Shown: positions 1-64,000 of the stretch, one piece after another
How positions within the stretch are numbered: the first letter of the stretch is position 1
Layout: every line of letters begins with the position of its first letter
Origin: Yuukianura sp. NJ FZ-2021
Lineage: Eukaryota
Reading direction: 5' to 3'
Assembly (NCBI GenBank): GCA_046563655.1
Contig: CM102289.1
Coordinates: forward strand, 2,976,001 to 3,040,000
DNA: 64,000 nucleotides
Position numbers and translations under genes: made by a program
Notes under the pieces: model-generated
Seen by the model: the letters and a program-made list of their open reading frames with translations, nothing else
Told to the model about the DNA's origin: nothing
Database searches by the model: none

Positions 1-594
1 GACCGCATCATGTAATAACGACTTCCATTTTCTTTAAACTCGAATAAGCAGCTTATCTTCCAGATTCGTTTCAAAACATCATTTCCATTTGTGCTAGTTA
101 ATACGGATAAACATAAGCCGCCGGTGTCTACTGCGCGTTCAGAGCTGAAGTTGACTTGACGCTTGTAATTACTGTTCCATGAATTATAAATTCAGACAAT
201 TGAAGTAGCGACGGTTAAGCCAAACAGATTATTTTCACATAGGCAGCATTAGTCCATTGTTCTTGCAAACTCAAATCAAGTTTAACTGGCACGAGTGACT
301 TTAACTAGACGCTTCATTTCCCGCCCTATTGTCAATTCGCAAAAGTCATCTTGACTTTTGAAGGACGCCCGGTTTAGGCCCTAAAGGCAACCTTCTATCA
401 AGTTAACAAGTCAACATCAAAAGTTTCCCTCTTTAGATAGTTAGTCTTAACGAGAGTAAGGTAGTGGCAATTATGTGAAACATAGTTAAGAGTTAAATGA
501 GGTAATAGATTCTCAAGGGGGAAATGCTTATGCTTTCCTAGGAATTGCTGACTCAAAATATACCATGACATTGGATGTGTTGATTTTGAACGAC

Positions 595-706
595 ATCTTC
601 AGACTGTAACTTTTGAGACTGTAAATCTTCAGAGTGTAACTTTGGAAACTGTAAATCTTCAGACTGTAACTTCTGAGACTGTAAATTTTCAGAGTGTAAC
701 TTTTAG
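595..706. repeat. 15-bp (30-bp dimer) tandem minisatellite, ~7 units, immediately upstream of the SLC22 ATG
   Basis: Alternating units atcttcagactgtaa / cttttgagactgtaa read directly. They explain the repetitive spurious ORF 528..710. Confidence 0.9.
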
Positions 707-712
707 CCAAAA

Positions 713-3171
713 ATGTCTTCTAGTGAAACTTTGAAGCCAATAAAGTTGGACGATATTTTGGAAATTTTGGGCAAATTTGGAAAGTATCAGAAACGGGTCT
801 TCGTTCTCCTTTGTCTTCCAGCAATATGTTGTGCAATGCATGGCCTTGGATGGGTTCTACTGGCGCCGAAAGTGGCTACACGGTCAGTATTTTTAAATTT
901 CTTCTAAACAAAAATTCAAAAAAAAATCTTTCAAAATTTTCAAATCTTATACGTTTTAGTATCACTAAGCAAATTTCTTAGCATTATATGCTAAATCCGC
1001 TAAATATCTTTCTGATCCACAGATGCCAACTGAATGTAGAATCAGAAAATTCAGAATTTTCAAATTTCCCGCCAGGAATTGCTATGAACAGTAGTATTCC
1101 CCTCGAGATTTCAAATGGCGAGTTTTCGCAATGCGAACGTTATGACATCGATTACATGGAGAGTACAGACGAATTTGGAAATACAACGTTTGTTACCAAG
1201 GTTGACTCCGCTAGAAACGCGTCAAGCAAGGTTTCGTGTAGCGGGAAATATTTGTACGACAAATCAACTTATAGCAGCAGCGCTCGAATTGATGTGAGGA
1301 TAATTTCAATTTTCAACCGAATTTCAAATATTGTCTTGAGAAACATACTCCTGTTTATTTTCTGAAAGTTTATGCTTAAATTGTCTTTTTTTTTTTTTCA
1401 AAATTTGATTTTGAAATTTTAGTTTGAATTAGTGTGTGACCGGAAGTACTTATATACTCTGGAGGAGACAGCATACAAGGGTGGAGTGCTTGTTGGTTCA
1501 TTGCTTTTTGGTGACCTGTCAGATCGATTCGGTCGGCGTCCAATTCTCCTTTCATGCATTTCACTACAATTGTTTGGTGGAATTGTAGCTTCACTGGCTC
1601 CAAACTACGACATTTTTGTTTTTAGTCGAGCTGCTGCGGGTGCTGCAAGTATGGGTGTATTTCTGGTAGCATTTGTCATGGGTAAGAATTTAAAAAAGAA
1701 AAAGAAAAAAAAAACAACTGAAAACATTATATACTGATTTCCACTCACAATTTCTAAAATACGGATGAGAAAATTTTTTATTATTTTTGAATTTCTTTAG
1801 CTGTCGAAATGGTTGGACCGTCAAAACGAAAATTTGTGGGCGTTATGCTTGGCTTTTTCTGGACTTTGGGTTATTTGGCCGCAGGCGTTCTGTCATACTT
1901 TATAAGAGACTGGAGAATGCTTTATCTATCATTTTCACTACCATCGGCTGCTTTCATATTCTATTACTGGATTCTACCAGAATCAGTTCGATGGTTGCTA
2001 AATCATGACTTTGATGCAGAAGCCAAGAAGATACTGCGAAAAGCAGCTAAAGTCAATCAAGTAACTCTGACTGAACAAAATTTGAAGTCTCTCGTAAAAG
2101 ATTCCCAAGGATCCAGCAGGAGTCTTCTCGGGGCACTTCAATTATTCCGAAGTTCAAGATTGGCTCTGCGTACAATTGTAGTTTTCTTGTGTTGGTTTGT
2201 ATGCTCAAGCATGTACTACGGCCTATCTCTCAACACCGGAAATTTAGGCGGGAACGCTCAAATCAACTTTCTAATTGCCGGAGCTGTAGAAATTCCAGGA
2301 GCTTTGTTGAACATGTTTACTCTGGACAGATTTGGAAGAAAGCGGGCGCTCTGCACATTCATGATTTTAGGTGGAACAATGCTTGTCGCATGCTCGATGA
2401 TTCCTGCAGGTAAGTATATTAAATTAGACATTTGAGAAAAAAATTGCAGTGAGCAAATTTCTAAATTGAAAAAAAAATCAGTTTGTATTTAAGTCAAATT
2501 CAAAAACTCGGAGGAAATTAGCATTCATTTTATTGTTTTACAGGTCTAAATACTCTGATTGTTGCATTTGCAATGTTTGGCAAGATGTGCATTTTTGCCG
2601 CATTTGGAGCCATTTACATTTTTTCTGCTGAATTGTATCCAACTGTAGTACGAAACGGAGGTATGGGAGCCAGTTCACTATGTGCTCGAGTGGGGTCAAT
2701 ATTATCCGACTACGTCTTGCTACTGGTAAGTGCAACTTAGCAACAATTTCTAAGTTAATTATTAGTTAATTATTATTATTGTTAATTATAAACAATTTTA
2801 TAACAATTTGTTTTAAAATTTAAAAATTATTCAAAATTAAGGTAATATTTTTGATGTATGATTTTTGTGCTGTAGGGTGAAATTTGGAAACCACTTCCGC
2901 TTATCATATTTGGAGCTATGTCTATTTCTTCAGGACTTTTGTGCCTAACTCTTCCAGAAACATTAGGAAAGAGGTTACCTGAAACAATTGACGACGCCGA
3001 ATTGTTTGGCACGTATGTTTGCAATTTTGAAATTTCAAATTTGAAATAGTTTTAGTTTTGAAACTTCCGTAATATATTGTTATTTCTGAAATTAACAGGA
3101 AGGGTTACGACAACGATGACCAAACAATGAAAAGTGATGACAAAAATTGCAATGTGCAAGAAATGTTTTAG
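713..3171 (+). CDS. SLC22/organic cation transporter (Orct-like MFS), ~7 exons
   Basis: N-terminal 'LDDILEILGKFGKYQKR', 'LSDRFGRRP', 'PESVRWL', 'LDRFGRK', 'ELYPTVVRNGG' and 'LPETLGKRLPET' across GT-AG-bounded exons. Stop TAG at 3169-3171. Confidence 0.93.
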
Positions 3172-3270
3172 ACAGAATAAAAAATTGACGAATAAAATAA
3201 TCGTAGTCATCCCCTTACAAATATTTATTTGAAATTGTGTTTTGATTCGCTTTGACGGAAACCGGTGAGG

Positions 3271-4045
3271 TTAGATTCCTGCTGGCTTTGTCCCAACTAA
3301 TAAATTATCTATTTTGGCGCGAATACTGGCTGCTTCACCAGCCTTAGATTCTGGAAGGTTTACTTTTGTGAAATTGTCCAGTGACAGTCGATTGTTGAGC
3401 CAATGAGTTCCCCAGTCGTGTGTTGATTTGACACACTCTGCGGCAAATCCATCCAATCCAAATTCATCTTCTAGTTCCAGACAACCACTTAAAAATATTT
3501 CTACGTATGACATCCGGATTGGATGTTGCTCGTCAGGAACTTTTGACAAATCTTTTCGTGTAACGTAAACCCAAAATTCCGCTTGCTTCCCAATCTCATT
3601 GTGTTCTTCAAGGAATTCAATTTGACCGAAACAGACTTTCTCTCGGCAGTACGACTCTTCCCGAAGGTCATACTCAGCAACAGGAGTCGGGGATGTTGCA
3701 GTAGCAAAGATCGGGAAAATGATTGCGTTGAAAGACGCCGTAGACTCCCGTTGCACCCCGAGAAATGTTTGTGGGTTTGTGTCGTTCTCGAACGTCTGAG
3801 CGTCCCATCTTCGCCGAAATCCATTGATTCTGACTGGGATAGATGGCCCTGCCATCGGATCAGTCCTGAGCTTGGACTTGTTGTTCATCAAAGACCCAAA
3901 CCCAATGATATAAACATGTGCTGATACATTCACTGGTGGGTGACAATCGTCAAGCGGTCCGCCTGTCACACCAAAAGCGTCCAATCCAAATAGCTACAAC
4001 CAATTCAAAAAATCACAAGTTTTGTGCTTGAGAGATTCCTACCAT
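3271..4045 (-). CDS. Gamma-glutamylcyclotransferase-like (GGCT/ChaC fold) protein, bacterial-type
   Basis: 'YIIGFGSLM' N-terminal motif, 'GFRRRW', 'YDLREESY'. Probable ATG at 4045-4043, then a 49-nt GT-AG intron and one large exon from 3993. Confidence 0.75.
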
Positions 4046-4626
4046 TTGTGTTTCTTTTTGTTAAGTTTGCTTACGAACCCCACATGTGCAGAATATTAGC
4101 GTCAACCCGACCATTCGCAACATGGTTTTATGAATAAAATTGAAACGCAATAACAGCTAAAACAGGTTTCGTTTTATGATGAAACTACTCGACAAAAAAT
4201 TTTATTGTCTTTATAGTTAATTTATAATAGTAGTAACCCCGTTTAATTGACTATTATGTAATCGTAATATTTTTTCTGGGTTTGGTTTCTTTGGAACCAC
4301 GCCATGAAACGTGTATGTTCCTACACTTCTGCAGATATCTAACTCAAGTATGAACTGTTTGACGACAACGAAAATTGTCCTGACGTTTTATAATTAATAC
4401 TACAAAGTGCTATTTTCTTACACAAAAATTAACTTAAAAGCTATGAAAATCCGCGTTCAGATAGCAAGATTTCAAAAAATTCATTTCAAAAAATCTTCTA
4501 AATGATTTCCAATCACGTAGCTTTCCTTAGCTCCGTTTCTGTTAGTTGGGGCTAAGAAATTTGGTGAGAAACAACGGAAAGACACAACAAGAGATTGTAT
4601 GTATCCTACCTAACTCCTATACCAGC

Positions 4627-6300
4627 TCAAAACGCTAGTAGCAAGTTAATTATGTTTCCAACTACAATGTCGCCAAATAAAACCATTATAAATTCTGAAC
4701 TCTCCACAACAAATAAGCTCCCAACCAAATATTAAGCGGTCGAGCTGCACGCCAAGTCAATTCAATGGACCTGTCGCTCTTGTAACGACGAATAGCACAG
4801 AGCTCCATTGTTTTAATTGTATTTACGGATGCAGATCTCATTCCAATTAGAAGTCTAATTAGAATCCACTCACAAGATCCCCAAGCAGCAAACGTTGATG
4901 TAAATGAGAGTATGAGCGTCAAACTTCCTGTACCAAAGCGAATTGTACCAAATGCCAGAAATATTATTAGTCCAACGAGTTCAAAATGCGCAACGCCCAG
5001 CACCAAGGAAAAACAATCGTTGAAAATTTTTGTAAAAATAGCCGACATTTTGTAGAATTGGTCTGCTTCTTTCATGGTGCAGGTTTTCTTATTTTTCGTA
5101 TCATCATCACCTTCCATACAAAATTGTTCACTGAAATGTTTAAAGTCGTTGTTTTGGACATTAAAATCCTTACTCAAGTAAATAGCTAAATATGGTAATT
5201 ATGATGGAATGTATATAGGGAACTTTCTGGTATTCGCTATTTACATCGGATTACAGTAATGGACCCCTTGTGGAAACTCCTCTGATTGGGTCTTCTCTCC
5301 TTACTCCTCCCATGGTTGCCGTAAAACTTCTAGTAACGTGCAAAACTCTTACATAGAGTTGAGTTTTGACAAGTTCTCTTCCCTCCTTCCCTCCACTACT
5401 TGGAAGTTGGCGGTATAAGAGGAGGGAGAAAGAGGGATAGCGTGGTTTCCACAAGAGGTCCATTACTGTAGTTGTTTCCTTAGATCAATTATTTACCTGA
5501 TAGCTGTAGTTGCCAACTTTGTAGAGTTAATGTACATGACACAAAAGAAACAGTAGAATGTAGCAGCGAGGAGGCAGTTGACAGCACCGTAACAAATCCA
5601 TATAGCCCAAATGAGTTTGATGAAATACATTTGCATGCTGTCGAATGCATAAGACGTGAACAAGTTGATGACTTTTGTCGCACCTCTTCCGACGGGTTGG
5701 TCAGTCAAAAGAAGTACCATACCGTCAGTACAGCCAAACCCCATGACACAAACGGTTGTCCAATGTAACAGTTTAGAAAATGTTTCCAACCCATCATGTT
5801 TTGTATCCTTAAACCAAACTAAGGAAAGAAAGAAAAAGATGTATACATTTAAACGAAAAGTTATTAAATAGTTTTACTAAAAGTTTTTTACAGTAGCACC
5901 TATTTCTGCACTTACTGTGCTTTGAATTGTAGCTAGACCGGATGTAAAAGTTAACGAAGTGGACGGTACGTTCTTCGTTAATTAAAAGAATTATTTTGAA
6001 AATAGCAAAAAACTTAATTACTAGAGCATATGAAAGCACAAAAAGAATGACGAGACTGTTATGTTCAGCTAATGCATTTACAAAGGGATCGTATAGTGGT
6101 AACATTGCACTAAGCAACCCCAAGATGCTCAAAACATCTCTTCCAAAAATATTTCTTAGTGACCTTTTCACCAGATCAAATTGAGGTACCTCATCTGCAG
6201 ACTGTAAATCCCTAACTTTGAAGTGACCTGATTTGAAAAATATAACAATTCTTGAAACTTGTATGAATTTTTCAAGTGTAAAAGTAGAGATCATGGTCAC
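4627..6300 (-). pseudogene. Multi-TM chemosensory (GR/OR-like) receptor gene with apparent frameshift(s)
   Basis: Hydrophobic exons (ORFs 5809..6300, 5493..5789, 4686..5177). C-terminal 'WRAARPLNIWLGAY' continues after a 1-nt shift as 'VVESSEFIMVLFGDIVVGNIINLLLAF*'. May be intact with assembly errors. Confidence 0.5.
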
Positions 6301-7348
6301 CTGAACTGAAATGCCTGATTTTGTTAAAACAAAAGTTTACATCCACCAAGCTTTCAACTGACTGAGCAAAGTCATCTATTTTATAGCTCTGATATTGTGT
6401 TAACGAGAGACAAATATTGCACTGATGTGAATCAAATAATTGTTGTTGATTGTCCCAAAAATGTTTTTAAAGGTTTTAGAAAACGTTGTCACTTTTACAT
6501 GATCAACCGATGTAGATTGAATACTTTCGTTAATTGTCGACATTTGCGATAAAAAATCTTGTTATGAAACTTACACTACTACTCTAGCATGCAAATTTGA
6601 AAAACCCTTTGGCAATATTTGCGAAGAAATTGAATGTTTACTAATTTATTGTTTATGCATTTATACTTTTAGTGCAATATGCAACGTTAATGGGATCGGC
6701 AATCATTTTTCAATTTTTTCGTCAACCTTCAAGAAAAAATTCGTTAATCAACAGTCCCTTTGTTTGGAAACCTAAATATGTATTCCGCCTTTCTCAGTAA
6801 CAGAATTTTGATTTTTTAATCCTTCTTAATCAAAACCATTTGTGTGTTTTTTTGCCGTGTGATTTTTTCAAAATCAAAAACTAAGAAATTTACCTCCGAG
6901 CAATTTTTACCCAAAAGGAATCAAACTGATGCTGTCGATTGTTCCAAAAAGTGAATTAAAAAAAACTTTATCACTTTTGCATGCTCAATTTGTTTGCATT
7001 GAATACATTCGTTAAGATTCTACACTTTTGATCAGAAGCGAAGAAAAACTCCATGTTTGTGAAGGAATCGAATGTTTACTTATTCATAATATTTTCCCTT
7101 TGTAGTGCAAAATGCAACTCAAGTCAACAGAATGATGAGTCAATTTTCAATTTTTGCTAACCTTGAAAAACAAATTAAATCTTTTATTGACACTTGATTG
7201 TTTGGTAAAAACTTAAATGTGCAGGCTGCCGATTTTTTGGGGTCAACTTTGCTACAGGTTTACCTCCATGGTTTTCCAATACCCGGATCGATGAACGCAA
7301 TGCAGTGCTGGAAAGCCTTCATTTGGATAATCTTTTGTTATAAAATAC

Positions 7349-7527
7349 GGTTGGAGAGTAGCAATGGGGTCCGTTTTTCTTTTAGTGTGAGCTTATGTTT
7401 ATCAAATCAGGACACAGTGCACAGTCCCTGAGTTAGGTTAGGTTAGGTGTTGAAGGTGCACTGTGTCCTGATTTGATAACCTAACTCACACTAAAAGAAA
7501 AACGGACCCCATTGCTACTCTCCAACC
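7349..7527. mobile_element. Palindromic MITE with ~70-bp TIRs, 8-bp TSD (TAAAATAC) and central (TTAGG)3
   Basis: Left ggttggagagtagcaatggggtccgtttttctttt matches the reverse complement of the right end. TAAAATAC occurs at 7341-7348 and 7528-7535. Confidence 0.92.
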
Positions 7528-7922
7528 TAAAATACCTCTCGTGATCTTTTCAATCTGACATCGAGAATTTGACACAATGCAATCTTAAGTGACCGGGATC
7601 TGACGGGGTATGAAGGGAAACCTGTCGCAGAACCTTAAGTTACCTTACAAGTGAAGCATTTGTCAACTACAATTACTCTAGACAATGCCATCCTGTAACA
7701 ATCGCAAATATTAAAAAAATTGGTTTTAGATATGTGTGGTAGACGACCCCATAATACTCTCCAAAAAGTGTAAGCCAATGCACCAAACTTATGTTGCTGA
7801 AAAATAGAACAATGGGGTGTAAAATGCCATTAAATTAATACGACGCAAAGACTGTTTGTAATGCCGAGGCTGCAATACTCGAGTGTTATTCAGTATTCAG
7901 AAGTTTGATTTATTGTACTAAA

Positions 7923-8976
7923 ATGTTAAAGTCAAGCAGCATCTTGACTTCAATTGTGTTAATTTTAAATTCCTTCAATGATGCCCAGGCTGAAGACGTT
8001 TCCGAACATGATCCCAGAAATATAGCAATCGACCCTCACGTATACCGAGAACCCGGATGCCCACTAGTTCCAGAACGAAATGGATTCAACACTACGCTAG
8101 TAAGTAATTGTCAATTGTTCAGATTCTTCAGAAATTCAAAATATGGAACCAAATAATTAGGTGCAACCCCTTATTGTTAGTAAGGTTAACACATAGTCAC
8201 TTTGCTCCAAAATTAAAAGAAAAATTCACAATTCATTTTATTCTAGTAACTCACCTGAAAAAAAATAGCCAAGACTTGAAGACTTCTACATAATATTGTA
8301 CTTTGCTCCTCTTTTTTTACAGGCTGACGGCACCTGGTACCTGTTACATGCAAGCGTATCATATTTTGCAGATCTTGGTCATGCAATTTTCGCAAAATAT
8401 CCGACAATACTTCAACTACAGTCGCTTTGCCCTTACATTTCTCTACGATCATCTCTTCCAAACAAGTACTCAAACGTGACATGGACCGTGGAGTTTACAT
8501 TTCCAAATCATAGAAGAGCCCCCATGTACCTCAAATGTTGGCCCCAGCGCCAATCCACAAAAACAAAATTTGAGTGTTACTTCGAAGAGGAGAAAAGTAA
8601 GCTCATACTTATTTGTATAAACTGTATAATTCCATTTCTCAGCAGCAGCGGTCTAGCAGAGTTTTACTTGTGCTATACATTGCCATCTTAAATGTATATC
8701 TGAAAAAGTTAATTGGTTTTGTTAATTAAAATGCTTGATTTATTCACAGTTCACACCTACGTTATGATAGCAGCGACGGATCTTACTACTTGGCTACTTT
8801 TCATTCGTTGCAAAATCGGAGTCGGAAGTACACCGGGAGAAGGAATGACTTGGGCGCTTTTGTCGAAAACAAGAACCATGCATCCTGATGTCGCACAAAT
8901 TGCTTTTGACTTATTGGCTGGATACGGATTCGACCTTTATTCTAACAAATTCACCTTTTCCTATGATTTATGCTAA
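7923..8976 (+). CDS. Secreted lipocalin (ApoD-like), 3 exons
   Basis: Signal peptide, 'GCP', SCR1-like 'DGTWY', SCR2-like 'ATD', SCR3-like 'WALLSKTR', C-terminal Cys. Confidence 0.7.
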
Positions 8977-9192
8977 AGTGTTTACAAAAAACAAACCGTC
9001 TACTTTATACTACACTAGTGTAACAATGACCTCTAAAACTCTTCTTCCTGGTAAAAGTTAATTACTAATTAAGCAATAAAAGTTTTTGTTAATACTTGGA
9101 CTATATATTTGATTCACAGCACAACTCAATCACTTTATTTATTTCTTTTGCATAGATTTAGTATTTCCGAGCTTTTGCTTTAAAATTCTGAC

Positions 9193-10056
9193 ATGGTAAG
9201 ATACGTTTTAGCTTTAATTTTCATATTTTTACGCAAAAATTTTGCAACCGAAGTTGTACAAGAGCAAGTGCTTGATGGCCCTGGCTTAATGGAGACAGAC
9301 TTTCAGCAACCTGGGTGTCCAAAAATTGAAGAACTTTCACCCATCGTGTATCCAAAGGCCGTAAATATCTTTTTAATTAATTCAAATTTTCAAATTTCAG
9401 TTAAAAAAGAATTTCTTTCTTTTTATAACAGTTGATTGGCAATTGGCAAGTGCTTTTGGTTGGATCTTTATCAAATGGCGTGACCAGCCCTACACACCAA
9501 ATGCTGAAATACTCTGACATTCCGAATTCTTGTATCAAAGTGACCTTGACACCAATGCCAGGCTGGGTACAGTCAAATTCCACCGTGCGAATAGTCATTA
9601 AGCGACTAAAAAGTGGCAATTCGTATGACCTCGCCTGTGAGCCGTCAGAAGCCATTGACTCTGTCTGGATTTGCCACAATCTGAAGAGTAACAACAACAA
9701 TTTGAACCGCCCGGCAAAGTCTGGTGTGTTAATTTTTATAACAAGACACAAAATATTTTTAAAAATTATTATATTAAACCAGACTTAAATTAAAAGTAAA
9801 TTTCTTTAATAAGTTACTTAATATTATAATAACTTTTACTACAGACGGACTTGTCATGTACATAATTCAAGACGAGCAAGTTGGATTGGAATACTGCTTG
9901 GCTGTAATGTGTTTGCCAAAATACTGGACAACTTGGGCCATCCTTTCAAAAGAAAAAGTAGTTGACAACGGTATTCTTAAGCACTACTTGCGTAAAGTAG
10001 AAGGAATGGGACTACACTTAGATAATTATGTACAGTTGTTCAATGAAAAGTGTTAA
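9193..10056 (+). CDS. Secreted lipocalin-like paralog, 3 exons
   Basis: Same exon layout as its neighbour: signal peptide, 'PGCP', 'IGNW', 'WAILSKEK', terminal Cys. Confidence 0.62.
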
Positions 10057-10192
10057 CAGTTTTGTCTTTTCGACAAAAAATAAATAATATACGTAAAAAT
10101 ATAGTATAACACATTTCAAAATTAATTAATTAATCCCATTGCCTATTTTCTTTAAATCTTTTGGAGCAACCCGATACATGTGAGGCTTTTAG

Positions 10193-11802
10193 TTAGACAG
10201 GAGTGTATTTTGTGATAAATTTCCGGCTTGAACCTTTGCGATTCTGCACACGCGAATTCACTCCTCTGCAATTACACGATAGAATTTCCTGGAAAGCAGT
10301 TCTAAATCGTGAACCGAACATTGTGTAGACAAATGGATTTACTCCGGAATTAGCAAAACCAAGCCACAGGACCTGTTCGTATATAAAAGGAGCAGGGTGC
10401 AATGGACGACCTGCAAAATAATTAGTTATGAAAAATTTTAACATATAACTTACTATTTTATTATTATATAATTACAAAAGAAAAAAAACTTTTTCTACAC
10501 CAGGTTGTCCAGTAACTCCAAGTTTTAAAATTTGTTTAAAAGTAGGAAATCTGCATTTCTTTGGTAGTATTTTGAATATATTGTAAATGCGATTAGTGCT
10601 AAACGTTGTTTGAAGCAAGATTTTTGAAACCCCTGAGGAATTGAACAACCTGTTGTAGGAAATACAGTTCCGTTGTCAAGGAACCTTGACTACTAACCTA
10701 TAATTTCGCTAAGTGCTACTACAAGGACGAGTGCAAAGTACGGCAGCCAGAAAAACACGAAAAGTGCCATCATCATCCCCAACATCGCACTGCCTTTCTT
10801 TCCTTGCAGTTTCCCCGCCAGGATACCTAAAAATTTATAAAAATGTTTATTAATTGCTGAACTAAATAAATTAGTTAAAACAGAAGTGAATAAATTTTCT
10901 AAAATAGTTTTATATTGTTGTTGCGTAAACTTGTGCAAAAATTTTTCGAAAACTGTTCTCGCTTTTGGAATATGGACTTTCTCTCTTTCCTTCTGACCCG
11001 AAGAATTTGACAGCACCTTGCATAAGTTACCAGCATTATGATACATGGCACATAAAAACTTATGGTCAACACCACGATCCGAATCCTGTATAACAAAGAC
11101 ATTGTTGTTTTTTAGTAGTTTCAAACAAAACTTCAAATTTTAAAAATTGTTTGAATCGGTTCTACCCCTCTTTTTGTTTGACCACACAAGCAGTATCAAA
11201 AGGGCCCAATAGATTGACTCGTCGAATCTCATCTAACGTTGTATAAGGAAACGCAGCTCCGAATGCAGTCAACCACGTAAATGCAATTGCAGTTAGAGTT
11301 TTTCCTTTGGTTACGTGTACTTTGTACAACAAAGGTCGAGAAATTGCAATGTAGCGATTGACGGAAATGGCAGTAAGGGCATAAACAGACGCAGTGCAAA
11401 GGAAAACGTTAACTGCATTAAAAACCAAAAAACTAATTATATCTTTTTGTTTTGTTTTACAATATTTATAAACTCTACAGTTAATGCAGTTCAATTGCAT
11501 GATTTAATTTACTCACCGTAAAGCGGAATAACAACATAGCAACTCATTGTTTTAGCCATCCAAGCATAACAAGTTGCATTTTGAACTATTTTAAAAGGCA
11601 AAACCAATAATCCAATCAAGAGATCCGCAATAGCAAGAGAAAGTATTAAGTAATTTTTTGGCTTTCGTAGAACTTTCACTAACAAAATGGATAAGATCAC
11701 CATAAAATTTCCAACAATTGTAATAATTACTGTAGTTGCTTCAACAATCAACCGAATCCAAATCCATGGTTCAAACACTAGAAAACACTGTTCCAGTTCC
11801 AT
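10193..11802 (-). CDS. Class A GPCR, aminergic-like (copy 1)
   Basis: 'GNFMVI', '[18 protein letters not shown]', 'ISVNRY', 'FFWLPYF', 'NSGVNPFVY'. Multi-exon. Confidence 0.88.
10492..10662. mobile_element. Possible small MITE (inverted ends) in the last intron of GPCR copy 1
   Basis: tttctacaccaggttgtcca versus ttgaacaacctgttgtaggaaa are imperfect reverse complements. No clear TSD. Confidence 0.45.
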
Positions 11803-12949
11803 ATTGACTTTAACTGCACACTTCAACTAAATTGTAAATCAAAGCCAAAGTGACATGCTGACTTTCTCCACAATGTCACTTTCACTGAACAACGTGACAA
11901 ACCAATTAAAACAGGCTGTTGTTTACTTACTCACGTGGAAAGGGTGCGGCAGCAGCGTGATAACCTTTCAACGACCGAAGATATTGAAAAATTGTGCTTA
12001 ATATAAAAAAAACTAAAAGCAAGAGCTACAAAATAATTAATTTGGCATAAAAAATTGCGTATTACAAGGAGTTCAAAATGTCACGACTAACCTATTTGCA
12101 TGTCGTTTCAAATTTCTATGTAGCAAGACTGCCTTATCTATTTATTACTAATGAAATCTACGTTTGCGGCGTGTCTTTTGTGGTTTGGCGAATTTGGTGA
12201 ATTAGTCTGTTACGGTGATTAATTTCTCGCGTTTGAAATATTTTTAACAACAAAATCAAAACGGTTTTCTGTTTCGTGTTTGTTGGAAGTTTATTTACGG
12301 CGTTTATACTTTCACTTTATGACTTATTTACAATTAATACTAATTAGCTCATAAAACTGCAAGTGTTTCGGTTTTCAATTTAACATAGACGTCACAATCA
12401 CATTTACCAAAACGTGATTCCACCATTCATTGCAACATTTCTGCGTTTTCAACCGCCCGGATCTCTTGGGAAAAATTTTACCCGGGTTAGATTCCAGGGT
12501 GGCTGGGAACACTTAAGTGAGTTAACTTTTTGAGGCATTTGAATTTTGAAAAATAGACTTGAAACATTACTTTTAGAGAGAATTTTATTTTTAAAGACTG
12601 AGTTGAAATATAGCCTTCAGAGGTAATTCAGTTGAGAAAAACCGCGTTGAAATGTGATTTTTAAATGGCTTCCAATATTGAAAATTAGAGTTATACAAAA
12701 TGAATTTGTAAGCTTTTTAGAGAAAAATTTGACTTGCCACTTTCTGTGCCACTTTCACCAAGAACTTTGAAAAACCATGAAACTGTTATTGTATCGCTAA
12801 GGCGTGGTCTATTTAATTGATTAGTAACACCTTTGTGGACAATGAGATTTCCAAACAGAAAGGAATAGCTTTTTTGGCATATGTACTTCGAAGTTTATGA
12901 GTTTCATACAACATGCTGTTTGCGCTGTCCTTTGAAAAACATATTTTTT

Positions 12950-14628
12950 TTAATTTGGTGACTCAATTTCGAAATTGGAATTAGAATGTGCCAATTCAGG
13001 TATATTTGTGACCGTTGCTGCTAACTTGATAGACAAAATGGGTTGGTCTGTTCCAGAACTGCCTACTTGCTTGTTGTACCTATTCTTGCGAATTCTCGAA
13101 TTCAATGAAGTGCCTCTGAGGCAGATAAGTTCTTTAATGGCAAAACGGAAGTCTTTGTTGAACATTGTGTAGATGAAGGGGTTAGCACATGAGTTGAGGT
13201 AACCCATCCAAACTAGCATGTCGGAAACGTGATTGGACACTTTGAAGTTTTCTCCTATGATATTAAAAACCATTTCAACTTTCTGTTTACTTTGAAATTT
13301 AGAGTATCGTGTGGCAATAAATTTGTTAGAAGGCTTACCACTTAGTTTAAAAATAGCATCTGCCAGAGTAGTAGAAAAGAATGGAAGCCAGCATATGAAA
13401 AAAACGCTGGTCACTGTTCCTAACATGATGCATCCTTTCTTCTGTCGCAAAAATCTGCAAGCTTTTACAAAAACAGTAAAATTCGTTTTGAAAAAATCAA
13501 TGTAAGCAGTAGGCTTTCAGTTTAAAAAATCTGTACTTTACAATTATTTAGTGTTAACTCAAAGGAATTGAAAAAAAACGGAGTACATTTTTTTTTCTCA
13601 AAAGCCATAAATTTGTCTAAATTCAAGAAAATTGTAAAAGAAAATCAGACACTATTCTCATCTTCACTTTGCGAAATATTTAACAAAAAAAAACACTATA
13701 CCTGGCAAATTACGGCAAACAGCGTGCTCTCTTGTGTATGAATGAATTTGTGCTGTCTGAACTGCCAAAATTTTCCAAATTTTTCCATAGACAGAGATCA
13801 TTATGCACAACGGAAGAAAGAATCCAAACACGAAAACAAAAATTCGCTGCCTAAAAATTCAAAAAAAAAAGTCTGAGAACATTTTTGTTTTTAAATCCTG
13901 TTAATTTACGAAACTTATGATAAACAAAATTGTTGTGAAAGGATTTGAAGGCGACAAAAAAACACAAATCGGGTTGCATTTTTAGATATATAAATCGTGT
14001 TGCATTTTTAGACATATGCTACTAACCATGGAGGGTAAAAATCAATGCAGATGGAAAAATGTGTACTGCTTCCAAGATCGGGTTTGGCATTGCGATCTAA
14101 TCCGAGTCCCCAGTTTGGAACAGTGTGTACAAGTGACAGTATCCAAATACATGAAATAGTTGCATAAATTCTGGAAGGTGTTGCATTTACTTTATAAAAC
14201 AGTGGATGTGCAATTGCTATGTAGCGATCAATTGAGATGACACACAGCCCCAAGATGGAAGCGGCGACAAAAAAGACGACAACTTCACAAACAAAACAAA
14301 AATTACCTCAATTTAAAACGTTAAAAAAAATTAACAGTCAACAAAAGCTTTGATGACTTGACTTACCCGACAAGAAAATTTGGCAACTAGGAGTTCCTGG
14401 TTTCCAATTGAAACAACTTTGCGTAACACTTATTTTGAAAGGTAAAACGAAGATTCCGACTAGGAGGTCTGCCACTGCAAGGGAAAGAATAAAGAAGTTT
14501 CTGGGTTTCCGAAGAACTTTCACCACAACAATAGAAAGAATCACGAGAAAGTTTCCAACCACGGTGAAAAAAAGTACAGACAGCTGAAAAACGAGCCACG
14601 CAGTGCCATTTTTACACTCTTCCGCCAT
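12950..14628 (-). CDS. Class A GPCR, aminergic-like (copy 2)
   Basis: 'GNFLVI', '[10 protein letters not shown]', 'ISIDRY', 'CWLPFF', 'NSCANPFIY'. Multi-exon. Confidence 0.9.
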
Positions 14629-15787
14629 ATGTTACGCTTGTCAGACACAAAAGTACACTCATAAAACAATTTTTCTCAAGTTGGCAAAGGTAAATAGCAC
14701 GCGTTCTTTATATTTCCATGACCTTGCGTCAATTTGTATGAGTCAATGGAGCGTCAGAGTGGGAGTAAAAGTCTCAATGAAGAAGAGGAAGTGAAAACAC
14801 CACTGAAGAGGGAATTTGGCCCAATATTGGCTAAAATGTGTGCCTCAAGTATGGAAGAAGTGATGTAACTTGTTCAGCTAAACTCTGGCTGAAGGGGCAT
14901 AGACAGAGTAACTAACTAGTAACGGAAAACAGAAGGGCACCAAAGCTCTTTCACCAGAGAAAGCCGAACTGATTGCCAACTTTGTGTGGTTTGGCAAACT
15001 CGTTGACGTTGGTATTAAACATGGATCTAGTGGTCTAGTCTTCACACGAGATGAAATGTTACAACTGGTGTCAGAAACACCTTGCTAATACTGTTCTGCA
15101 GCATATGAGTCTTTTTTCTTTTCCTTCAAAGTTATTATATTTTGTGTAAAGTAAGTTCGGAATTTTTTTTACAGCCTCGCGCCTGCTTTTTGTAAAAGAA
15201 ATTAACCGACCTTGTTTTTCAATTTTGATTGATGCGAATGAATATTTGATTAAATATTTCTAGAAAAGTTGCTCAGGATTTGGTTTTTTTTTTCCTCAGC
15301 AAGCTAAAGAAGTGGTTCAGCTTAAGAAAGTAGTATAAGGCAAAAAATTTGCCATTAGGGGAAAGAACCATGGAATCACATTGCAAGATGAAAAGTTTTT
15401 TCTTTGCGGTAAGTTCGTATTGCATTGTCGGACAACATGAATGCAAGTATAGTCCTATGTACTTACGTCCTGTTTTGTTTCGATTTTAGAACAGATCGAT
15501 TACAAATGCTCAAGTGAGATAACAGCAAGTTGGAGTTATTACTTGCCAATATTTTTTTTGTAAAAGCCAAACCTGGATAACATTTATGGAGCAAAATAAT
15601 AACCAGTGAAAGTAATCTCGCGAACATGAAATTTCCTCATGCGCTGCTAAATTATCTTTGTCTGAATTTTTTATTAATGCGAGTTAGCAATTCACTTGTC
15701 AAGGTGATTGAGTGTTATAATAATTAAATTGTCGCTTTGAAATGGCGAAAGTTTTTCGTTTTTTTTTAACTTTCGTGCTTTGAAGTT

Positions 15788-17494
15788 TTAGAATACTTCA
15801 CTTCCAATCACGGCATTGAGAATATTCGCTACTGATTTCACTTGCGGAGCATCTTTGAGCGCTACCAAACAAAAATATTGTTATTAGGTCGCTATTTATA
15901 AATCAATAAATTAAAACATATTTGTTTCTGTAAAGTTTACATGGTTTCAAAGTGGTGTAACCTTTCCAGTCCCAGCATAGGTAGTTCGTTTTAACTGGAG
16001 TCAAAGAACCCGCTGCTACAGCAACTCTTGGAAACACAACTACAATATTGTTGGCATCTGCCACTTGGAAGTACCCAGCATGCTCAGCCCACTGGTCTCC
16101 GACCAAGCTGCAATCATATAAGTATATAATTATAATTATTCTAAAATTATTACTTTAGCCGAATTTTATTGTGGGATTTACTTGGAGATAAGAGACTGTC
16201 CGCAGCCATGGAAAGCTACATGCAACTTGCATACAGATGTCGCTGCTTGACATGCGAGTGGGACATAAATTCCACCGAATTTGTTCATGAAGTCTTTACT
16301 GGCTTTTCCAGAAGGCGTGAACGGACTTTGGTTAAACGTGGCGAACTTTCCTGTCGTGGGCGTAGAGGAACTGTTTGGTGGAGTATAATCCAATCCGTAC
16401 AAATGTGAAAACATATCAAAAACACCTTCGTAGTCACAGTTGCACAGCCCGCCCTCACTAAGAAAGTTCGAGCAAACACCTCCGTAGCTATTTGTTGGCT
16501 ATTACAACAAAAAATTAGGTGCATACGGTATAGGTATATTAAGTAGTTACATACTTCACATCCCAACCAACGTGTTGCATACCTACCATATTACTATTCA
16601 GAATAGTATAGCGCTTATAACAATTTGTTGTTCGAAACTTACTGTACAATGACTAGCGGCAGGCAAATATTTATATTTGACGTTAGACCCGAAATATTTG
16701 CCCATTTGTGCAATTAAATCACTGTACCCTATTGCTGAAACGAAACAAAAAAAATTTCGAATACAATTCAATAGAAAAAAAAATTCCAAAATGAAGAAAT
16801 TCCAATTACATATATTGCATAAATAATTTCAAATAAACAATTTTACATATTATAAATATAAATCAAATTCGGTTTAAATTTGGTACCTGGTTTATTGATA
16901 GGGTCCTTACCACCTTGAAAAACGTAGGTTTTTGACCGCTTAAGATTCACAATGGGGTCGATCAAACCTTGCCTAGATAAGGTCTTGGCTTGTTGTTGCA
17001 GAAACTTCGCGTTGCGGCCGCGAGGAAGTGGTGGCAGTACGGACAATACATTTATGGCGTACAGGAAAATATTTGGTCGGCCACTGATGTTGTACATTGC
17101 GCCAAATGGAACTAAAAATTTTTAGAAAAAAATTTCAGAGAAGCATGTAATACAGAATCGTGTGCAATAACATTTCAGGTAACAAACTCGTTACTGATAG
17201 ATAATGGGGAATCTTGCACTTGTAAAAATACTAATAAAAGTACAAAGGTTGCAAGGGCTTGACCGAAAGTGAGGTAAACTTACCACCAGCAAAAACACCG
17301 TTGCCCTTAATCTTTGATGAGTACATGTACTGCATCATTGTTGTCATGGCGCCACCACTCGAGAATCCAGATGTTGTAATTGTACTCGTATGAATGCGGC
17401 CGTGCCTAACATTGCTCAGGTTCACAACATTCTTCTTAGTAAATTTCGCGTCCGAGAATTGCAACCAAAGCAGAACTAAGATTAATTTTAGCAT
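15788..17494 (-). CDS. Secreted poly(3-hydroxybutyrate) depolymerase-like alpha/beta hydrolase
   Basis: Signal peptide, lipase box 'SGFSSGG', 'GVFAGG', 'GGKDP', 'AASH', 'KLHVAFHGC', 'ADANNIVVVFP', 'CWDW.GY', 'PQV'. Multiple introns. Confidence 0.82.
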
Positions 17495-18506
17495 CACTTT
17501 TGACACCAAATTGGAGAGAATATTTGCAATGATGTCAACTCAAAAGATTTTGCACAAAAAGATCCTGCAATTTTTTCTGCTACAGTAAATGTAAGGGCGA
17601 AACTTTTACTTTTAAAAACAATGAAATTTATGTAAAACGACATAACTAGTACAAACTCTTCGCATTTTGCGGAAGGCCAATATGGAGATTAAAACTTCTT
17701 CAAGCAAAAAACTAGTTTTTAGAACTTCAAAATTTTGATTTCCATTCGACTACCTTATTTAAGTTCCCATTGTGTCAATTAACTCTGTGAATGCTGCATG
17801 GAAACTAGCTATATTTGGTTCTCTTAAAGAAGTGAAAAATTGTAACTGTAAGTATCTTCCTAACTTTTCAATTTAGCCTGAATCCTCCGAGAAAGATGAG
17901 TGATTTGAATAATACAAAAGACTGTGCAAAACATGCAGTAAAAAAGTTATGGATTTCCGTAGGGATTAAAGAGGGCATATGACAGTAGCAAATGATTTTT
18001 GTTATGGAAATTAAACTTCAGTGCGTAACCTTCGCAAGTTTTATACTATTCCGCTCCACTCCAAACCTTGATCGCAAACAATCTCGCTTCATGAATAATC
18101 TTTTCAAAATTGGAATCTCCTTTTGATAAACCCCTGCCCCCACAAACCAGGAAAATGTTTAAAATTTAAGTAAAAATAGAAAAACAAATGATACAGATCA
18201 TGATCCTACTCCTTTTCCCAACCTGCCTTTGGCAGGTGATTGTGTTTTAAATTAGTTGAAATAAAAATGTCAATTTGAAAAAAAAAATGATACGGAAATT
18301 TTAGTAAAAATTATTTCAGGCGATTTATTAATAAATGAATTTCATTTAGAGAAAACTGTGCGAAAACCAGGAACAGAAATTCGTTTGATAATCATTTGGC
18401 GTTACTTTAAAAGGAAAACGATTTAAAATTTCTTGCGTTAGAAACACTCTAAAAAGCGAGTTTACCTTCCCAAAGTATTTGCAAAAACACATAATTCCGA
18501 TACCGA

Positions 18507-18980
18507 ATGGCTGTGGGGTTTCTCTTAATTACTCTAGTTGTGCTCATCAACATCGATGGAAGCATTGCGCAGCGAAGTAAGTTATTTTGAATACACTTGC
18601 ATACCTGGCCAAATGTTTATTGAATTTAAACTTGAATTTAATCGTTTTTGGCGTTCCATTTTACTTTTAATTTAGAGCCGTATTGGCCTTTTGGCTCCCG
18701 CCTAACTAACTATCCTGCTTGTACAAGATGGCAGTGTCCACCTCCAGGGGGATGTTCAACCTGCACCATGTGCTCTATGATGCCATTGATTACCACGACT
18801 CCCGTCAACATTTGCGTGGATATGGCTATGGCACCGATGGTCATGGCCAATGGAGTGCCTTGCAAAACGGCCGGCGGAGTGGACTGCTGCAGAGACTTTC
18901 CAGCGCCTTACCCATGCGTCAACAAAGCGCCTGACTGCGTAACTGCTATGGGTCCTCCTATGTTGACTCCTTGTCCATAG
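18507..18980 (+). CDS. Small secreted Cys/Met/Pro-rich protein, 2 exons
   Basis: Exon 1 (18507-18576) encodes MAVGFLLITLVVLINIDGSIAQR. A phase-1 intron joins it in frame to exon 2 (18676-18980), which has 12 Cys. GC is elevated over the flanks. Confidence 0.72.
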
Positions 18981-19245
18981 AAGTATCCAAAAAATTAAAC
19001 CTCAAACTTTTTTCAAAGTTGTGTAAAATATTGCTGCTATTTCTAAATTGCAGCGATTTGCGAAAAAACCTTGGAAATTCTTTACGGTCAGTTCTTCACC
19101 AATTTATTATTTTTAAATTACAAGTTACTAAATCTGTTGGGCGTTTCCTTAGTCTGACTCAAGTTGACGCAACTCTTTAATTGGGGCGTAACTGTCCACT
19201 TCCATGACAATTTGCGGAGTAGAGCAGGGTTTCACCAAATCAGTT

Positions 19246-19413
19246 TGCCTTTATGCCGTTGTCGATTTTGTTGACATGTTCGAATCATTTTGCCTTGATG
19301 CCGTTGTCGATTTTGTTGACGTGTTCGAATCATTTTGCCTTGATGCCGCTGTCGATTTTGTTGACATGTTCGAATCATTTTGCCTTGATGCCGTTGTTGA
19401 TTTTGTTGACATG
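19246..19413. repeat. 45-bp coding tandem repeat (~3.7 copies; [15 protein letters not shown])
   Basis: Unit tgccttgatgccgttgtcgattttgttgacatgttcgaatcattt repeated at 19246, 19291, 19336 and 19381. Confidence 0.95.
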
Positions 19414-21347
19414 GTCGACTGGTCAGTCAAAGAACTGCCGACTTGCCTGTTGTAGGCTTTGTTTCGATTTCTGGCATTCAATGAAGTACCTCTCAGACAA
19501 ATGATTTCTTTAAAAGCGTAGCGAAAGTCTCCATTGAACATTGTGTAAATGAAAGGATTGGCACAAGAGTTGACGTAACTCATCCAAACAAACGTGTCGA
19601 AAACAAACCGCGGGACTTGCAGTTCCTCTTCTGCGAAATTAAAAAGTTATTAACAACATTATCAATCGTACTTGAAAATAACGCATTAATAGTTCCTTTC
19701 CGAAATTCAGCATTTGTTAGGCTAAGGAATGTGGCGTTAGTAAAATTTTTGGAATTACCGGTGAGTTGCAGTATGGCGTCTAAGAGCATAACAGAAAAGA
19801 ATGGCAGCCAACACAACACGAAAACGCCCATGACAATACCCAGCATGATGCATCCCTTCTTCTCGCGACCAAATTTGCAAACTGTTAAAAAAAAAATTAC
19901 GGAGAAAATTGAACCGATTCTCCGAAAACCAAAAAGATCAAGGTTCGTGAACAAAGAGGTTAGAAATTAAGTCTGTTTTTATATTTTTACCCCCAAAATT
20001 GAAAAAATGAAAAACCATCATATGGCGACTCTCGTTTTCTTGGAAATTTTACCCGAATTTTTTTTTATTCATTTTTTTATGCAACTTTTTGCTCAAATAT
20101 AGTAATCAACAAAGTTCAGAGTAAATTCAGAGCAAAAAGATGTTTGCAGCAACATTTTTGGAAAACGGGACTTATTGCCTAACCTCTTAAACCAAACTAT
20201 TCCAATGCTATTGCAACCTTGAAAAAGATCGTATGAAATAGATTGCCGGAAAGGCTAGAGAAAGCTGTAGAGAAGTTGAGAAGGGCTGAGAAGGGCTGTA
20301 ATTTTTACCGAAATTATTTAAATCGTGTTTTCACCAGGCTAAACAGATACAAATTTTTTATAATTGTAAAAAATCATCTTACTGATGCATTGAGCTGAGG
20401 AAAAGCAACCATTGGGTAAACGACGACATTCTGCATGTGTTCCTGTATATGAGGGCGCTTTCGGTTTCTGCCTCACCAAAATTCGCCAAATTGTTCCATA
20501 AACAAAAGTCATAATACCGAGCGGGAGGAAAAAAATTAAGACAACTGCGATGAGTTGTTCCCTAAATTAAAATTACCAAAAAGCTTGCATTAAAAAGAAA
20601 AAAAGTCAACCAAATCTTTTTGTGTGATTTCTTTATATTTCCATTTGCCACTTCCATTACTTACCAAGAACCCTGGGAAGTAATACACACAGAATAAATT
20701 TCACTTTCCGACTCCAATTCCAAGTAGTAGCCAGAGAATGTAAACGTCGGAATTGTTAGAAGAAAGGACATTAGCCAAATGAGACCAATCGCTATGTAAA
20801 TTTTACACGGCGTAAAATTTACTTTATAAAACAGTGGATGTGCGATTGCTATGTAACGATCAATTGAAATTACGCAGAGTCCGAAGATGGAAGCTGTGCA
20901 GCACATGATGTCAACTTAAAACAAAAGTTTTTGCAAGCAACAGCATTAGTCAAAATCATCAACAAAAAAAACTTACTAAGTTCTAAACAATATACTTTTG
21001 TATAGTATATTAAATTTTGTTATTAAATTCGACATACCTATAATCCAGAGGTGGCAGAAGAAGTCTCCAGCTATCCAATTGTCGCAGTTTTGTTGCAAAC
21101 TTATTTTGAATGGCAAAACTACTAAGCCTACCAAGAGATCCGCCACAGCAAGTGAAAGTATCAAATAATTTTTAGGATGTCGAAGTGCTTTCACCGCTAG
21201 AATCGACACAATCACAAGCAAATTTCCTGCAACAGTAACAAACAGCAGGATAGCTTCAATAACAAGAACGATTAATTCCACATTGCACTTTTCCATAGGC
21301 ACAGGCTTGTAATAGTCGAACCGAAGATCTCTGGAACCGACTTCCAT
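19251..21347 (-). CDS. Class A GPCR, aminergic-like (copy 3) with repeat-expanded C-tail
   Basis: 'VDIMCCTAS', 'ISIDRY', 'CWLPFF', 'NSCANPFIY'. Close paralog of copies 4 and 5. Confidence 0.9.
19939..20221. mobile_element. MITE, CAAGGTT...AACCTTG termini, 8-bp TSD AAAAAGAT (P-element-like termini)
   Basis: AAAAAGAT at 19931-19938 and 20222-20229. Internal inverted repeat gaggtt...aacctc. Homologous copy at ~49627-49913. Confidence 0.85.
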
Positions 21348-22418
21348 CTTTTCCAACGAATTTTAACGTTAACTGTTACAATCAACACCGATTTATAAAT
21401 TAACCAACCTTCACCACCATGTAGTCATGAACTTGAAAAATATTCTACTCTTGGCCTAGTAATATCAGTAAACTCCGAAGTGTATCCAAATCAGCACTTT
21501 GGGGACACGGGTGGAGTCGATGCAATTATAAGTGATGATAATTTAGCAAAGTCAGGAAATTACTCCGGAAATTGAAGGTGGATTCAGTTACGATGCTAAT
21601 GATCACTTTATCTAGAAGAAGTCAATCAGTTATGTATGACAGGGAATACTAGCTATTAAATTCTGGACTTTAGATCTTATTGGCAGTCTAGAAATAAAAA
21701 CGGCAAGGACAACATTTTTGTACAATATGACAGTATGACTGCCAACATTTCTTGGAGTCATATTACATTTTTTGGTTTTTACCAAAAAGATGTCTTGACG
21801 CAGATTACTATTTTTAAAGCATAGAAATAAGCTAGTTGCTTGAATGCATGTCCAGAGAGCTATTTCACAAAATTGAACTACAAAAAGAGTTCATAGATTA
21901 AGTAACATATTGCTACTATTTCTGAATTGAAGCGATTCACAAAAAAACCTTGGAAATCATTTATGGTTGAGTTCTCCGCCAATTTATTGTACTTTCAAAC
22001 TATACTAATTGTAAGATGCTTCTTTTTATTTTCTGCAAGTTTACCATTTCACTACATTTTACCATTTGAAACAGAAAATTAACAGTTTCCAAAAACAAAT
22101 TGGAAATAAAAAATGTTTTTAACAAAGCTTCTAATATTGAAAAATAATGTTGCTAATTTTGCTTTTGATAATATTAATAAATAATATCGCTGAAAAGCAT
22201 AATAAAGCTTGGCAACGTCATAAATCAATTCGTGCTCACATTTAGAGCAAAAAGACGCGTGGGAAAACTTCGTCGTTTTTTTTTTCTCGAAAAATAAAAA
22301 TAAAAACACAAGCGGTTTGTGATTTCAACGTCGGTTGAAAAAACCAAATGACTATACTACTTTTAGCTTGGGTGTTTCTATAGTCAGAATCGAAGTGACG
22401 CCACTCTTAATTTGTTGC

Positions 22419-24054
22419 TTAACTGTCCACCTCCACGGCAATTTGTGGAGTAGAGCTGTACTTTACCAAATCAGTTTGCCTTGATGCCATTGTCGATTTT
22501 ACTGACATGGTTGACTGGTCAGTTCCAGAACTGCCGACTTGCCTGTTGTAAGTTCTGTTCCGAATTCTGTCATTCAATGAAGTACCTCTCAGACAAATGA
22601 TTTCTTTAAAAGCAAAGCGAAAGTCTCCATTGAACATTGTGTAGATGAAAGGATTGGCACAAGAATTAACATAGCCCATCCACACAAGTGCGTCGTAAAC
22701 AAATATCGGCAGTTGCAGTTCCCGTCCTGTGAAAGGAAAAGTTCAACTTTACTTCCGAAATTCAATATTTATTAGGATAAGGAAAGTGGCGTTATAAAAA
22801 TTTTGTAGTTACCGAAGATTTCCAATATGGACTCAGCGAACATAACGGAAAAGAATGGCAACCAGCAGAACACAAAAACGCCCATGACAATGCCCAGCAT
22901 TATGCATCCCTTTTTCTCTTCAACAAACCTGCAAACTGTTTCAAAAATGAATTAATGAAAATGAATTAAAAAAGATAATAGTAAGTATCTTGCCGAGAAA
23001 GTAAGAAGCTATTCAAGTAACTTTTACATCAGTTAAATCAATAGAATTATTTAATAGTTGAAAAAAATCATCTCACTGATGCATAAAGTTGGGGAAGGGG
23101 CGCCATTAGGTAAACGACGACATTCTGCGTGTGTTCCTTTGTAGGATGACGCTTTCGGCTTCTGCTTTGCCAAAATTCTCCAAATTGTTCCATAAACGAA
23201 AGTCATAATGCCAAGTGGAAGGAAAAAAATAAAAACAACGCCGAAGACTAATTCCCTAAATTGCAATTACAAAAAAAATGCACTTGATTAAAACCAAATA
23301 AAAAGTACGCCAAAGACGCCGATTCAAGTTTGTTTTGTGATTTCTTTAAATTTTCATTAGCCGTCTTCATTACTCACCATGGACCATGGGCATTGACGCA
23401 CACCGGAAAAACTTCATTTTTCGACACCAATTGCAAGTAGAAGCCAGACGATGTCAATTTTGGAATTGTTACAAGAAATGATATCAGCCAAATGACAGCA
23501 ATCGCTGTGTAAATTTTACATGGCGTAGAATTTACTTTGTAAAACAATGGACGTGCGATTGCAATGTAACGATCAATTGAGATCACGCTGAGTCCGAAGA
23601 TGGAAGCTGTGCTGCACATGATGTCAACTTAAAACGAAAGTTTTTTAATTGAAATTCATTAGTCAAAATCCCTGAAGTAAAGAAAAAACTACTGTTTTGT
23701 TATTTATACTAATTTTGTGATCTATTTTGACAAACCTGTAATCCAGACGTGGCAGAGAAAGTCTCCCGCTTTCCATTTCTCACAGTTTTGTTGTACACTC
23801 ATTTTGAATGGCAAAACTACTAAGCCTACCAAGAGATCCGCCACAGCAAGTGAAAGTATCAAATAATTTTTAGCATGTCGAAGCACTTTCACCGCAACAA
23901 TTGAGACAATCACAAGCAAATTTCCTACGACAGTCACAAACAGCAGAATAACTTCAAGAACAAGCCATATGTATCCCACATCGCACTTTTCATTAGGCAG
24001 AAGAGACTTGTAATAGTCGAAGCGAGGATCTCCGTAATTGGAATCACCCTCCAT
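22419..24054 (-). CDS. Class A GPCR, aminergic-like (copy 4)
   Basis: 'VDIMCSTAS', 'DRY', 'NSCANPFIY'. Same exon structure as copies 3 and 5. Confidence 0.9.
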
Positions 24055-24893
24055 CTTCTCCAACAAATTCTAGCGTCAACTTATTACAATCAACGCCAAT
24101 TTATAAATTTACCAACCTTCACCACCATATCATCACGAACTTGTAAAATATTCTATTCTTCATCTAGTAATATCAGTGTTAACTCCGAAGTATGTCCAAA
24201 TCAGCACTTTGGGAACACGGGTGGAGTCGATGAGTTTATAAGTGATGGCGATGCAGGAAAGCCAGGAAATTACTTCGGAAATTGAAGGCGGATTCAGTTA
24301 CGAGTACGACCTTATTGCTAATGAATATCACTCTGTCTAAAAGACGACAATAAGTTATGTGACACGCAATGCGTCAGCAACAACCCATTACGATCTGGAC
24401 ATTATTAGTCGTTTTTTGCAATGTCGAGGTAAAAACTAAGTAGTAAAGACAATAATTTTTTGTCAGAACTCACATTACGACGTTCAGCAAAAGGATTCCT
24501 TGGAGCGATTTTTGGTTTTTAGAAAAAAAAATCTTTTGATGCCTATTACAATGATGAGTTGGCAAACAAAGGCGTTGCTATCTGATTTCTAAAAATTTGT
24601 TTTAATCATGAGACGCTTTATTTATGGACGCAAAATTAGGAAATTGAAAACACAATAGTTTGTACACTATAATGCAGTTTTATTCTAAACTTTGTTTATG
24701 TTACTGTGAAATATGCAAAATAACAGCAAAATAAAACCAAATACTTGAACATCAGTTTTAGCCCAGAATAAATACATTGGCAAAATTTCTTCTTCTCGGA
24801 CACTCCTCAACCATACAATTCAATCTTTAGTTTAATCCCAGTTCGGCGGTTCACTTAATCTGACTCCAAATGACGCAACTCTTAATTTGGTGC

Positions 24894-26564
24894 TTAACTG
24901 TCCACCTCCATGCCACTTTGTGTAGAGCTGGACTTGACCAAAACATTTTGCCTGGATGGCATAGTCGATTTCACTGACATGCTCGACTCGTCAGTTCCAG
25001 AACTGCCGACTTGCCTATTGTAAGTTCTGTTCCGAATTCTGTCATTCAATGAAGTACCTCTCAGACAAATGATTTCTTTAAAAGCGAAGCGAAAGTCTCC
25101 ATTGAACATTGTGTAGATGAAAGGATTGGCACAAGAGTTGAAATAGCCCATCCAAACAAACATGTCGAAAACAAACGGCGGGACTTGCATTTTCTGTCCT
25201 GCCAAATGAAAAATTCGACTTTATTAATCGTACACTTAATTTCTTTACGAAATTAAACATTTGTTAGTCTGAGCAAGGTGACATTAGTAAAAATTTCTGA
25301 GTTACCGAAAATTTCCGATATGGCGTCTACGAGCATTATGGTGAAGAATGGTAACCAACAGAACACGAAAACGCCCATGACAATCCCCAGCATGATGCAT
25401 CCCTTCTTCTCGCGAACAAACCTGCAAACTGTTTCAAAAAAGAATTTTCGTTAGAAAATATCATCAACGGCTTGCCGAGAAAGAAAAACAAGCTAACGGA
25501 ATCTATTTGACTAATTTTTTGCAAAATTTAAATAAATATAATTAATTATTTATTAATTGTAAAAAGTCATCTCACTGATGCATTGAGTCTGGGAAGGGGC
25601 ACCATTTGGTAAACGACGACATTCCGTGTGTGTTCCCTTGTAGGACGACGCTTTCGGTTTCTGCTTCACCAAAATTCTCCAAATTGTTCCATAAACGAAA
25701 GTCATAATACCGAGTGGAAGGAAAAAAATAAAAACAACTCCGAACAATAGTTCCCTAAAATACAATTTCAAAAAAAAAACCATACTTGAATAAAATACAA
25801 ATATAAAAAACACCAAAGTTTTTTCTTGAATTCAGATGTCGTTTTTTTTTTTTTTGTGATTTTCCTACACTTTCATTTGCCATTTTCATTACTCACCAAG
25901 GACCATGGGAGTTAATACACATCGAAAAAACTTCACTTTCTGACTCCAATTGGAAGTACAAGCCAGGCAATGTCAATTTTGGAATCGTTACAAAAAAAGA
26001 CATCAGCCAAATGACAGCAATCGCTATGTAAATTTTACACGGCGTAGAATTTACTTTATAAAACAGTGGATGGGCGATTGCTATGTAACGATCGATTGAG
26101 ATCACACTGAGTCCGAGGATGGATGCTGTGCAGCACATGATGTCAACTGGAAAAGAGTTTTTTATATAAAATCATGCAAACCAATCAAAAATTTTGGCGC
26201 CGACTAACATACTTTTCTGTTATTTATATTCATTTTTTCTTAAAATTGACAAACCTATAATCCAGACGTGGCAGAGCAAGTCTCCTGCTTTCCAAATGTC
26301 ACAATTTTGTTGTAAACTCATTTTGAATGGCAAAACAACTAAGCCTACCAGGAGATCCGCCACAGCAAGTGACAGTATCAAATAATTTTTAGGATGGCGT
26401 AGCACTTTCACCGCAACAATCGAGACAATCACAATCAAATTCCCTGCAACAGTAACAAACAACAGAATTACTTCAAGAAAAAGCCAAGCGAATTTCACGT
26501 TGCACTGTTCCATAGGTGCAGGCGTGTAATAGTCGAAGCGAAGGTCACTGGAATCATCTTCCAT
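24894..26564 (-). CDS. Class A GPCR, aminergic-like (copy 5)
   Basis: 'VDIMCCTAS', 'DRY', 'CWLPFF', 'NSCANPFIY'. Confidence 0.9.
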
Positions 26565-27742
26565 CTTGTCAAAAAAAATTTAACGTTAACTGTTACAATC
26601 AACACCGATTTATAAATTAACCAACCTTCACCACCAGTTCATCACGAAATTGAAAAATGTTCTACTTTTCACCTAGTAATATCAGTAAACTCCGAAATAT
26701 ATCAAAATCAGCACTTTGGGGACACGGGTGGAGTCGATGAGATTATAACTGATGATAATTTAGCAAATTAAGGAAATTACTTCGGAAATTGAAGGCGGAT
26801 TCAGTTACGACGCTTGATGTTTCTAATGAATATCACTCTATCTAAGAGAAGTCAACCAGATATGACACGCAATATTCTGGAAGAAGACATTAAATTCTGG
26901 ACTTCAGCTCTTTTTTGTAAGTCTAAAAAAAACATAGAAAGTAATTTTGGAGGATCGGACGGTACGAGGTTTAACAAAAACACTCCCTGGAGTGACATTG
27001 CGATTTTTATTTTTCAGCAAAAAAAAATCTCTTGATGAAGATTACAATTTTTAAAGAATGGAAATAACCTAAATTATACCTGGGAAAAAAATTCACAATT
27101 TTTTCTAAACCAATACAGAGCGAATTTGTGGCAGCCGTCACACTTTCGACTTATCCCGCAAGAAGTTTGATTGGCGTTTCCACTAGAGGAAGGCTAAATC
27201 AAGAATTCGCGAGTGTGCAAAATAAAACTCAAAAATAATGGTATTACAAGTTATTGCCATTACAAAAAGTAAATGCCATTGTTATAAGTTTAGTAATTTG
27301 ATTTCCACTAAGCACAAAAAATGTACAATGTTTTATTCTTAAGTAAAAATTAACTTTTCTATGTACTTCTATGTACTACTTTTCTATGTAATTGTACCTA
27401 ACAAGCAGGAGGTAGCACTATCGGATTTCTAAGAAATTGTTTTAATGATGAAACTTTAGTTAAAAATTGACGCGAATTTATGGTTTTGGTTATTTGTAAG
27501 AAAGGAAACAGGATGTTTTGGACAGAATATGTGGCGGTTATATATCAAACTGTCTGTTTATGTTACTGACTAACAGCATTACTAATATTGACTAATAGTG
27601 AACTAACAGCAAAAGAAAATCGAGCAATTGCATCACAGTTTTAGCCAGAAATACATATATTGGCGAAATTTGTTCTTATAAGACACGCCTAAATCTTAAA
27701 ATTTAACAGTCCATTCCTGAAAAACGGATAAATTTTAAAAAT

Positions 27743-28777
27743 ATGAAATATTTCATATTTTTATCAATATTTATCAACAGCATTTTGGCACAGGTGGTTA
27801 CTGTTACTGCGTCAAGTGAAGAGCCGCCTACTACGTATCGCATACTACTGCTTCTCATTGGAGTTCCGCTTGTCACGGTGACGGTGATTGGAAATCTGTT
27901 GGTCATTTTGGCATGGATCACAGACTCCCGTGTTCGAACACCATCCAACGCCTACTTGGCCTCATTGGCAGTAGTGGACTTTGTCATTGGCGCCATTGAC
28001 ATGACCATTGGCCTCAAATATAACTACGACGGAAGATGGACTATGGGCGTGGCTTCGTGCCAATTTTGGCTTGTTTCAGTTTATTCAACAGTCTTCATCA
28101 GTTCTGCCCATCTTGTGCTTATTGCACTTGATCGTCACAGAATCGTGTTTGAAGGAGTTGCGTACGTTCAAAACAGGCCATACAATGGCGTTCTGCAATG
28201 CGTTCTTGCTACTTGGGCAGTAGGATTCTGGATCATCTTGCCTATTCTTATCGACTGGCCAAACGTCGGTGTTGACCCAGAGGTCAAAGTTCATTGTCTC
28301 ATCAAACCAACCATTCTTGGGACATTCTACTGGACATCTCTGAACATCATTTTCCCAGCAGTACTGATGGTATGGCTCTACACACGGATTTACTTTCAAC
28401 TGCGCAGTCGATGGCGAGTCAGACAAGTAAACAAGGTAATTGTCACAGAATGCTCGTCAGCGTCCTCTACTGGTGTGTCGGCAGATGTACCTTCCGAATT
28501 GGTCAAAAGTGATCCAATCACAATTCAGCAAAAAGAGAGAAGAGCTTTTGTCACACTTGGAATTCTGATTGGAATTTTTCTGATTTGTTGGACCCCTTAC
28601 GTAGTGTCTACGCTTGTGCGATCATACGGCTTTGCAGTACCAAGAATTCTCCCGGTCCTTTGTGGTATCCTTGGATGGGTGAATTCTGCGGTCAATCCAA
28701 TAGTCTACGCCACCAGGAACACAAAGTACAAAGATGCTTTTACGCGAATATTTTCTTTGTTTTGCAAATCAAAATAG
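27743..28777 (+). CDS. Class A GPCR, second subfamily (intronless 7TM, copy A); true start uncertain
   Basis: 'GNLLVI', 'PSNAYLASLAVVD', 'LDRH', 'CWTPY', 'NSAVNPIVY'. The N-terminus of the ORF may be intronic (acceptor near 27780). Confidence 0.88.
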   Translation: MKYFIFLSIFINSILAQVVTVTASSEEPPTTYRILLLLIGVPLVTVTVIGNLLVILAWITDSRVRTPSNAYLASLAVVDFVIGAIDMTIGLKYNYDGRWTMGVASCQFWLVSVYSTVFISSAHLVLIALDRHRIVFEGVAYVQNRPYNGVLQCVLATWAVGFWIILPILIDWPNVGVDPEVKVHCLIKPTILGTFYWTSLNIIFPAVLMVWLYTRIYFQLRSRWRVRQVNKVIVTECSSASSTGVSADVPSELVKSDPITIQQKERRAFVTLGILIGIFLICWTPYVVSTLVRSYGFAVPRILPVLCGILGWVNSAVNPIVYATRNTKYKDAFTRIFSLFCKSK

Positions 28778-29577
28778 ATTTGTTTTAGTTGACAAAAAAA
28801 ATTGTCAAGTACGTATACCAAGAAATTTATAACTTACTAAAAGACTTATTTAACTATGTACTGAATGGCCTTTTCAACTGTGTTACAACACTGGGATTAT
28901 TTAATTGTTAACATTAATTAATTTAGGCACGCCGCAATCCAAAGTGAGATTTTTCAGAAAATTGCAAATCTGAATTTAAAATTCGTAAAACATAGTTCAA
29001 GTTTGGTCTAATACGTAAGCGATTCATTAAGAAAATAAAAACACTTTTTTTGTTCATTTTACGGGTCAATCATTTTTTTAAGCATTTTCTTAAAAGCAAC
29101 TAACGTCAAATGACGAAACTTAGAAACGAAAAAAATATACCGCAAAAAAAATAGCATTGGGGCTTTCATTTCCGGGGTTACAAGACTCTAGCTATGCTAA
29201 AAAACTTCACGTCAACTTGAAATTTTGTTTTTTGAACACTTTGCATAAAAAAAGATATAATGGCTAAATCTGAACATAGCAGTAGGTTGAGTTACACGAG
29301 CTGCGGTTGATCTAATTTTAAGCTTCTCAGCTAACAAATTCTGGCACAACAGCGGAAACCAAACACCATTGTCCGGATGCCTCAATCGAACGTCAAACTT
29401 TTGTACGATGTAATGGGATGCTGTGGTAAACTATTCTTTGTATTTGAAAACGCGTAAAAAGAACGAAACATAATTTACCATTATTACAAACACTTCAATC
29501 AAATAAAATTGAAAAATCCAAACTGTACATCAAATTCTTAAGAAACACTAACTTGATTAACATTGTTAATGGAGTTA

Positions 29578-30594
29578 ATGGAGTACAACGTTAGCGATTT
29601 GACGCCAGGTATTGACACTGTAGCGTCAATTCCAGAACCGCCTACGAGTTACCGCATAGTCTTACTCCTATTTGCCGTACCGCTTATCTCCGTTACTGTG
29701 TTGGGAAACTTTTTAATCATACTGGCCTGGTTCACGGATTCCCGCGTTCGATCACCATCCAATGCATACTTGGCGTCTTTAGCCGTGGTTGATTTGCTGA
29801 TTGGGGCCATTGGAGTGGGAATAGCTGTCAGATACAACTACGAAGGGAAGTGGACCATGGGAGTCGGAACGTGTCAATTTTGGCTCATCTGTGCCCACAA
29901 CTTGGTCTTCATAGGATCCGTCCACTTGGTTCTAATTGCAATGGATCGTCACGCAATTGTGACTCAGGGGGCATCTTACAACCAAAACAGAGCGTACAGT
30001 GGCGTAATTCAGTGTGTTATAGTCACTTGGCTCGTAAGTATCTGGATAATATTGCCAATACTTACAGATTGGCCTAACATGAGTTGGGATCCGGAGGTCA
30101 AAGTTCATTGCCTTCTTCAACCAAGCGTCCTCGGTGTATTCTACTGGATGTCTCTGAACGTTGCCTTTCCAGGAGTTCTGATGCTTTGGATATACACAAA
30201 GATTTATTTTGAAATGAAAAGAAGATGGCAAATTCGAGAAATGCACAGGACGAATGGCGGTCAGAGTTCAATTGTAAGATCACCCGACGGAAATACAAGT
30301 TCCGCTGTGTCAGAAGTTTGCAAGATCGATTCAATTTCGGCTCAACAGAAAGAGAGAACTGCATTCGTTACGCTGGGAATCTTAATTGGAATCTTTTTTG
30401 TTTGTTGGGCCCCATACGGAATTGCATTGTTGGTTGGTTCTTTTGGAGTCAAAGTACCAATGATTTATCCAATGATTTTTGCAATTCTAGGATGGGTCAA
30501 CTCTGCAATTAATCCAATTGTCTATGCAGTCAGAATTCCAAAGTACAGAGAAGCATTCAAGCGAATCCTAACTGCGTTTTACAAATTCAAGTAA
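29578..30594 (+). CDS. Class A GPCR, second subfamily (copy B)
   Basis: Complete 7TM ORF with 'MDRH', 'CWAPY', 'NSAINPIVY'. Start chosen by homology with copy C (MEYN). Confidence 0.92.
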   Translation: MEYNVSDLTPGIDTVASIPEPPTSYRIVLLLFAVPLISVTVLGNFLIILAWFTDSRVRSPSNAYLASLAVVDLLIGAIGVGIAVRYNYEGKWTMGVGTCQFWLICAHNLVFIGSVHLVLIAMDRHAIVTQGASYNQNRAYSGVIQCVIVTWLVSIWIILPILTDWPNMSWDPEVKVHCLLQPSVLGVFYWMSLNVAFPGVLMLWIYTKIYFEMKRRWQIREMHRTNGGQSSIVRSPDGNTSSAVSEVCKIDSISAQQKERTAFVTLGILIGIFFVCWAPYGIALLVGSFGVKVPMIYPMIFAILGWVNSAINPIVYAVRIPKYREAFKRILTAFYKFK

Positions 30595-30996
30595 AATTTT
30601 AAATAAATATCGCACACCTTGCATAAATTTATTTAAAGAGAAATACATTTTTGATGCATTACTATTTAAAAAGTTTGCTCCTAGAATTGTCAAACTCGCT
30701 TCTTTCTATTTCTATTGATGTGAAAGTTTCCATTCCAATTCTGCGGTTAAACTTCACATCATCCAAAAAATTCTTAAGTTACCAGAAAACCGGATGCAGA
30801 TGGAGCTTCCTACTGCAAATATATTTTGCTGTTTCTTAGATTTTACGGAAGGTTGGACCACAATAAGAGAGGAAATAGTACGTGTATAACCACAATTATG
30901 CCAGTACTAAAGAAAGTGAAATACTGTATAAAACTCACATTGTTTTGGAAATATCTTTTTGAAAAGTGAATCCAATTTTTTTTTAATTTACCCAAA

Positions 30997-32006
30997 ATGG
31001 AGTATAATATTAGCGACTTGCCACGAGAAGTTACAGCCTCTGCGTCAGCTCGAGAACCTCCTACTGAATATCGCGTCGTTCTACTCCTCATTGCAGTGCC
31101 ACTTATTACAGTTACTGTCGTTGGGAATCTAATGATCATGTTAGCTTGGATTGCCGACGCCCGTGTTCGAACACCGTCCAACGCCTACCTAGCATCTTTG
31201 GCCCTCGTAGATTTCCTAGTTGGAGCCATCGGTATGACACTGGGCCTCAAGTACAACTACGAAGGAAGATGGAGCATGGGCGTCGGTACTTGCCAATTTT
31301 TTCATGCTTGCATGCACTCTACAATCTTCGTCGGCTCAGTTCACCTTGTCCTGATTGCACTTGATCGCCACAGAATAGTATTCGAAGGAGTGTCGTACAT
31401 TCAAGACAGAACGTACAACGGAGTAGTTCAATGCGTCTTGGCCAGTTGGGCTGGAAGTCTCTGGATCATCATACCGATTGTCATTGACTGGGAGCATATT
31501 GGATTTGACCCAGAGGTCAAAGTTCATTGTCTTCTCAAGTCAACTATTCTAGGTACATTCTACTGGTGTACACTACTGATTGTATTTCCAGGGGTATTGA
31601 TGGTATGGCTCTACACCAGAATATACTTTGAAATGAAGAGGCGATGGCGACTTCGGGAAGTGAGTAAGCAGGTTATTATTCCTGACAGTTCCGGTCAAAC
31701 GTCAACTACTGGTGAAACTGGGGCAAAATTGACCAAAACTGATCCAAGGTCGGCCCAGCAGAAGGAAAAAGAGCCTTTGTTACACTTGGCATTCTGATTG
31801 GAATCTTCTTTGTTTGTTGGTCACCGTATGGATTTACGCTGTTGGCTCGTGCTGCTGGGGTCAATGTACCCAGAGCCCTTCCAGTGATCCTGGCAAGTCT
31901 TGGATGGGTTAACTCTGCCGTTAATCCTATCGTCTATGCCGTGAGAATAGCCAAGTACAGAGAGGCTTTCAAGCTTATCCTATCTCCAATCTACAATTGC
32001 AAATGA
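30997..32006 (+). CDS. Class A GPCR, second subfamily (copy C), 1-nt frameshift near 31770
   Basis: Homology continues in another frame after the A-run (AFVTLGILIGIFFVCWSPY...NSAVNPIVY) to TGA at 32004-32006. Confidence 0.85.
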
Positions 32007-33297
32007 ATTTTATTTATTTCAAATTTTGCCCCATATTTGTCTTAATTTTTTTTTTGGTTTAAAATGCTACGTATTCTGAAATAAAGTGTGGGAAGTAATT
32101 TAAAAAAAATTAAGTCCTTTAAAACATTCCAAGTTTGAAAACCTCGACAAAATTTCTCACTAAAAATAAAAGTTGCACGACAATATCATAGACCCTAGGA
32201 TGTTGGCGGAATTGTATGCGACCCTGAATATTGGAGTTAAATAGTAGTGGTTAACACTAATTTTATTTCAACGTTAGTAAAATTTATTTGCTTCATTTTT
32301 TTTAATTTTTTTACAGTTTGCTCTTTATAACTAGTAGCAATACCACTTCCAACAAGCATCTTGTTTCATCAAGCATCAACAGCAGGATTTTCCACCTTTA
32401 GATGCCAGTTGCGGAGTGTTGTTCCAGAAGGTCACCTGCCGCTCATAAGTGCAAGCTTGTAATCGTTCAATTTTAGGACAGTTTTGACCTTGTTAAGAAA
32501 GAAACTTTAGTTGACTGAAATTATTTGAGATTTTTAAATATTTTGTCGTTACCAGGCTGTGATGTTGATTCCACAAGTCCGACTACTCCAATTGCCAGTC
32601 CAAAATATACATGTCATTACCAATTTAAAACAGATTAATGGTTAAACAAAGTTTATGTCGAATGGCATTGAAGAAAACCAGTTTTCCTTGGCTGTACCTT
32701 GGAGTCAGGCATTATTAAATGCCGAAAAACCGGTTCTCCATACCATTCTTGTTGTGTAAGCTTTCCAAATTTAATTGTTTACTTTAAAATCTTTTCACAA
32801 TAATAGAACGGAGTGATGGAAGTATGAAGCATAGAGCCATTAGTTTTCCCAAACTTTGCCTATTTACAGTGCCTGCTTAAAATTCGGCAGGAGTGACAGT
32901 TTACAATAAGTATTATTCAATTTAGGCCCTAATAAAAGAAATATTTCACCTTTTTCGAAACGTTTTTTTGAAGTAATTTTGTGTTTATACTAAACCTTAA
33001 TGTTTATATGATCGAATGAGTGCAGAGTTTAGGTGAGGCATTTAGTCTCCCATTATTCGCTCCCATATCCCATTAGCTTTCAATTTTTTTTTTGCAGCAA
33101 AAACGAGTGCGAAATCGTACACAACCTTGACCAACGATCCCAATGCTCAACTGAGACCAGATTAATTCTGACAGTCACACCGCTTAGTTTAGATTAGTTT
33201 TGCACATTGTGTCCGTTCTCAAAACACTGAATACTGACTGAGAATTGTGTCAGTCTGTTTTCTTAACATTGTTTTTCAAATATTTTGTCACAAACAA

Positions 33298-36200
33298 ATG
33301 ATGGGGACGCCTTTACTACTCATTGTCATAAGTACTACTCTTCCGATTCTCATTAGCGTCCTCCATGGAATCAACTACTACTGGGATTATGTACAATGGT
33401 TTTGGACGCCAGACGTATCTACACAACTTTTCGATTTCATTGTAGGTAAGTGCAGACTAATTTTGAAATGGCACATAAGGAGAATGTATTTTGGGAATAC
33501 ATGGGTGTGCTATGCGACCTTTTAAAAAGCTTGTAAAAGTTCTTCATGAAAGTTTTTCATTCAAGAGTTGGATAACAAATTTTGAACTCAATAAATTAAT
33601 AAATGGATAATAAATTTATTAATTGACTAAAGTTGGAGCTGGTAGCAGTGGTTCTGTGTTGGCCTACAGACTTGCTGTACAAAATTACAAGGTATTACTC
33701 ATTGAAGCTGGCGGCGATCCTATTCTACTTAACAAAATTCCTGGCATAGCCCTTGACCTCTTACGCTACAAGGAACATGACTGGAACTACAGGACAAAAA
33801 AGCGGGATAACGTGGGGCTCAGTCACACTAATCAGGTTAAACAAAATAAGAAACGATTTTTTTAACTTTCTATTGGCATACTATTATAATCCCATTGAAA
33901 TATGCAGGTTGCAAATGTTCACACGATACTGATGAATTTTTTTCATTGAAGGAAATGTATGCTAACCGTGGAAAAGTTCTTGGAGGAAGTAGTACTCTCA
34001 ACTACATGTTTTATATGCGAGGTCATCCACTCGACTACGACAACTGGGCTAACATTACTGGTGACACGAGCTGGAACTATGAAAATGTGTTGCCTTACTT
34101 CAAAAAATCTATCTATGATTACAGAGGCCACTTTCCAGAAAACAGTAGACACTAAAAGCATTTTTTCGACAACTTAAAATTTTGAATTGTTTCTTGAAAT
34201 AGTTTGTTTTATTGGTATTTTCTGAAGAGCAGCAGTATGAAACTTCCCCGTATGGATTCTTGACCATTGATAAAATCAGGTTTGGGAAAATGATCGACTC
34301 GTTTTTCGGTGCGGGAGAGGAGCTTGGTTACACAAGAAATATTGACGCCAACGGGCCACAAGTTGAAGGTATTCAAGAACAAAATTCTAATTTTTTTTCA
34401 GTAAACGTTTTTTTTGGAGTTTGGTTAAAAAGCTTTTTTTCCAAAATATTTTTATATGGTTGATATAAATTGGGTTTTGTTTTTTAAAGGCCTTGGTATG
34501 GTAGAGTCGACTCAAAGGAATGGAGAACGTGTTTCAGCATACGACGTAATTGAGCAAAACAAAAATTCTTTGCCGAATCTAGTCGTTTCCAAGTATTCAC
34601 ATGCTTCCAAGGCAAGTTTATTTTTTCTATACTTTTTGGGCTTGACAATTATAAGTAGTTCAACTTAGAGAAAAACCGTAAATATTTTTGTATTCAAAAA
34701 TTACTTTTTAAAAGAAAAGAGTAGCGGATCTCGACTTGGTCAAAGGCATAAATGTCGTAGTAAGGTGAAGACAAAAAATTGTAAACTTTGTTTGTGAAGA
34801 TGAATCCTAATTATGTTGCAGATCCAGTTGGATAAACATGGAAATGCAGTAGCTGTTGATTTCTATCGACATGGAATAAAGTACACAGCAAAAGCATCCA
34901 AAGAAATTGTTGTCAGCGCAGGCGCTTTCGACACTCCTAAGCTCCTCATGCTTTCAGGCATTGGTCCAAAGAAGCAATTACAGTCGCAGAAGGTGTAAAT
35001 GTCATACAAAATTGTTAAAAAATTGAAACTTGTTTGCTTTGTTTCAGATCAAGGTCAAAGTTGACTTGCCAGTGGGCCAAAATTTGCAGGACCACTTCGG
35101 CGTTTTGGTACTACCGTTTACGACAAACGCCGGTACTTCGTTTTTTCTTGAACGTGACCTGGGATTAGGTTCTTTTTTGGAATATTTTACAACATCGTCA
35201 GGTAAAAATCAATTTGAAAAAAAATTCCGCTTTACCACTGTTCATGATTAACGTTAGTTTTGTGTTTCTAAGGACATCTTTTTATTCGTAGGAATATTGA
35301 CTTCTCCAACTGGCGTTACTGCACAATTCTTTCAGTCGTCCCCGAAAGTAGGTAATCGTAAATGGGCAGATATTCAGACGTACTTGATTCCTGTGTCGCC
35401 TTCGAAAGTATTGGCGGAGTCATTTGGCAGGGCGCTGAGCATTAAGCACGAAATATTCTCAGAATTTATGGATCCAGCTGAGGGCAATGACGGATTCACC
35501 TTGTTAACAATTTTGGTTAGACCAAAAAGTCGCGGTGAAGTCACACTCAGAAACAAAGATCACATGTCAGATCCAGTGATTGGTAAACAACTAGACTACT
35601 ATAAACTAAACTACTTGAATTTGACGCATCTCAAGTGTAAATCGTTTATCGTTTTCAAAGATCAAAATCCATTTTCTCATCCTGACGACATCGAGGCATT
35701 GACTTTTGGTAAAAAATTGAAAATATCCGCCGTACAAATTAAAAGCAAAAAAATTTTTATAAATAGCAAGTGACTAAAAATATATTCCAGGGATTCGTAA
35801 CGCCTTGAAGCTTGTAGAGACGAAGAGTTTCCAGAAAATAGGAGCTAAGTTCAAAGGTCCTCACTTTTCTGCGTGTAAATCGGAACAGTTCGGAAGCGAT
35901 TCCTATTGGGGTTGTTACATTAAGCACGTAACTCTCAACGCATGGTATGCAGTAATTACGTATAATTAGTACTTTTGTTATTTGTTTTACTATTTCCATT
36001 TTATCTAAAAACTACTGTAGGCATCCGGTTGGTACATGCAAAATGTCACACAAGGACGATCCGACTGCTGTAGTTGATCCTAAGCTTAGGCGAGTCTCAA
36101 ACTGCCATAGACATTTTACATTTGTGGCAAACTAAACCAAAAAATGAAGTTGATTTTTCTAGAATTCTTTCCAATTTTAATTTTTTTTATGGAAGTTGGT

Positions 36201-36438
36201 GAATTTTGTTTGTGTTCGCAGAGTGCTGGGGGTAAAGTCTCTTCGTGTCGTTGATGCGTCTGTGATGCCAGTCATTGTGAACGCAAATACAAACGCCCCA
36301 TGTATTATGCTCGGTGAAAAGGGGGCCGATTTTATTTTGGAACATTGGGCAGAACAGTCGCTCGTTTGCCCACATATGCTCCTAGGCCCAGACCCTAACA
36401 AATGCTACTACGCATCTCGGAGACGGAATTTTATTTGA
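33298..36438 (+). CDS. GMC oxidoreductase (glucose dehydrogenase/alcohol oxidase family), many exons
   Basis: 'FDFIVVGAGSSG' FAD motif, '[14 protein letters not shown]', 'LMLSGIGP', 'GQNLQDH', 'HPVGTCKM', 'LRVVDAS', 'NTNAP'. Confidence 0.95.
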
Positions 36439-37269
36439 AGATTTGTGAGAATGAAAAACATATTATACACTTGCCCAACAGTGATCGAGTTGTTGCATAA
36501 TATTCATTTTTTTACTTCTCATAAACTGATCAAGGTAAATAGAATACTAAAATAGGTAAGGTCATTTAGATTTTTTTTTTCAAAAGGAAGTTGCAGTGGG
36601 GAATTTTTTCACTCGCAGTGACGTCATTTACAGTGCTGCACGACATTCTTACCGCTTTAGCTTCAAAAGTTTCACCGTTTACTTCGAAAAAAAAATACAA
36701 TTGCACAAAACGCAGTCTCAATGTATTGTAACCATAGTATTTAATTTTCATGACGTAAAACATACCACCCATATTATTTTTTCAAGAAAATTGCAAAATA
36801 GTAGAGTCCGTAAAATTTTAGCATGTCAGGAAGGAGAATTGAACGAAGTGTGAATTTAATTTTAGAAATAACTTTGAACAACTTTTTGTCTTTGTTTAAG
36901 GAAGTCTTAAATTTGGTTGAAACTGAATCTGAGTAATTAAATGTTTCTTTGTAAATTAGAATCAAGCCTACATGCATTTTGAAAAATGTCCATTACGCAT
37001 ACTTAAAACAGCAAACAGAAAATTATATAAGAATTTTTCCATCATATCAATCCTTAAACTTCTTACCATAATTCGGCTATAAAGAAATTGAATTTATATT
37101 AGATACTAATTTTGAAAAAGCTTGTAATGAAAGGAATTCAAGTGTTGAGAAAACCAGTTGAGAAAATAAAATGCTGTGAGCCAATTATGCTCTAAATAGT
37201 AGTTCTAAACTTATAATTGCTAGAAGCACTTAATTCCTGGTTCCAGGAAAATGTGGAAATGAGAGGTGT

Positions 37270-40200
37270 TCAAGTAAAAATTTTGTTCTTTTTGGATTTT
37301 TCGTGTTCCTGTTTTACGGAATTCAACAAGCGTCGTCGAAATAACTCTTGTGGTGAAAAGGAATTTATAGCTTCAATTCCCGGTAGGTTTTTAAGAGTTT
37401 TCTTACTGTAGTCCCTGTGAAGAGCTCGGTTCCATTCGTTGCCCAAAGAATGAAACGCAAACACATTTGATTGTCCAGTCTCTGCATCTGCGTAGATTGG
37501 AAATAACGGTCTCATTAAATCATCATCCAAGTCTTCAAATGCAGCGTCCCTCCACTCCGTAAATTCAACGACTTCAAATTCAATGCCCAACTCCGCCCCA
37601 ATTTCTTTTGCGTCTTGCTGAGTAATTTCTTTGACGTTGATGAGATTGTACACACCAGTTTCACTTTCGCTGTTACAGAAAATTTCGGCGCAAATACGCG
37701 CACAAATATTGACAGGGAATACCGGAATTCCTCCAGAATGAACAAGGTTTGGAAATTTCCTTAATCTGATACAAGTTGAAATCAGGGTCCAGACGTGATC
37801 GAATCCTCTATTGGGTATTCCCGTGACGGAACTCGCATACAAAAATGGAATTCGTAAAAGCGTGACTGGAAGTCCGGCTTCAGCAGCTTGTTGCAGCAAT
37901 GCCTCACAAATGCTTTTGGACTGAAGATACCCATTTTGTATTTTTTCAAAGGAATTCAGTGGTAGCCAACGTTCTGGGATGGTCCCGTCTGCATCCAGTT
38001 CCGTCACACATAACAAAGCCGATGGATAAATGATATGTTTAAGTCGTCCATCCGTACAGAATCTGAGGATGCGCAGAAGGCCCTTGACATTGACAGATCT
38101 CATGTCATACCCAGAACCGTCATAGTAACTCTCAATATGATTGACCTTTGCACCACAATGGACAACTGCGTCAACTTGTTGAGTTAACAAATCGTATTTT
38201 TCCTGCGGCAATCCAAGCAGGTCATGACAAACGTCTCCAGCAATCACAGAAATTTGGTTAAAGTTGACCTCTCCCAAGAGGTCATAATATGCCAGAGTTT
38301 TCTGAAGAATATCTCGTGCAGTTTCATCAGAAGCTGCTCGAACCAAACAAAATATGTTGATTTCCTTATCCATTTTCTGAATTTCTGGAAGAACGTGCGC
38401 GCCAAAGTGACCAGTCCCGCCGGTCAGCAATATTGATTTAAAATCTCTCTTGACTACGGTTTGCGCGGAGACAATTGCAAAATTTTCTCTCATTTCGCAC
38501 GGTAAAATTGAGTCCGATTTCAAAACTTCACTCTGGTCCAGCTGAGCAGTTGTCTGCGGATCCTGGTCAGTCGCTAGAACTCGGGCCAAATATGACGATA
38601 ATTTTCGAATAGTTCGATTCTCCTGAATTGCACTGATTGGCAGGTTACGAGCGGTTAATTTTTCTAAACGTGTTTTCATTTCCATCGCCATCAGAGAATC
38701 CACTCCCATTTCGCTCAGTGGCTGATCAATGTCCAGAACTTCGTCTTTTGGAAGCCTCAATGTTTCTTTGATAATGGACTCGAGGAACGCCTGAAGTTTT
38801 TCTTGTCGTAGACTTGGGTCACAACCTTTGATGAGCTCAATTTCCTTTTGCATTTCTGCTAATCTGTCTACATCTTCTTTTTGAATTTCCACTTCATCCC
38901 AGTAATGATGACCCAAGGAAAAAAAAGTTTTCATTATTTTCCAACCGCGCGTTGGAACGAATCCTATTTGGGGCATCTCAGTATTCATCATTTGTTCTAG
39001 TGCCATCAAACCCTCGGAAACTGGAAAGCCTTTGAGCCCAACTCTGTTTTCTTGATCGTTCGTGATCCCACGTCCTGCTCCAATTCCCTTCCTGATTAAA
39101 AAAAAACGATGTTACCTATTGTGTACGAAAATACGCTTTGACGTTTTTCTCACGCTATTTGCGTTTTTTGTTTTGAATGTTTGGTAGTTTTGCAACAGTT
39201 GAACAACAACCAGAAAAAGTCCATCACTAGTAACATATAACAGAAGCTACATGTGTAACACCCGAGATGGCGTTCTACCCTTGCCAATATTCAAAGTAAC
39301 CTTTTCCTACTTAACAGTTAGATTCAGAAAAAAAAATATTTTGCAGGAAATGCCAGTAAAAAACTACAGGAAGGTGAAAGTTGCATTGAAAGTTATGCTT
39401 CAAAATAAATTTTTACCACAATCCCCAGTTGATGCTCGTTGCAGGAAAGCCCATTGAGTGACGATACCAAGCGAATCCGTCCAAGTACTTGTTTGCAGTT
39501 GTGTGCGGCGCTTGACCGATACTGCCAAACAGTGACGCTCCTGAAGAAAATAAAACGAAAAACTCCAAATCCATGTGGAGGGTGTGCCTATGCAAATTCC
39601 ATGCGCCGTGGGCTTTTGGAGCAATTGAAGCATGCAATGTCTCCCAACTTTGCGTTTCAAATGCCGCGTCGTGGAGTACGCCAGCGGCATGGAAAATTCC
39701 CTTTAGCGGTGGTAAGGTTTCGGACTCTTCAACTGTGCGAAACAGCCTGTCGCAATCTTCTTTGTTTGAAATGTCCAAATTTAAAACCAGTATATTGAAT
39801 CCTTTCGTTCTCAAATCATCAACAACGGCCTGCGCCTGCGTTGAAGCTGCAGTTCTACCCACTAAAACAATGTTTGAAGCTCCCTTGATTGTCATCCATT
39901 TTGTCAATTCAATTCCTATTCCTCCGAGCCCACCAGTAATAAGATACGTAGAATAGGAGTTGAACATCTGATAAGAGTGAAACAGTGAGCCATTCTGCAC
40001 TTCTGTTGTCGGCATCCGCAAAACTACTTTTCCGATTTGTTTAGCTTCTTGAAGGTAGTAAAAAGCAGTCTGAATATTTTCCAAAGAAAAGACTTTACAC
40101 GGTAGTGTTGGAAAGCTGTCTCCGAATTCTTGTTCCATTTTGTGCATGATGTCAGGAAAATCGCCCTGTCCCATAAAATCAAGCCCCACCAGCTCGATAA

Positions 40201-43200
40201 ACTTGTATTCAACGTCTGGACGCTGCTGGCTCACCTCCTCAGTTGTCCAAATGTTCATTTTGGCTAATTCAACAAATCTGCCGTTAAGTGCAGTGGCTGA
40301 AAGAGAGGCTTCCTTGAATCCTGGTCCAGTGAGACAGTTTAGCACAATGTCTACCCCTTGTCCATTTGTGTCATCCAATATTTGTTGTCCAAAGTGAGTG
40401 TTTCTTGAGTTGTAAACATGTGTGATTCCGTAAATTTGTTCCAAAAATCTACGTTTTCGTTTTGATCCAACCGTAGCAAAAATTCGGCCTCCACATTTCT
40501 TTACAAGGTCAATAGCTGCAAGACCCACGCCGCCAGATCCAGCATGAATTAGGACCCGTTCGCCTGGTTGTAATTTTGCAATATGATGCAATGCGTAGTG
40601 TGCGGTCAAATACACGATTGGGCATGCAGCGGCAGACTCAAATGAAATTCCTTTTGGTTTTTTCCACAACCCCAGTTCCGAAGAAACCGTGTGACTCGCG
40701 ATGGCGCCATTGATAGAGACCCCGACAACCTCATCTCCAACTTGATAGCGAGTAACTTTCGTGCCTACTCGTGTAACGACTCCGGAAACATCAAGCCCAA
40801 CATGGTCCAAATGCTCTTTTGGAATTTCAAATTCTTTTGGTTTGAGTACACAAAATATGTCTTTGAAGTTGAGTGCACAGGCTCTAACCGCTACTTCAAC
40901 GTCGTTCTCCCTTAGATCACTAGCCGTGTCCGGATCAATCTTAATATCAGCGAAGTAGCCACTCGCTGGGTTTATAAACCGATACCGTTCGCAGTTCGGA
41001 AGTTTTACTCTGGTACGTTGCGGTATCGAGTCGACAAATCGCAGCACGTACGTCCTTTTACCTCGAAATACCGTCGCTTCCTCGGCCTTTGGACTAAACA
41101 AGGTTGCAAACAGTTGACTTCCTTCGTCTTCCGCTTCCACTTGTCCAAAGTCTATGAGAAATGGATCGTGTTTTGGATATTCATTGCGAAAGGCCCTCAC
41201 AAGTCCCCACAATGCTGCTTTTTTTGGATTTGGAATTTCGTCATCTCCAATTACAAACGCTCCGCGGGTTACAATTCGAATTTTGGCATGCTTCGCTGTG
41301 TGTGTGTCGGCGTAAGTTTTGAGCAACTGCAGGAGGCTACCGATATATTTTTCTTCTTCACCGGTCAATTCACTGTCGTCATTTCGTGTCCAGAAGAATA
41401 TAATTCCTTCCATATTGCCGTCTAGCAGCACAACTTTTGGAACGCAATCTTCGACACTATATCGTGTCACATTTCTGTTTGACTCTTGAAGCAAGTCGAC
41501 GACACTTGCAGCCAATGAATCTTGGTCCGACACCAATATCCAGTTAGGCTTTGAATATTGTTCACAACTTAGTGCAGTATTATTAGGCAACAACTGCGTG
41601 TTTGATTTGGTAGCTACAACTACCCCGTTGGGGTATGCGGCCTCGATTGTTGTAATATTTTGAAATCCAGTATTTTTCAAAAGTTCCCGCCATTTATCAG
41701 AGGATATGACTGGTGTAACGCTTCCTGCCTCCTTTCTGAAATCGCTGAATCTCCACCAACCTTCCAATAACCCAAATACCAACTCGATATTTTCAATAAT
41801 TCCAAACGACTCAGCAAAAATTAAACGACCCCCAGGTCGCAGAAGCACTCTCAAGTTCTGTAGCGTTTCTACCAAATTTCTCGTTGCATGCAGTACTTGA
41901 CTTGCTAAAATTACATCAAATGATTCTGGCAAATACCCTTGTGGTAGTGGATCTTGCTCAATGTCGAGAGTTTGGAAAACAACTTCAGTGTAGCTTGAAA
42001 ATGTTTTCTTCGCCGTTTCGACAAGAAATGGTGAAATGTCTGTAAACGTGTATTCAAACTGGACGGAGGTCGACTTAAACTGCGAAATTATCATTTGAGT
42101 AATCATACCACTTCCGCCTCCTACCTCTAAAATTTCAAGTGTAATCAAATTCTTTTCGCTGGGACTAATTGGTTGATTATGCTCGTCGGTGTAGTCCGAC
42201 ATCGGCATCACTAAACTATTAACAGTTTGCATCAAACAGTCCATAGCTAGTTCACATTGAAGCCTGTAAGTCAATTCCTCGTTGTAGTATGCAATTGCGC
42301 CAAGTTTCGACGTGTCTGCGGGGAAGTGGTATTCGATGGGTGACATTCTACCACTTAACACAAGTGGTAGTTCGTCGTAGAATTTTTTCAGCCATCGACA
42401 ACTGAATCTTACTTCGTCATGTTTATATGACCTAGCAAGCAGATCTGCGATAGTTGCATCGATATTTGAAGGCGATTCTAGTTGTTTCAGTGCGTAGTAT
42501 CCCGAACCTACCGAAATTGGAACACTTTGAATGTATCCTTCTTTCTGAAGCTTGTACAGATAGTAGTCAACAACTTGTGCTGGAACATTTTCAGGAATTC
42601 GACTTGTCCAATCTTCGCGGTTAAGCACCAATCCCACCTTAAAACAACAATATAGATTACAATTTATTTTGCTGCAAGTATTCACTGTGTATAACGTTTA
42701 AAACCAATTACAAAACCTAACTTCAAACAGCTTGTATATTGTGTATGTTCACGAGTTATCTTATTTTGCTAACCTGATACGGCCAACTACAAAGTTGAAT
42801 TGCGTTAATAATTGACAAAATTCCGAACTTGTGAAAACTCTCATCCGAATGATTGATGTCGTGAACCCGTTGCAGGCCACTCAAAGCTGTTTGCAGTTTG
42901 TCAGATTGTTTTGATACGTTGCAGAAATTTTTGATAACATTCGATGCCTTGGGAGTAAAACTCGGAATTGGGCGCCAAACTTCGGCTGAAAAATTCATAT
43001 TGTTTGGGACTTGATGTTCAATGGAGTTCAACACAGTTTCAGCTGTAGTTTCAATTAGTTCCACTCCCTTTAGCTCAAGTAGTACATTTCCATTTTCGTT
43101 TATCAAAAACACAGCATGGTCGTCGTCGTTCTTATCTGGGAAGCAATAACTGTATAGTGTAGGTGTGAAAGTTTCTGAAAACCACGTGATTTGCTCTATT

Positions 43201-46200
43201 GAAATTGGTAGACATATTTTGTTTTCTCCATCGTTCGAGTTAGTATTTGGATCCACAAAGTATGTTTGAAGTGCTTTTGTCTGAAATAGTGAGTCAATTA
43301 CAACAGGATGACAAATGTAGTCCGACGGATTTGAAATTTCTGAGATACAAATTTCTGCTAAAAATTCGCCAATGTTTGAGGCGTATACGGATTTTATGCT
43401 TTGAAATCTTGGTCCGAATTCTATTCCCCGTGCGGCGATTCCGGAGTAAACACGGCCGATGGCTCCAGATTCTTTTTCTTCTAAGCGCCCCTTGATCTCG
43501 CTAATGTCAAATTGGATTTTACGTGAAACTTTGCACCCTGGTAAAAATTTTGTTGAAATGTTCCTTTTGAATGTTCCATTTTTAAGCTTTTTGAAAATTT
43601 CCAAGTTGTAGGAAACTCCGCGTTCAGTTTCAATTTGCTCGACTGTTGTATGCAGCTCCACGCCAGAAGCTACGTCGAGAGCCGCATCAATCCCAAATTT
43701 TTCTAAGGTTAATGGGCATTTGAGAGTACCGCCTCCTTGTAAAATTTCACGAGCAGCCCCAAATGCAGTTTCTATGAACGCCGCAGCGGGATATACCATT
43801 AGCCCAGCAACTTTATGATCTGCCAAATATGGATAATCTTTTACGTTCACAAGGTTTACGAACGTTCGTACCGAAGCTGGAGTGCAAACTGCAAAACCGA
43901 GCAGTGGGTGCAACTTCTCGTGTTGTGCAGTTCCACCAAAGATGAAGCCGTTCTGTCCATTTTCTTCACTCTCAGCTTCGTCGCTTTGCCCTATCCAGTA
44001 AGATTGTCGCTGAAATTGGTATTTCGGGATGTCAAGATGTTGACGTCTGATGGGTGTTTGACCTCTCCAGTCAATCGTATGGCCTTCTAAATACAGCTTG
44101 ATGAGTGAATTTTGGAATGTTTGACCTGTGGTGTCGGAACGCCGAGCAGAAGGGGCAAGACACAAGTCCGTGAAAGATGTGTCCGCAGCATTTGTCATCG
44201 TGATGCCAAGAAGAACAGGGCTGGGCCCAACTTCAACAAAAGTTTTGAAGTCATCTTGAAGCAAAATTTGAATTGCGCGTGAAAATTGAACTGGGTTGCG
44301 TAAGTGGCGTTTCCAATTGCCAGGACCAAATTCTTCACCAGTTTCTACTACTTTTGCCTCCGTTCCAGAAATGAACTTTAATATTGGTTCCACCTTTGTT
44401 GTTTCAACGATCGATTCCAGTTCAGTTCCAAATGGTTTAAGAACGTCGTCCATTTGTCTTGAGTGAAAGGCGTGTTGTGTTGAAATTCCAACTGCTTCAA
44501 CTCGTTTTTTGATGCAAAATTTCAAAAATTCATTGATGGTTTCTGTTGGCCCAGATACCACGACTTCGCTGTTTGAGTTTACCGCTGCCACATCAATCCA
44601 CTCATTCTGCCGGGAATTTTGAAATTCGGCAATCAGGAGTTTTGTCTGCTGTTCGCTGCTGGTTACAGCTATCATCGATCCTTTCTCCAATTTATCTACC
44701 AAACGACTACGAGCTATGATTAGTTTCAAACCTTGTTCTAATGACAAAACTCCCGCCAAAATCGCTGCCGTAATTTCCCCCAAGCTGTGACCAAGAACTG
44801 CCTCAGGAACAATTCCAAAAGATTTCCAAAGTTGTGTCAAAGCGTATTCCACTGCGACGATTGCTGGTTGGCAATAGAGTGATTGGTTCAAGAGATTTGG
44901 ATTTTCCCACATGACGTCAGTCAGCTTTTTTTGGAGGCAAGCTTCAAATATTTCATTGGCTTCGTTCAGGGCATTTCGAAAAACTTGGAATTTTTCTGCG
45001 AAATGCTTCAACATTCCTGTGTACTGACAACCTTGGCCAGGAAATAGAAAAGCAACTTTTGTGTTGCCATTTGATGCTTTGGCGTAAGACCAATCCTGGG
45101 ACTTTAGTTTTTCCAGAACTTCTTCAACCGATGACGCAGTAAGAGCAATTCGATGCGTTAGTGGAGCACGAGTAACGTTGACAGCATAAGCAAAATCTTG
45201 CAGAGCGATTTTTGTATTGTTTTCCAAAAATTTCACATAGGCCGCAATCAAAGCATTCAAACTTTCTTTAGATTTAGCAGAAATTGTGATGATAAGCGGT
45301 CGATCCGTTGTTCCCAGAGTAGCTGCTTCAGCACGAACCGCTGGAACAGCTTCCTGTAGAATGACATGGACATTAGTCGCGCTCATGCTGAAAGAGCTTA
45401 CCGCGCAGATTCGTTTCTCGGTGGTCCACTCAGTTATTTCCGTTGGAATAATAGCTGGAATTTGATCCAAGTTAATGTATGGATTCAGTTTGTTCAAATT
45501 CAAATGCGGTGGAAGACGTTGCTTTTGCATGCAAAGAATTGCTTTGATGACACTGGCAATTCCAGCGGACGCTTCGCAATGCCCAATATTAGTTTTGACT
45601 GAACTGATGTAAAGCGGGGAGGTTCGTTTTTTTGAATAAACCCGCCGAATAGCTTCCATTTCGATTGGGTCACCTACAATTACACAAAAATAGTTTTGAA
45701 AAGAGCTTGTTTTAAAAACAAAATACGAATCCTGTCAAAAAAAACTTACCAACGGGAGTTCCAGTTCCATGAGCTTCAAGGAATGAAACTTGATCCGGAG
45801 TCACTCCTGCTTTTTCCAGAGCCTTTTCAAAAACCAGGACTTGAGCCTGTGCATTCGGAGTACCAAAACTGCCTCCATTTCCGTCGTTGTTCATTGCACT
45901 GCCTCGAACAATTCCCAAAATGTTGCAACCAGCATTGACTGCCTCATGAAATTTTTTCAAAATCACAACGCCACAACCTTCCGCTCTGAAATTATAGGTT
46001 AAATAATTTGTTGAAAATTGCATTTTTAATACATTATTCTCCATATTCAAACCTATATACTCATTTAATATTTATAATTCTTACCGCACAAATCCATTAG
46101 CAGATTCGTCAAATGTTTTGCACTTGAAATCCTTCGAAAGAACAATGGAGTCTCCCTCCACTTCCATTGAATCTGTAAATGGATTCGCTCCAATAAGAAT

Positions 46201-46988
46201 TAAGTTAACGCCACCCGCAATTGCAAGAGAAGATTCTCCATTCAAAAGGCTTTGACAGGCCAAATGTATTGCGCCAAGCGACGAAGAGCACCCAGATTCA
46301 AGAGCAATTGCTGGGCCTAAGCGACATAAAAATTGAACGAATTAAAATTAGTAAATAAAATTACAAATTAAAAAGGTTAAAAAAAACTAATTAAAACATT
46401 ATAAATAAAACTTTTTTGTGTACCGTGGAGACCAAGGTAGTAGGACACTCGTGATGCAGTTGCGCTGAAAGCATTTCCGAAGTAGCGGTGGAACAGATCA
46501 TTCGCATCCCGCGTCGTTGTGTGCAGAATTCTGTCGTAATCTGGTTGCCAGATTCCTGTAAAAACTCCCGTAGACGTTCCTCTTAGTTCGTGAGCGTTGA
46601 TTCCTGCATCTTCCAAGCTTTCCCATGCCACTTCCAGAAGAAGCCTCTGCTGAGGATCAATCAACGGAGCCTCTCTCGGGCTAATTCCAAAAAAATTTGC
46701 ATCGAATTCATCCACGCGGCATTTCAAAAATCCCGCCTTGATGTCCGATTCCAATCCAAATCGATTTTTGGCTTCCCGCACTCTTTCTTCCGGAAATGGC
46801 CGAATGGCATCCTCACCAGAGCAAAGCACTTCCCAAAATTCTTGTGGGTTGTTTGCACCCGGAAATCTACAGCTCATTCCTACTACTGCAATTGCATCTC
46901 TCAGCACGTCTTGCTCGACAATTGCGTTGTCTATGACATTGCTATTGGGCAGCATGCCAGTACCAGAAACAGCATTCCAAGAACCCAT
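37270..46988 (-). CDS. Highly reducing type I polyketide synthase: KS-AT-DH-cMT-ER-KR-ACP-thioester reductase (~3000 aa, ~6 exons)
   Basis: KS 'DPQQRLLLE', 'ESGCSSS', 'HGTGT', 'NIGH'. AT 'GHSLG' and 'HAFHS'. DH 'HKVAG..VYP'. MT 'LEVGGGSG' and 'VLHAT'. ER 'LIHAGSGGVG'. KR 'ITGGLGGIG'. ACP 'GVDSL'. R domain 'LTGGTGHFG' and 'GYLQSK'. GT-AG introns present. Confidence 0.95.
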
Positions 46989-49626
46989 TTCGCCTACTTG
47001 AAAGAGAGTTGAAAACTTGAATCAAACAAAATTCAATTTTAAAAATTTAGGTTTGAAAAAAAAATGATGTCTGATGTGTGATGTTTGAAAACTTGATATT
47101 TTAAAAACGCTGTGTTTGCCCGTACGTTGATCTTCTACAAATCAAAGGTTTAAAAGTATCCGTTAAGAACTGAGAGTTTTGGGTGGGCAGGCGCAGATTT
47201 TATACAAAACGATTCTGTTTGCAACCACCAACAATAAAAATTATTCGCACGATTAAGATAATTTTAATTATGAAAACTGGATTTCCTATTTAGAAGGACT
47301 TCGAGCACTCACAGAGTATGTATTTATTACATTTTTTTGCTGTAATTACGAAAAATGTTTTTCTGGGAATCCAGAGTTTACATCTTTTCCAGTGGTTCTA
47401 GTTTCTGAAATTTTTAAATGGATTATTATTACACCACATGTTTTAAAGAGTGTAGCCTTATTTTTTGAAATTACAATATTTTACTTTATTTTGTAATTTG
47501 AATGTATGCGAATTCTTTACGGATATCGTTTTACCGATGCATAACCTAAATTGACGGCCGAACATAAGAAAAAACAAAATACGAAATTCCAAGCTATTAT
47601 GTCTTATGTCTCACGACTAGTGACTTCATGAATTTTTGCTAATTTTTATCAATCTAAGTGTTTCAGCTGGAGACTGACAACAAACGGGCGAGACTAATTT
47701 GTATACTACGAATCCACCCACGTACTCGTCGTATTCTCAAAGGTTGTACTTAAGTGTTTCCATATACTATGGCAACAACTCCTGCAACTTGAAAAGTTAG
47801 TAACGGATTCAACTTGTTTAATAGCGTAGGTCATTTAAATGCAGATTGGAAGTACAAAATGTGGTAGAAGAGGATAGCATACTGATCGTTTAAGCAACAT
47901 ACGATAGAGTTTAGTTGTGTCTAGGAAATATGCTGCTTTGGATTTGCTCCATTTTCACAGATTCCAGTATACATCATATGCTTTTTGGATTGCAATTAGC
48001 ATAAGTTACATGGCCATGGAAGGAATCGGTTTGGCTTAGAAGCTTTACTAAATATGGTTAATGCTGCTGTGATGCTAAGATCAAACTGGAACGACGCTAC
48101 AGAAAGTATTGACGCTTTATGCTTTAGAATTTATGATAAAACATATGAAGGTTAACGGGCATTCGAAGGTGATGGGAATGGGAAATAATAATTGCGCAAA
48201 ACAAGGAAAATTTTCAACAACACAATTAGCAATATATTGTACATGTTTTGGTCAACGTTTCCAAGTTTTCACATACTTGCGGATGTTTATTCGACGAAGG
48301 TTGTAGAAAATTAGTAGAAGCCGGATTCGAGAAAATGATAACTTTTTATTATTATTAACTTTCACACGGTTTACCTCTGAATTAAATGTTTCCCGCACAA
48401 TTTTTCACAAATGATAAAGCAATAACCTGTCAAGTCTTTTATAGAAAAGAAAATGATAATAAAGTATTATACTCTATTATAATTAGTACAATCAATTAAC
48501 TTTAAATCGAGTCATTATACCTTTTCAATTCAACATTTGCAATGTACGGCAAACCTTGTGAGGGGAAGAAGGGGTTAACCGAAGATGGTTCATTTTTTGT
48601 TTTCAGTATTTTTTTTTTTGGTTTCGAATGTATTAATAGTTAGTAGTGTTTTTTGGAATCGAATTTAAAAATTTGGAGTTTTAGGATATTATTTTTGTAG
48701 AAAAATTTTCCGAAAATGAAGTACGTGGTTTCCACTTTAGAGTTACTTTTCAAATTTTTATGAAACTGAACATTCCATATACACAGGTTACGACATTCTC
48801 CCATGTATTTTTTTTTGCACTCAAATCGAATATGTTTTCCAAATTCTGTTTTCCCCAAATTTGTACGTTTGGAATTAGATGTATTAATACATTGAACTAA
48901 CGAGTGTAATTTCCCAAAATATAAGTTCAAGGATGTTGTTAAGAGTTTAAGAGATGTTTTATTCCATTATAATAAGAAACAACGTATGAGAAAAAAAACA
49001 ACTTACAATACGTAACCATAAAATTTATTATTTAACGTGGAAAAACAAAAACAAATTTATTAATTTATTTTCTAACCAAAATTAATGATTAGAAAAACAG
49101 AAAACAAATACTTTTGTTGAAGCTATTGATGGGAGCAACTGATTTCAACTTTTTTTCTCATTTATTTAGCGTAGCGTAGTTTCATTCATTGTGTTTAATT
49201 TCACGGAGAATATTGCGGAAAATTTGTTGGTGAAGGAGGTTACTACAAATCAGAAAGCAGAACTCATTTCTCACGCACTAAAATGCCAATTTTAGTCTTC
49301 TGGAAACGAATATCTATGATTTGCAGAAGAAGACTATTACTACGGCTTCGTCCGTCTGCATGCCACATTTGTTTGGACTTGTTGAACTCAAACATCAGCC
49401 AATTCCCTAGACAAACAGCCCCCTTCCCATGGCGGTATGTGTACATTACGGTGAAGAGCGCACTTTCACAAAGTAAAGCAGGGCCGTCATTTTTCAATAC
49501 AACGCACTTTCTAACAAATTGCATAAAAATGAACTAAGTTTTGAACCGTTCTGACATTGGGTCTGACGCCGCTGTTAAATTGAAACAGAGCAAACTCTTC
49601 AGCGTGACCCTTCAATAGGTATTACC

Positions 49627-49913
49627 CAAGCTGGGTGAACAAGAGGTTAAGCATTAACTCGGTTTTTATATTTCTACACCCAAAATTTCAAAAATGAAAA
49701 GTCATCACGACTGGTCTCGTTTCCTTGGAAATTTTAAATAACTTAATTTTATGGTTTACCTTCCAACTTAAATTTGGTGCAAAATTTCAAACTTTTTACT
49801 AAAAAAAAGATCAACAAGTTCAGAGTAAAAAGTTGTTTGCTGCGACATTTTTGGAAAACAGGACTTATTGCTTAACCTCTTAAAGCATCACAATGGTTGC
49901 TATAGCAACCTTG
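49627..49913. mobile_element. Second copy of the CAAG...CTTG MITE family seen at 19939-20221
   Basis: Colinear similarity along its length (gaacaagaggtt..., ctcgtttccttggaaatttt, catttttggaaaac.ggacttattgc.taacctcttaaa, gcaaccttg). Degenerate GGTATT-containing flanks. Confidence 0.8.
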
Positions 49914-50877
49914 GGTATTGTCCATACAGTGTATAGCTGGATTCAAATTTTTGTTTTTAAAATTTTTGACTTGTATTAGCAAGGTGCACGTACAACCCTG
50001 CACATTGGGCACTAAACTTAACAAATTGTGCCTTTGCCTCAACCTTTAGCCTCAGCGTCACCTAAAATTTAGTGCATTCAGTCCCCTGCTTGCTTTCGCT
50101 GGATATTATTATTTGTGCATAATTGTGCATACATGTACTTACATGTTGAGCAACGAGTACGCGCTGACAACTATGTGCAGCTGTTTCTAAAATTGCTGTT
50201 CATACTTTTGGACCAATATGTACACCTTTGGGACAATTCTGAATTGTGATCAACTTTCAATACTTCGAACCTGTACGGTTCAGCACTAAAAACTCCACCA
50301 GATTATTGCAGATATCTCGAGCCCGACAGCTAGAACATGATTTTTGTTTAATTCTTGCACACAAACTATGCCGGCAATTCTACACTGCAAATTTTGCGCG
50401 GCATTTGAAGTAATATGTAAATTGCCAATTCAAGGTAATGCAGAAAGACAATCGGAACCCTCTAATTTTCTACTCTTTCGAAACACCTATCCAAGAACCC
50501 TTGAGCATACCCATGCATACCAGCCGTACCTTGTTTTTTTTTCATATAATTATGCAAAACCGTAGTAGTAAGAAATTACTTCCATACATCATGATTTACT
50601 TTTTCGTCGTAACTTTTAGGGACGCCATAACAACACTCTAATTGCAAAACATCCATCTTGAAAAAGAATGATACCATCTTCGCCAACCTTGAATAAATAA
50701 TTCTATACCAACGCTTATGCCAATTCAGTTTGCTCAGTTGAGCTTATTTGTTTAACACAGTACATGACTGGGTTTATTCTGGGTAGCAAGTATTACAAAA
50801 CAAGGAGCTGTAAAAAAAAATCCGCTATTATACTTTACTTTTACTCTCACTTTCCAATAACTTTTTTCCGAATTGCA

Positions 50878-53800
50878 ATGATTATCAAAAAACTGGTCCT
50901 CAATTTTCTGGCATTTCCGCCCTTTCTCTTGTTTTTAGTGATTGTATTTCCATTTCTAGCTGTCCTTTGGTTACACCGTATCATCGTCACTTTAATTTTG
51001 AAACCGCTGTTTCGGAGAGACTTGAAAGAGGCCAATTCTGGGATTGAACTTATTTACTCCTTTGAAAAGTATTGGAATGGAACGCGAGAGGCGATTTCAA
51101 TGGTGAATGTCCTTCAAGGGACGCTGGATGTTGATAAAGTGAAACAACGGCTGATGGACGTGATTTTGTACAAACGACTCAGCAGTTGTGACGAAATTTT
51201 AAACTACGACCGTCTCACAACGCTCCACCCATTTAAGTGGATGGGTTTTGTATTTTGGAAGGTCAGTTCTGAAAAATTTGATTTAGAAAAGCACGTTTGT
51301 GTTATCGACGCAGACGCACATGTGGAAAATTTCAACGTCAATAACACACTGGTCGAATGGCTCAGAAGTCCGTTTCCGAAGGATCGTCCGGCTTGGAGTG
51401 CAATGATTATTCCAGGTATTTATGTAGTAAAATCCAAAGTTAAATTTATAGTAAACAGCCAAAATTGAAACAGTATACCATTGTTTTATTGCAGATTAGC
51501 ATTACGTTTATACCGGGCGTCCTAAAACTTAATGCACGCTTTCATCAAGGAGTAGGATTAGGAAATTATGCGCTTCTTCCGATTTTGGCAATTTCTATGC
51601 TTAGAGATCTACCTAAGAAACTTAATCAAGGGGTGATATCTGGTGCTGCATGATGGTCTAAAAGCAAATGTCAGATGTAACGATTTCCTAAGTCTATGCT
51701 TTGGTGAAGGCGGGCACTAAGTTTTCGGACACCCTGTAGTTAACTTGCATGTATTGTAGCATATATTTCGGATGTGTATACATCATATCCTATACATCTA
51801 TATCATACACACCTAGCTTATTTGTATGTTATACAGCCAATTTCAATTTCAATTTCAATTTATTCTGAAAGTTTCCTGCATTAGCAGGTTATTACACCTC
51901 AGTTAGGTAATCTAATTTAAAATTAATATTATATTTAAAGTTATTGTGTTCTCGGCTAAGTTTAAGATTATCGTAAAATTTTAAAAGAGTGATGTGTGAG
52001 ACCTGGGGAAAAGCAAACAAGCAACACCTTAAAACTATGGAAAAGGTTATTCGTTCCGCGGGAAGATTTGTACTCAACGTGAAGAAATTTGATCCAGTGA
52101 AAGCGAAGGTTACGACCGAATTGAACTGGCTCTTTCCCAAACACCTAACTGATTACCGTACTACATTATTAGTTTCGACTATCATCTCAGGAAACTGCCC
52201 AAAGTACTTTATAAATTACTTCAGCGAAGTCCAGTCTACTCAATCAAGCACAACTACTAGAAAGAAAACTCATGTAGCAAATTTAAACCGGAAAATTCAT
52301 CCTCAATCCTTTAAATCAAGTGGTTTTCGCAAGTGGATGGAGACGGAAGAGGATGTACGACGTCTTACCAATCCAATTGCAATAAAAATGAAGCTTAAGG
52401 AACATTTTATGAAAGCTCAACACAATGAACTCGGACGCCGAAATGATGTTGAGGAAGAGGATTGACAACTGAATATGCATCTTAATAATACGTAAAAATA
52501 CTTATTTTAGCAACGAAAGATTTAAAGTAAAATAATTATAAGTAATTCATCCTATATCACAAATTTTAAAAAAAAACAGATTTATACAACATTTAAAAAA
52601 AAATACCATTTAGAAACTCCACTTCTCAACAATAATCCTAGTAACTATTAATATACGCACCTTTTTTTTTTTTTTAAAATACAACTGATACATTTACGCT
52701 AAACATATTGGCTAATATTAATTACAAGCTATAAAACTATCATTAATACTTATTCTGAAAAGCCTGCCAGAAACAGGAGAATAAATGAAATGAAATGAAA
52801 TGAAAGTGATGAATGTATAGATAGATTAGATGTTTTAAGGTGAAAATTTAGACGGCTAGTTAAGTAGGTGATGATTGTGAGTCGATTCTGTTTGTATTTT
52901 GTACATTAAATAATTCTATTTGTTTGTTTAGGAAAAATTTCAAAAAATTAGTTTTAGCCTTAATTGAAACGCAGCAATTACTGAAGACAAGATGTTGTAG
53001 ATCACTAAGGGGTCCAAAAACGTAATGCACGCTTTCATCAAGGAGTAGGATTAGGAAATTGTGCGCACCTCGTACGCTTCTTGCAATTTTGGCAATTTTT
53101 ATGCTTAGAGCTATACCTAAGAAAGTTAATCAAGGTGTGATATCTGGTGCTGCATGATGGTCTAAAAGCAAATGTCAGGTGTAACGATTTCCTAAGTCTA
53201 TGCTTTGGTGAGGCGGGCACTAAGTTTTCGGACACTCTGTAGGTAATTTACATGTATTGTAGCATATATTTCGGATGTGTATTATATACTATACATCATA
53301 TCCTATACATCTATATCATACACACCTAGCTTATTTGTATGTTATACAGCCATACCACATGCATCTATATAGTATATTTTGTATGTCGTAAATGTATGTT
53401 TTACACAATAATTAGTATATTTGTATAAAATTCAAGTAGATTACATCCATATGATGATTAAAATTTGTTGTTCAGGTTATAAAAATGAGCAGGGACAAGA
53501 GAAGTCGCTCGTTGCGTTCCGAGTTCATCACGTGGTATCTGACGGTTACTCAATGGTAGACTTTATCGGACGACTCTACGATGAACCACACTACAGCAAT
53601 GCACATACTCGAACACTCAATGTCTACGTTGACATCATTCAGCAATTATTTTGGTCACCACTTACCGTATTCAGCCTAGTAAACACTTACGTCGTCAAAA
53701 CCGTTGCGGCAATTTTCGCCTCGTCACTCAAGAATTGGCTTCGAAACAACAAAAGCTCAAATGAACGGCAAACAATGACTTTGATCACAACGCATTTTGA

Positions 53801-54668
53801 CCTCAATGAACTCAAAGCTCTCCGGAAAAGTTTAAGTAAAAACTTTAAAAAACAAGTTACATTTGCTACGCTGATTTGGTTCCTATTGGCTGGAGCCCTT
53901 CGAAGGTTGTACCTCAGTGGCCAATTTGATGCTACCAAAGCAAAAATGATTTCCCGCAAAGGACAACTCAAATTCAATGTTGGTTATGGTACGCCAATGC
54001 GCACACCTCATCCACTTCGCTCGTTTTCCAACCATTGGTGAAACCAATATATATTTTGCGTTACATTATATTATGAATATTGTATTCCTAATTAATTACT
54101 ATGTTTTTGTATAAATTCTAAAATTTTATTTACATAATTATGGTTACTAGGGCTATGAACAACTACAGTGTACCGTTTGGAGATGAAACAAGGGAGGAAC
54201 GACTACGTCAAATGGTCCAAACTTATTATTGGCGCGAAACTACAAAAATTAGTGACATGGATACCTGGTTACACGCAGTTGCAACAAATGTCATACCAAA
54301 TTCCTTCCTTTCAATGATTATTGAGGCAGCATCGCCTAGCGTGATTGGACTTACAAATCTTCCTGGATCACAAACGTTAGTTCACTTGTGTGGTGCTCAG
54401 GTGGAAGAAGTTTATGAACTAACTGGGTTACTCTACAAGCGATACAGTAAATTAAATCATTTAAAAAAAACGTGTAATCCATTTATAACAAAATAATTCT
54501 TGCTTCCTCAAAGGTTTTACACTTGGATGCTACTCATACCGTGATCAACTTGAAGTCACACTTTTGTCTGATGACGAAATCCTTAGTCACAATGCGTCTC
54601 AAATGTTGCTCAAAACCTACTTTCGTGAAGAAATTAACGAGCTGACTGCCAAGTACTTAAATCCTTAA
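50878..54668 (+). CDS. WS/DGAT-like (HHxxxDG) O-acyltransferase, 4 exons
   Basis: N-terminal TM, 'FDLEKHV', 'PFPKDRPAW', catalytic 'FRVHHVVSDGYS', 'FSNH', 'LTNLPG', 'YSYRDQL'. Confidence 0.8.
51513..51736. mobile_element. Tc1/mariner-type MITE (TA-flanked, CAGGGTGTCC-like TIR)
   Basis: ta|ccgggcgtcctaaaactt ... aagttttcggacaccctg|ta. A second copy lies at ~53005-53239. Confidence 0.75.
51985..52805 (+). mobile_element. 5'-truncated non-LTR retrotransposon (CR1/L2-like ORF2 C-terminus) with (TGAAA)n tail
   Basis: ORF 51989..52465 'CETWG...LNWL...CPKY' resembles the post-RT region of LINEs. Ends in aataaatgaaatgaaatgaaatgaaa. Confidence 0.7.
53005..53351. repeat. Direct duplicate of 51513-51838 (MITE plus ~100 bp of flank)
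   Basis: Near-identical sequence from aatgcacgctttcatcaagg to tttgtatgttatacagcc. Confidence 0.9.
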
Positions 54669-55518
54669 GAGCAAGGTTGTTTGACTAAAAAAAGTTAATT
54701 TTGTTTAGAGCAGGTTGGGCACTACAAACCTTGTCGATAAAAAAAAATGCATCAATTTACCAATCTGAAAAATTGGTACCAATTCGTATGCAAATTTTAA
54801 TTTAAAAATTGGCTGTATTGTTATGTATTTGCTGTATGATGCACCGAAATGAAAAGACTTCTTCCAAATTAAAAAAAAACATGAAGTATTCTTGTTAAAG
54901 AAAATTGTAAGTCAACAAACCTGCTGCTTAAGAGAAATAATTTAAATTGTCTAAATCTTAAATTCAAATTGAACAACAGCAATAATCAGAGGAATGGCTC
55001 TAAACGTCCTCTGAGTTAGAACTTATGGCATTGGCAAACAGAATTAGAAATGTGGTTACTTCAGAAAAAAAATAGTGAGAGTATGATTGCAGAAAGGCCG
55101 TAAAAATTTAAAACCAAAAACAGCAGTAGCAGTAGGAACAATCTAAAATTAAAGTTGAACTTAAACTTCCAAAATATATATTTATCATTTTCTAACAATG
55201 AAAGTGGGGCAAGCTGCTTTTTCTCCAGAATTGTTTGATTAGTGTTTGAGTGCAGCTAGTGAGTGAGTGAAATAACTTTTTCAACAATCTTTTGATTTAC
55301 TGTCACTACCCTTCCACGATCAACGTAGTTAAATGGACCACATTTAAGTGAGTGCTCTCAATGACTTTGCTACTATAGCGTCTCATTTTCATTTGCAGTT
55401 TCCAAAAATAAAAAATGTAATTGATTGAAGTCGTGCAGAGGTCTGCACCTTCTACTATACAAAAACCTATGACAATCTGGATGAATAAATTTTCTACAAA
55501 AAACGCTAAAGTGTCATT

Positions 55519-57889
55519 TTAAACTTCCTTCTGCTCAGATTGTTGACTTGCCCTAGTTTTGATGAGGACATTGAATGGAACAGGGTCAAGGTCAATCCCC
55601 TGTAAATACTCATCAATTGGTGGTCCAGTCACTGGGTCACAATGGAAACTGAATTCCTGGATCAGCGTGGCAGTAACCAAGATCATGCTTGTTTTGGCAA
55701 CTTGCTCTCCAATACAGCGGCGCTTACCTAAAAACCAAAGTTTACACATCGAAAATATTGACAGCTTTGACTGTTGCAGAGGCCAAAGTTCATCATGTTA
55801 ACTTACCCAAACCGAAAGAAAGAATTTTGTCTGTATTAACCAATGTTCCATCTTTTGAGATGAATCTTTCAGGCGAAAATTCATTTGGGTTAATCCAGAC
55901 TGATTCATCCATGTTTGCAGTCCAAACGTTTAAAAGGATTGATGCACCCTAGGCAAAATTAAAGCACACAGAAATTGTGTAAATCTTCGGATTTGAAACA
56001 ATTGATTTCTAAATTTTAAAATTAACTGTAAATAATCTGACCTTTGGAATTCTGTAAGGGCCATATTCCCAATCTTGCAGCAACTTTCTGGGTATCAGCG
56101 GTAAAACTCTTGCCATTCTAGCAAATTTGGAAATCATATTTTAAGAATTATAACAGAAAAAAATTGTTGCTTACAATTATAATTAACCAGTAGAAAAGTA
56201 GACTTGAATTAAAAAAATTCAATCAAAAAATAGTGATAAAAATTTTTAGTTAAACGTATCACCTGTACAACTCGTACAGCGTTGCTTGGAGGTAAACCAA
56301 ACTGAAATTCCAAAAATATACGAATTGTGCAAAAAAATTAGAATACGGAGAAAAAATGTCTTTTTAGTACTTGGCAGTATCGTCAACATTGACGCGTCTA
56401 TTAGTTCCAATGACCCTGTCAACCTCATCTTGTAATTTGACCTGTACTCGTGGGTTGTATATCAGGTAACGAATCAAAAATTTCATTGTATGGGACTGTG
56501 TATCCGTTCCTGCAATGGCAATGTCTTGTAATACTGCGATCAAATTCGCCTCTGAAAGTAGCATAATAAAACGAACAAAATTGATAACATATTATATAAT
56601 AATTTCAGTTGAATTTACAGATTATTTGAATATTTGCGTAATATTTTAATTATATTCTACTATTCATCAGAAAACAAGTAAAAAAACCTACCTGTATAGA
56701 TTTCTAATGGATCCTCGGCAGGATTCGTAGAAGTATCCACCTTTTGCAAAAATTCTTGCAAGAAACTTTGCGGACTCTGCAAATATTCCCCTTGCTTCCT
56801 CACTTCATTTAGCACTTCCTATTCAACCAACATTGCGACGTTAATTCTCCTAACCGTCGCTTCGAAAGAGTTCTTTTCAATTTCAAAAAAAAATTCGTAA
56901 CCTAATGCAAATTGCGCTCTTATCTTTATGTAAGTATCAGCTTCACATTCTAAGAAAAACTTGTCTACCTCGTAGCTTTTTTTCCACGCCCGGTAATGTT
57001 TTTGCAAGTTTGCAAATCCCGTCCATTTCGGGAATATGCGCAGAAGTTTTGGACATATTTTGTCAATTCCAGCTCCAAATTGAATCGACTGGGCGACTGT
57101 GTGCATCGCTTCGAGGAGACGACGCGTTGTGTTGTCATCTGCTTCATACTTTTTACCCGTGAGAATTGTCCATGCAATGTTGAAAAATACTGGGTCGAGT
57201 TGGTTGCGCAATGTCAAGGTCGTTTGACCTTTGACCATACGTTGCTTGATTTCTTCACAAAAATCAACTGCCTCTTCTACCACAATAGATTCCATTTTAG
57301 ATTTAGTACTGAATCCATACTTGCGAAGAATCCGATGAGAGTAGGCACGAGTTTCAGCCCAAACGTCAGGCATAGAGAATATCAATCCTAATACAATAAA
57401 TTAGAATTATAAAATAAACCAGTGTATAACAAAGTTATAATTATTGTAGGATATCATATTTAGTAAAAATTACCCAAAGCCTTTCCCTCTGTTTTCTCCA
57501 GAATCAAAGTATCATTTTCATCTGATCGACTCAGAAGCGCTTCAGTGGCAATAGCTTTCACAATTTCTTGATGACTGTTCAGAACTACAACTAAAAACGG
57601 AAAACCATAGGTCGCTGTTAATTAGTTTATCATACAAATCGCTATAGATTTTTTCTCATCACTTACCAATGAAACTAGGTCCCAACTTTATGGAAAAGAT
57701 AGATCCATATTTTTTGGCAAACTTTTCAAATGCAATGGCGGGTTTCCTAGGATCAGCCCAAATCAAAGAAATGAGCGAACCAATAAGCGGGAAAGACAGC
57801 GGACCCGGAGGCAACTTTTCCTTTGACTTTCTCCGAGTTACGAGCAGAAGAAAAATCAAAATTGCAACGCCACTCAACCAAATTAACAT
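55519..57889 (-). CDS. Cytochrome P450, CYP2-clan-like, multi-exon
   Basis: N-terminal anchor plus 'LPPGP', 'WAETR', I-helix 'AGTDT', 'ELYR', 'PERF', heme motif 'FGLGKRRCIG' split by an intron. Confidence 0.94.
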
Positions 57890-58306
57890 CCTGACTTCAA
57901 AGAATAAATATTATTTTGTAAAAAACTGCATCTAAATTTTTAATCAACCGAACATTAGATTTGATCTCGATTAAGTTTATAGTATACTAAATACAATAGC
58001 TTTTTAAATATGGTTGTAAAATCATAAACATTTAATTGGATAAATCACAATACAACAAAAGAAGGTTAAATGACTCACGCAAGGTAAATCGTGCGTTTTG
58101 ATGATGCCGATTCATTATGTTGGGTCAATTTTAGTTCAATTTCATTTCAGCTGAAATTCTTTGCATGAAATGTTGAATTTTAATGAAGAAAAAAAAATGC
58201 ACCAGAAAGTAACAATACTTTTTCAAAATTTTCAACATCTATTTCAAAACCCCAGTTTCAAAGTTTGGAAAACTAATACAACAATGACTTTGAGCCTGCA
58301 CTGTAC

Positions 58307-59657
58307 CTAATTTCGAAATTTTTGAAAAATTGTTGTAAATTCGTAATTTTGTTGTTCGATGCTGCTGCAACTAGGACTGATTGGTCCGTTTGCGCAGTTT
58401 CCGTTGTCTCTGCCGACAGACCAGAACGATAGGAATCCAATTTCGTTGGCTGAAGCCCATTTAACCAGCTTCTGCCCATGCGCAGGTCGAAATATTTTGC
58501 CATTGAAATTCCTTCCCAGCATCGGCGTCACTCCGAGCATATGCTGGAGTTCTTTGTCTCGCTTCTCGGGCCAAAGTGTTTTCATTTGACGCAATACAGA
58601 CTGTGCTGCACCAATCACAGCGTCTCCCCAATCAGCACTCTTGGCGCCATATTCCATTGTCATGGCATTGACCATGTCGACTCTCACGCCTACTTGTTTA
58701 GCACTTTCTAGAACTTTGAGACCAAGGTCGGGATTGAGTCCAAAGTCTTCTGCTTGGACCATCAGAGTGTAGCTGACTGTGGTCGAAGGGCGCTCTTTTT
58801 GAACTTGGGCAAGTGCTTTGTTGACTCCATTGATGTCAATGGGTGCTTCGACGTCAAGGTCAAGGTGGTTCGTTCCCACTGTATCCAGTACAATCTTGTA
58901 AGCTTTCACAAGGGCTTCTACAGTTGGACATAAATGCTCAAGGTAAGGGCCCATGGCCCCTCCGAGGGCCACTATGACACTCCCGCCAGCATTTTGAACT
59001 GCTTGAATTTGAGCAATAATTTTGGGGTCATCCAATTCAAATTCTGCGCCCCACTTGGGGTAACATCCTGCAGAACTGCCAAGGGCAAATGCTAAAGTAA
59101 AGTCTTTCTGGCCGGTGGCGGCCGTGATTTGAGTCAAGTTTGTCTCTGGTCTGGTTATGTCCACGTAAGGCGCGAATTTTGGATGGTTCGGAGAGGTGGA
59201 GCTAACAGCAGGCTCAGTTGGTTTTCCTGCATCGGCATTGAGGTCAGAGGTCGAGGATGCTGGTGGTTTGCTAGTTGAAGTCACGTGAGTACTTTCTACT
59301 GTGGCGGTGGTGGTGGAACATTCAGAATTTTCTGGCCAATCACAACTTCCCGATTTGGCGTTGAATTTGAGCCCATTTGGACACGGGACGCGCAGTTCTT
59401 TTCCGTGGAGACAAATCAAGTAAGTGGAGCAGTCTGACGGATTTGCTCGAATTGAATTCTCTTTGCATCCTCCACCTTGAAAAGTTATTAAAATTCTATT
59501 AAAATTTTTGCCAAAATTTAGTTTATATTTTTGAAACATATAGAATTTTTTTAGTTATATTTTTGGCAATATGAAGAAGATTTTTACTTGAAACAACAGC
59601 AGAAGAACAGAAACTAAGACTTTGAATTAAGACTAGAGTAACAAAGTAATGTTGCAT
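58307..59657 (-). CDS. Secreted chitinase: signal peptide + CBM14 + S/T linker + bacterial-type GH18 domain
   Basis: Exon 1 is a signal peptide (59657-59588). Exon 2 has a 6-Cys peritrophin-A domain, then 'FAPYVD', 'FTLAF', 'LGGA', catalytic 'LDLDVE', 'LGVTPMLG', 'LSFWSVGRD'. Confidence 0.9.
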
Positions 59658-60807
59658 GTTTAACGTTCTTTGGACAACAAAATTGGCGGAAAAGTTTGAA
59701 TGCACTTGAGTGTGGCGATAATGTTTCACTGAATTTTTTAGCATTACCGCATTGCAATTTATTGGTTTCAATTTCCGTTGAGTCCATGAAGATTGATTTA
59801 CCACCCATGAACGATGCACGTGGTAGTGAAGGCTAAGGTCGATGATCTTGAGAATAATCAATTACTGCTTTAGAAAAGAAATTCATTCCGGAGAAAGGCC
59901 AATGCCACCGCGCAGATTTTTGGGCCCCTTGAATTATTCATCACCTAACACTCCATTGATTGACACAAGGCCAAAGGTCGTTTACAAAGTAGCGAAAGCT
60001 ATCTATTGGAATGAATGACATTGTCTATCTGTACGGCGTTTAACCTTGTAGTTTTCAAAGATAAGTTTTTTTTAAACATCGTTTACAATAATTAGCTCCT
60101 TAATCTCGGCGATCTGAATTTAGTTACGTAGATCTTATTTAAAATTCTTACAACACATATCTAGCTAAACTCATTTATTTTTAATCGTTATTATGCAGTT
60201 TATCCCAGAATCTGGGCTAAACTGCAAATTGATAACGATTAAAAACATAAATGGGGCGCAGATATTATTTTGTAGATTAAAAATATATCTCGGGCCCAGA
60301 TATATTTTGTAGCATTCAATTCAGATGATTCGGGGGAATCGCTAATCTCATCGGTTTTTCGTTCTGTGAGAGGTGTCGGAGGTTTCGAATGTCCTCGCGA
60401 TTCGCGAATCACTTCAATCAAATGCCAAACAATTAAAACTAGTCCGAGGATTAGCGTGCCCCCAGTCGACGTGGAATGGGCTGTCACTCTGTCGAAGACA
60501 GGTTTTCGTATTTTTGCCTTTTGTTGGTAAAGCTGTTTTTTTTTTCATTTCAGTCGAAATAGGTCGTAGGTCAAACCCATGAAAACGGAATAGGTAGTAA
60601 CGTCTCCGTCTGTCGCAAGTGCCCAGTAGTTTCGTATTTCAGATCAACGTTTAGGTTGGTTCCGGCTCCGGCTCCAACAATTCAAATTCCGAAGTAAGTG
60701 TTAACTCAAAAGCGGTACCTTGTGCGTACTTGGTCTAAATTCTTTTCTTAGTAAAGTTGAAATGGAAAAATCAACCAGTGACAATAATAATTTAAACAAT
60801 TTTAGGA

Positions 60808-60984
60808 ATGAGGCAGTTGAAAGGAAAGACAAAGGAGACTCCGGCCCAGAAAAAAGAACGAAAGAAGGATTTTCTGAAGAATAAGGAAAATGTGATGAAA
60901 GTAGCACTTCCAGCACTCGGAGTATTGGCACTAATCGTAATAGTAATCGTCTATATTGCGACATCAAGACCAAAGGCCTACTGA
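60808..60984 (+). CDS. SMCO4: Single-pass membrane and coiled-coil domain-containing protein 4 homolog (58 aa; not in ORF track)
   Basis: MRQLKGKTKETPAQKKERKKDF...VALPALGVLALIVIVIVYIATSRPKAY*. Characteristic MRQLKGK N-terminus and C-terminal TM. Confidence 0.9.
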   Translation: MRQLKGKTKETPAQKKERKKDFLKNKENVMKVALPALGVLALIVIVIVYIATSRPKAY

Positions 60985-61502
60985 AAAACTTTCTTCATTC
61001 CAAAATTATTGCAAGGGGACAATCAATCAAGAATGAGCGGACAGGGACACCATAAAACAAATTATAAATTGATATCGACTATCAGGCTCCCAGACTCTTC
61101 TAGCTATTGGATGTGATAATTATATTTTAAAAAGTTTTAATATAATTTTAAACGATAAAGGTTTATCTTTGATTAAGTACCTTTGTAAACGACTACATCG
61201 GTTTACTGTTTTGTATCAATTATGGACATTTATTTGTATTTGTCGTCAAACTGTGCTGTGCAGTACGTTGCCTACTAAAGGGACAAACAGACTTTCAAAT
61301 TATCGAAAAACTGTATAACAAATCTTGGAATCATATCATATTCGGATATGGGTAATGAGATTCTTACGGTAGTTTTGTAAATCTAACGGGTTTTGCAAAT
61401 TTAAGGTTTGCTTTACTATATACAATTTGGACTAAATTAAATTACAATTTGGAACATGGATTGTGACTGTACGTGAACCGTGAAATGAGGAAGTGATGAA
61501 CT

Positions 61503-62085
61503 TTACGATGGCATTCCTTTCTGAATTTGTTCCAGAGTGTCTACGATGTCTGTTTTTCCTTCTTTCTGTGCTCGTTGAAGTGGTGTACATAGATCCGCGT
61601 CCAATAATGATGGGTCAGCACCGTTATCTAAAAGTAATTGAATGATTGCTGTGCTGGGAGAAGGCGACAGAATGGCTCGGTGCAGCGGCGTGCTTCCATT
61701 ATTTCTTGTTTGACAGTTTACGTTCGCTCCAAGCTGGATCAGGATTCGAGTAGCACGTAGCTTCCCATTCCTGACAGCATAATGTAGGGCAGTGTATCTG
61801 CAAGAACGATGAATGAAGACAATTAAAATTAAACAATTATCAAACTGGAGCGTAACATTTGTGAGAATCTACTCACCCATAAGAATCCGTCGCATCAGGA
61901 TGAACATTTTTGGACGTAATCATATGCTGAATCCGGTCTACGTCATCGTCGATCGCTGCTTGCCAGATTCCACGTTCAAAGTCCAGTTCATCCAAGTTTT
62001 GACAAAGGCCAGAATTAGAAGTAAGGGTGCAACAGTGCGTAGTAATGGCTGTGTCGTGTTCACAACAACAATTGTGTTTCTCCAT
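61503..62085 (-). CDS. ANKRD39: Ankyrin repeat domain-containing protein 39-like, 2 exons
   Basis: 'QNLDELDFERGIWQAA', 'GYTALHYAVRNG', 'TPLHRA'. Confidence 0.85.
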
Positions 62086-62355
62086 CGTCGATTATCCGTT
62101 TTCGAACAAGAGGAATATGAAGCAGAAGCAGTAGAAAAGTCGTTTCTTAACTTTTAGAATGGAAGATTGACTCGTGAGCTTCGACTTTGGATATGTTATT
62201 GGTGCGATTATGACTTAATAAAAAGAGCAATTGAAGAAAGGACGATAAATAGAAAATCACACAGCTCCAAACTGACGGTGATGGTTCTGCCTGTGCCTGC
62301 TGCGTTTTGACACAGTGACTTGACCTGTGAATATGATCAGAGGCTCGTCCGGATG

Positions 62356-62706
62356 CTAATCTTGAGGCTCCGGTTCGGAAAATTCTCTTCGTAGAGTCCA
62401 GCTATATTCGGTCGTTTGAATGCCTTTGGGACACGACGTCACTGTGGCCGTGGCTGTTGTCGTAATAACTTTAAATCCCAGAACCTCCAAACCTGTTAAA
62501 ACAACTGCAATTTTAATAGGTGGTGGATTTCCGTTGTTGATATAACGACTTGAAGGGCCGAATCGGATGAATCCTTCGAGGTCACTTCCTTCTTGACGAT
62601 TTGACAAACAAGGGATCTCTTCCAAGTATTTCAAATCCTCTGGTTTCAATCCGGCAATTTCCACCACTCCGCTTCCCTTCTTCCAAATCACTATGCAATA
62701 TGGCAT
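62356..62706 (-). CDS. GTP cyclohydrolase I feedback regulator (GFRP)-like small protein
   Basis: Starts MPY. C-terminal 'VLTGLEVLGFKVI...YSWTLRRE' resembles the GFRP C-terminus. Clean 116-aa ORF. Confidence 0.55.
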   Translation of the reverse strand: MPYCIVIWKKGSGVVEIAGLKPEDLKYLEEIPCLSNRQEGSDLEGFIRFGPSSRYINNGNPPPIKIAVVLTGLEVLGFKVITTTATATVTSCPKGIQTTEYSWTLRREFSEPEPQD

Positions 62707-63553
62707 ACCGATCTATTCAAATGGTTCCAAAATCCAAAGTGCTGTTTACTTCCTCTAAGCTCAACTGTATTACAAAAAAAAACATGCGTAATTTGTCACT
62801 GTCAACTTGTCTTTGCCACCTTATTGCTTATGTGGAAATTGTAACCTGTGTTCCGTTGCGACAACAATAACAATGGCCCGTAAATCTTATTTAAATACGA
62901 GAACCGCCGACATCTTAAATTGAACACACGAACACACACACAAAGACGAAATTTCGAATTTAAAAAAATCAACTGTAACAAATTTGACCATCGGACAAAG
63001 CCTATCTGAAATCTGCTGATTAAAAGTCTGTCCTAGTATAGCATGTCCATTGAAGTGTAGTATGGTATAGAAAGGTTGTCTAAAACTCAGAATTCCGCCA
63101 AAGTGACTGTAAAGCCTTTAGTCTTACCGAATCCGGCGCCCGCATCGGTGTTTGTCGACTTCAAGTGTTTCTATTTTTGAATTTCACATAAACGCCCCAA
63201 TGAAACCCAACAAAACGTCACCCCACCATTCGTGGCAACATTTTGATGTAAGCTTGAGGCGGCAGTAGCTCTTGGGAAAAAGATTTCGAGAGTTGGGTTT
63301 GAAATGGCGGAAAAAGTGAAAAATTCGTGCATTTCAACTTCCCATGCTTCTATTTTTGAATTTCACATGAACGATATGTTCATTGTACTGTGTAAAATTG
63401 TGGAACAAAGCGTGTGGTAACAATATACCCAAACAGGGATCCAATAACAAATATATCGAATTACAATTTAAAAGAAATGTCAAAAAAAAAATTAAACTAA
63501 ATGGAATTATAAATCCACACAGGACGTATAACCGCCGATGCTGAATGCATATT

Positions 63554-64000
63554 TTACTTTTTCTTTCTAGTCATGTCAATTTTTGGTTTTGCTTTTGAAA
63601 TGAACTGCAAAATCGCTTTGAACAAAAGCAGCAAAGCTTTGTATAGAATGCAGATTATGACAACCAGAGTTGCTGAAAGGAAACCAATCACATCCAAAGA
63701 ATAGTACTGAAAAAAGTTCAAATCTCTGGCGGCTGAGCGTAAATGGTGTGCACCTAAGTAAAAGTGCAAAATGAACGTCAAACGTCGTCATTTTATACAC
63801 GCACAAAGAAATCGTACAACTGATGATAGTTTTCTACTGACCTTTGTGTCTTATTACGTATTCGGACCAAAACACTGCACGATCCAGAGGATGATTTGGT
63901 TGGTCCTGGAAAGTTTTTGAAACAGCCAACGCTCTTTCCTTGTAACTAAAATGAGAAACGTTGCCACATAAATTGTACAATTTTTCTCTTCATGTAGCCG
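63554..64000 (-). CDS. UDP-glycosyltransferase, 3' exons (gene continues beyond window)
   Basis: '[38 protein letters not shown]', then a TM helix and a KKK ER-retention tail. Confidence 0.92.

Follow-up and report, generated by a model that had tools for sequence, protein, structure and literature searches.

Four adjoining enzyme genes and their surroundings

Within the 64,000-nucleotide stretch of the Yuukianura sp. genome analysed here (hereafter the window), four intact, intron-bearing enzyme genes adjoin each other from position 33298, the ATG of a GMC oxidoreductase gene, to position 57889, that of a P450 gene on the minus strand. Between them lie genes for a polyketide synthase (PKS) and for an acyltransferase with an HHxxxDG motif (Table 1). 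The first-pass annotation had proposed the same bounds and the same four consecutive enzyme genes, and all were recovered where it had placed them, with open coding sequences and with Pfam signatures and motifs that agree with their proposed identities. The GMC and PKS genes are tail to tail (831 nt from stop to stop), as are the acyltransferase and P450 genes (850 nt), whereas the PKS and acyltransferase genes are head to head, with 3889 nt between their ATGs, which matches the divergent arrangement across ~3.9 kb described earlier. The claim that no recognisable gene intervenes was also borne out, as none of 44 ORFs of at least 45 residues from between the genes and from the long intron reached the Pfam threshold, the only row being a sub-threshold one, DUF6452 (16.5 bits for a cutoff of 27.1).

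The gene models were built with frame-keeping GT/GC..AG junctions picked by motif continuity, and the PKS exon 4/5 junction was additionally compared with a relative (P0001); the models are RNA-unsupported, and their junctions could be wrong by a few nucleotides. Together they comprise 4653 codons with neither frameshift nor internal stop, and every motif checked is intact. GC3 is similar across the genes (0.39 for the PKS, 0.41-0.44 for its neighbours). Exact contigs of run X1 bridge the GMC-PKS (36000-37399), PKS-acyltransferase (46827-51090, a Logan contig, except for a short replaced stretch) and acyltransferase-P450 (54611-55999) gaps, which argues against an assembly chimera, with the caveat that X1 may be the source sample and its contigs are then not independent of the assembly. 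The neighbourhood is a genuine part of an animal genome. The region upstream of both the PKS and acyltransferase genes is long and harbours a high-copy repeat at about 49340-50006, where contig depth peaks in all four runs; it is not a compact bidirectional promoter, a point that counts against joint function.

Table 1. Features of the window, with positions counted from its first letter
Feature	Position	Strand	Description
MFS/Sugar_tr exons	1423-2432		SLC22-like
GMC (FAD) oxidoreductase gene	33298..36438	+	12 exons, 636 aa, hydrophobic N-terminus
Type I fully reducing PKS gene	37270..46988 (46988-37270)	-	6 exons, 2991 aa
PKS exons 1-3	45750..46988 (46424-46988, 46085-46316, 45750-45985)	-	Most of ketosynthase
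PKS exon 4	42774..45673	-	KS end, KS-AT linker, acyltransferase, dehydratase
PKS exon 5	39417..42637	-	C-methyltransferase, enoylreductase, ketoreductase
PKS exon 6	37270..39091	-	Acyl carrier protein and terminal thioester reductase (R)
Divergent intergenic region	46989..50877	.	3889 nt between PKS and acyltransferase ATGs; ORFs without Pfam match
HHxxxDG (WS/DGAT-like) acyltransferase gene	50878..54668	+	4 exons, 516 aa
Acyltransferase exons	50878-51415, 53476-54037, 54151-54446, 54514-54668	+	
Acyltransferase intron 1	51416..53475	+	2060 nt, transposon-like insert between direct repeats
Microsomal-type (CYP2-like) P450 gene	55519..57889 (57889-55519)	-	9 exons, 510 aa
UDPGT C-terminal exon	63557-63787	-	5.7 kb past P450

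The UGT announced ~6 kb beyond the P450 gene corresponds to the UDPGT exon, and the SLC22 transporter to the MFS/Sugar_tr exons. The lipocalins, on the other hand, could not be confirmed in the window, their sole trace being a sub-threshold Lipocalin_2 match at 9778-10053 (E 0.029). The stretch between the P450 gene and the UDPGT exon contains a CBM_14 gene and an ankyrin exon. ORFs and fragments of 7tm_1 GPCRs form a tandem array from 10.9 to 32.0 kb of the window.

Domains and motifs of the four enzymes

The PKS displays the domain order KS-AT-DH-cMT-ER-KR-ACP-R, and its five introns, all GT-AG, are 76-325 nt long. Exons 1-3 match ketoacyl-synt (6.2e-46 and 4.1e-18) and Ketoacyl-synt_C (1.5e-13), with the active-site Cys in GCSSS at residue 197 and HGTGT at 338. 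Exon 4 matches Acyl_transf_1 (9.3e-52), PKS_DH_N and PS-DH (1.9e-15), and harbours NIGH (373), GHSLG (639), HAFH (745), HKVAGLMVYP (964) and DSLFQ (1138). Signatures of exon 5 are Methyltransf_12 (1.9e-20), ADH_zinc_N (1.1e-17) and KR (1.2e-59), with LEVGGGSG, GSGGVG and GGLGGIG at 1481, 2011 and 2213, and those of exon 6 are PP-binding (2.8e-13) and NAD_binding_4 (4.7e-45), with GVDS, TGGTGHFG and YLQSK at 2514, 2608 and 2773. No catalytic motif that we checked by reading the translation and placing it in the spliced model is missing. Among solved structures, the R domain is closest to the alcohol-forming MxaA from the assembly line for myxalamid (PDB 4u7w; 119 bits, roughly 30% identity across some 310 residues), with the TGxTGxxG nucleotide loop, the Ser/Thr and YxxxK all in register; the window R domain may yield an aldehyde or an alcohol. 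MxaA terminates an NRPS module in a myxobacterium. Pfam, motifs and this alignment uphold the earlier description of the PKS: it is fully reducing, it has a C-methyltransferase, and its terminal thioester reductase is redox-competent.

The acyltransferase has a hydrophobic N-terminal segment and the sequence HHVVSDG at residue 197. Its Pfam matches are weak (AATase, 0.012; WS_DGAT_C, 0.014 and 0.14), with its own exons under both WS/DGAT cutoffs, and its best PDB profile match, WSD (7nxg), is non-significant (E 0.063). The C-terminal exons of three relatives exceed the WS_DGAT_C cutoff of 20.7 bits (29.1, 23.7 and 24.5 bits), and the Atlas clusters closest to the acyltransferase itself are WS_DGAT_cat ones (0.93 and 0.92). 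The protein shares the HHxxxDG motif with WS/DGAT wax-ester synthases (PF03007/PF06974; WSD) but differs from them by its N-terminal hydrophobic anchor and its sub-cutoff scores. The motif announced by the first-pass annotation is therefore present, but the protein appears to be assignable to WS/DGAT at the superfamily level only. Among 1.84 billion representatives, an acyltransferase exon retrieved only eight fragment-like, eukaryote-like relatives; the relatives' fragments stop at the same exon boundary. With no bacterial member among 11 matches, the family appears to be very small, eukaryote-only and WS/DGAT-like. The direct repeats in intron 1 (51571-51839 and 53075-53352) are 94-100% identical and 1.5 kb apart.

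The GMC coding sequence is intact, with two GC-AG introns; its exon ORFs match NAD_binding_8, GMC_oxred_N (4.6e-13) and GMC_oxred_C (2e-8), and GAGSSG, HPVGTCKM and NANTNAP are found at residues 51, 543 and 585. Five P450 exon ORFs match the Pfam p450 signature, and the K-helix exon was identified by reading the DNA. The P450 motifs are PPGP (27), AGTDT (309), ELYR (366), PERF (420) and FGLGKRRCIG (439), and the only PDB matches of the largest exon are to CYP2B4 (E 1.6e-4).

Relationships to known systems

The best solved relative of the KS-AT-DH part of the PKS is CurL (346 bits, with mycocerosic acid synthase, MAS, at 221), and that of the modifying DH-ER-KR region is MAS (318 bits, compared with 215 for animal FAS, 179 for EcPKS1 and 125 for EcPKS2). 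EcPKS1 and EcPKS2 are absent from the best 60 of 103 KS-AT-DH matches. In these sequence comparisons, the PKS is nearest to bacterial MAS/Cur-type synthases, with fungal HR-PKSs, animal FAS and mollusc FAS-like PKSs more distant. One relative shares about 50% identity with it, and the others among the matches listed are bacterial, at about 30%. Its five spliceosomal introns and neighbour-like GC3 mark it as a long-resident animal gene. Both the PKS and the acyltransferase genes are rare and lineage-restricted.

Table 2 of PMC4604110 gives the order KS-AT-DH-MT-ADH(ER)-KR-ACP for sea-urchin Pks1 and five lancelet genes, one of them with an N-terminal AMP domain, and that paper places animal PKSs closer to MAS-like microbial PKSs than to animal FAS. 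The window PKS resembles them in its order through ACP, its single module, its introns and its animal setting, and it likewise appears nearer to MAS-like PKSs than to animal FAS. However, it ends in a thioester reductase, whereas none appears in the table, where one lancelet gene has an unnamed extra terminal domain. The table stars sea-urchin Pks1 at KR, whereas the KR motifs of the window PKS are intact; the likeness is one of architecture.

The first-pass annotation had called the locus fungal-style. This holds for its layout, an iterative HR-PKS with cMT beside acyltransferase, P450 and oxidase genes as in LovB-type clusters, but not for its sequences, as the neighbours are animal-type and LovB reaches 144-150 bits versus 318-346 for MAS and CurL. 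Fungal trans-acyltransferases such as LovD have a different fold. MAS, as predicted for the window PKS, is an iterative, fully reducing maker of methyl-branched lipid chains, and MAS/PapA5 follows the same pairing logic of a PKS with a CAT-superfamily HHxxxDG acyltransferase, PapA5 being the partner of mycobacterial MAS. Branches made by MAS come from methylmalonyl-CoA, and MAS lacks cMT and R, whereas the window PKS has an HAFH-type AT, a cMT and reductive release. MAS belongs to a bacterial operon, unlike these intron-containing animal genes, and the window acyltransferase, unlike PapA, is probably membrane-anchored and closer to WS/DGAT.

A putative pathway and its alternatives

The favoured reading, to which we give slightly less than an even chance, is that the four-gene locus functions, if only in part, as a biosynthetic unit. 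The PKS-acyltransferase pair is most likely to be a true partnership, the P450 and GMC enzymes being less certain members; a single pathway for all four genes is suggested by adjacency and chemical plausibility. The rarity of the PKS and acyltransferase genes counts in favour of this reading, as does the retention of both, at 5-12% divergence, in run X4, from a second, related organism, whose short contigs do not join the two genes. The analysis shows intact genes, their domains, their catalytic motifs and their adjacency; from these we infer the substrates, the product, the order of the steps and the action of the neighbours on the PKS product. The single-module, iterative PKS would make a saturated chain from malonyl units, as suggested by the HAFH signature of its AT, which as a rule denotes malonyl specificity, and its C-methyltransferase would install methyl branches from SAM. 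Using NAD(P)H, the R domain would then free the ACP-bound chain, either as an aldehyde or, through a further reduction step like that of MxaA, as a primary alcohol. The membrane-anchored, divergently transcribed acyltransferase might esterify this alcohol with an acyl-CoA, yielding a wax-ester-like product, or alternatively transfer an acyl chain to another hydroxyl acceptor. The microsomal P450 might hydroxylate the chain, and the GMC flavoenzyme, with its hydrophobic N-terminal leader, could interconvert alcohol and aldehyde.

It is nearly as probable that the genes are coincidental neighbours, the PKS working alone, like other animal PKSs, amid unrelated, lineage-specific and fast-duplicating 'environmental response' genes (P450, GMC, UGT, MFS, chemoreceptor-like GPCRs). 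P450s, GMC enzymes, UGTs and MFS transporters are large, fast-evolving families that often co-locate; chance adjacency is therefore realistic, all the more so as the window also contains the GPCR tandem array, MFS exons and a UDPGT exon. At the only other loci found to hold acyltransferase relatives (three loci with paralogues 27-36% identical; one metagenome, another animal), PKS, P450 or GMC genes are present in none of the flanks of 0.1-9 kb; the adjoining genes there are for CRAL_TRIO/GOLD, for an ammonium transporter together with a receptor kinase, and for trehalase. Mollusc AFPKs (EcPKS1/2), which like the window PKS are animal-encoded, single-module makers of lipid-like polyketides, are reported in the available parts of PMC12833800 as unclustered with tailoring genes, and known animal PKS pathways are described there as unclustered. 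Against coincidence, the chemistry of all three nearest neighbours suits a reductively released polyketide, and the closest of them, head to head with the PKS, belongs to a very rare acyltransferase family rather than to a big detoxification family. Moreover, P450, GMC and UGT genes are not tandemly duplicated in the window, whereas detoxification arrays usually show such duplication.

It is improbable that at least one gene is recently dead or silent, with no pathway from this locus and possibly a more active paralogous copy elsewhere. Second PKS and acyltransferase copies, 10-14% diverged, occur in runs of the same sample. A diverged second acyltransferase copy, seen in runs X1, X2 and X4, has a 76-nt intron in place of the 2 kb transposon-bearing one, and the GMC model requires its two GC-AG introns; however, the four reading frames and the checked motifs are intact, and the transposon-like insertion sits within an intron. 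A bacterial cluster acquired whole, or bacterial contamination, is very improbable and already largely refuted. In its favour, bacteria supply the nearest PKS relatives among both solved structures and Atlas clusters (the latter including actinomycete ones, 0.95-0.98). Against it, all four genes have spliceosomal introns, PKS GC3 is close to that of its neighbours, and the PKS is only 27-42% identical to 77 bacterial loci versus 48-51% to the eukaryote-like fragment P0001. At none of these 77 loci did tblastn (E<=1e-5) find an acyltransferase, P450 or GMC relative within 10 kb. In addition, the P450 has a PPGP hinge and resembles CYP2 enzymes, none of the 11 matches of the acyltransferase family is bacterial, and the locus is flanked by 7tm_1 GPCRs and by CBM_14.

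The available parts of PMC12833800 describe clustering or 'bundling' of genes for some animal pathways, which we count in favour of partial co-function. As in those examples (sponge oroidin, terpene, NRPS), animal-type enzyme genes surround a core gene; the bundles are backed by cross-species synteny and enzyme assays, whereas the window locus is known from the sequence of one genome. Its core enzyme is a PKS, unlike in the named bundles, and the literature searched yielded no clustered animal example with a PKS as the core enzyme. We regard the locus as a plausible biosynthetic cluster and a promising, though as yet unproven, candidate for a natural-product gene cluster of the rare animal-encoded kind.

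Four adjacent enzyme genes and their surroundings

Genes for a GMC oxidoreductase, a type I polyketide synthase (PKS), an acyltransferase with an HHxxxDG motif and a cytochrome P450 lie within 24.6 kb on alternating strands. To build their splice models, frame-keeping GT/GC..AG introns were enumerated, and those restoring conserved motifs were chosen; the junctions are predictions from genomic sequence alone, and individual positions could be a few bases out. The GMC model required two GC-AG introns, because no in-frame GT donor allowed the motifs to be restored. The presence of two such introns in one gene is unusual.

Genes and other features of the locus (positions within the window)
Feature	Position	Strand	Description
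GMC oxidoreductase	33298-36438	+	12 exons, 636 aa, complete CDS without internal stop
Type I PKS	46988-37270	-	6 exons, 2991 aa, complete CDS without internal stop
HHxxxDG acyltransferase	50878-54668	+	4 exons, 516 aa, complete CDS without internal stop
Cytochrome P450	57889-55519	-	9 exons, 510 aa, complete CDS without internal stop
GC-AG introns of the GMC gene	34612-34821; 36090-36221		donors GCAAGT and GCGAGT
Intron 1 of the acyltransferase gene	51416-53475		2 kb
Direct repeats in that intron	51571-51839; 53075-53352		94-100% identical
ORF of the intron insert	51977-52462		162 aa, no Pfam match
High-copy repeats	49340-50006; 54676-55342		contig depth 5-10x that of the surroundings in each of the four runs
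7tm_1 GPCR tandem array	10900-32010	both	ORFs and fragments
Intact-looking GPCR ORFs	27707-28774; 29557-30591		intronless
CBM_14 gene	58310-59554	-	single exon, 415 aa

The intergenic distances are 831 nt between the GMC and PKS genes (tail to tail), 3889 nt between the PKS and acyltransferase genes (head to head) and 850 nt between the acyltransferase and P450 genes (tail to tail). None of the 44 ORFs of at least 45 aa taken from the intergenic stretches, the long intron and beyond the outer genes scored above any Pfam family threshold. Contigs of sequencing run X1, with 0 or 2 differences from the window, span all three junctions (36000-37399, 46827-51090 and 54611-55999); they show the consistency of the assembly, not its independent confirmation, as the window may itself derive from X1. 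The first-pass annotation had described the four genes as adjacent, with no recognisable gene between them, which is upheld by the spacer analysis and by the contigs across the junctions. The ends that it gave to the cluster coincide exactly with the ATG codons of the GMC and P450 genes.

Motifs and Pfam likewise bear out the earlier identification of the two outer genes. The GMC enzyme has a hydrophobic leader, the FAD loop GAGSSG at residue 51 and the C-terminal His region HPVGTCKM at 543, with matches to GMC_oxred_N (4.6e-13) and GMC_oxred_C (2e-8). The P450 displays an N-terminal anchor with a PPGP hinge (27), AGTDT (309), ELYR (366), PERF (420) and the heme-binding FGLGKRRCIG (439), and five of its exons match the Pfam p450 family. 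Its assignment to a CYP2-like clan is tentative, since CYP2B4 accounts for the sole PDB matches of its largest exon (E 1.6e-4).

Upstream of the four genes is a tandem array of rhodopsin-family GPCR sequences, in which two ORFs look intact and many of the remaining ones are broken into pieces of 60-190 aa, which suggests pseudogenes or intron-bearing copies. Directly past the P450 gene, a CBM_14 gene (2.4e-13) with a below-threshold GH18 match (17.6 bits, cutoff 29.6) may encode a chitinase-like lectin. Ankyrin and UDPGT exons were also found in the flanks (126 of 222 ORFs scanned). Contigs of runs X3 and X4 connect position 48833 with 55130, so that one repeat family is present on both sides of the acyltransferase gene.

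Architecture, affinity and origin of the polyketide synthase

Pfam domains of the PKS follow the order ketosynthase (KS), acyltransferase (AT), dehydratase (DH), methyltransferase, enoylreductase (ER), ketoreductase (KR), ACP and NAD_binding_4 reductase (R). By the established catalytic motifs of such enzymes, the Cys-His-His triad of the KS is complete in the spliced protein (GCSSS 197, HGTGT 338, NIGH 373; ketoacyl-synt 6.2e-46), the AT has its active-site Ser in GHSLG at 639 (Acyl_transf_1 9.3e-52), and the ACP carries the phosphopantetheine Ser in GVDS at 2514 (PP-binding 2.8e-13). The AT also harbours HAFH at 745, which we take to point to malonyl-CoA as the probable extender. The reducing loop is complete by motif, with HKVAGLMVYP (964) and DSLFQ (1138) in the DH, GSGGVG (2011) in the ER and GGLGGIG (2213) in the KR, and is supported by the Pfam signatures PS-DH, ADH_zinc_N and KR (1.2e-59). 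A putatively active C-methyltransferase (cMT) is represented by Methyltransf_12 (1.9e-20) and the SAM motif LEVGGGSG at 1481, and its region matches those of CurJ and LovB in solved structures. In the R domain (NAD_binding_4 4.7e-45; motifs TGGTGHFG and YLQSK), the closest solved match is MxaA, the terminal reductase of myxalamid, at 119 bits. The nucleotide loop, the Ser/Thr and the YxxxK align in register with it, and the domain therefore looks redox-competent. The sequence thus describes a complete iterative PKS of the fully reducing type, with methyltransferase and reductase.

Ranked by score, which is not a phylogeny, the KS-AT-DH exon is closest among solved structures to cyanobacterial CurL (346 bits), then to the erythromycin modules (~245-255) and mycocerosic acid synthase (MAS; 221), with Dictyostelium Pks16 (182) and LovB (144) lower; neither animal FAS nor the mollusc EcPKS enzymes figure in the 60 best of its 103 matches. 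The MT-ER-KR exon ranks MAS first (318 bits), followed by animal FAS (215), EcPKS1 (179), LovB (150, MT region only) and EcPKS2 (125). In a search for homologous proteins, the ACP-R exon gave no match at the very strict threshold of E<=1e-30. Atlas neighbours of the PKS are bacterial PKS clusters, and a search of longer proteins with exon 4 returned multi-module bacterial PKSs; among the matches listed, only one was close, P0001, a eukaryote-like PKS fragment from a JGI data set. An identity of the AFPK or animal-FAS type was rejected, as FAS and EcPKS score below MAS and CurL, and so was a fungal HR-PKS of the LovB type, whose 144-150 bits are far under the bacterial matches. The description 'fungal-style' given at first pass thus holds for the layout, in that the fungal HR-PKS cluster is the nearest analogy to the four-gene neighbourhood, but not for the PKS sequence, which is nearer to bacterial MAS and CurL than to LovB.

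Animal PKSs have been reported to group near microbial PKSs and separately from animal FAS (Hojo et al., PMC4604110). In Table 2 of that paper, sea-urchin Pks1 and five lancelet genes have the order KS-AT-DH-MT-ADH-KR-ACP, preceded in one lancelet gene by an AMP domain at the N-terminus; many vertebrate entries there bear automatic names of the type mycocerosic or phthioceranic acid synthase-like. The present enzyme appears to fit this published animal PKS group. It differs in its terminal reductase, a domain that the animal PKS table of the same paper does not list. We regard it as a new member of the animal PKS class already known, set apart by its unusual terminal reductase.

The gene is interrupted by five GT-AG introns of 76-325 nt, and its GC3 is 0.39 compared with 0.41-0.44 in its neighbours and two nearby GPCR ORFs. 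The protein shares 48-51% identity with P0001, which is encoded on a 13.8 kb contig, and 27-42% with the 77 best loci of a prokaryote genome scan (at least 617 stretches matched; 612 relatives; best 80 kept, yielding the 77 loci). No relatives of the acyltransferase, P450 or GMC genes were detected within 10 kb at any of these 77 loci (tblastn E<=1e-5, 28 queries). A reductase-type match was present at 7 of the 77, a single match across MT to KR at 12, and both together at none. Assignment of the locus to an animal is based on the 7tm_1 GPCR arrays, the CBM_14 gene, the CYP2-like P450 and the spliceosomal introns. The introns, the GC3, the identity to P0001, the low identity to bacterial loci, the absence of co-neighbours at the 77 loci and the animal-type flanking genes together make bacterial contamination or transfer of the whole cluster from bacteria very unlikely; on these features, the PKS is a resident animal gene.

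Two of the 77 loci (L014 and L018) are on Parachlamydiales MAG contigs, with best-segment identities to the PKS of 42%, the highest of all 77, and 37%. As Parachlamydiales are symbionts of eukaryotes, a eukaryote-related origin of these two genes is conceivable.

The acyltransferase family and its copies

The N-terminal segment of the acyltransferase is hydrophobic, and HHVVSDG stands at residue 197; the R, HH, D and G of the HHxxxDG motif are invariant in all nine aligned sequences. Against 1.84 billion representative proteins, its exon 2 found 11 matches at E<=0.001. Eight are fragments of 169-333 aa with 29-41% identity, and the other three are giant NRPSs aligned over just 25-35 residues around the motif. 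The eight fragments stop at the same '...NHW' position as exon 2 in the window, which marks an exon boundary conserved within a eukaryotic gene family. Exon 2 had no match among longer proteins. The family appears to be undescribed, none of its members being named in a cluster look-up of nine proteins.

The first-pass annotation had named this enzyme an HHxxxDG acyltransferase and drawn on WS/DGAT chemistry for its role. Exon by exon, its Pfam matches are weak (AATase E 0.012; WS_DGAT_C E 0.014 and 0.14, i.e. 15.9 and 12.6 bits for a cutoff of 20.7; no match to WS_DGAT_cat), and the best PDB match of an exon-2 alignment profile, the WSD structure 7nxg, is weak as well (E 0.063). Yet the clusters closest to it by Atlas features are of the WS_DGAT_cat family (0.93 and 0.92), and its relatives point the same way, with WS_DGAT_cat in three of nine exon sequences (best E 0.022) and WS_DGAT_C above the same cutoff in three C-terminal exons of metagenome loci L002 and L003 (29.1, 23.7 and 24.5 bits). 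An AlphaFold2 model of the exon-2 alignment was of low confidence (mean pLDDT 50.3). The motif, the Atlas neighbours and the exons of relatives speak for a WS/DGAT-type identity, but the window's own exons remain below the Pfam cutoffs. We propose to call the enzyme WS/DGAT-like within the CAT/condensation superfamily, rather than a proven WS/DGAT.

The first intron of the gene owes its length to an insert bracketed by direct repeats, and the ORF within the insert looks transposon-derived.

A metagenome scan for relatives yielded 224 pattern matches and three confirmed loci in a single data set (L001-L003). Exons 1-2 are present at all three and exons 3-4 at two; the introns measure ~45-60 nt. 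At none of the three did the 28 queries reveal a PKS, P450 or GMC match within the available flanks of 0.1-9 kb; the neighbours (77 of 100 ORFs scanned) are a CRAL_TRIO/GOLD gene, an ammonium transporter with an Ig/tyrosine-kinase receptor, and a trehalase. This argues weakly against an obligatory linkage of the family with PKSs and has little bearing on the orthologue, because the three loci hold paralogues of 27-36% identity with short flanks. L002 harbours two family genes in tandem (36-662 and 1399-3125). With L001 and L003, this makes at least four copies at three loci, and the family is therefore multi-copy in that animal. No related loci were found in viral contigs.

Contigs of run X4, which represents a second, related organism, are 5-12% diverged from the window and cover parts of the PKS (37432-38256, 39758-41086 and 44189-45532) and acyltransferase (50624-51422 and 53651-54666) genes, and both genes are thus conserved in that organism; with lengths of ~0.6-1.2 kb, these contigs are too short to show linkage. 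Over positions 37400-54700, those of the runs X1-X4 that come from the probable source sample also contain extra PKS and acyltransferase copies that are 10-14% diverged, including an acyltransferase copy whose intron has 76 nt where the window has 2 kb. They could be paralogues or old duplicates of the entire block, or belong to a second genome in the sample; if the whole block was duplicated, they would bear on linkage.

A shared pathway or a chance neighbourhood

If the four enzymes act together, the PKS would extend its chain with malonyl units, add methyl branches from SAM, reduce fully in most cycles and release the chain in an NAD(P)H-dependent step, either as an aldehyde or as a primary alcohol. 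The alcohol could then be esterified by the membrane-bound HHxxxDG enzyme, the P450 might contribute a hydroxylation, and the GMC enzyme might oxidise the alcohol or aldehyde. Mycobacterial MAS with its CAT-superfamily transferase is presumably the nearest working analogy to the PKS-acyltransferase pair.

We give slightly less than even odds to the PKS acting in one pathway with one or more of its neighbours, the acyltransferase being the likeliest partner. That the genes are together purely by chance, in a region of fast-evolving enzyme and receptor genes, is a serious possibility too, which we would nevertheless not call probable: P450, GMC and UGT genes tend to cluster anyway, and the window was chosen by the first-pass annotation for its apt neighbours, but all three nearest neighbours are chemically apt, and the one that is head to head with the PKS belongs to a very rare family, a combination that chance is unlikely to produce. 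The extension of a shared pathway to all four genes is doubtful. We likewise consider it rather unlikely that this is a true animal-encoded PKS cluster, in which a long-resident MAS-like PKS would have recruited three animal-type tailoring genes to make a methyl-branched polyketide alcohol together with an ester or oxidised products derived from it, for defence or as a pheromone or surface lipid. These estimates of co-function and coincidence are informal reasoning rather than computed values. The locus is a sound, testable lead, not a demonstrated cluster.

Animal PKS genes are widespread, with most products unknown, and authors in the field hold that their function is not yet predictable (PMC11414698). 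Finding such pathways in animals is difficult, since the tailoring genes as a rule do not adjoin the core gene. According to PMC12833800, no clustering has so far been seen for mollusc FAS-like PKSs, and the genes of the nemamide pathway are dispersed; the clusters or 'bundles' that it describes in animals concern terpenes, sponge alkaloids and one NRPS-like pathway. The NRPS/PKS clusters of bdelloid rotifers, presented as horizontally acquired (PMC11258130), are of a different kind from the present locus. A limited term search of the open-access literature found no animal PKS beside a WS/DGAT-like acyltransferase, a P450 and a GMC oxidase; supplements such as that of PMC12833800 on other animal bundles could contain a similar locus.

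Should the genes prove unconnected, the PKS would be a further member of the known animal class, distinguished by its terminal reductase. If the cluster is real, tailoring enzymes clustered around a PKS would be described for the first time in an animal, the small WS/DGAT-like acyltransferase family would gain its first functional handle, and four cDNAs would make up a ready-made testable pathway.

Follow-up and report, generated by a model that had tools for sequence, protein, structure and literature searches.

In a 64,000-nt stretch of DNA from Yuukianura sp. NJ FZ-2021 (GCA_046563655.1, CM102289.1:2976001-3040000; hereafter the window), the minus strand between positions 37270 and 46988 carries a gene for what we take, with a probability of roughly 70%, to be an intact, animal-resident, single-module and presumably iterative type I polyketide synthase (PKS) that belongs to a small, intron-carrying family of the bacterial cis-AT type. 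The defining elements of a type I PKS, namely a complete Cys-His-His triad in the KS (ESGCSSS, EAHGTGT and NIGH), the GHSxG motif of the AT and the DSL serine of the ACP, are all found on the single polypeptide. Motifs and similarity scores assign the catalytic domains to the bacterial cis-AT type and not to the animal FAS/AFPK type.

The coding region comprises six exons separated by five introns, all on the minus strand. It starts with an ATG at 46988-46986 and ends with a TGA at 37272-37270, exactly the limits that the initial annotation had set, and the spliced coding sequence measures 8,976 nt (2,991 codons, hence a protein of 2,991 aa) with no internal stops. A chance origin of the frame is excluded by the 2,991 open codons in DNA of 37% GC. 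Exon 1 (46424..46988) contains the start codon and the N-terminal half of the KS, with DPQQRLLLEVAWESLEDAG, and covers positions 2-166 of the KS_N profile. It is followed by intron 1 (46317..46423; 107 nt, GC 0.17), by exon 2 (46085..46316) with the active-site cysteine of the KS (ESGCSSS, at about residue 198), by intron 2 (45986..46084; 99 nt, GC 0.19) and by exon 3 (45750..45985), where KS_C starts, including the histidine of EAHGTGT. Both of these introns are missing in the metagenome relative L047. Intron 3 (45674..45749; 76 nt, phase 1) lies within the second glycine codon of GTPVGDP, and exon 4 (42774..45673) encodes the end of the KS (NIGH), the KS-AT linker, the AT and the DH. Past intron 4 (42638..42773; 136 nt, phase 0), exon 5 (39417..42637) comprises the C-methyltransferase, the ER and the KR, while exon 6 (37270..39091), located after intron 5 (39092..39416; 325 nt, phase 2), supplies a linker, the ACP, the thioester reductase (R) and the stop codon.

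Each of the five introns is bounded by GT and AG, and together they join the six exons in one open frame, in agreement with the earlier proposal of spliceosomal introns; their GC content ranges from 0.17 to 0.33, compared to 0.43 for the PKS coding sequence. The Pfam model coordinates abut over the junctions (KS_N 2-166 then 165-237; KS_C 2-58 then 57-118). The fourth junction is confirmed by the relative P0121, which has no intron at this site and runs continuously across it (PYE-VGRIIKPEDW, against PYQ joined to VGLVLNREDW in the window PKS).

Applied to the gene model, Pfam returned KS, KS-AT linker, AT, DH, methyltransferase, ER (ADH_N/ADH_zinc_N), KR, PP-binding and NAD_binding_4 domains, giving the order KS-AT-DH-cMT-ER-KR-ACP-R, and no thioesterase (TE) among the domains of the whole protein. 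This is the architecture that had been put forward in the initial annotation, with a reductase replacing the TE, and all the motifs quoted there were located: DPQQRLLLEVAWESLEDAG in exon 1, FLFPGQGCQYTGM at residue 553, HAFHS at residue 745, LEVGGGSG at residue 1481 and VLHAT at residue 1559. The AT (about 45050-44094, exon 4) carries GHSLGE at residue 639; the HAFH on which its earlier designation as malonyl-type was based is present and, since we take this motif to mark malonyl-type ATs, suggests that the domain would accept malonyl units. The linker between KS and AT is of the type that Pfam describes as CurL-like and RhiE-like. The DH (about 43910-43035, exon 4) contains HxxxGxxxxP and DxxxQ, and its His and Asp are kept in all three family members (the window PKS, P0121 and P0004).

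The C-methyltransferase (about 42136-41651, exon 5) is likewise the intact SAM-type domain that had been claimed on the basis of LEVGGGSG and VLHAT. Its core aligns with the CurJ C-methyltransferase at 127 bits, with LEVGGGSG (LEIGAGTG in CurJ), VLHAT and LLEGWW conserved, and it displays the marks of an active-type enzyme: SAM motif I, the LHAT histidine and a glutamate about 26 residues further on (VLHAT and FAE aligned to CurJ). P0121 conserves this histidine and this glutamate too, which we assume to form the catalytic dyad. In exon 6, the ACP (about 38784-38587; GVDSL) is directly followed by the thioester reductase (about 38427-37693, continuing to the C-terminus), matched by NAD_binding_4 with an E-value of 4.7e-45. 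This domain combines an extended-SDR fold with TGxTGxxG (TGGTGHFG) and a Tyr/Lys pair (Y2773/K2777), and it scores 119 bits against the MxaA reductase with TGGTGHFG and the Tyr and Lys of GYLQSK aligned; both residues are conserved in P0365-P0367.

Comparison with solved structures placed exon 4 closest to the KS-AT of CurL (341 bits), followed by DEBS (about 240), MAS (216) and LovB (143); neither FAS nor EcPKS was among the best 60 solved-structure matches to this exon, which spans KS_C-AT-DH. Exon 1, the N-terminal half of the KS, gave 100-146 bits with bacterial PKSs and 72-79 with animal FAS, and the ER-KR region 302-314 with MAS, 208-215 with FAS and 179 with EcPKS1. The scores thus favor bacterial PKSs over animal FAS, as expected from the microbial look previously ascribed to the KS and AT. 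On these pairwise scores, as distinct from a tree, the KS does not group with animal FAS, the outcome named beforehand as contradicting that view, nor does it lie nearer to FAS, as would be typical of the FAS/AFPK clade.

Bacterial cis-AT PKS modules (CurL, DEBS, MAS) have the same motifs and the same type of KS-AT linker and are the best solved-structure matches, but identity to them is 33-40%, and the protein described here differs in being a single module, interrupted by introns, residing in an animal genome and carrying a histidine in the KR. The best match to the C-terminal domain is the R domain of MxaA (myxalamid synthetase), at about 30% identity; MxaA releases its chain reductively, reportedly yielding an alcohol. 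Among the matches listed, the closest long ACP-R proteins are cyanobacterial KS-AT-KR-ACP-R PKSs (25-28%). An identical Pfam set (KS-AT-DH-MT-ER-KR-ACP-R) occurs in P0283, a bacterial protein of 2,957 aa from Rosistilla ulvae with the source name 'mycocerosic acid synthase', but it is only 24% identical in ACP-R and 27% in KS_C-AT, and in the tree its long branch is well removed from the family. LovB, an iterative fungal HR-PKS, has the same KS-AT-DH-MT-ER-KR-ACP order and an active MT but is much less similar than CurL, both in exon 4 (see above) and with scores of 78 bits for exon 1 and 95 for the MT core. Animal FAS and AFPK (EcPKS1/2) have the megasynthase layout in common with this PKS, which is without TE and has an active-type MT; in place of the C-terminal TE and pseudo-MT of animal FAS, it shows an R domain and intact SAM motifs.

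A few similar PKS genes have already been reported from soil invertebrates. For the springtail Folsomia candida, 30 clusters of the type I PKS class are described, the majority flagged as transfers (PMC5490193). KS domains of the oribatid mite Archegozetes are described as grouping with Streptomyces while having host-like GC (PMC7542773), and bdelloid rotifers as carrying NRPS/PKS genes (PMC11258130). In these passages, the springtail, mite and rotifer genes appear, likewise, as bacterial-like PKS genes integrated in the genomes of small invertebrates; the same passages contain no mention of this domain order, of an R terminus or of a KR histidine.

The closest relatives of the window PKS are exon-sized metagenome ORFs with about 36-60% identity. 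P0121 is 51% identical along the full 966 residues that exon 4 encodes, P0001-P0005 are 38-47% identical to the PKS, and L047 reaches 61% in the KS. In L047, a GT-AG intron of 80 nt precedes the intron 3 position by one codon and has the same phase; the ORFs of P0121 and P0001-P0003 begin just past the intron 3 point, those of P0121 and P0004 stop 2-3 codons before intron 5 (INWG/IDWG), and that of P0365 begins 8 residues ahead of the exon 6 equivalent, while P0005 is without intron 3. The intron places are therefore near but not identical, being one codon off in L047 and 2-3 codons off in P0121 and P0004. Introns are seen directly in the window gene and in L047, and the exon-sized ORFs suggest them for other family members. 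The exon-sized ACP-R relatives (P0365, 48%; P0374, 42%; P0366, 39%; P0367, 38%; P0378, 36%; P0368, 35%; P0372, 33% identity) indicate that the reductive end is common to the family. The KS_C-AT tree includes at least seven members, and the exon-sized ACP-R relatives number at least seven as well, so the gene is no one-off insertion.

In the KS_C-AT tree, whose 60 rows take in bacterial and metagenome sequences only, the window PKS, P0121 and P0001-P0005 form one clade (SH-aLRT 100, stem 0.81). Within this sampling, the family lies among bacterial cis-AT PKSs as sister to a Desulfobacterales sequence, at a node that is not starred (SH-aLRT 93). A PKS exon was also nearest to bacterial clusters in the Atlas. 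A metagenome scan kept 78 loci; of nine compared with the whole protein, one (L047) was a family member, and the other eight (L001, L004, L008, L009, L036, L064, L068 and L075) resemble intronless bacterial PKSs. The scan of prokaryote genomes, with 79 loci kept, gave none above about 38% identity over at least 550 residues. Short Legionella matches of 36-42% were also seen in that scan. Among longer proteins, 119 of the 120 matches listed for exon 4 were multi-module actinomycete PKSs, and exon 6 matched bacterial proteins only, at 25-28% identity.

The initial annotation had offered two origins, an ancient horizontal acquisition and an animal PKS lineage. Rather than a lineage-specific acquisition, the family could be an old, vertically inherited animal PKS lineage, that of SpPks1 and the bird, fish and mollusc enzymes, with a bacterial look common to all animal PKSs, a reading that we consider possible but less likely than not. 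It is favored by the ceiling on prokaryote identity just described and by a composition that is fully host-like. The coding sequence has three of its five introns in its first 1,033 nt, and mollusc PKS genes are described as having few introns, located N-terminally (PMC10764717). The echinoderm SpPks1 and CrPKS, as presented in PMC11414698, are single-module KS-AT-DH-MT-ER-KR-ACP proteins with no TE and with the catalytic Tyr of the KR missing, and thus resemble this PKS in domain order and in the loss of that residue. They differ from it in that their MT is a pseudo-MT, whereas the present one keeps its SAM and catalytic motifs, and in having no R domain. Moreover, in a passage of PMC10764717, arthropods are credited with few or no true PKSs, and a springtail PKS is treated as horizontally acquired. 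None of the matches listed in the relative searches was a named animal protein, but this is weak evidence because multi-module PKSs crowd out single-module proteins, as in the exon 4 search.

The ER (about 40909-40019; HAGSGGVG) and the KR (about 39952-39417; GGLGGIG) are both encoded in exon 5. At the position of the catalytic KR tyrosine, within GQAPHTTAN, the codon CAC (39503..39505, minus strand) specifies His2356, which aligns with the catalytic Tyr of MAS (GQGAYAAAN) and of EryAI KR1 (GLGGYAPGN). The Tyr of YxxxN that is expected of an active KR is thus absent, while the NADPH motif GGLGGIG and the Lys, Ser and Asn are retained. The initial annotation had overlooked this missing tyrosine. 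As far as the alignments go, its replacement by His throughout the sampled family (three of the three members that span the site: the window PKS, P0121 and P0004) is what is new here, and a brief literature search for His-for-Tyr KRs yielded nothing specific. Full reduction by this PKS is therefore not to be assumed.

By the usual criterion and the echinoderm precedent, a KR with His2356 would be inactive. It is conceivable, though we lean against it, that the entire reductive loop is structural only and that the protein acts as a non-reducing-like PKS, making a C-methylated aromatic or pyrone aldehyde, for instance one like the methylated hydroxybenzaldehydes that serve arthropods in defense. 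The exchange of Tyr for His in every member covering the site fits this, and a C-methyltransferase is combined with an R domain on the same principle in fungal synthases of methylated benzaldehydes, the citrinin PKS among them. Echinoderm PKSs lacking the KR Tyr are described as making aromatic pigments through KS, AT and ACP alone (PMC11414698), which leaves the reduction level of the present product uncertain, and an oribatid mite is described as synthesizing 2-hydroxy-6-methylbenzaldehyde de novo and as expressing bacterial-like PKS domains (PMC7542773). Against a dead loop stand the KR residues retained around His2356 and the fact that the replacement is always His and not variable. The GGVG of the ER is kept in all three members, as are the DH His and Asp, and between the window PKS and P0121 the ER and KR are 56% identical, compared to 57% for the AT; conservation of ER and KR equal to that of the AT is, as far as one pair of sequences can tell, a mark of selection. 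Nor did Pfam find a product-template or cyclase domain in the protein.

The window as a whole has the character of an animal genome, as the rhodopsin-family GPCR array alongside the PKS demonstrates (10696..32003, both strands, tandem; Pfam 7tm_1), one of whose genes has only metazoan clusters, from several phyla, as its nearest in the Atlas. A many-exon GMC oxidoreductase gene (33137..36435, plus strand; Pfam NAD_binding_8, GMC_oxred_N and GMC_oxred_C) is convergent with the PKS 3' end, the two stops lying about 835 nt apart, and is by position a possible tailoring partner. Cytochrome P450 exons (55309..57400, minus strand) are located upstream of the PKS, 8 kb from its start, and a peritrophin gene and a UGT are further neighbors. 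Rfam gave no match within the 64-kb window.

The GC content of the PKS (0.433) and its GC3 (0.39) compare with 0.41-0.46 and 0.38-0.45 in five neighboring ORFs; the RSCU correlation between the PKS and these ORFs is 0.84, and that between the two halves of the PKS 0.78. Four read runs were available, all from one sample and one study; none is recorded as RNA, while X4 behaves like RNA. In run X1, which may be the assembly's own source, a 9,756-nt contig spans 32000-37399 with the GMC gene and the PKS 3' end, a second contig spans 46827-51000 with PKS exon 1 and the upstream flank, and depth is 28-79 across the PKS and 36.5-58.5 on the flanks. In both X1 and X2, the PKS and the animal genes on its flanks are covered to equal depth. 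Canonical introns, host-like composition and linkage to host genes are what is expected of a spliced host gene; the matching base composition and codon use, the contigs bridging both gene ends and the animal neighbors identify it as an integrated animal gene, so that the true integration asserted in the initial annotation stands. Spliced contigs of X4 contain the GT-AG joints of the GMC gene. No PKS splice junction was seen in any of the four runs. X4 covers parts of exons 6, 5 and 4 only, and thinly (bin depth 0.06-8.7), with cover missing at 39608-41509 and from 43412 onward; it could stem from read-through of the GMC gene, which converges on the PKS, and we take it as evidence neither for nor against PKS expression. 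One X4 contig stops at 42776, and 185 unmatched letters in it disagree with the modelled exon 4-5 junction.

That the gene is an artifact, be it a microbial contaminant, a chimeric assembly or a dead transfer relic, is very improbable: its best named sequence relatives are bacterial, and PKS splicing is unseen in runs none of which is recorded as RNA, but contamination and misassembly are rejected by the five AT-rich GT-AG introns, by codon use and GC that match the host, by the bridging contigs and by the even depth in X1 and X2, and a frame of 2,991 codons that is intact and preserves almost every catalytic residue speaks against a relic.

For an intact, animal-resident PKS of the bacterial cis-AT type, we infer iterative use and product as follows. 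The AT would load malonyl units on the ACP and the KS would extend the chain, while the SAM-dependent C-methyltransferase would add methyl groups to the alpha carbon of beta-keto intermediates. The KR/DH/ER loop would reduce the chain in some or all cycles, provided that the His-for-Tyr KR is active. Finally, the NAD(P)H-dependent R domain would release the chain as an aldehyde, or as an alcohol after a second reduction. This predicts a methyl-branched polyketide in the form of an aldehyde or an alcohol, and methyl branching and release in one of these two forms are probable from the domain content; a dead KR, as in SpPks1 and CrPKS, would lead to a methylated aldehyde of the aromatic or pyrone type.

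More speculatively, and in our view unlikely, the gene could represent a diverse, vertically inherited, bacterial-type PKS-R family of small invertebrates with a selected KR histidine, acting together with the GMC oxidoreductase, possibly joined by the P450 and the UGT, as a genuine animal biosynthetic gene cluster for a methylated aldehyde-type defense or signaling compound. If so, the product of such a cluster would so far have been credited to symbionts or diet.

Animals have long been believed to obtain complex polyketides from microbes. Given the few or no true PKSs reported from arthropods (PMC10764717), an intact, host-adapted PKS of bacterial type that combines an active-type C-methyltransferase with reductive release is a specific candidate for synthesizing them de novo. 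Its products may be branched or aromatic aldehydes or alcohols, for example defense compounds, pheromones or cuticular lipids. The conserved Tyr-to-His exchange in the KR is an enzymological oddity that bears on the switch between reduced and aromatic products in animal PKSs.

The gene for the PKS lies on the minus strand at exactly the position given in the initial annotation (37270..46988), with its ATG at 46988 and its TGA at 37272-37270. In the spliced gene model, exons 1 to 6 run from 46988-46424, 46316-46085, 45985-45750, 45673-42774 and 42637-39417 to 39091-37270. The five introns (107, 99, 76, 136 and 325 nt) all start with GT and end with AG, and have a GC content of 0.17-0.33 versus 0.43 for the coding sequence; introns this short would be consistent with a small invertebrate genome. 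After splicing, the coding sequence of 8,976 nt yields 2,991 residues with no internal stops. The junctions are supported by Pfam coordinates that adjoin across introns 1-3 (KS_N 2-166 then 165-237; KS_C 2-58 then 57-118), by the KR profile, which reaches 178/180 right where exon 5 ends, and by the closest relative, P0121, which is continuous across the intron 4 site with matching sequence.

Pfam assigned KS, a KS-AT linker (CurL-like/RhiE-like), AT, DH, methyltransferase, ER, KR, PP-binding and NAD_binding_4 domains to the protein and detected no thioesterase. The motifs quoted in the initial annotation were all recovered from the translation. The KS contains the Cys in ESGCSSS and both His residues, in EAHGTGT and NIGH, while the AT carries GHSLGE and HAFH, a pair that indicates malonyl specificity. 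The DH motifs HxxxGxxxxP and DxxxQ, the ER motif HAGSGGVG and the ACP motif GVDSL are present. The MT core aligns with the active CurJ C-methyltransferase at 127 bits, sharing LEVGGGSG/LEIGAGTG, VLHAT and LLEGWW; a His and a Glu 26 residues further on, which we take to be the catalytic dyad, are both kept in P0121. The C-terminal domain aligns to the thioester reductase of MxaA (119 bits); TGGTGHFG and the Tyr and Lys of GYLQSK fall in register.

A query with exon 4 (KS_C-AT-DH, 966 aa) found its best match in P0121, an unnamed 2,023-aa ORF carried by a metagenome contig and 51% identical along the full query. This ORF extends through MT, ER and KR, and its final residues, INWG, lie 2-3 codons before the point where PKS exon 5 ends. 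The next matches, the metagenome ORFs P0001-P0005, are 38-47% identical, and their starts fall mostly just past the intron 3 site, that of P0005 lying near the intron 2 site. L047, a small metagenome contig, encodes a KS 61% identical to that of the PKS; it is devoid of introns 1 and 2, and a GT-AG intron of 80 nt interrupts it in the same phase as PKS intron 3, one codon farther upstream. When exon 6 (ACP-R) was the query of an exhaustive, profile-free search, 12,427 proteins passed E <= 0.001 and 251 of them E <= 1e-30. The leading matches were exon-sized ORFs (P0365, 48%; P0374, 42%; P0366, 39%; P0367, 38%; P0378, 36%; P0368, 35%; P0372, 33%), and the DSL, Tyr and Lys sites were kept where tested. 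Judging from these exon-sized relatives, the family shares the reductive terminus and also an intron near the boundary between KR and ACP. The positions of its introns are close, not identical, and we do not claim strict intron homology. Not every family member has an MT; P0004 lacks it, its DH passing almost straight into the ER region. The architecture is also present in bacteria, as P0283, a 2,957-aa protein of the planctomycete Rosistilla ulvae, has the full KS-AT-DH-MT-ER-KR-ACP-R set at 24-27% identity to the PKS.

Our analysis newly revealed a substitution in the KR, which the initial annotation did not mention. The domain retains the NADPH motif GGLGGIG together with the Lys, Ser and Asn, and the position of the catalytic Tyr in MAS (GQGAYAAAN) and EryAI KR1 is occupied by His2356 (GQAPHTTAN, codon 39505-39503). 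The His is shared with P0121 and P0004, and thus found in all three family members that cover the site. According to passages of PMC11414698, the echinoderm enzymes SpPks1 and CrPKS share this domain order, likewise lack the KR Tyr and make aromatic pigments. KR activity could therefore go either way: the loss of the Tyr and the echinoderm case stand against the invariance of the His and the conservation of ER and KR, which between the PKS and P0121 (56% identity) is as high as that of the AT (57%). With a probability of about 0.7, the PKS is an iterative single-module enzyme that would take malonyl extender units, C-methylate the chain through its MT with SAM as donor, perhaps reduce it through the KR/DH/ER loop, and let it go as an aldehyde or alcohol through the R domain. 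For the product class, we consider the chances roughly even between a reduced aliphatic and an unreduced aromatic-type compound.

The family may have arisen by horizontal transfer or may represent an old animal PKS lineage, and both explanations stand. We computed a tree of the KS_C-linker-AT region with IQ-TREE in short-search mode, with SH-aLRT as the sole support measure, from 60 rows: the PKS, five family ORFs, 13 unnamed matches and 41 named bacterial sequences. The PKS, P0121 and P0001-P0005 formed one clade (support 100, stem 0.81) set among cyanobacterial, Chloroflexi and deltaproteobacterial PKSs, with a Desulfobacterales sequence as neighbour (93, not starred); as its rows include neither animals nor fungi, the tree shows the monophyly of the family, not its source. 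Among the matches listed, from metagenome contigs and one genome per prokaryote species, no bacterial relative exceeded ~38% identity over >=550 residues. Three Legionella genomes (L106, L108 and L118) had short matches of 36-42% identity to the opening 200-230 residues of exon 4, spread over ~4 kb of DNA; a bacterial PKS gene would not usually be laid out this way.

A grouping of the KS with canonical animal FAS, named in the initial annotation as grounds for rejecting its reading, was not observed in comparisons with solved structures. Exon 4 scored highest against bacterial enzymes (CurL, 341; DEBS, ~240; MAS, 216 bits), then against other eukaryotic ones (Dictyostelium PKS16, 177; CTB1, 166; LovB, 143 bits), and animal FAS and EcPKS were absent from its best 60 matches. 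Exon 1, the N-terminal half of the KS, gave 100-146 bits with bacterial PKSs, 78 with LovB and 72-79 with FAS, and exon 5 (MT-ER-KR) gave 302-314 with MAS, 208-215 with FAS, 179 with EcPKS1 and 150 with LovB. Since bacterial PKSs outscore FAS, the KS is, at the sequence level, not FAS-like.

The host is an animal, as indicated by the gene content of the window and by the nearest Atlas clusters to one of its GPCRs, which are all metazoan and come from several phyla. From 10696 to 32003, at least nine rhodopsin-family (7tm_1) GPCR genes form a tandem array that uses both strands. Some of them have a single exon (27707-28774, 29557-30591) and others are split into two or three; the nearest Atlas clusters are 'moody-like' or orphan aminergic-like receptors. 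The window also contains genes for an MFS transporter (1.4-2.4 kb), a peritrophin-A chitin-binding protein (58.3-59.6 kb) and a cytochrome P450 (55.3-57.4 kb), together with an ankyrin-repeat gene and a UDP-glycosyltransferase exon (63.6 kb). Three plus-strand open frames of 162-255 codons with no Pfam match (50701-51465, 51977-52462 and 53412-54038) lie between the PKS and the P450. A multi-exon GMC oxidoreductase gene (33137-36435, plus strand) is convergent with the PKS. In leaf-beetle defence, GMC enzymes interconvert alcohol and aldehyde, and by analogy the adjacent enzyme could do the same here; as the GMC and P450 families are both large in animals, adjacency alone is weak evidence.

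The initial annotation also held that the gene is truly integrated, which its composition, flanking contigs and animal neighbours bear out. Five neighbouring ORFs have a GC content of 0.41-0.46 (GC3 0.38-0.45), a range that includes the PKS (0.433; GC3 0.39). In codon preferences, the PKS and these ORFs correlate at r = 0.84, compared with 0.78 between the two PKS halves. Four public runs (X1-X4) from one sample and one study were compared over 32000-51000. Contigs tying the gene to its flanks were found in X1: one of 9,756 nt, covering 32000-37399, runs from the GMC gene into the 3' end of the PKS, and a second, covering 46827-51000, connects exon 1 with the region upstream. The depth of X1 over the PKS (28-79) is close to that over the flanks (36.5-58.5); as X1 is possibly the source of the assembly, this support is consistent, not independent. 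X2 and X3 show single-base differences in PKS and flanks alike, at comparable depth. Several runs have contigs that break or have loose ends at ~36550 (window 36548-36569), between the convergent genes, and in X1 and X2 contigs 303 nt between 49611 and 49915 are replaced by 8 other letters; both are probably indel or repeat polymorphisms or assembly differences.

X4, labelled as guessed DNA, behaves like an RNA library: its GMC contigs carry seven GT..AG joints (introns of 76-187 nt), so this gene is both expressed and spliced. X4 cover runs ~730 nt beyond the GMC stop, toward the PKS 3' end. Over the PKS, cover is thin and partial (contigs at 37373-37982, depth ~4.8; bins to 39607, 1.1-3.5; traces at 41510-43411), with no PKS splice junctions listed, and we read it as evidence neither for nor against PKS expression. 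One X4 contig departs from the window sequence at 42776, which is 2 nt from the donor site of exon 4, and continues with 185 letters for which the modelled exon 5 does not account; a second contig departs at 37297, leaving 255 letters unmatched. Both could stem from a paralogue, a chimeric contig or an alternative transcript.

Bacterial-like PKS genes in invertebrates are an already known kind. Passages of PMC10764717 describe AFPKs as widespread and true PKSs as few in arthropods, treat a springtail PKS as horizontally acquired, and report R domains on a few arthropod sequences, an active MT in one mollusc clade, and mollusc PKS genes with few, N-terminal introns. Elsewhere, in the portions cited, Folsomia candida is credited with 30 type I PKS clusters, most biosynthetic-cluster genes being flagged as transfers (PMC5490193), an oribatid mite with bacterial-like KS domains of host-like GC, tied to benzaldehyde defence compounds (PMC7542773), and bdelloid rotifers with acquired NRPS/PKS genes (PMC11258130). 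In these portions of the literature, we found no description of the exact domain architecture, the family or the KR His. The PKS merits follow-up by expression and enzymology, mainly for its conserved His-for-Tyr KR and for the possible animal PKS gene cluster.
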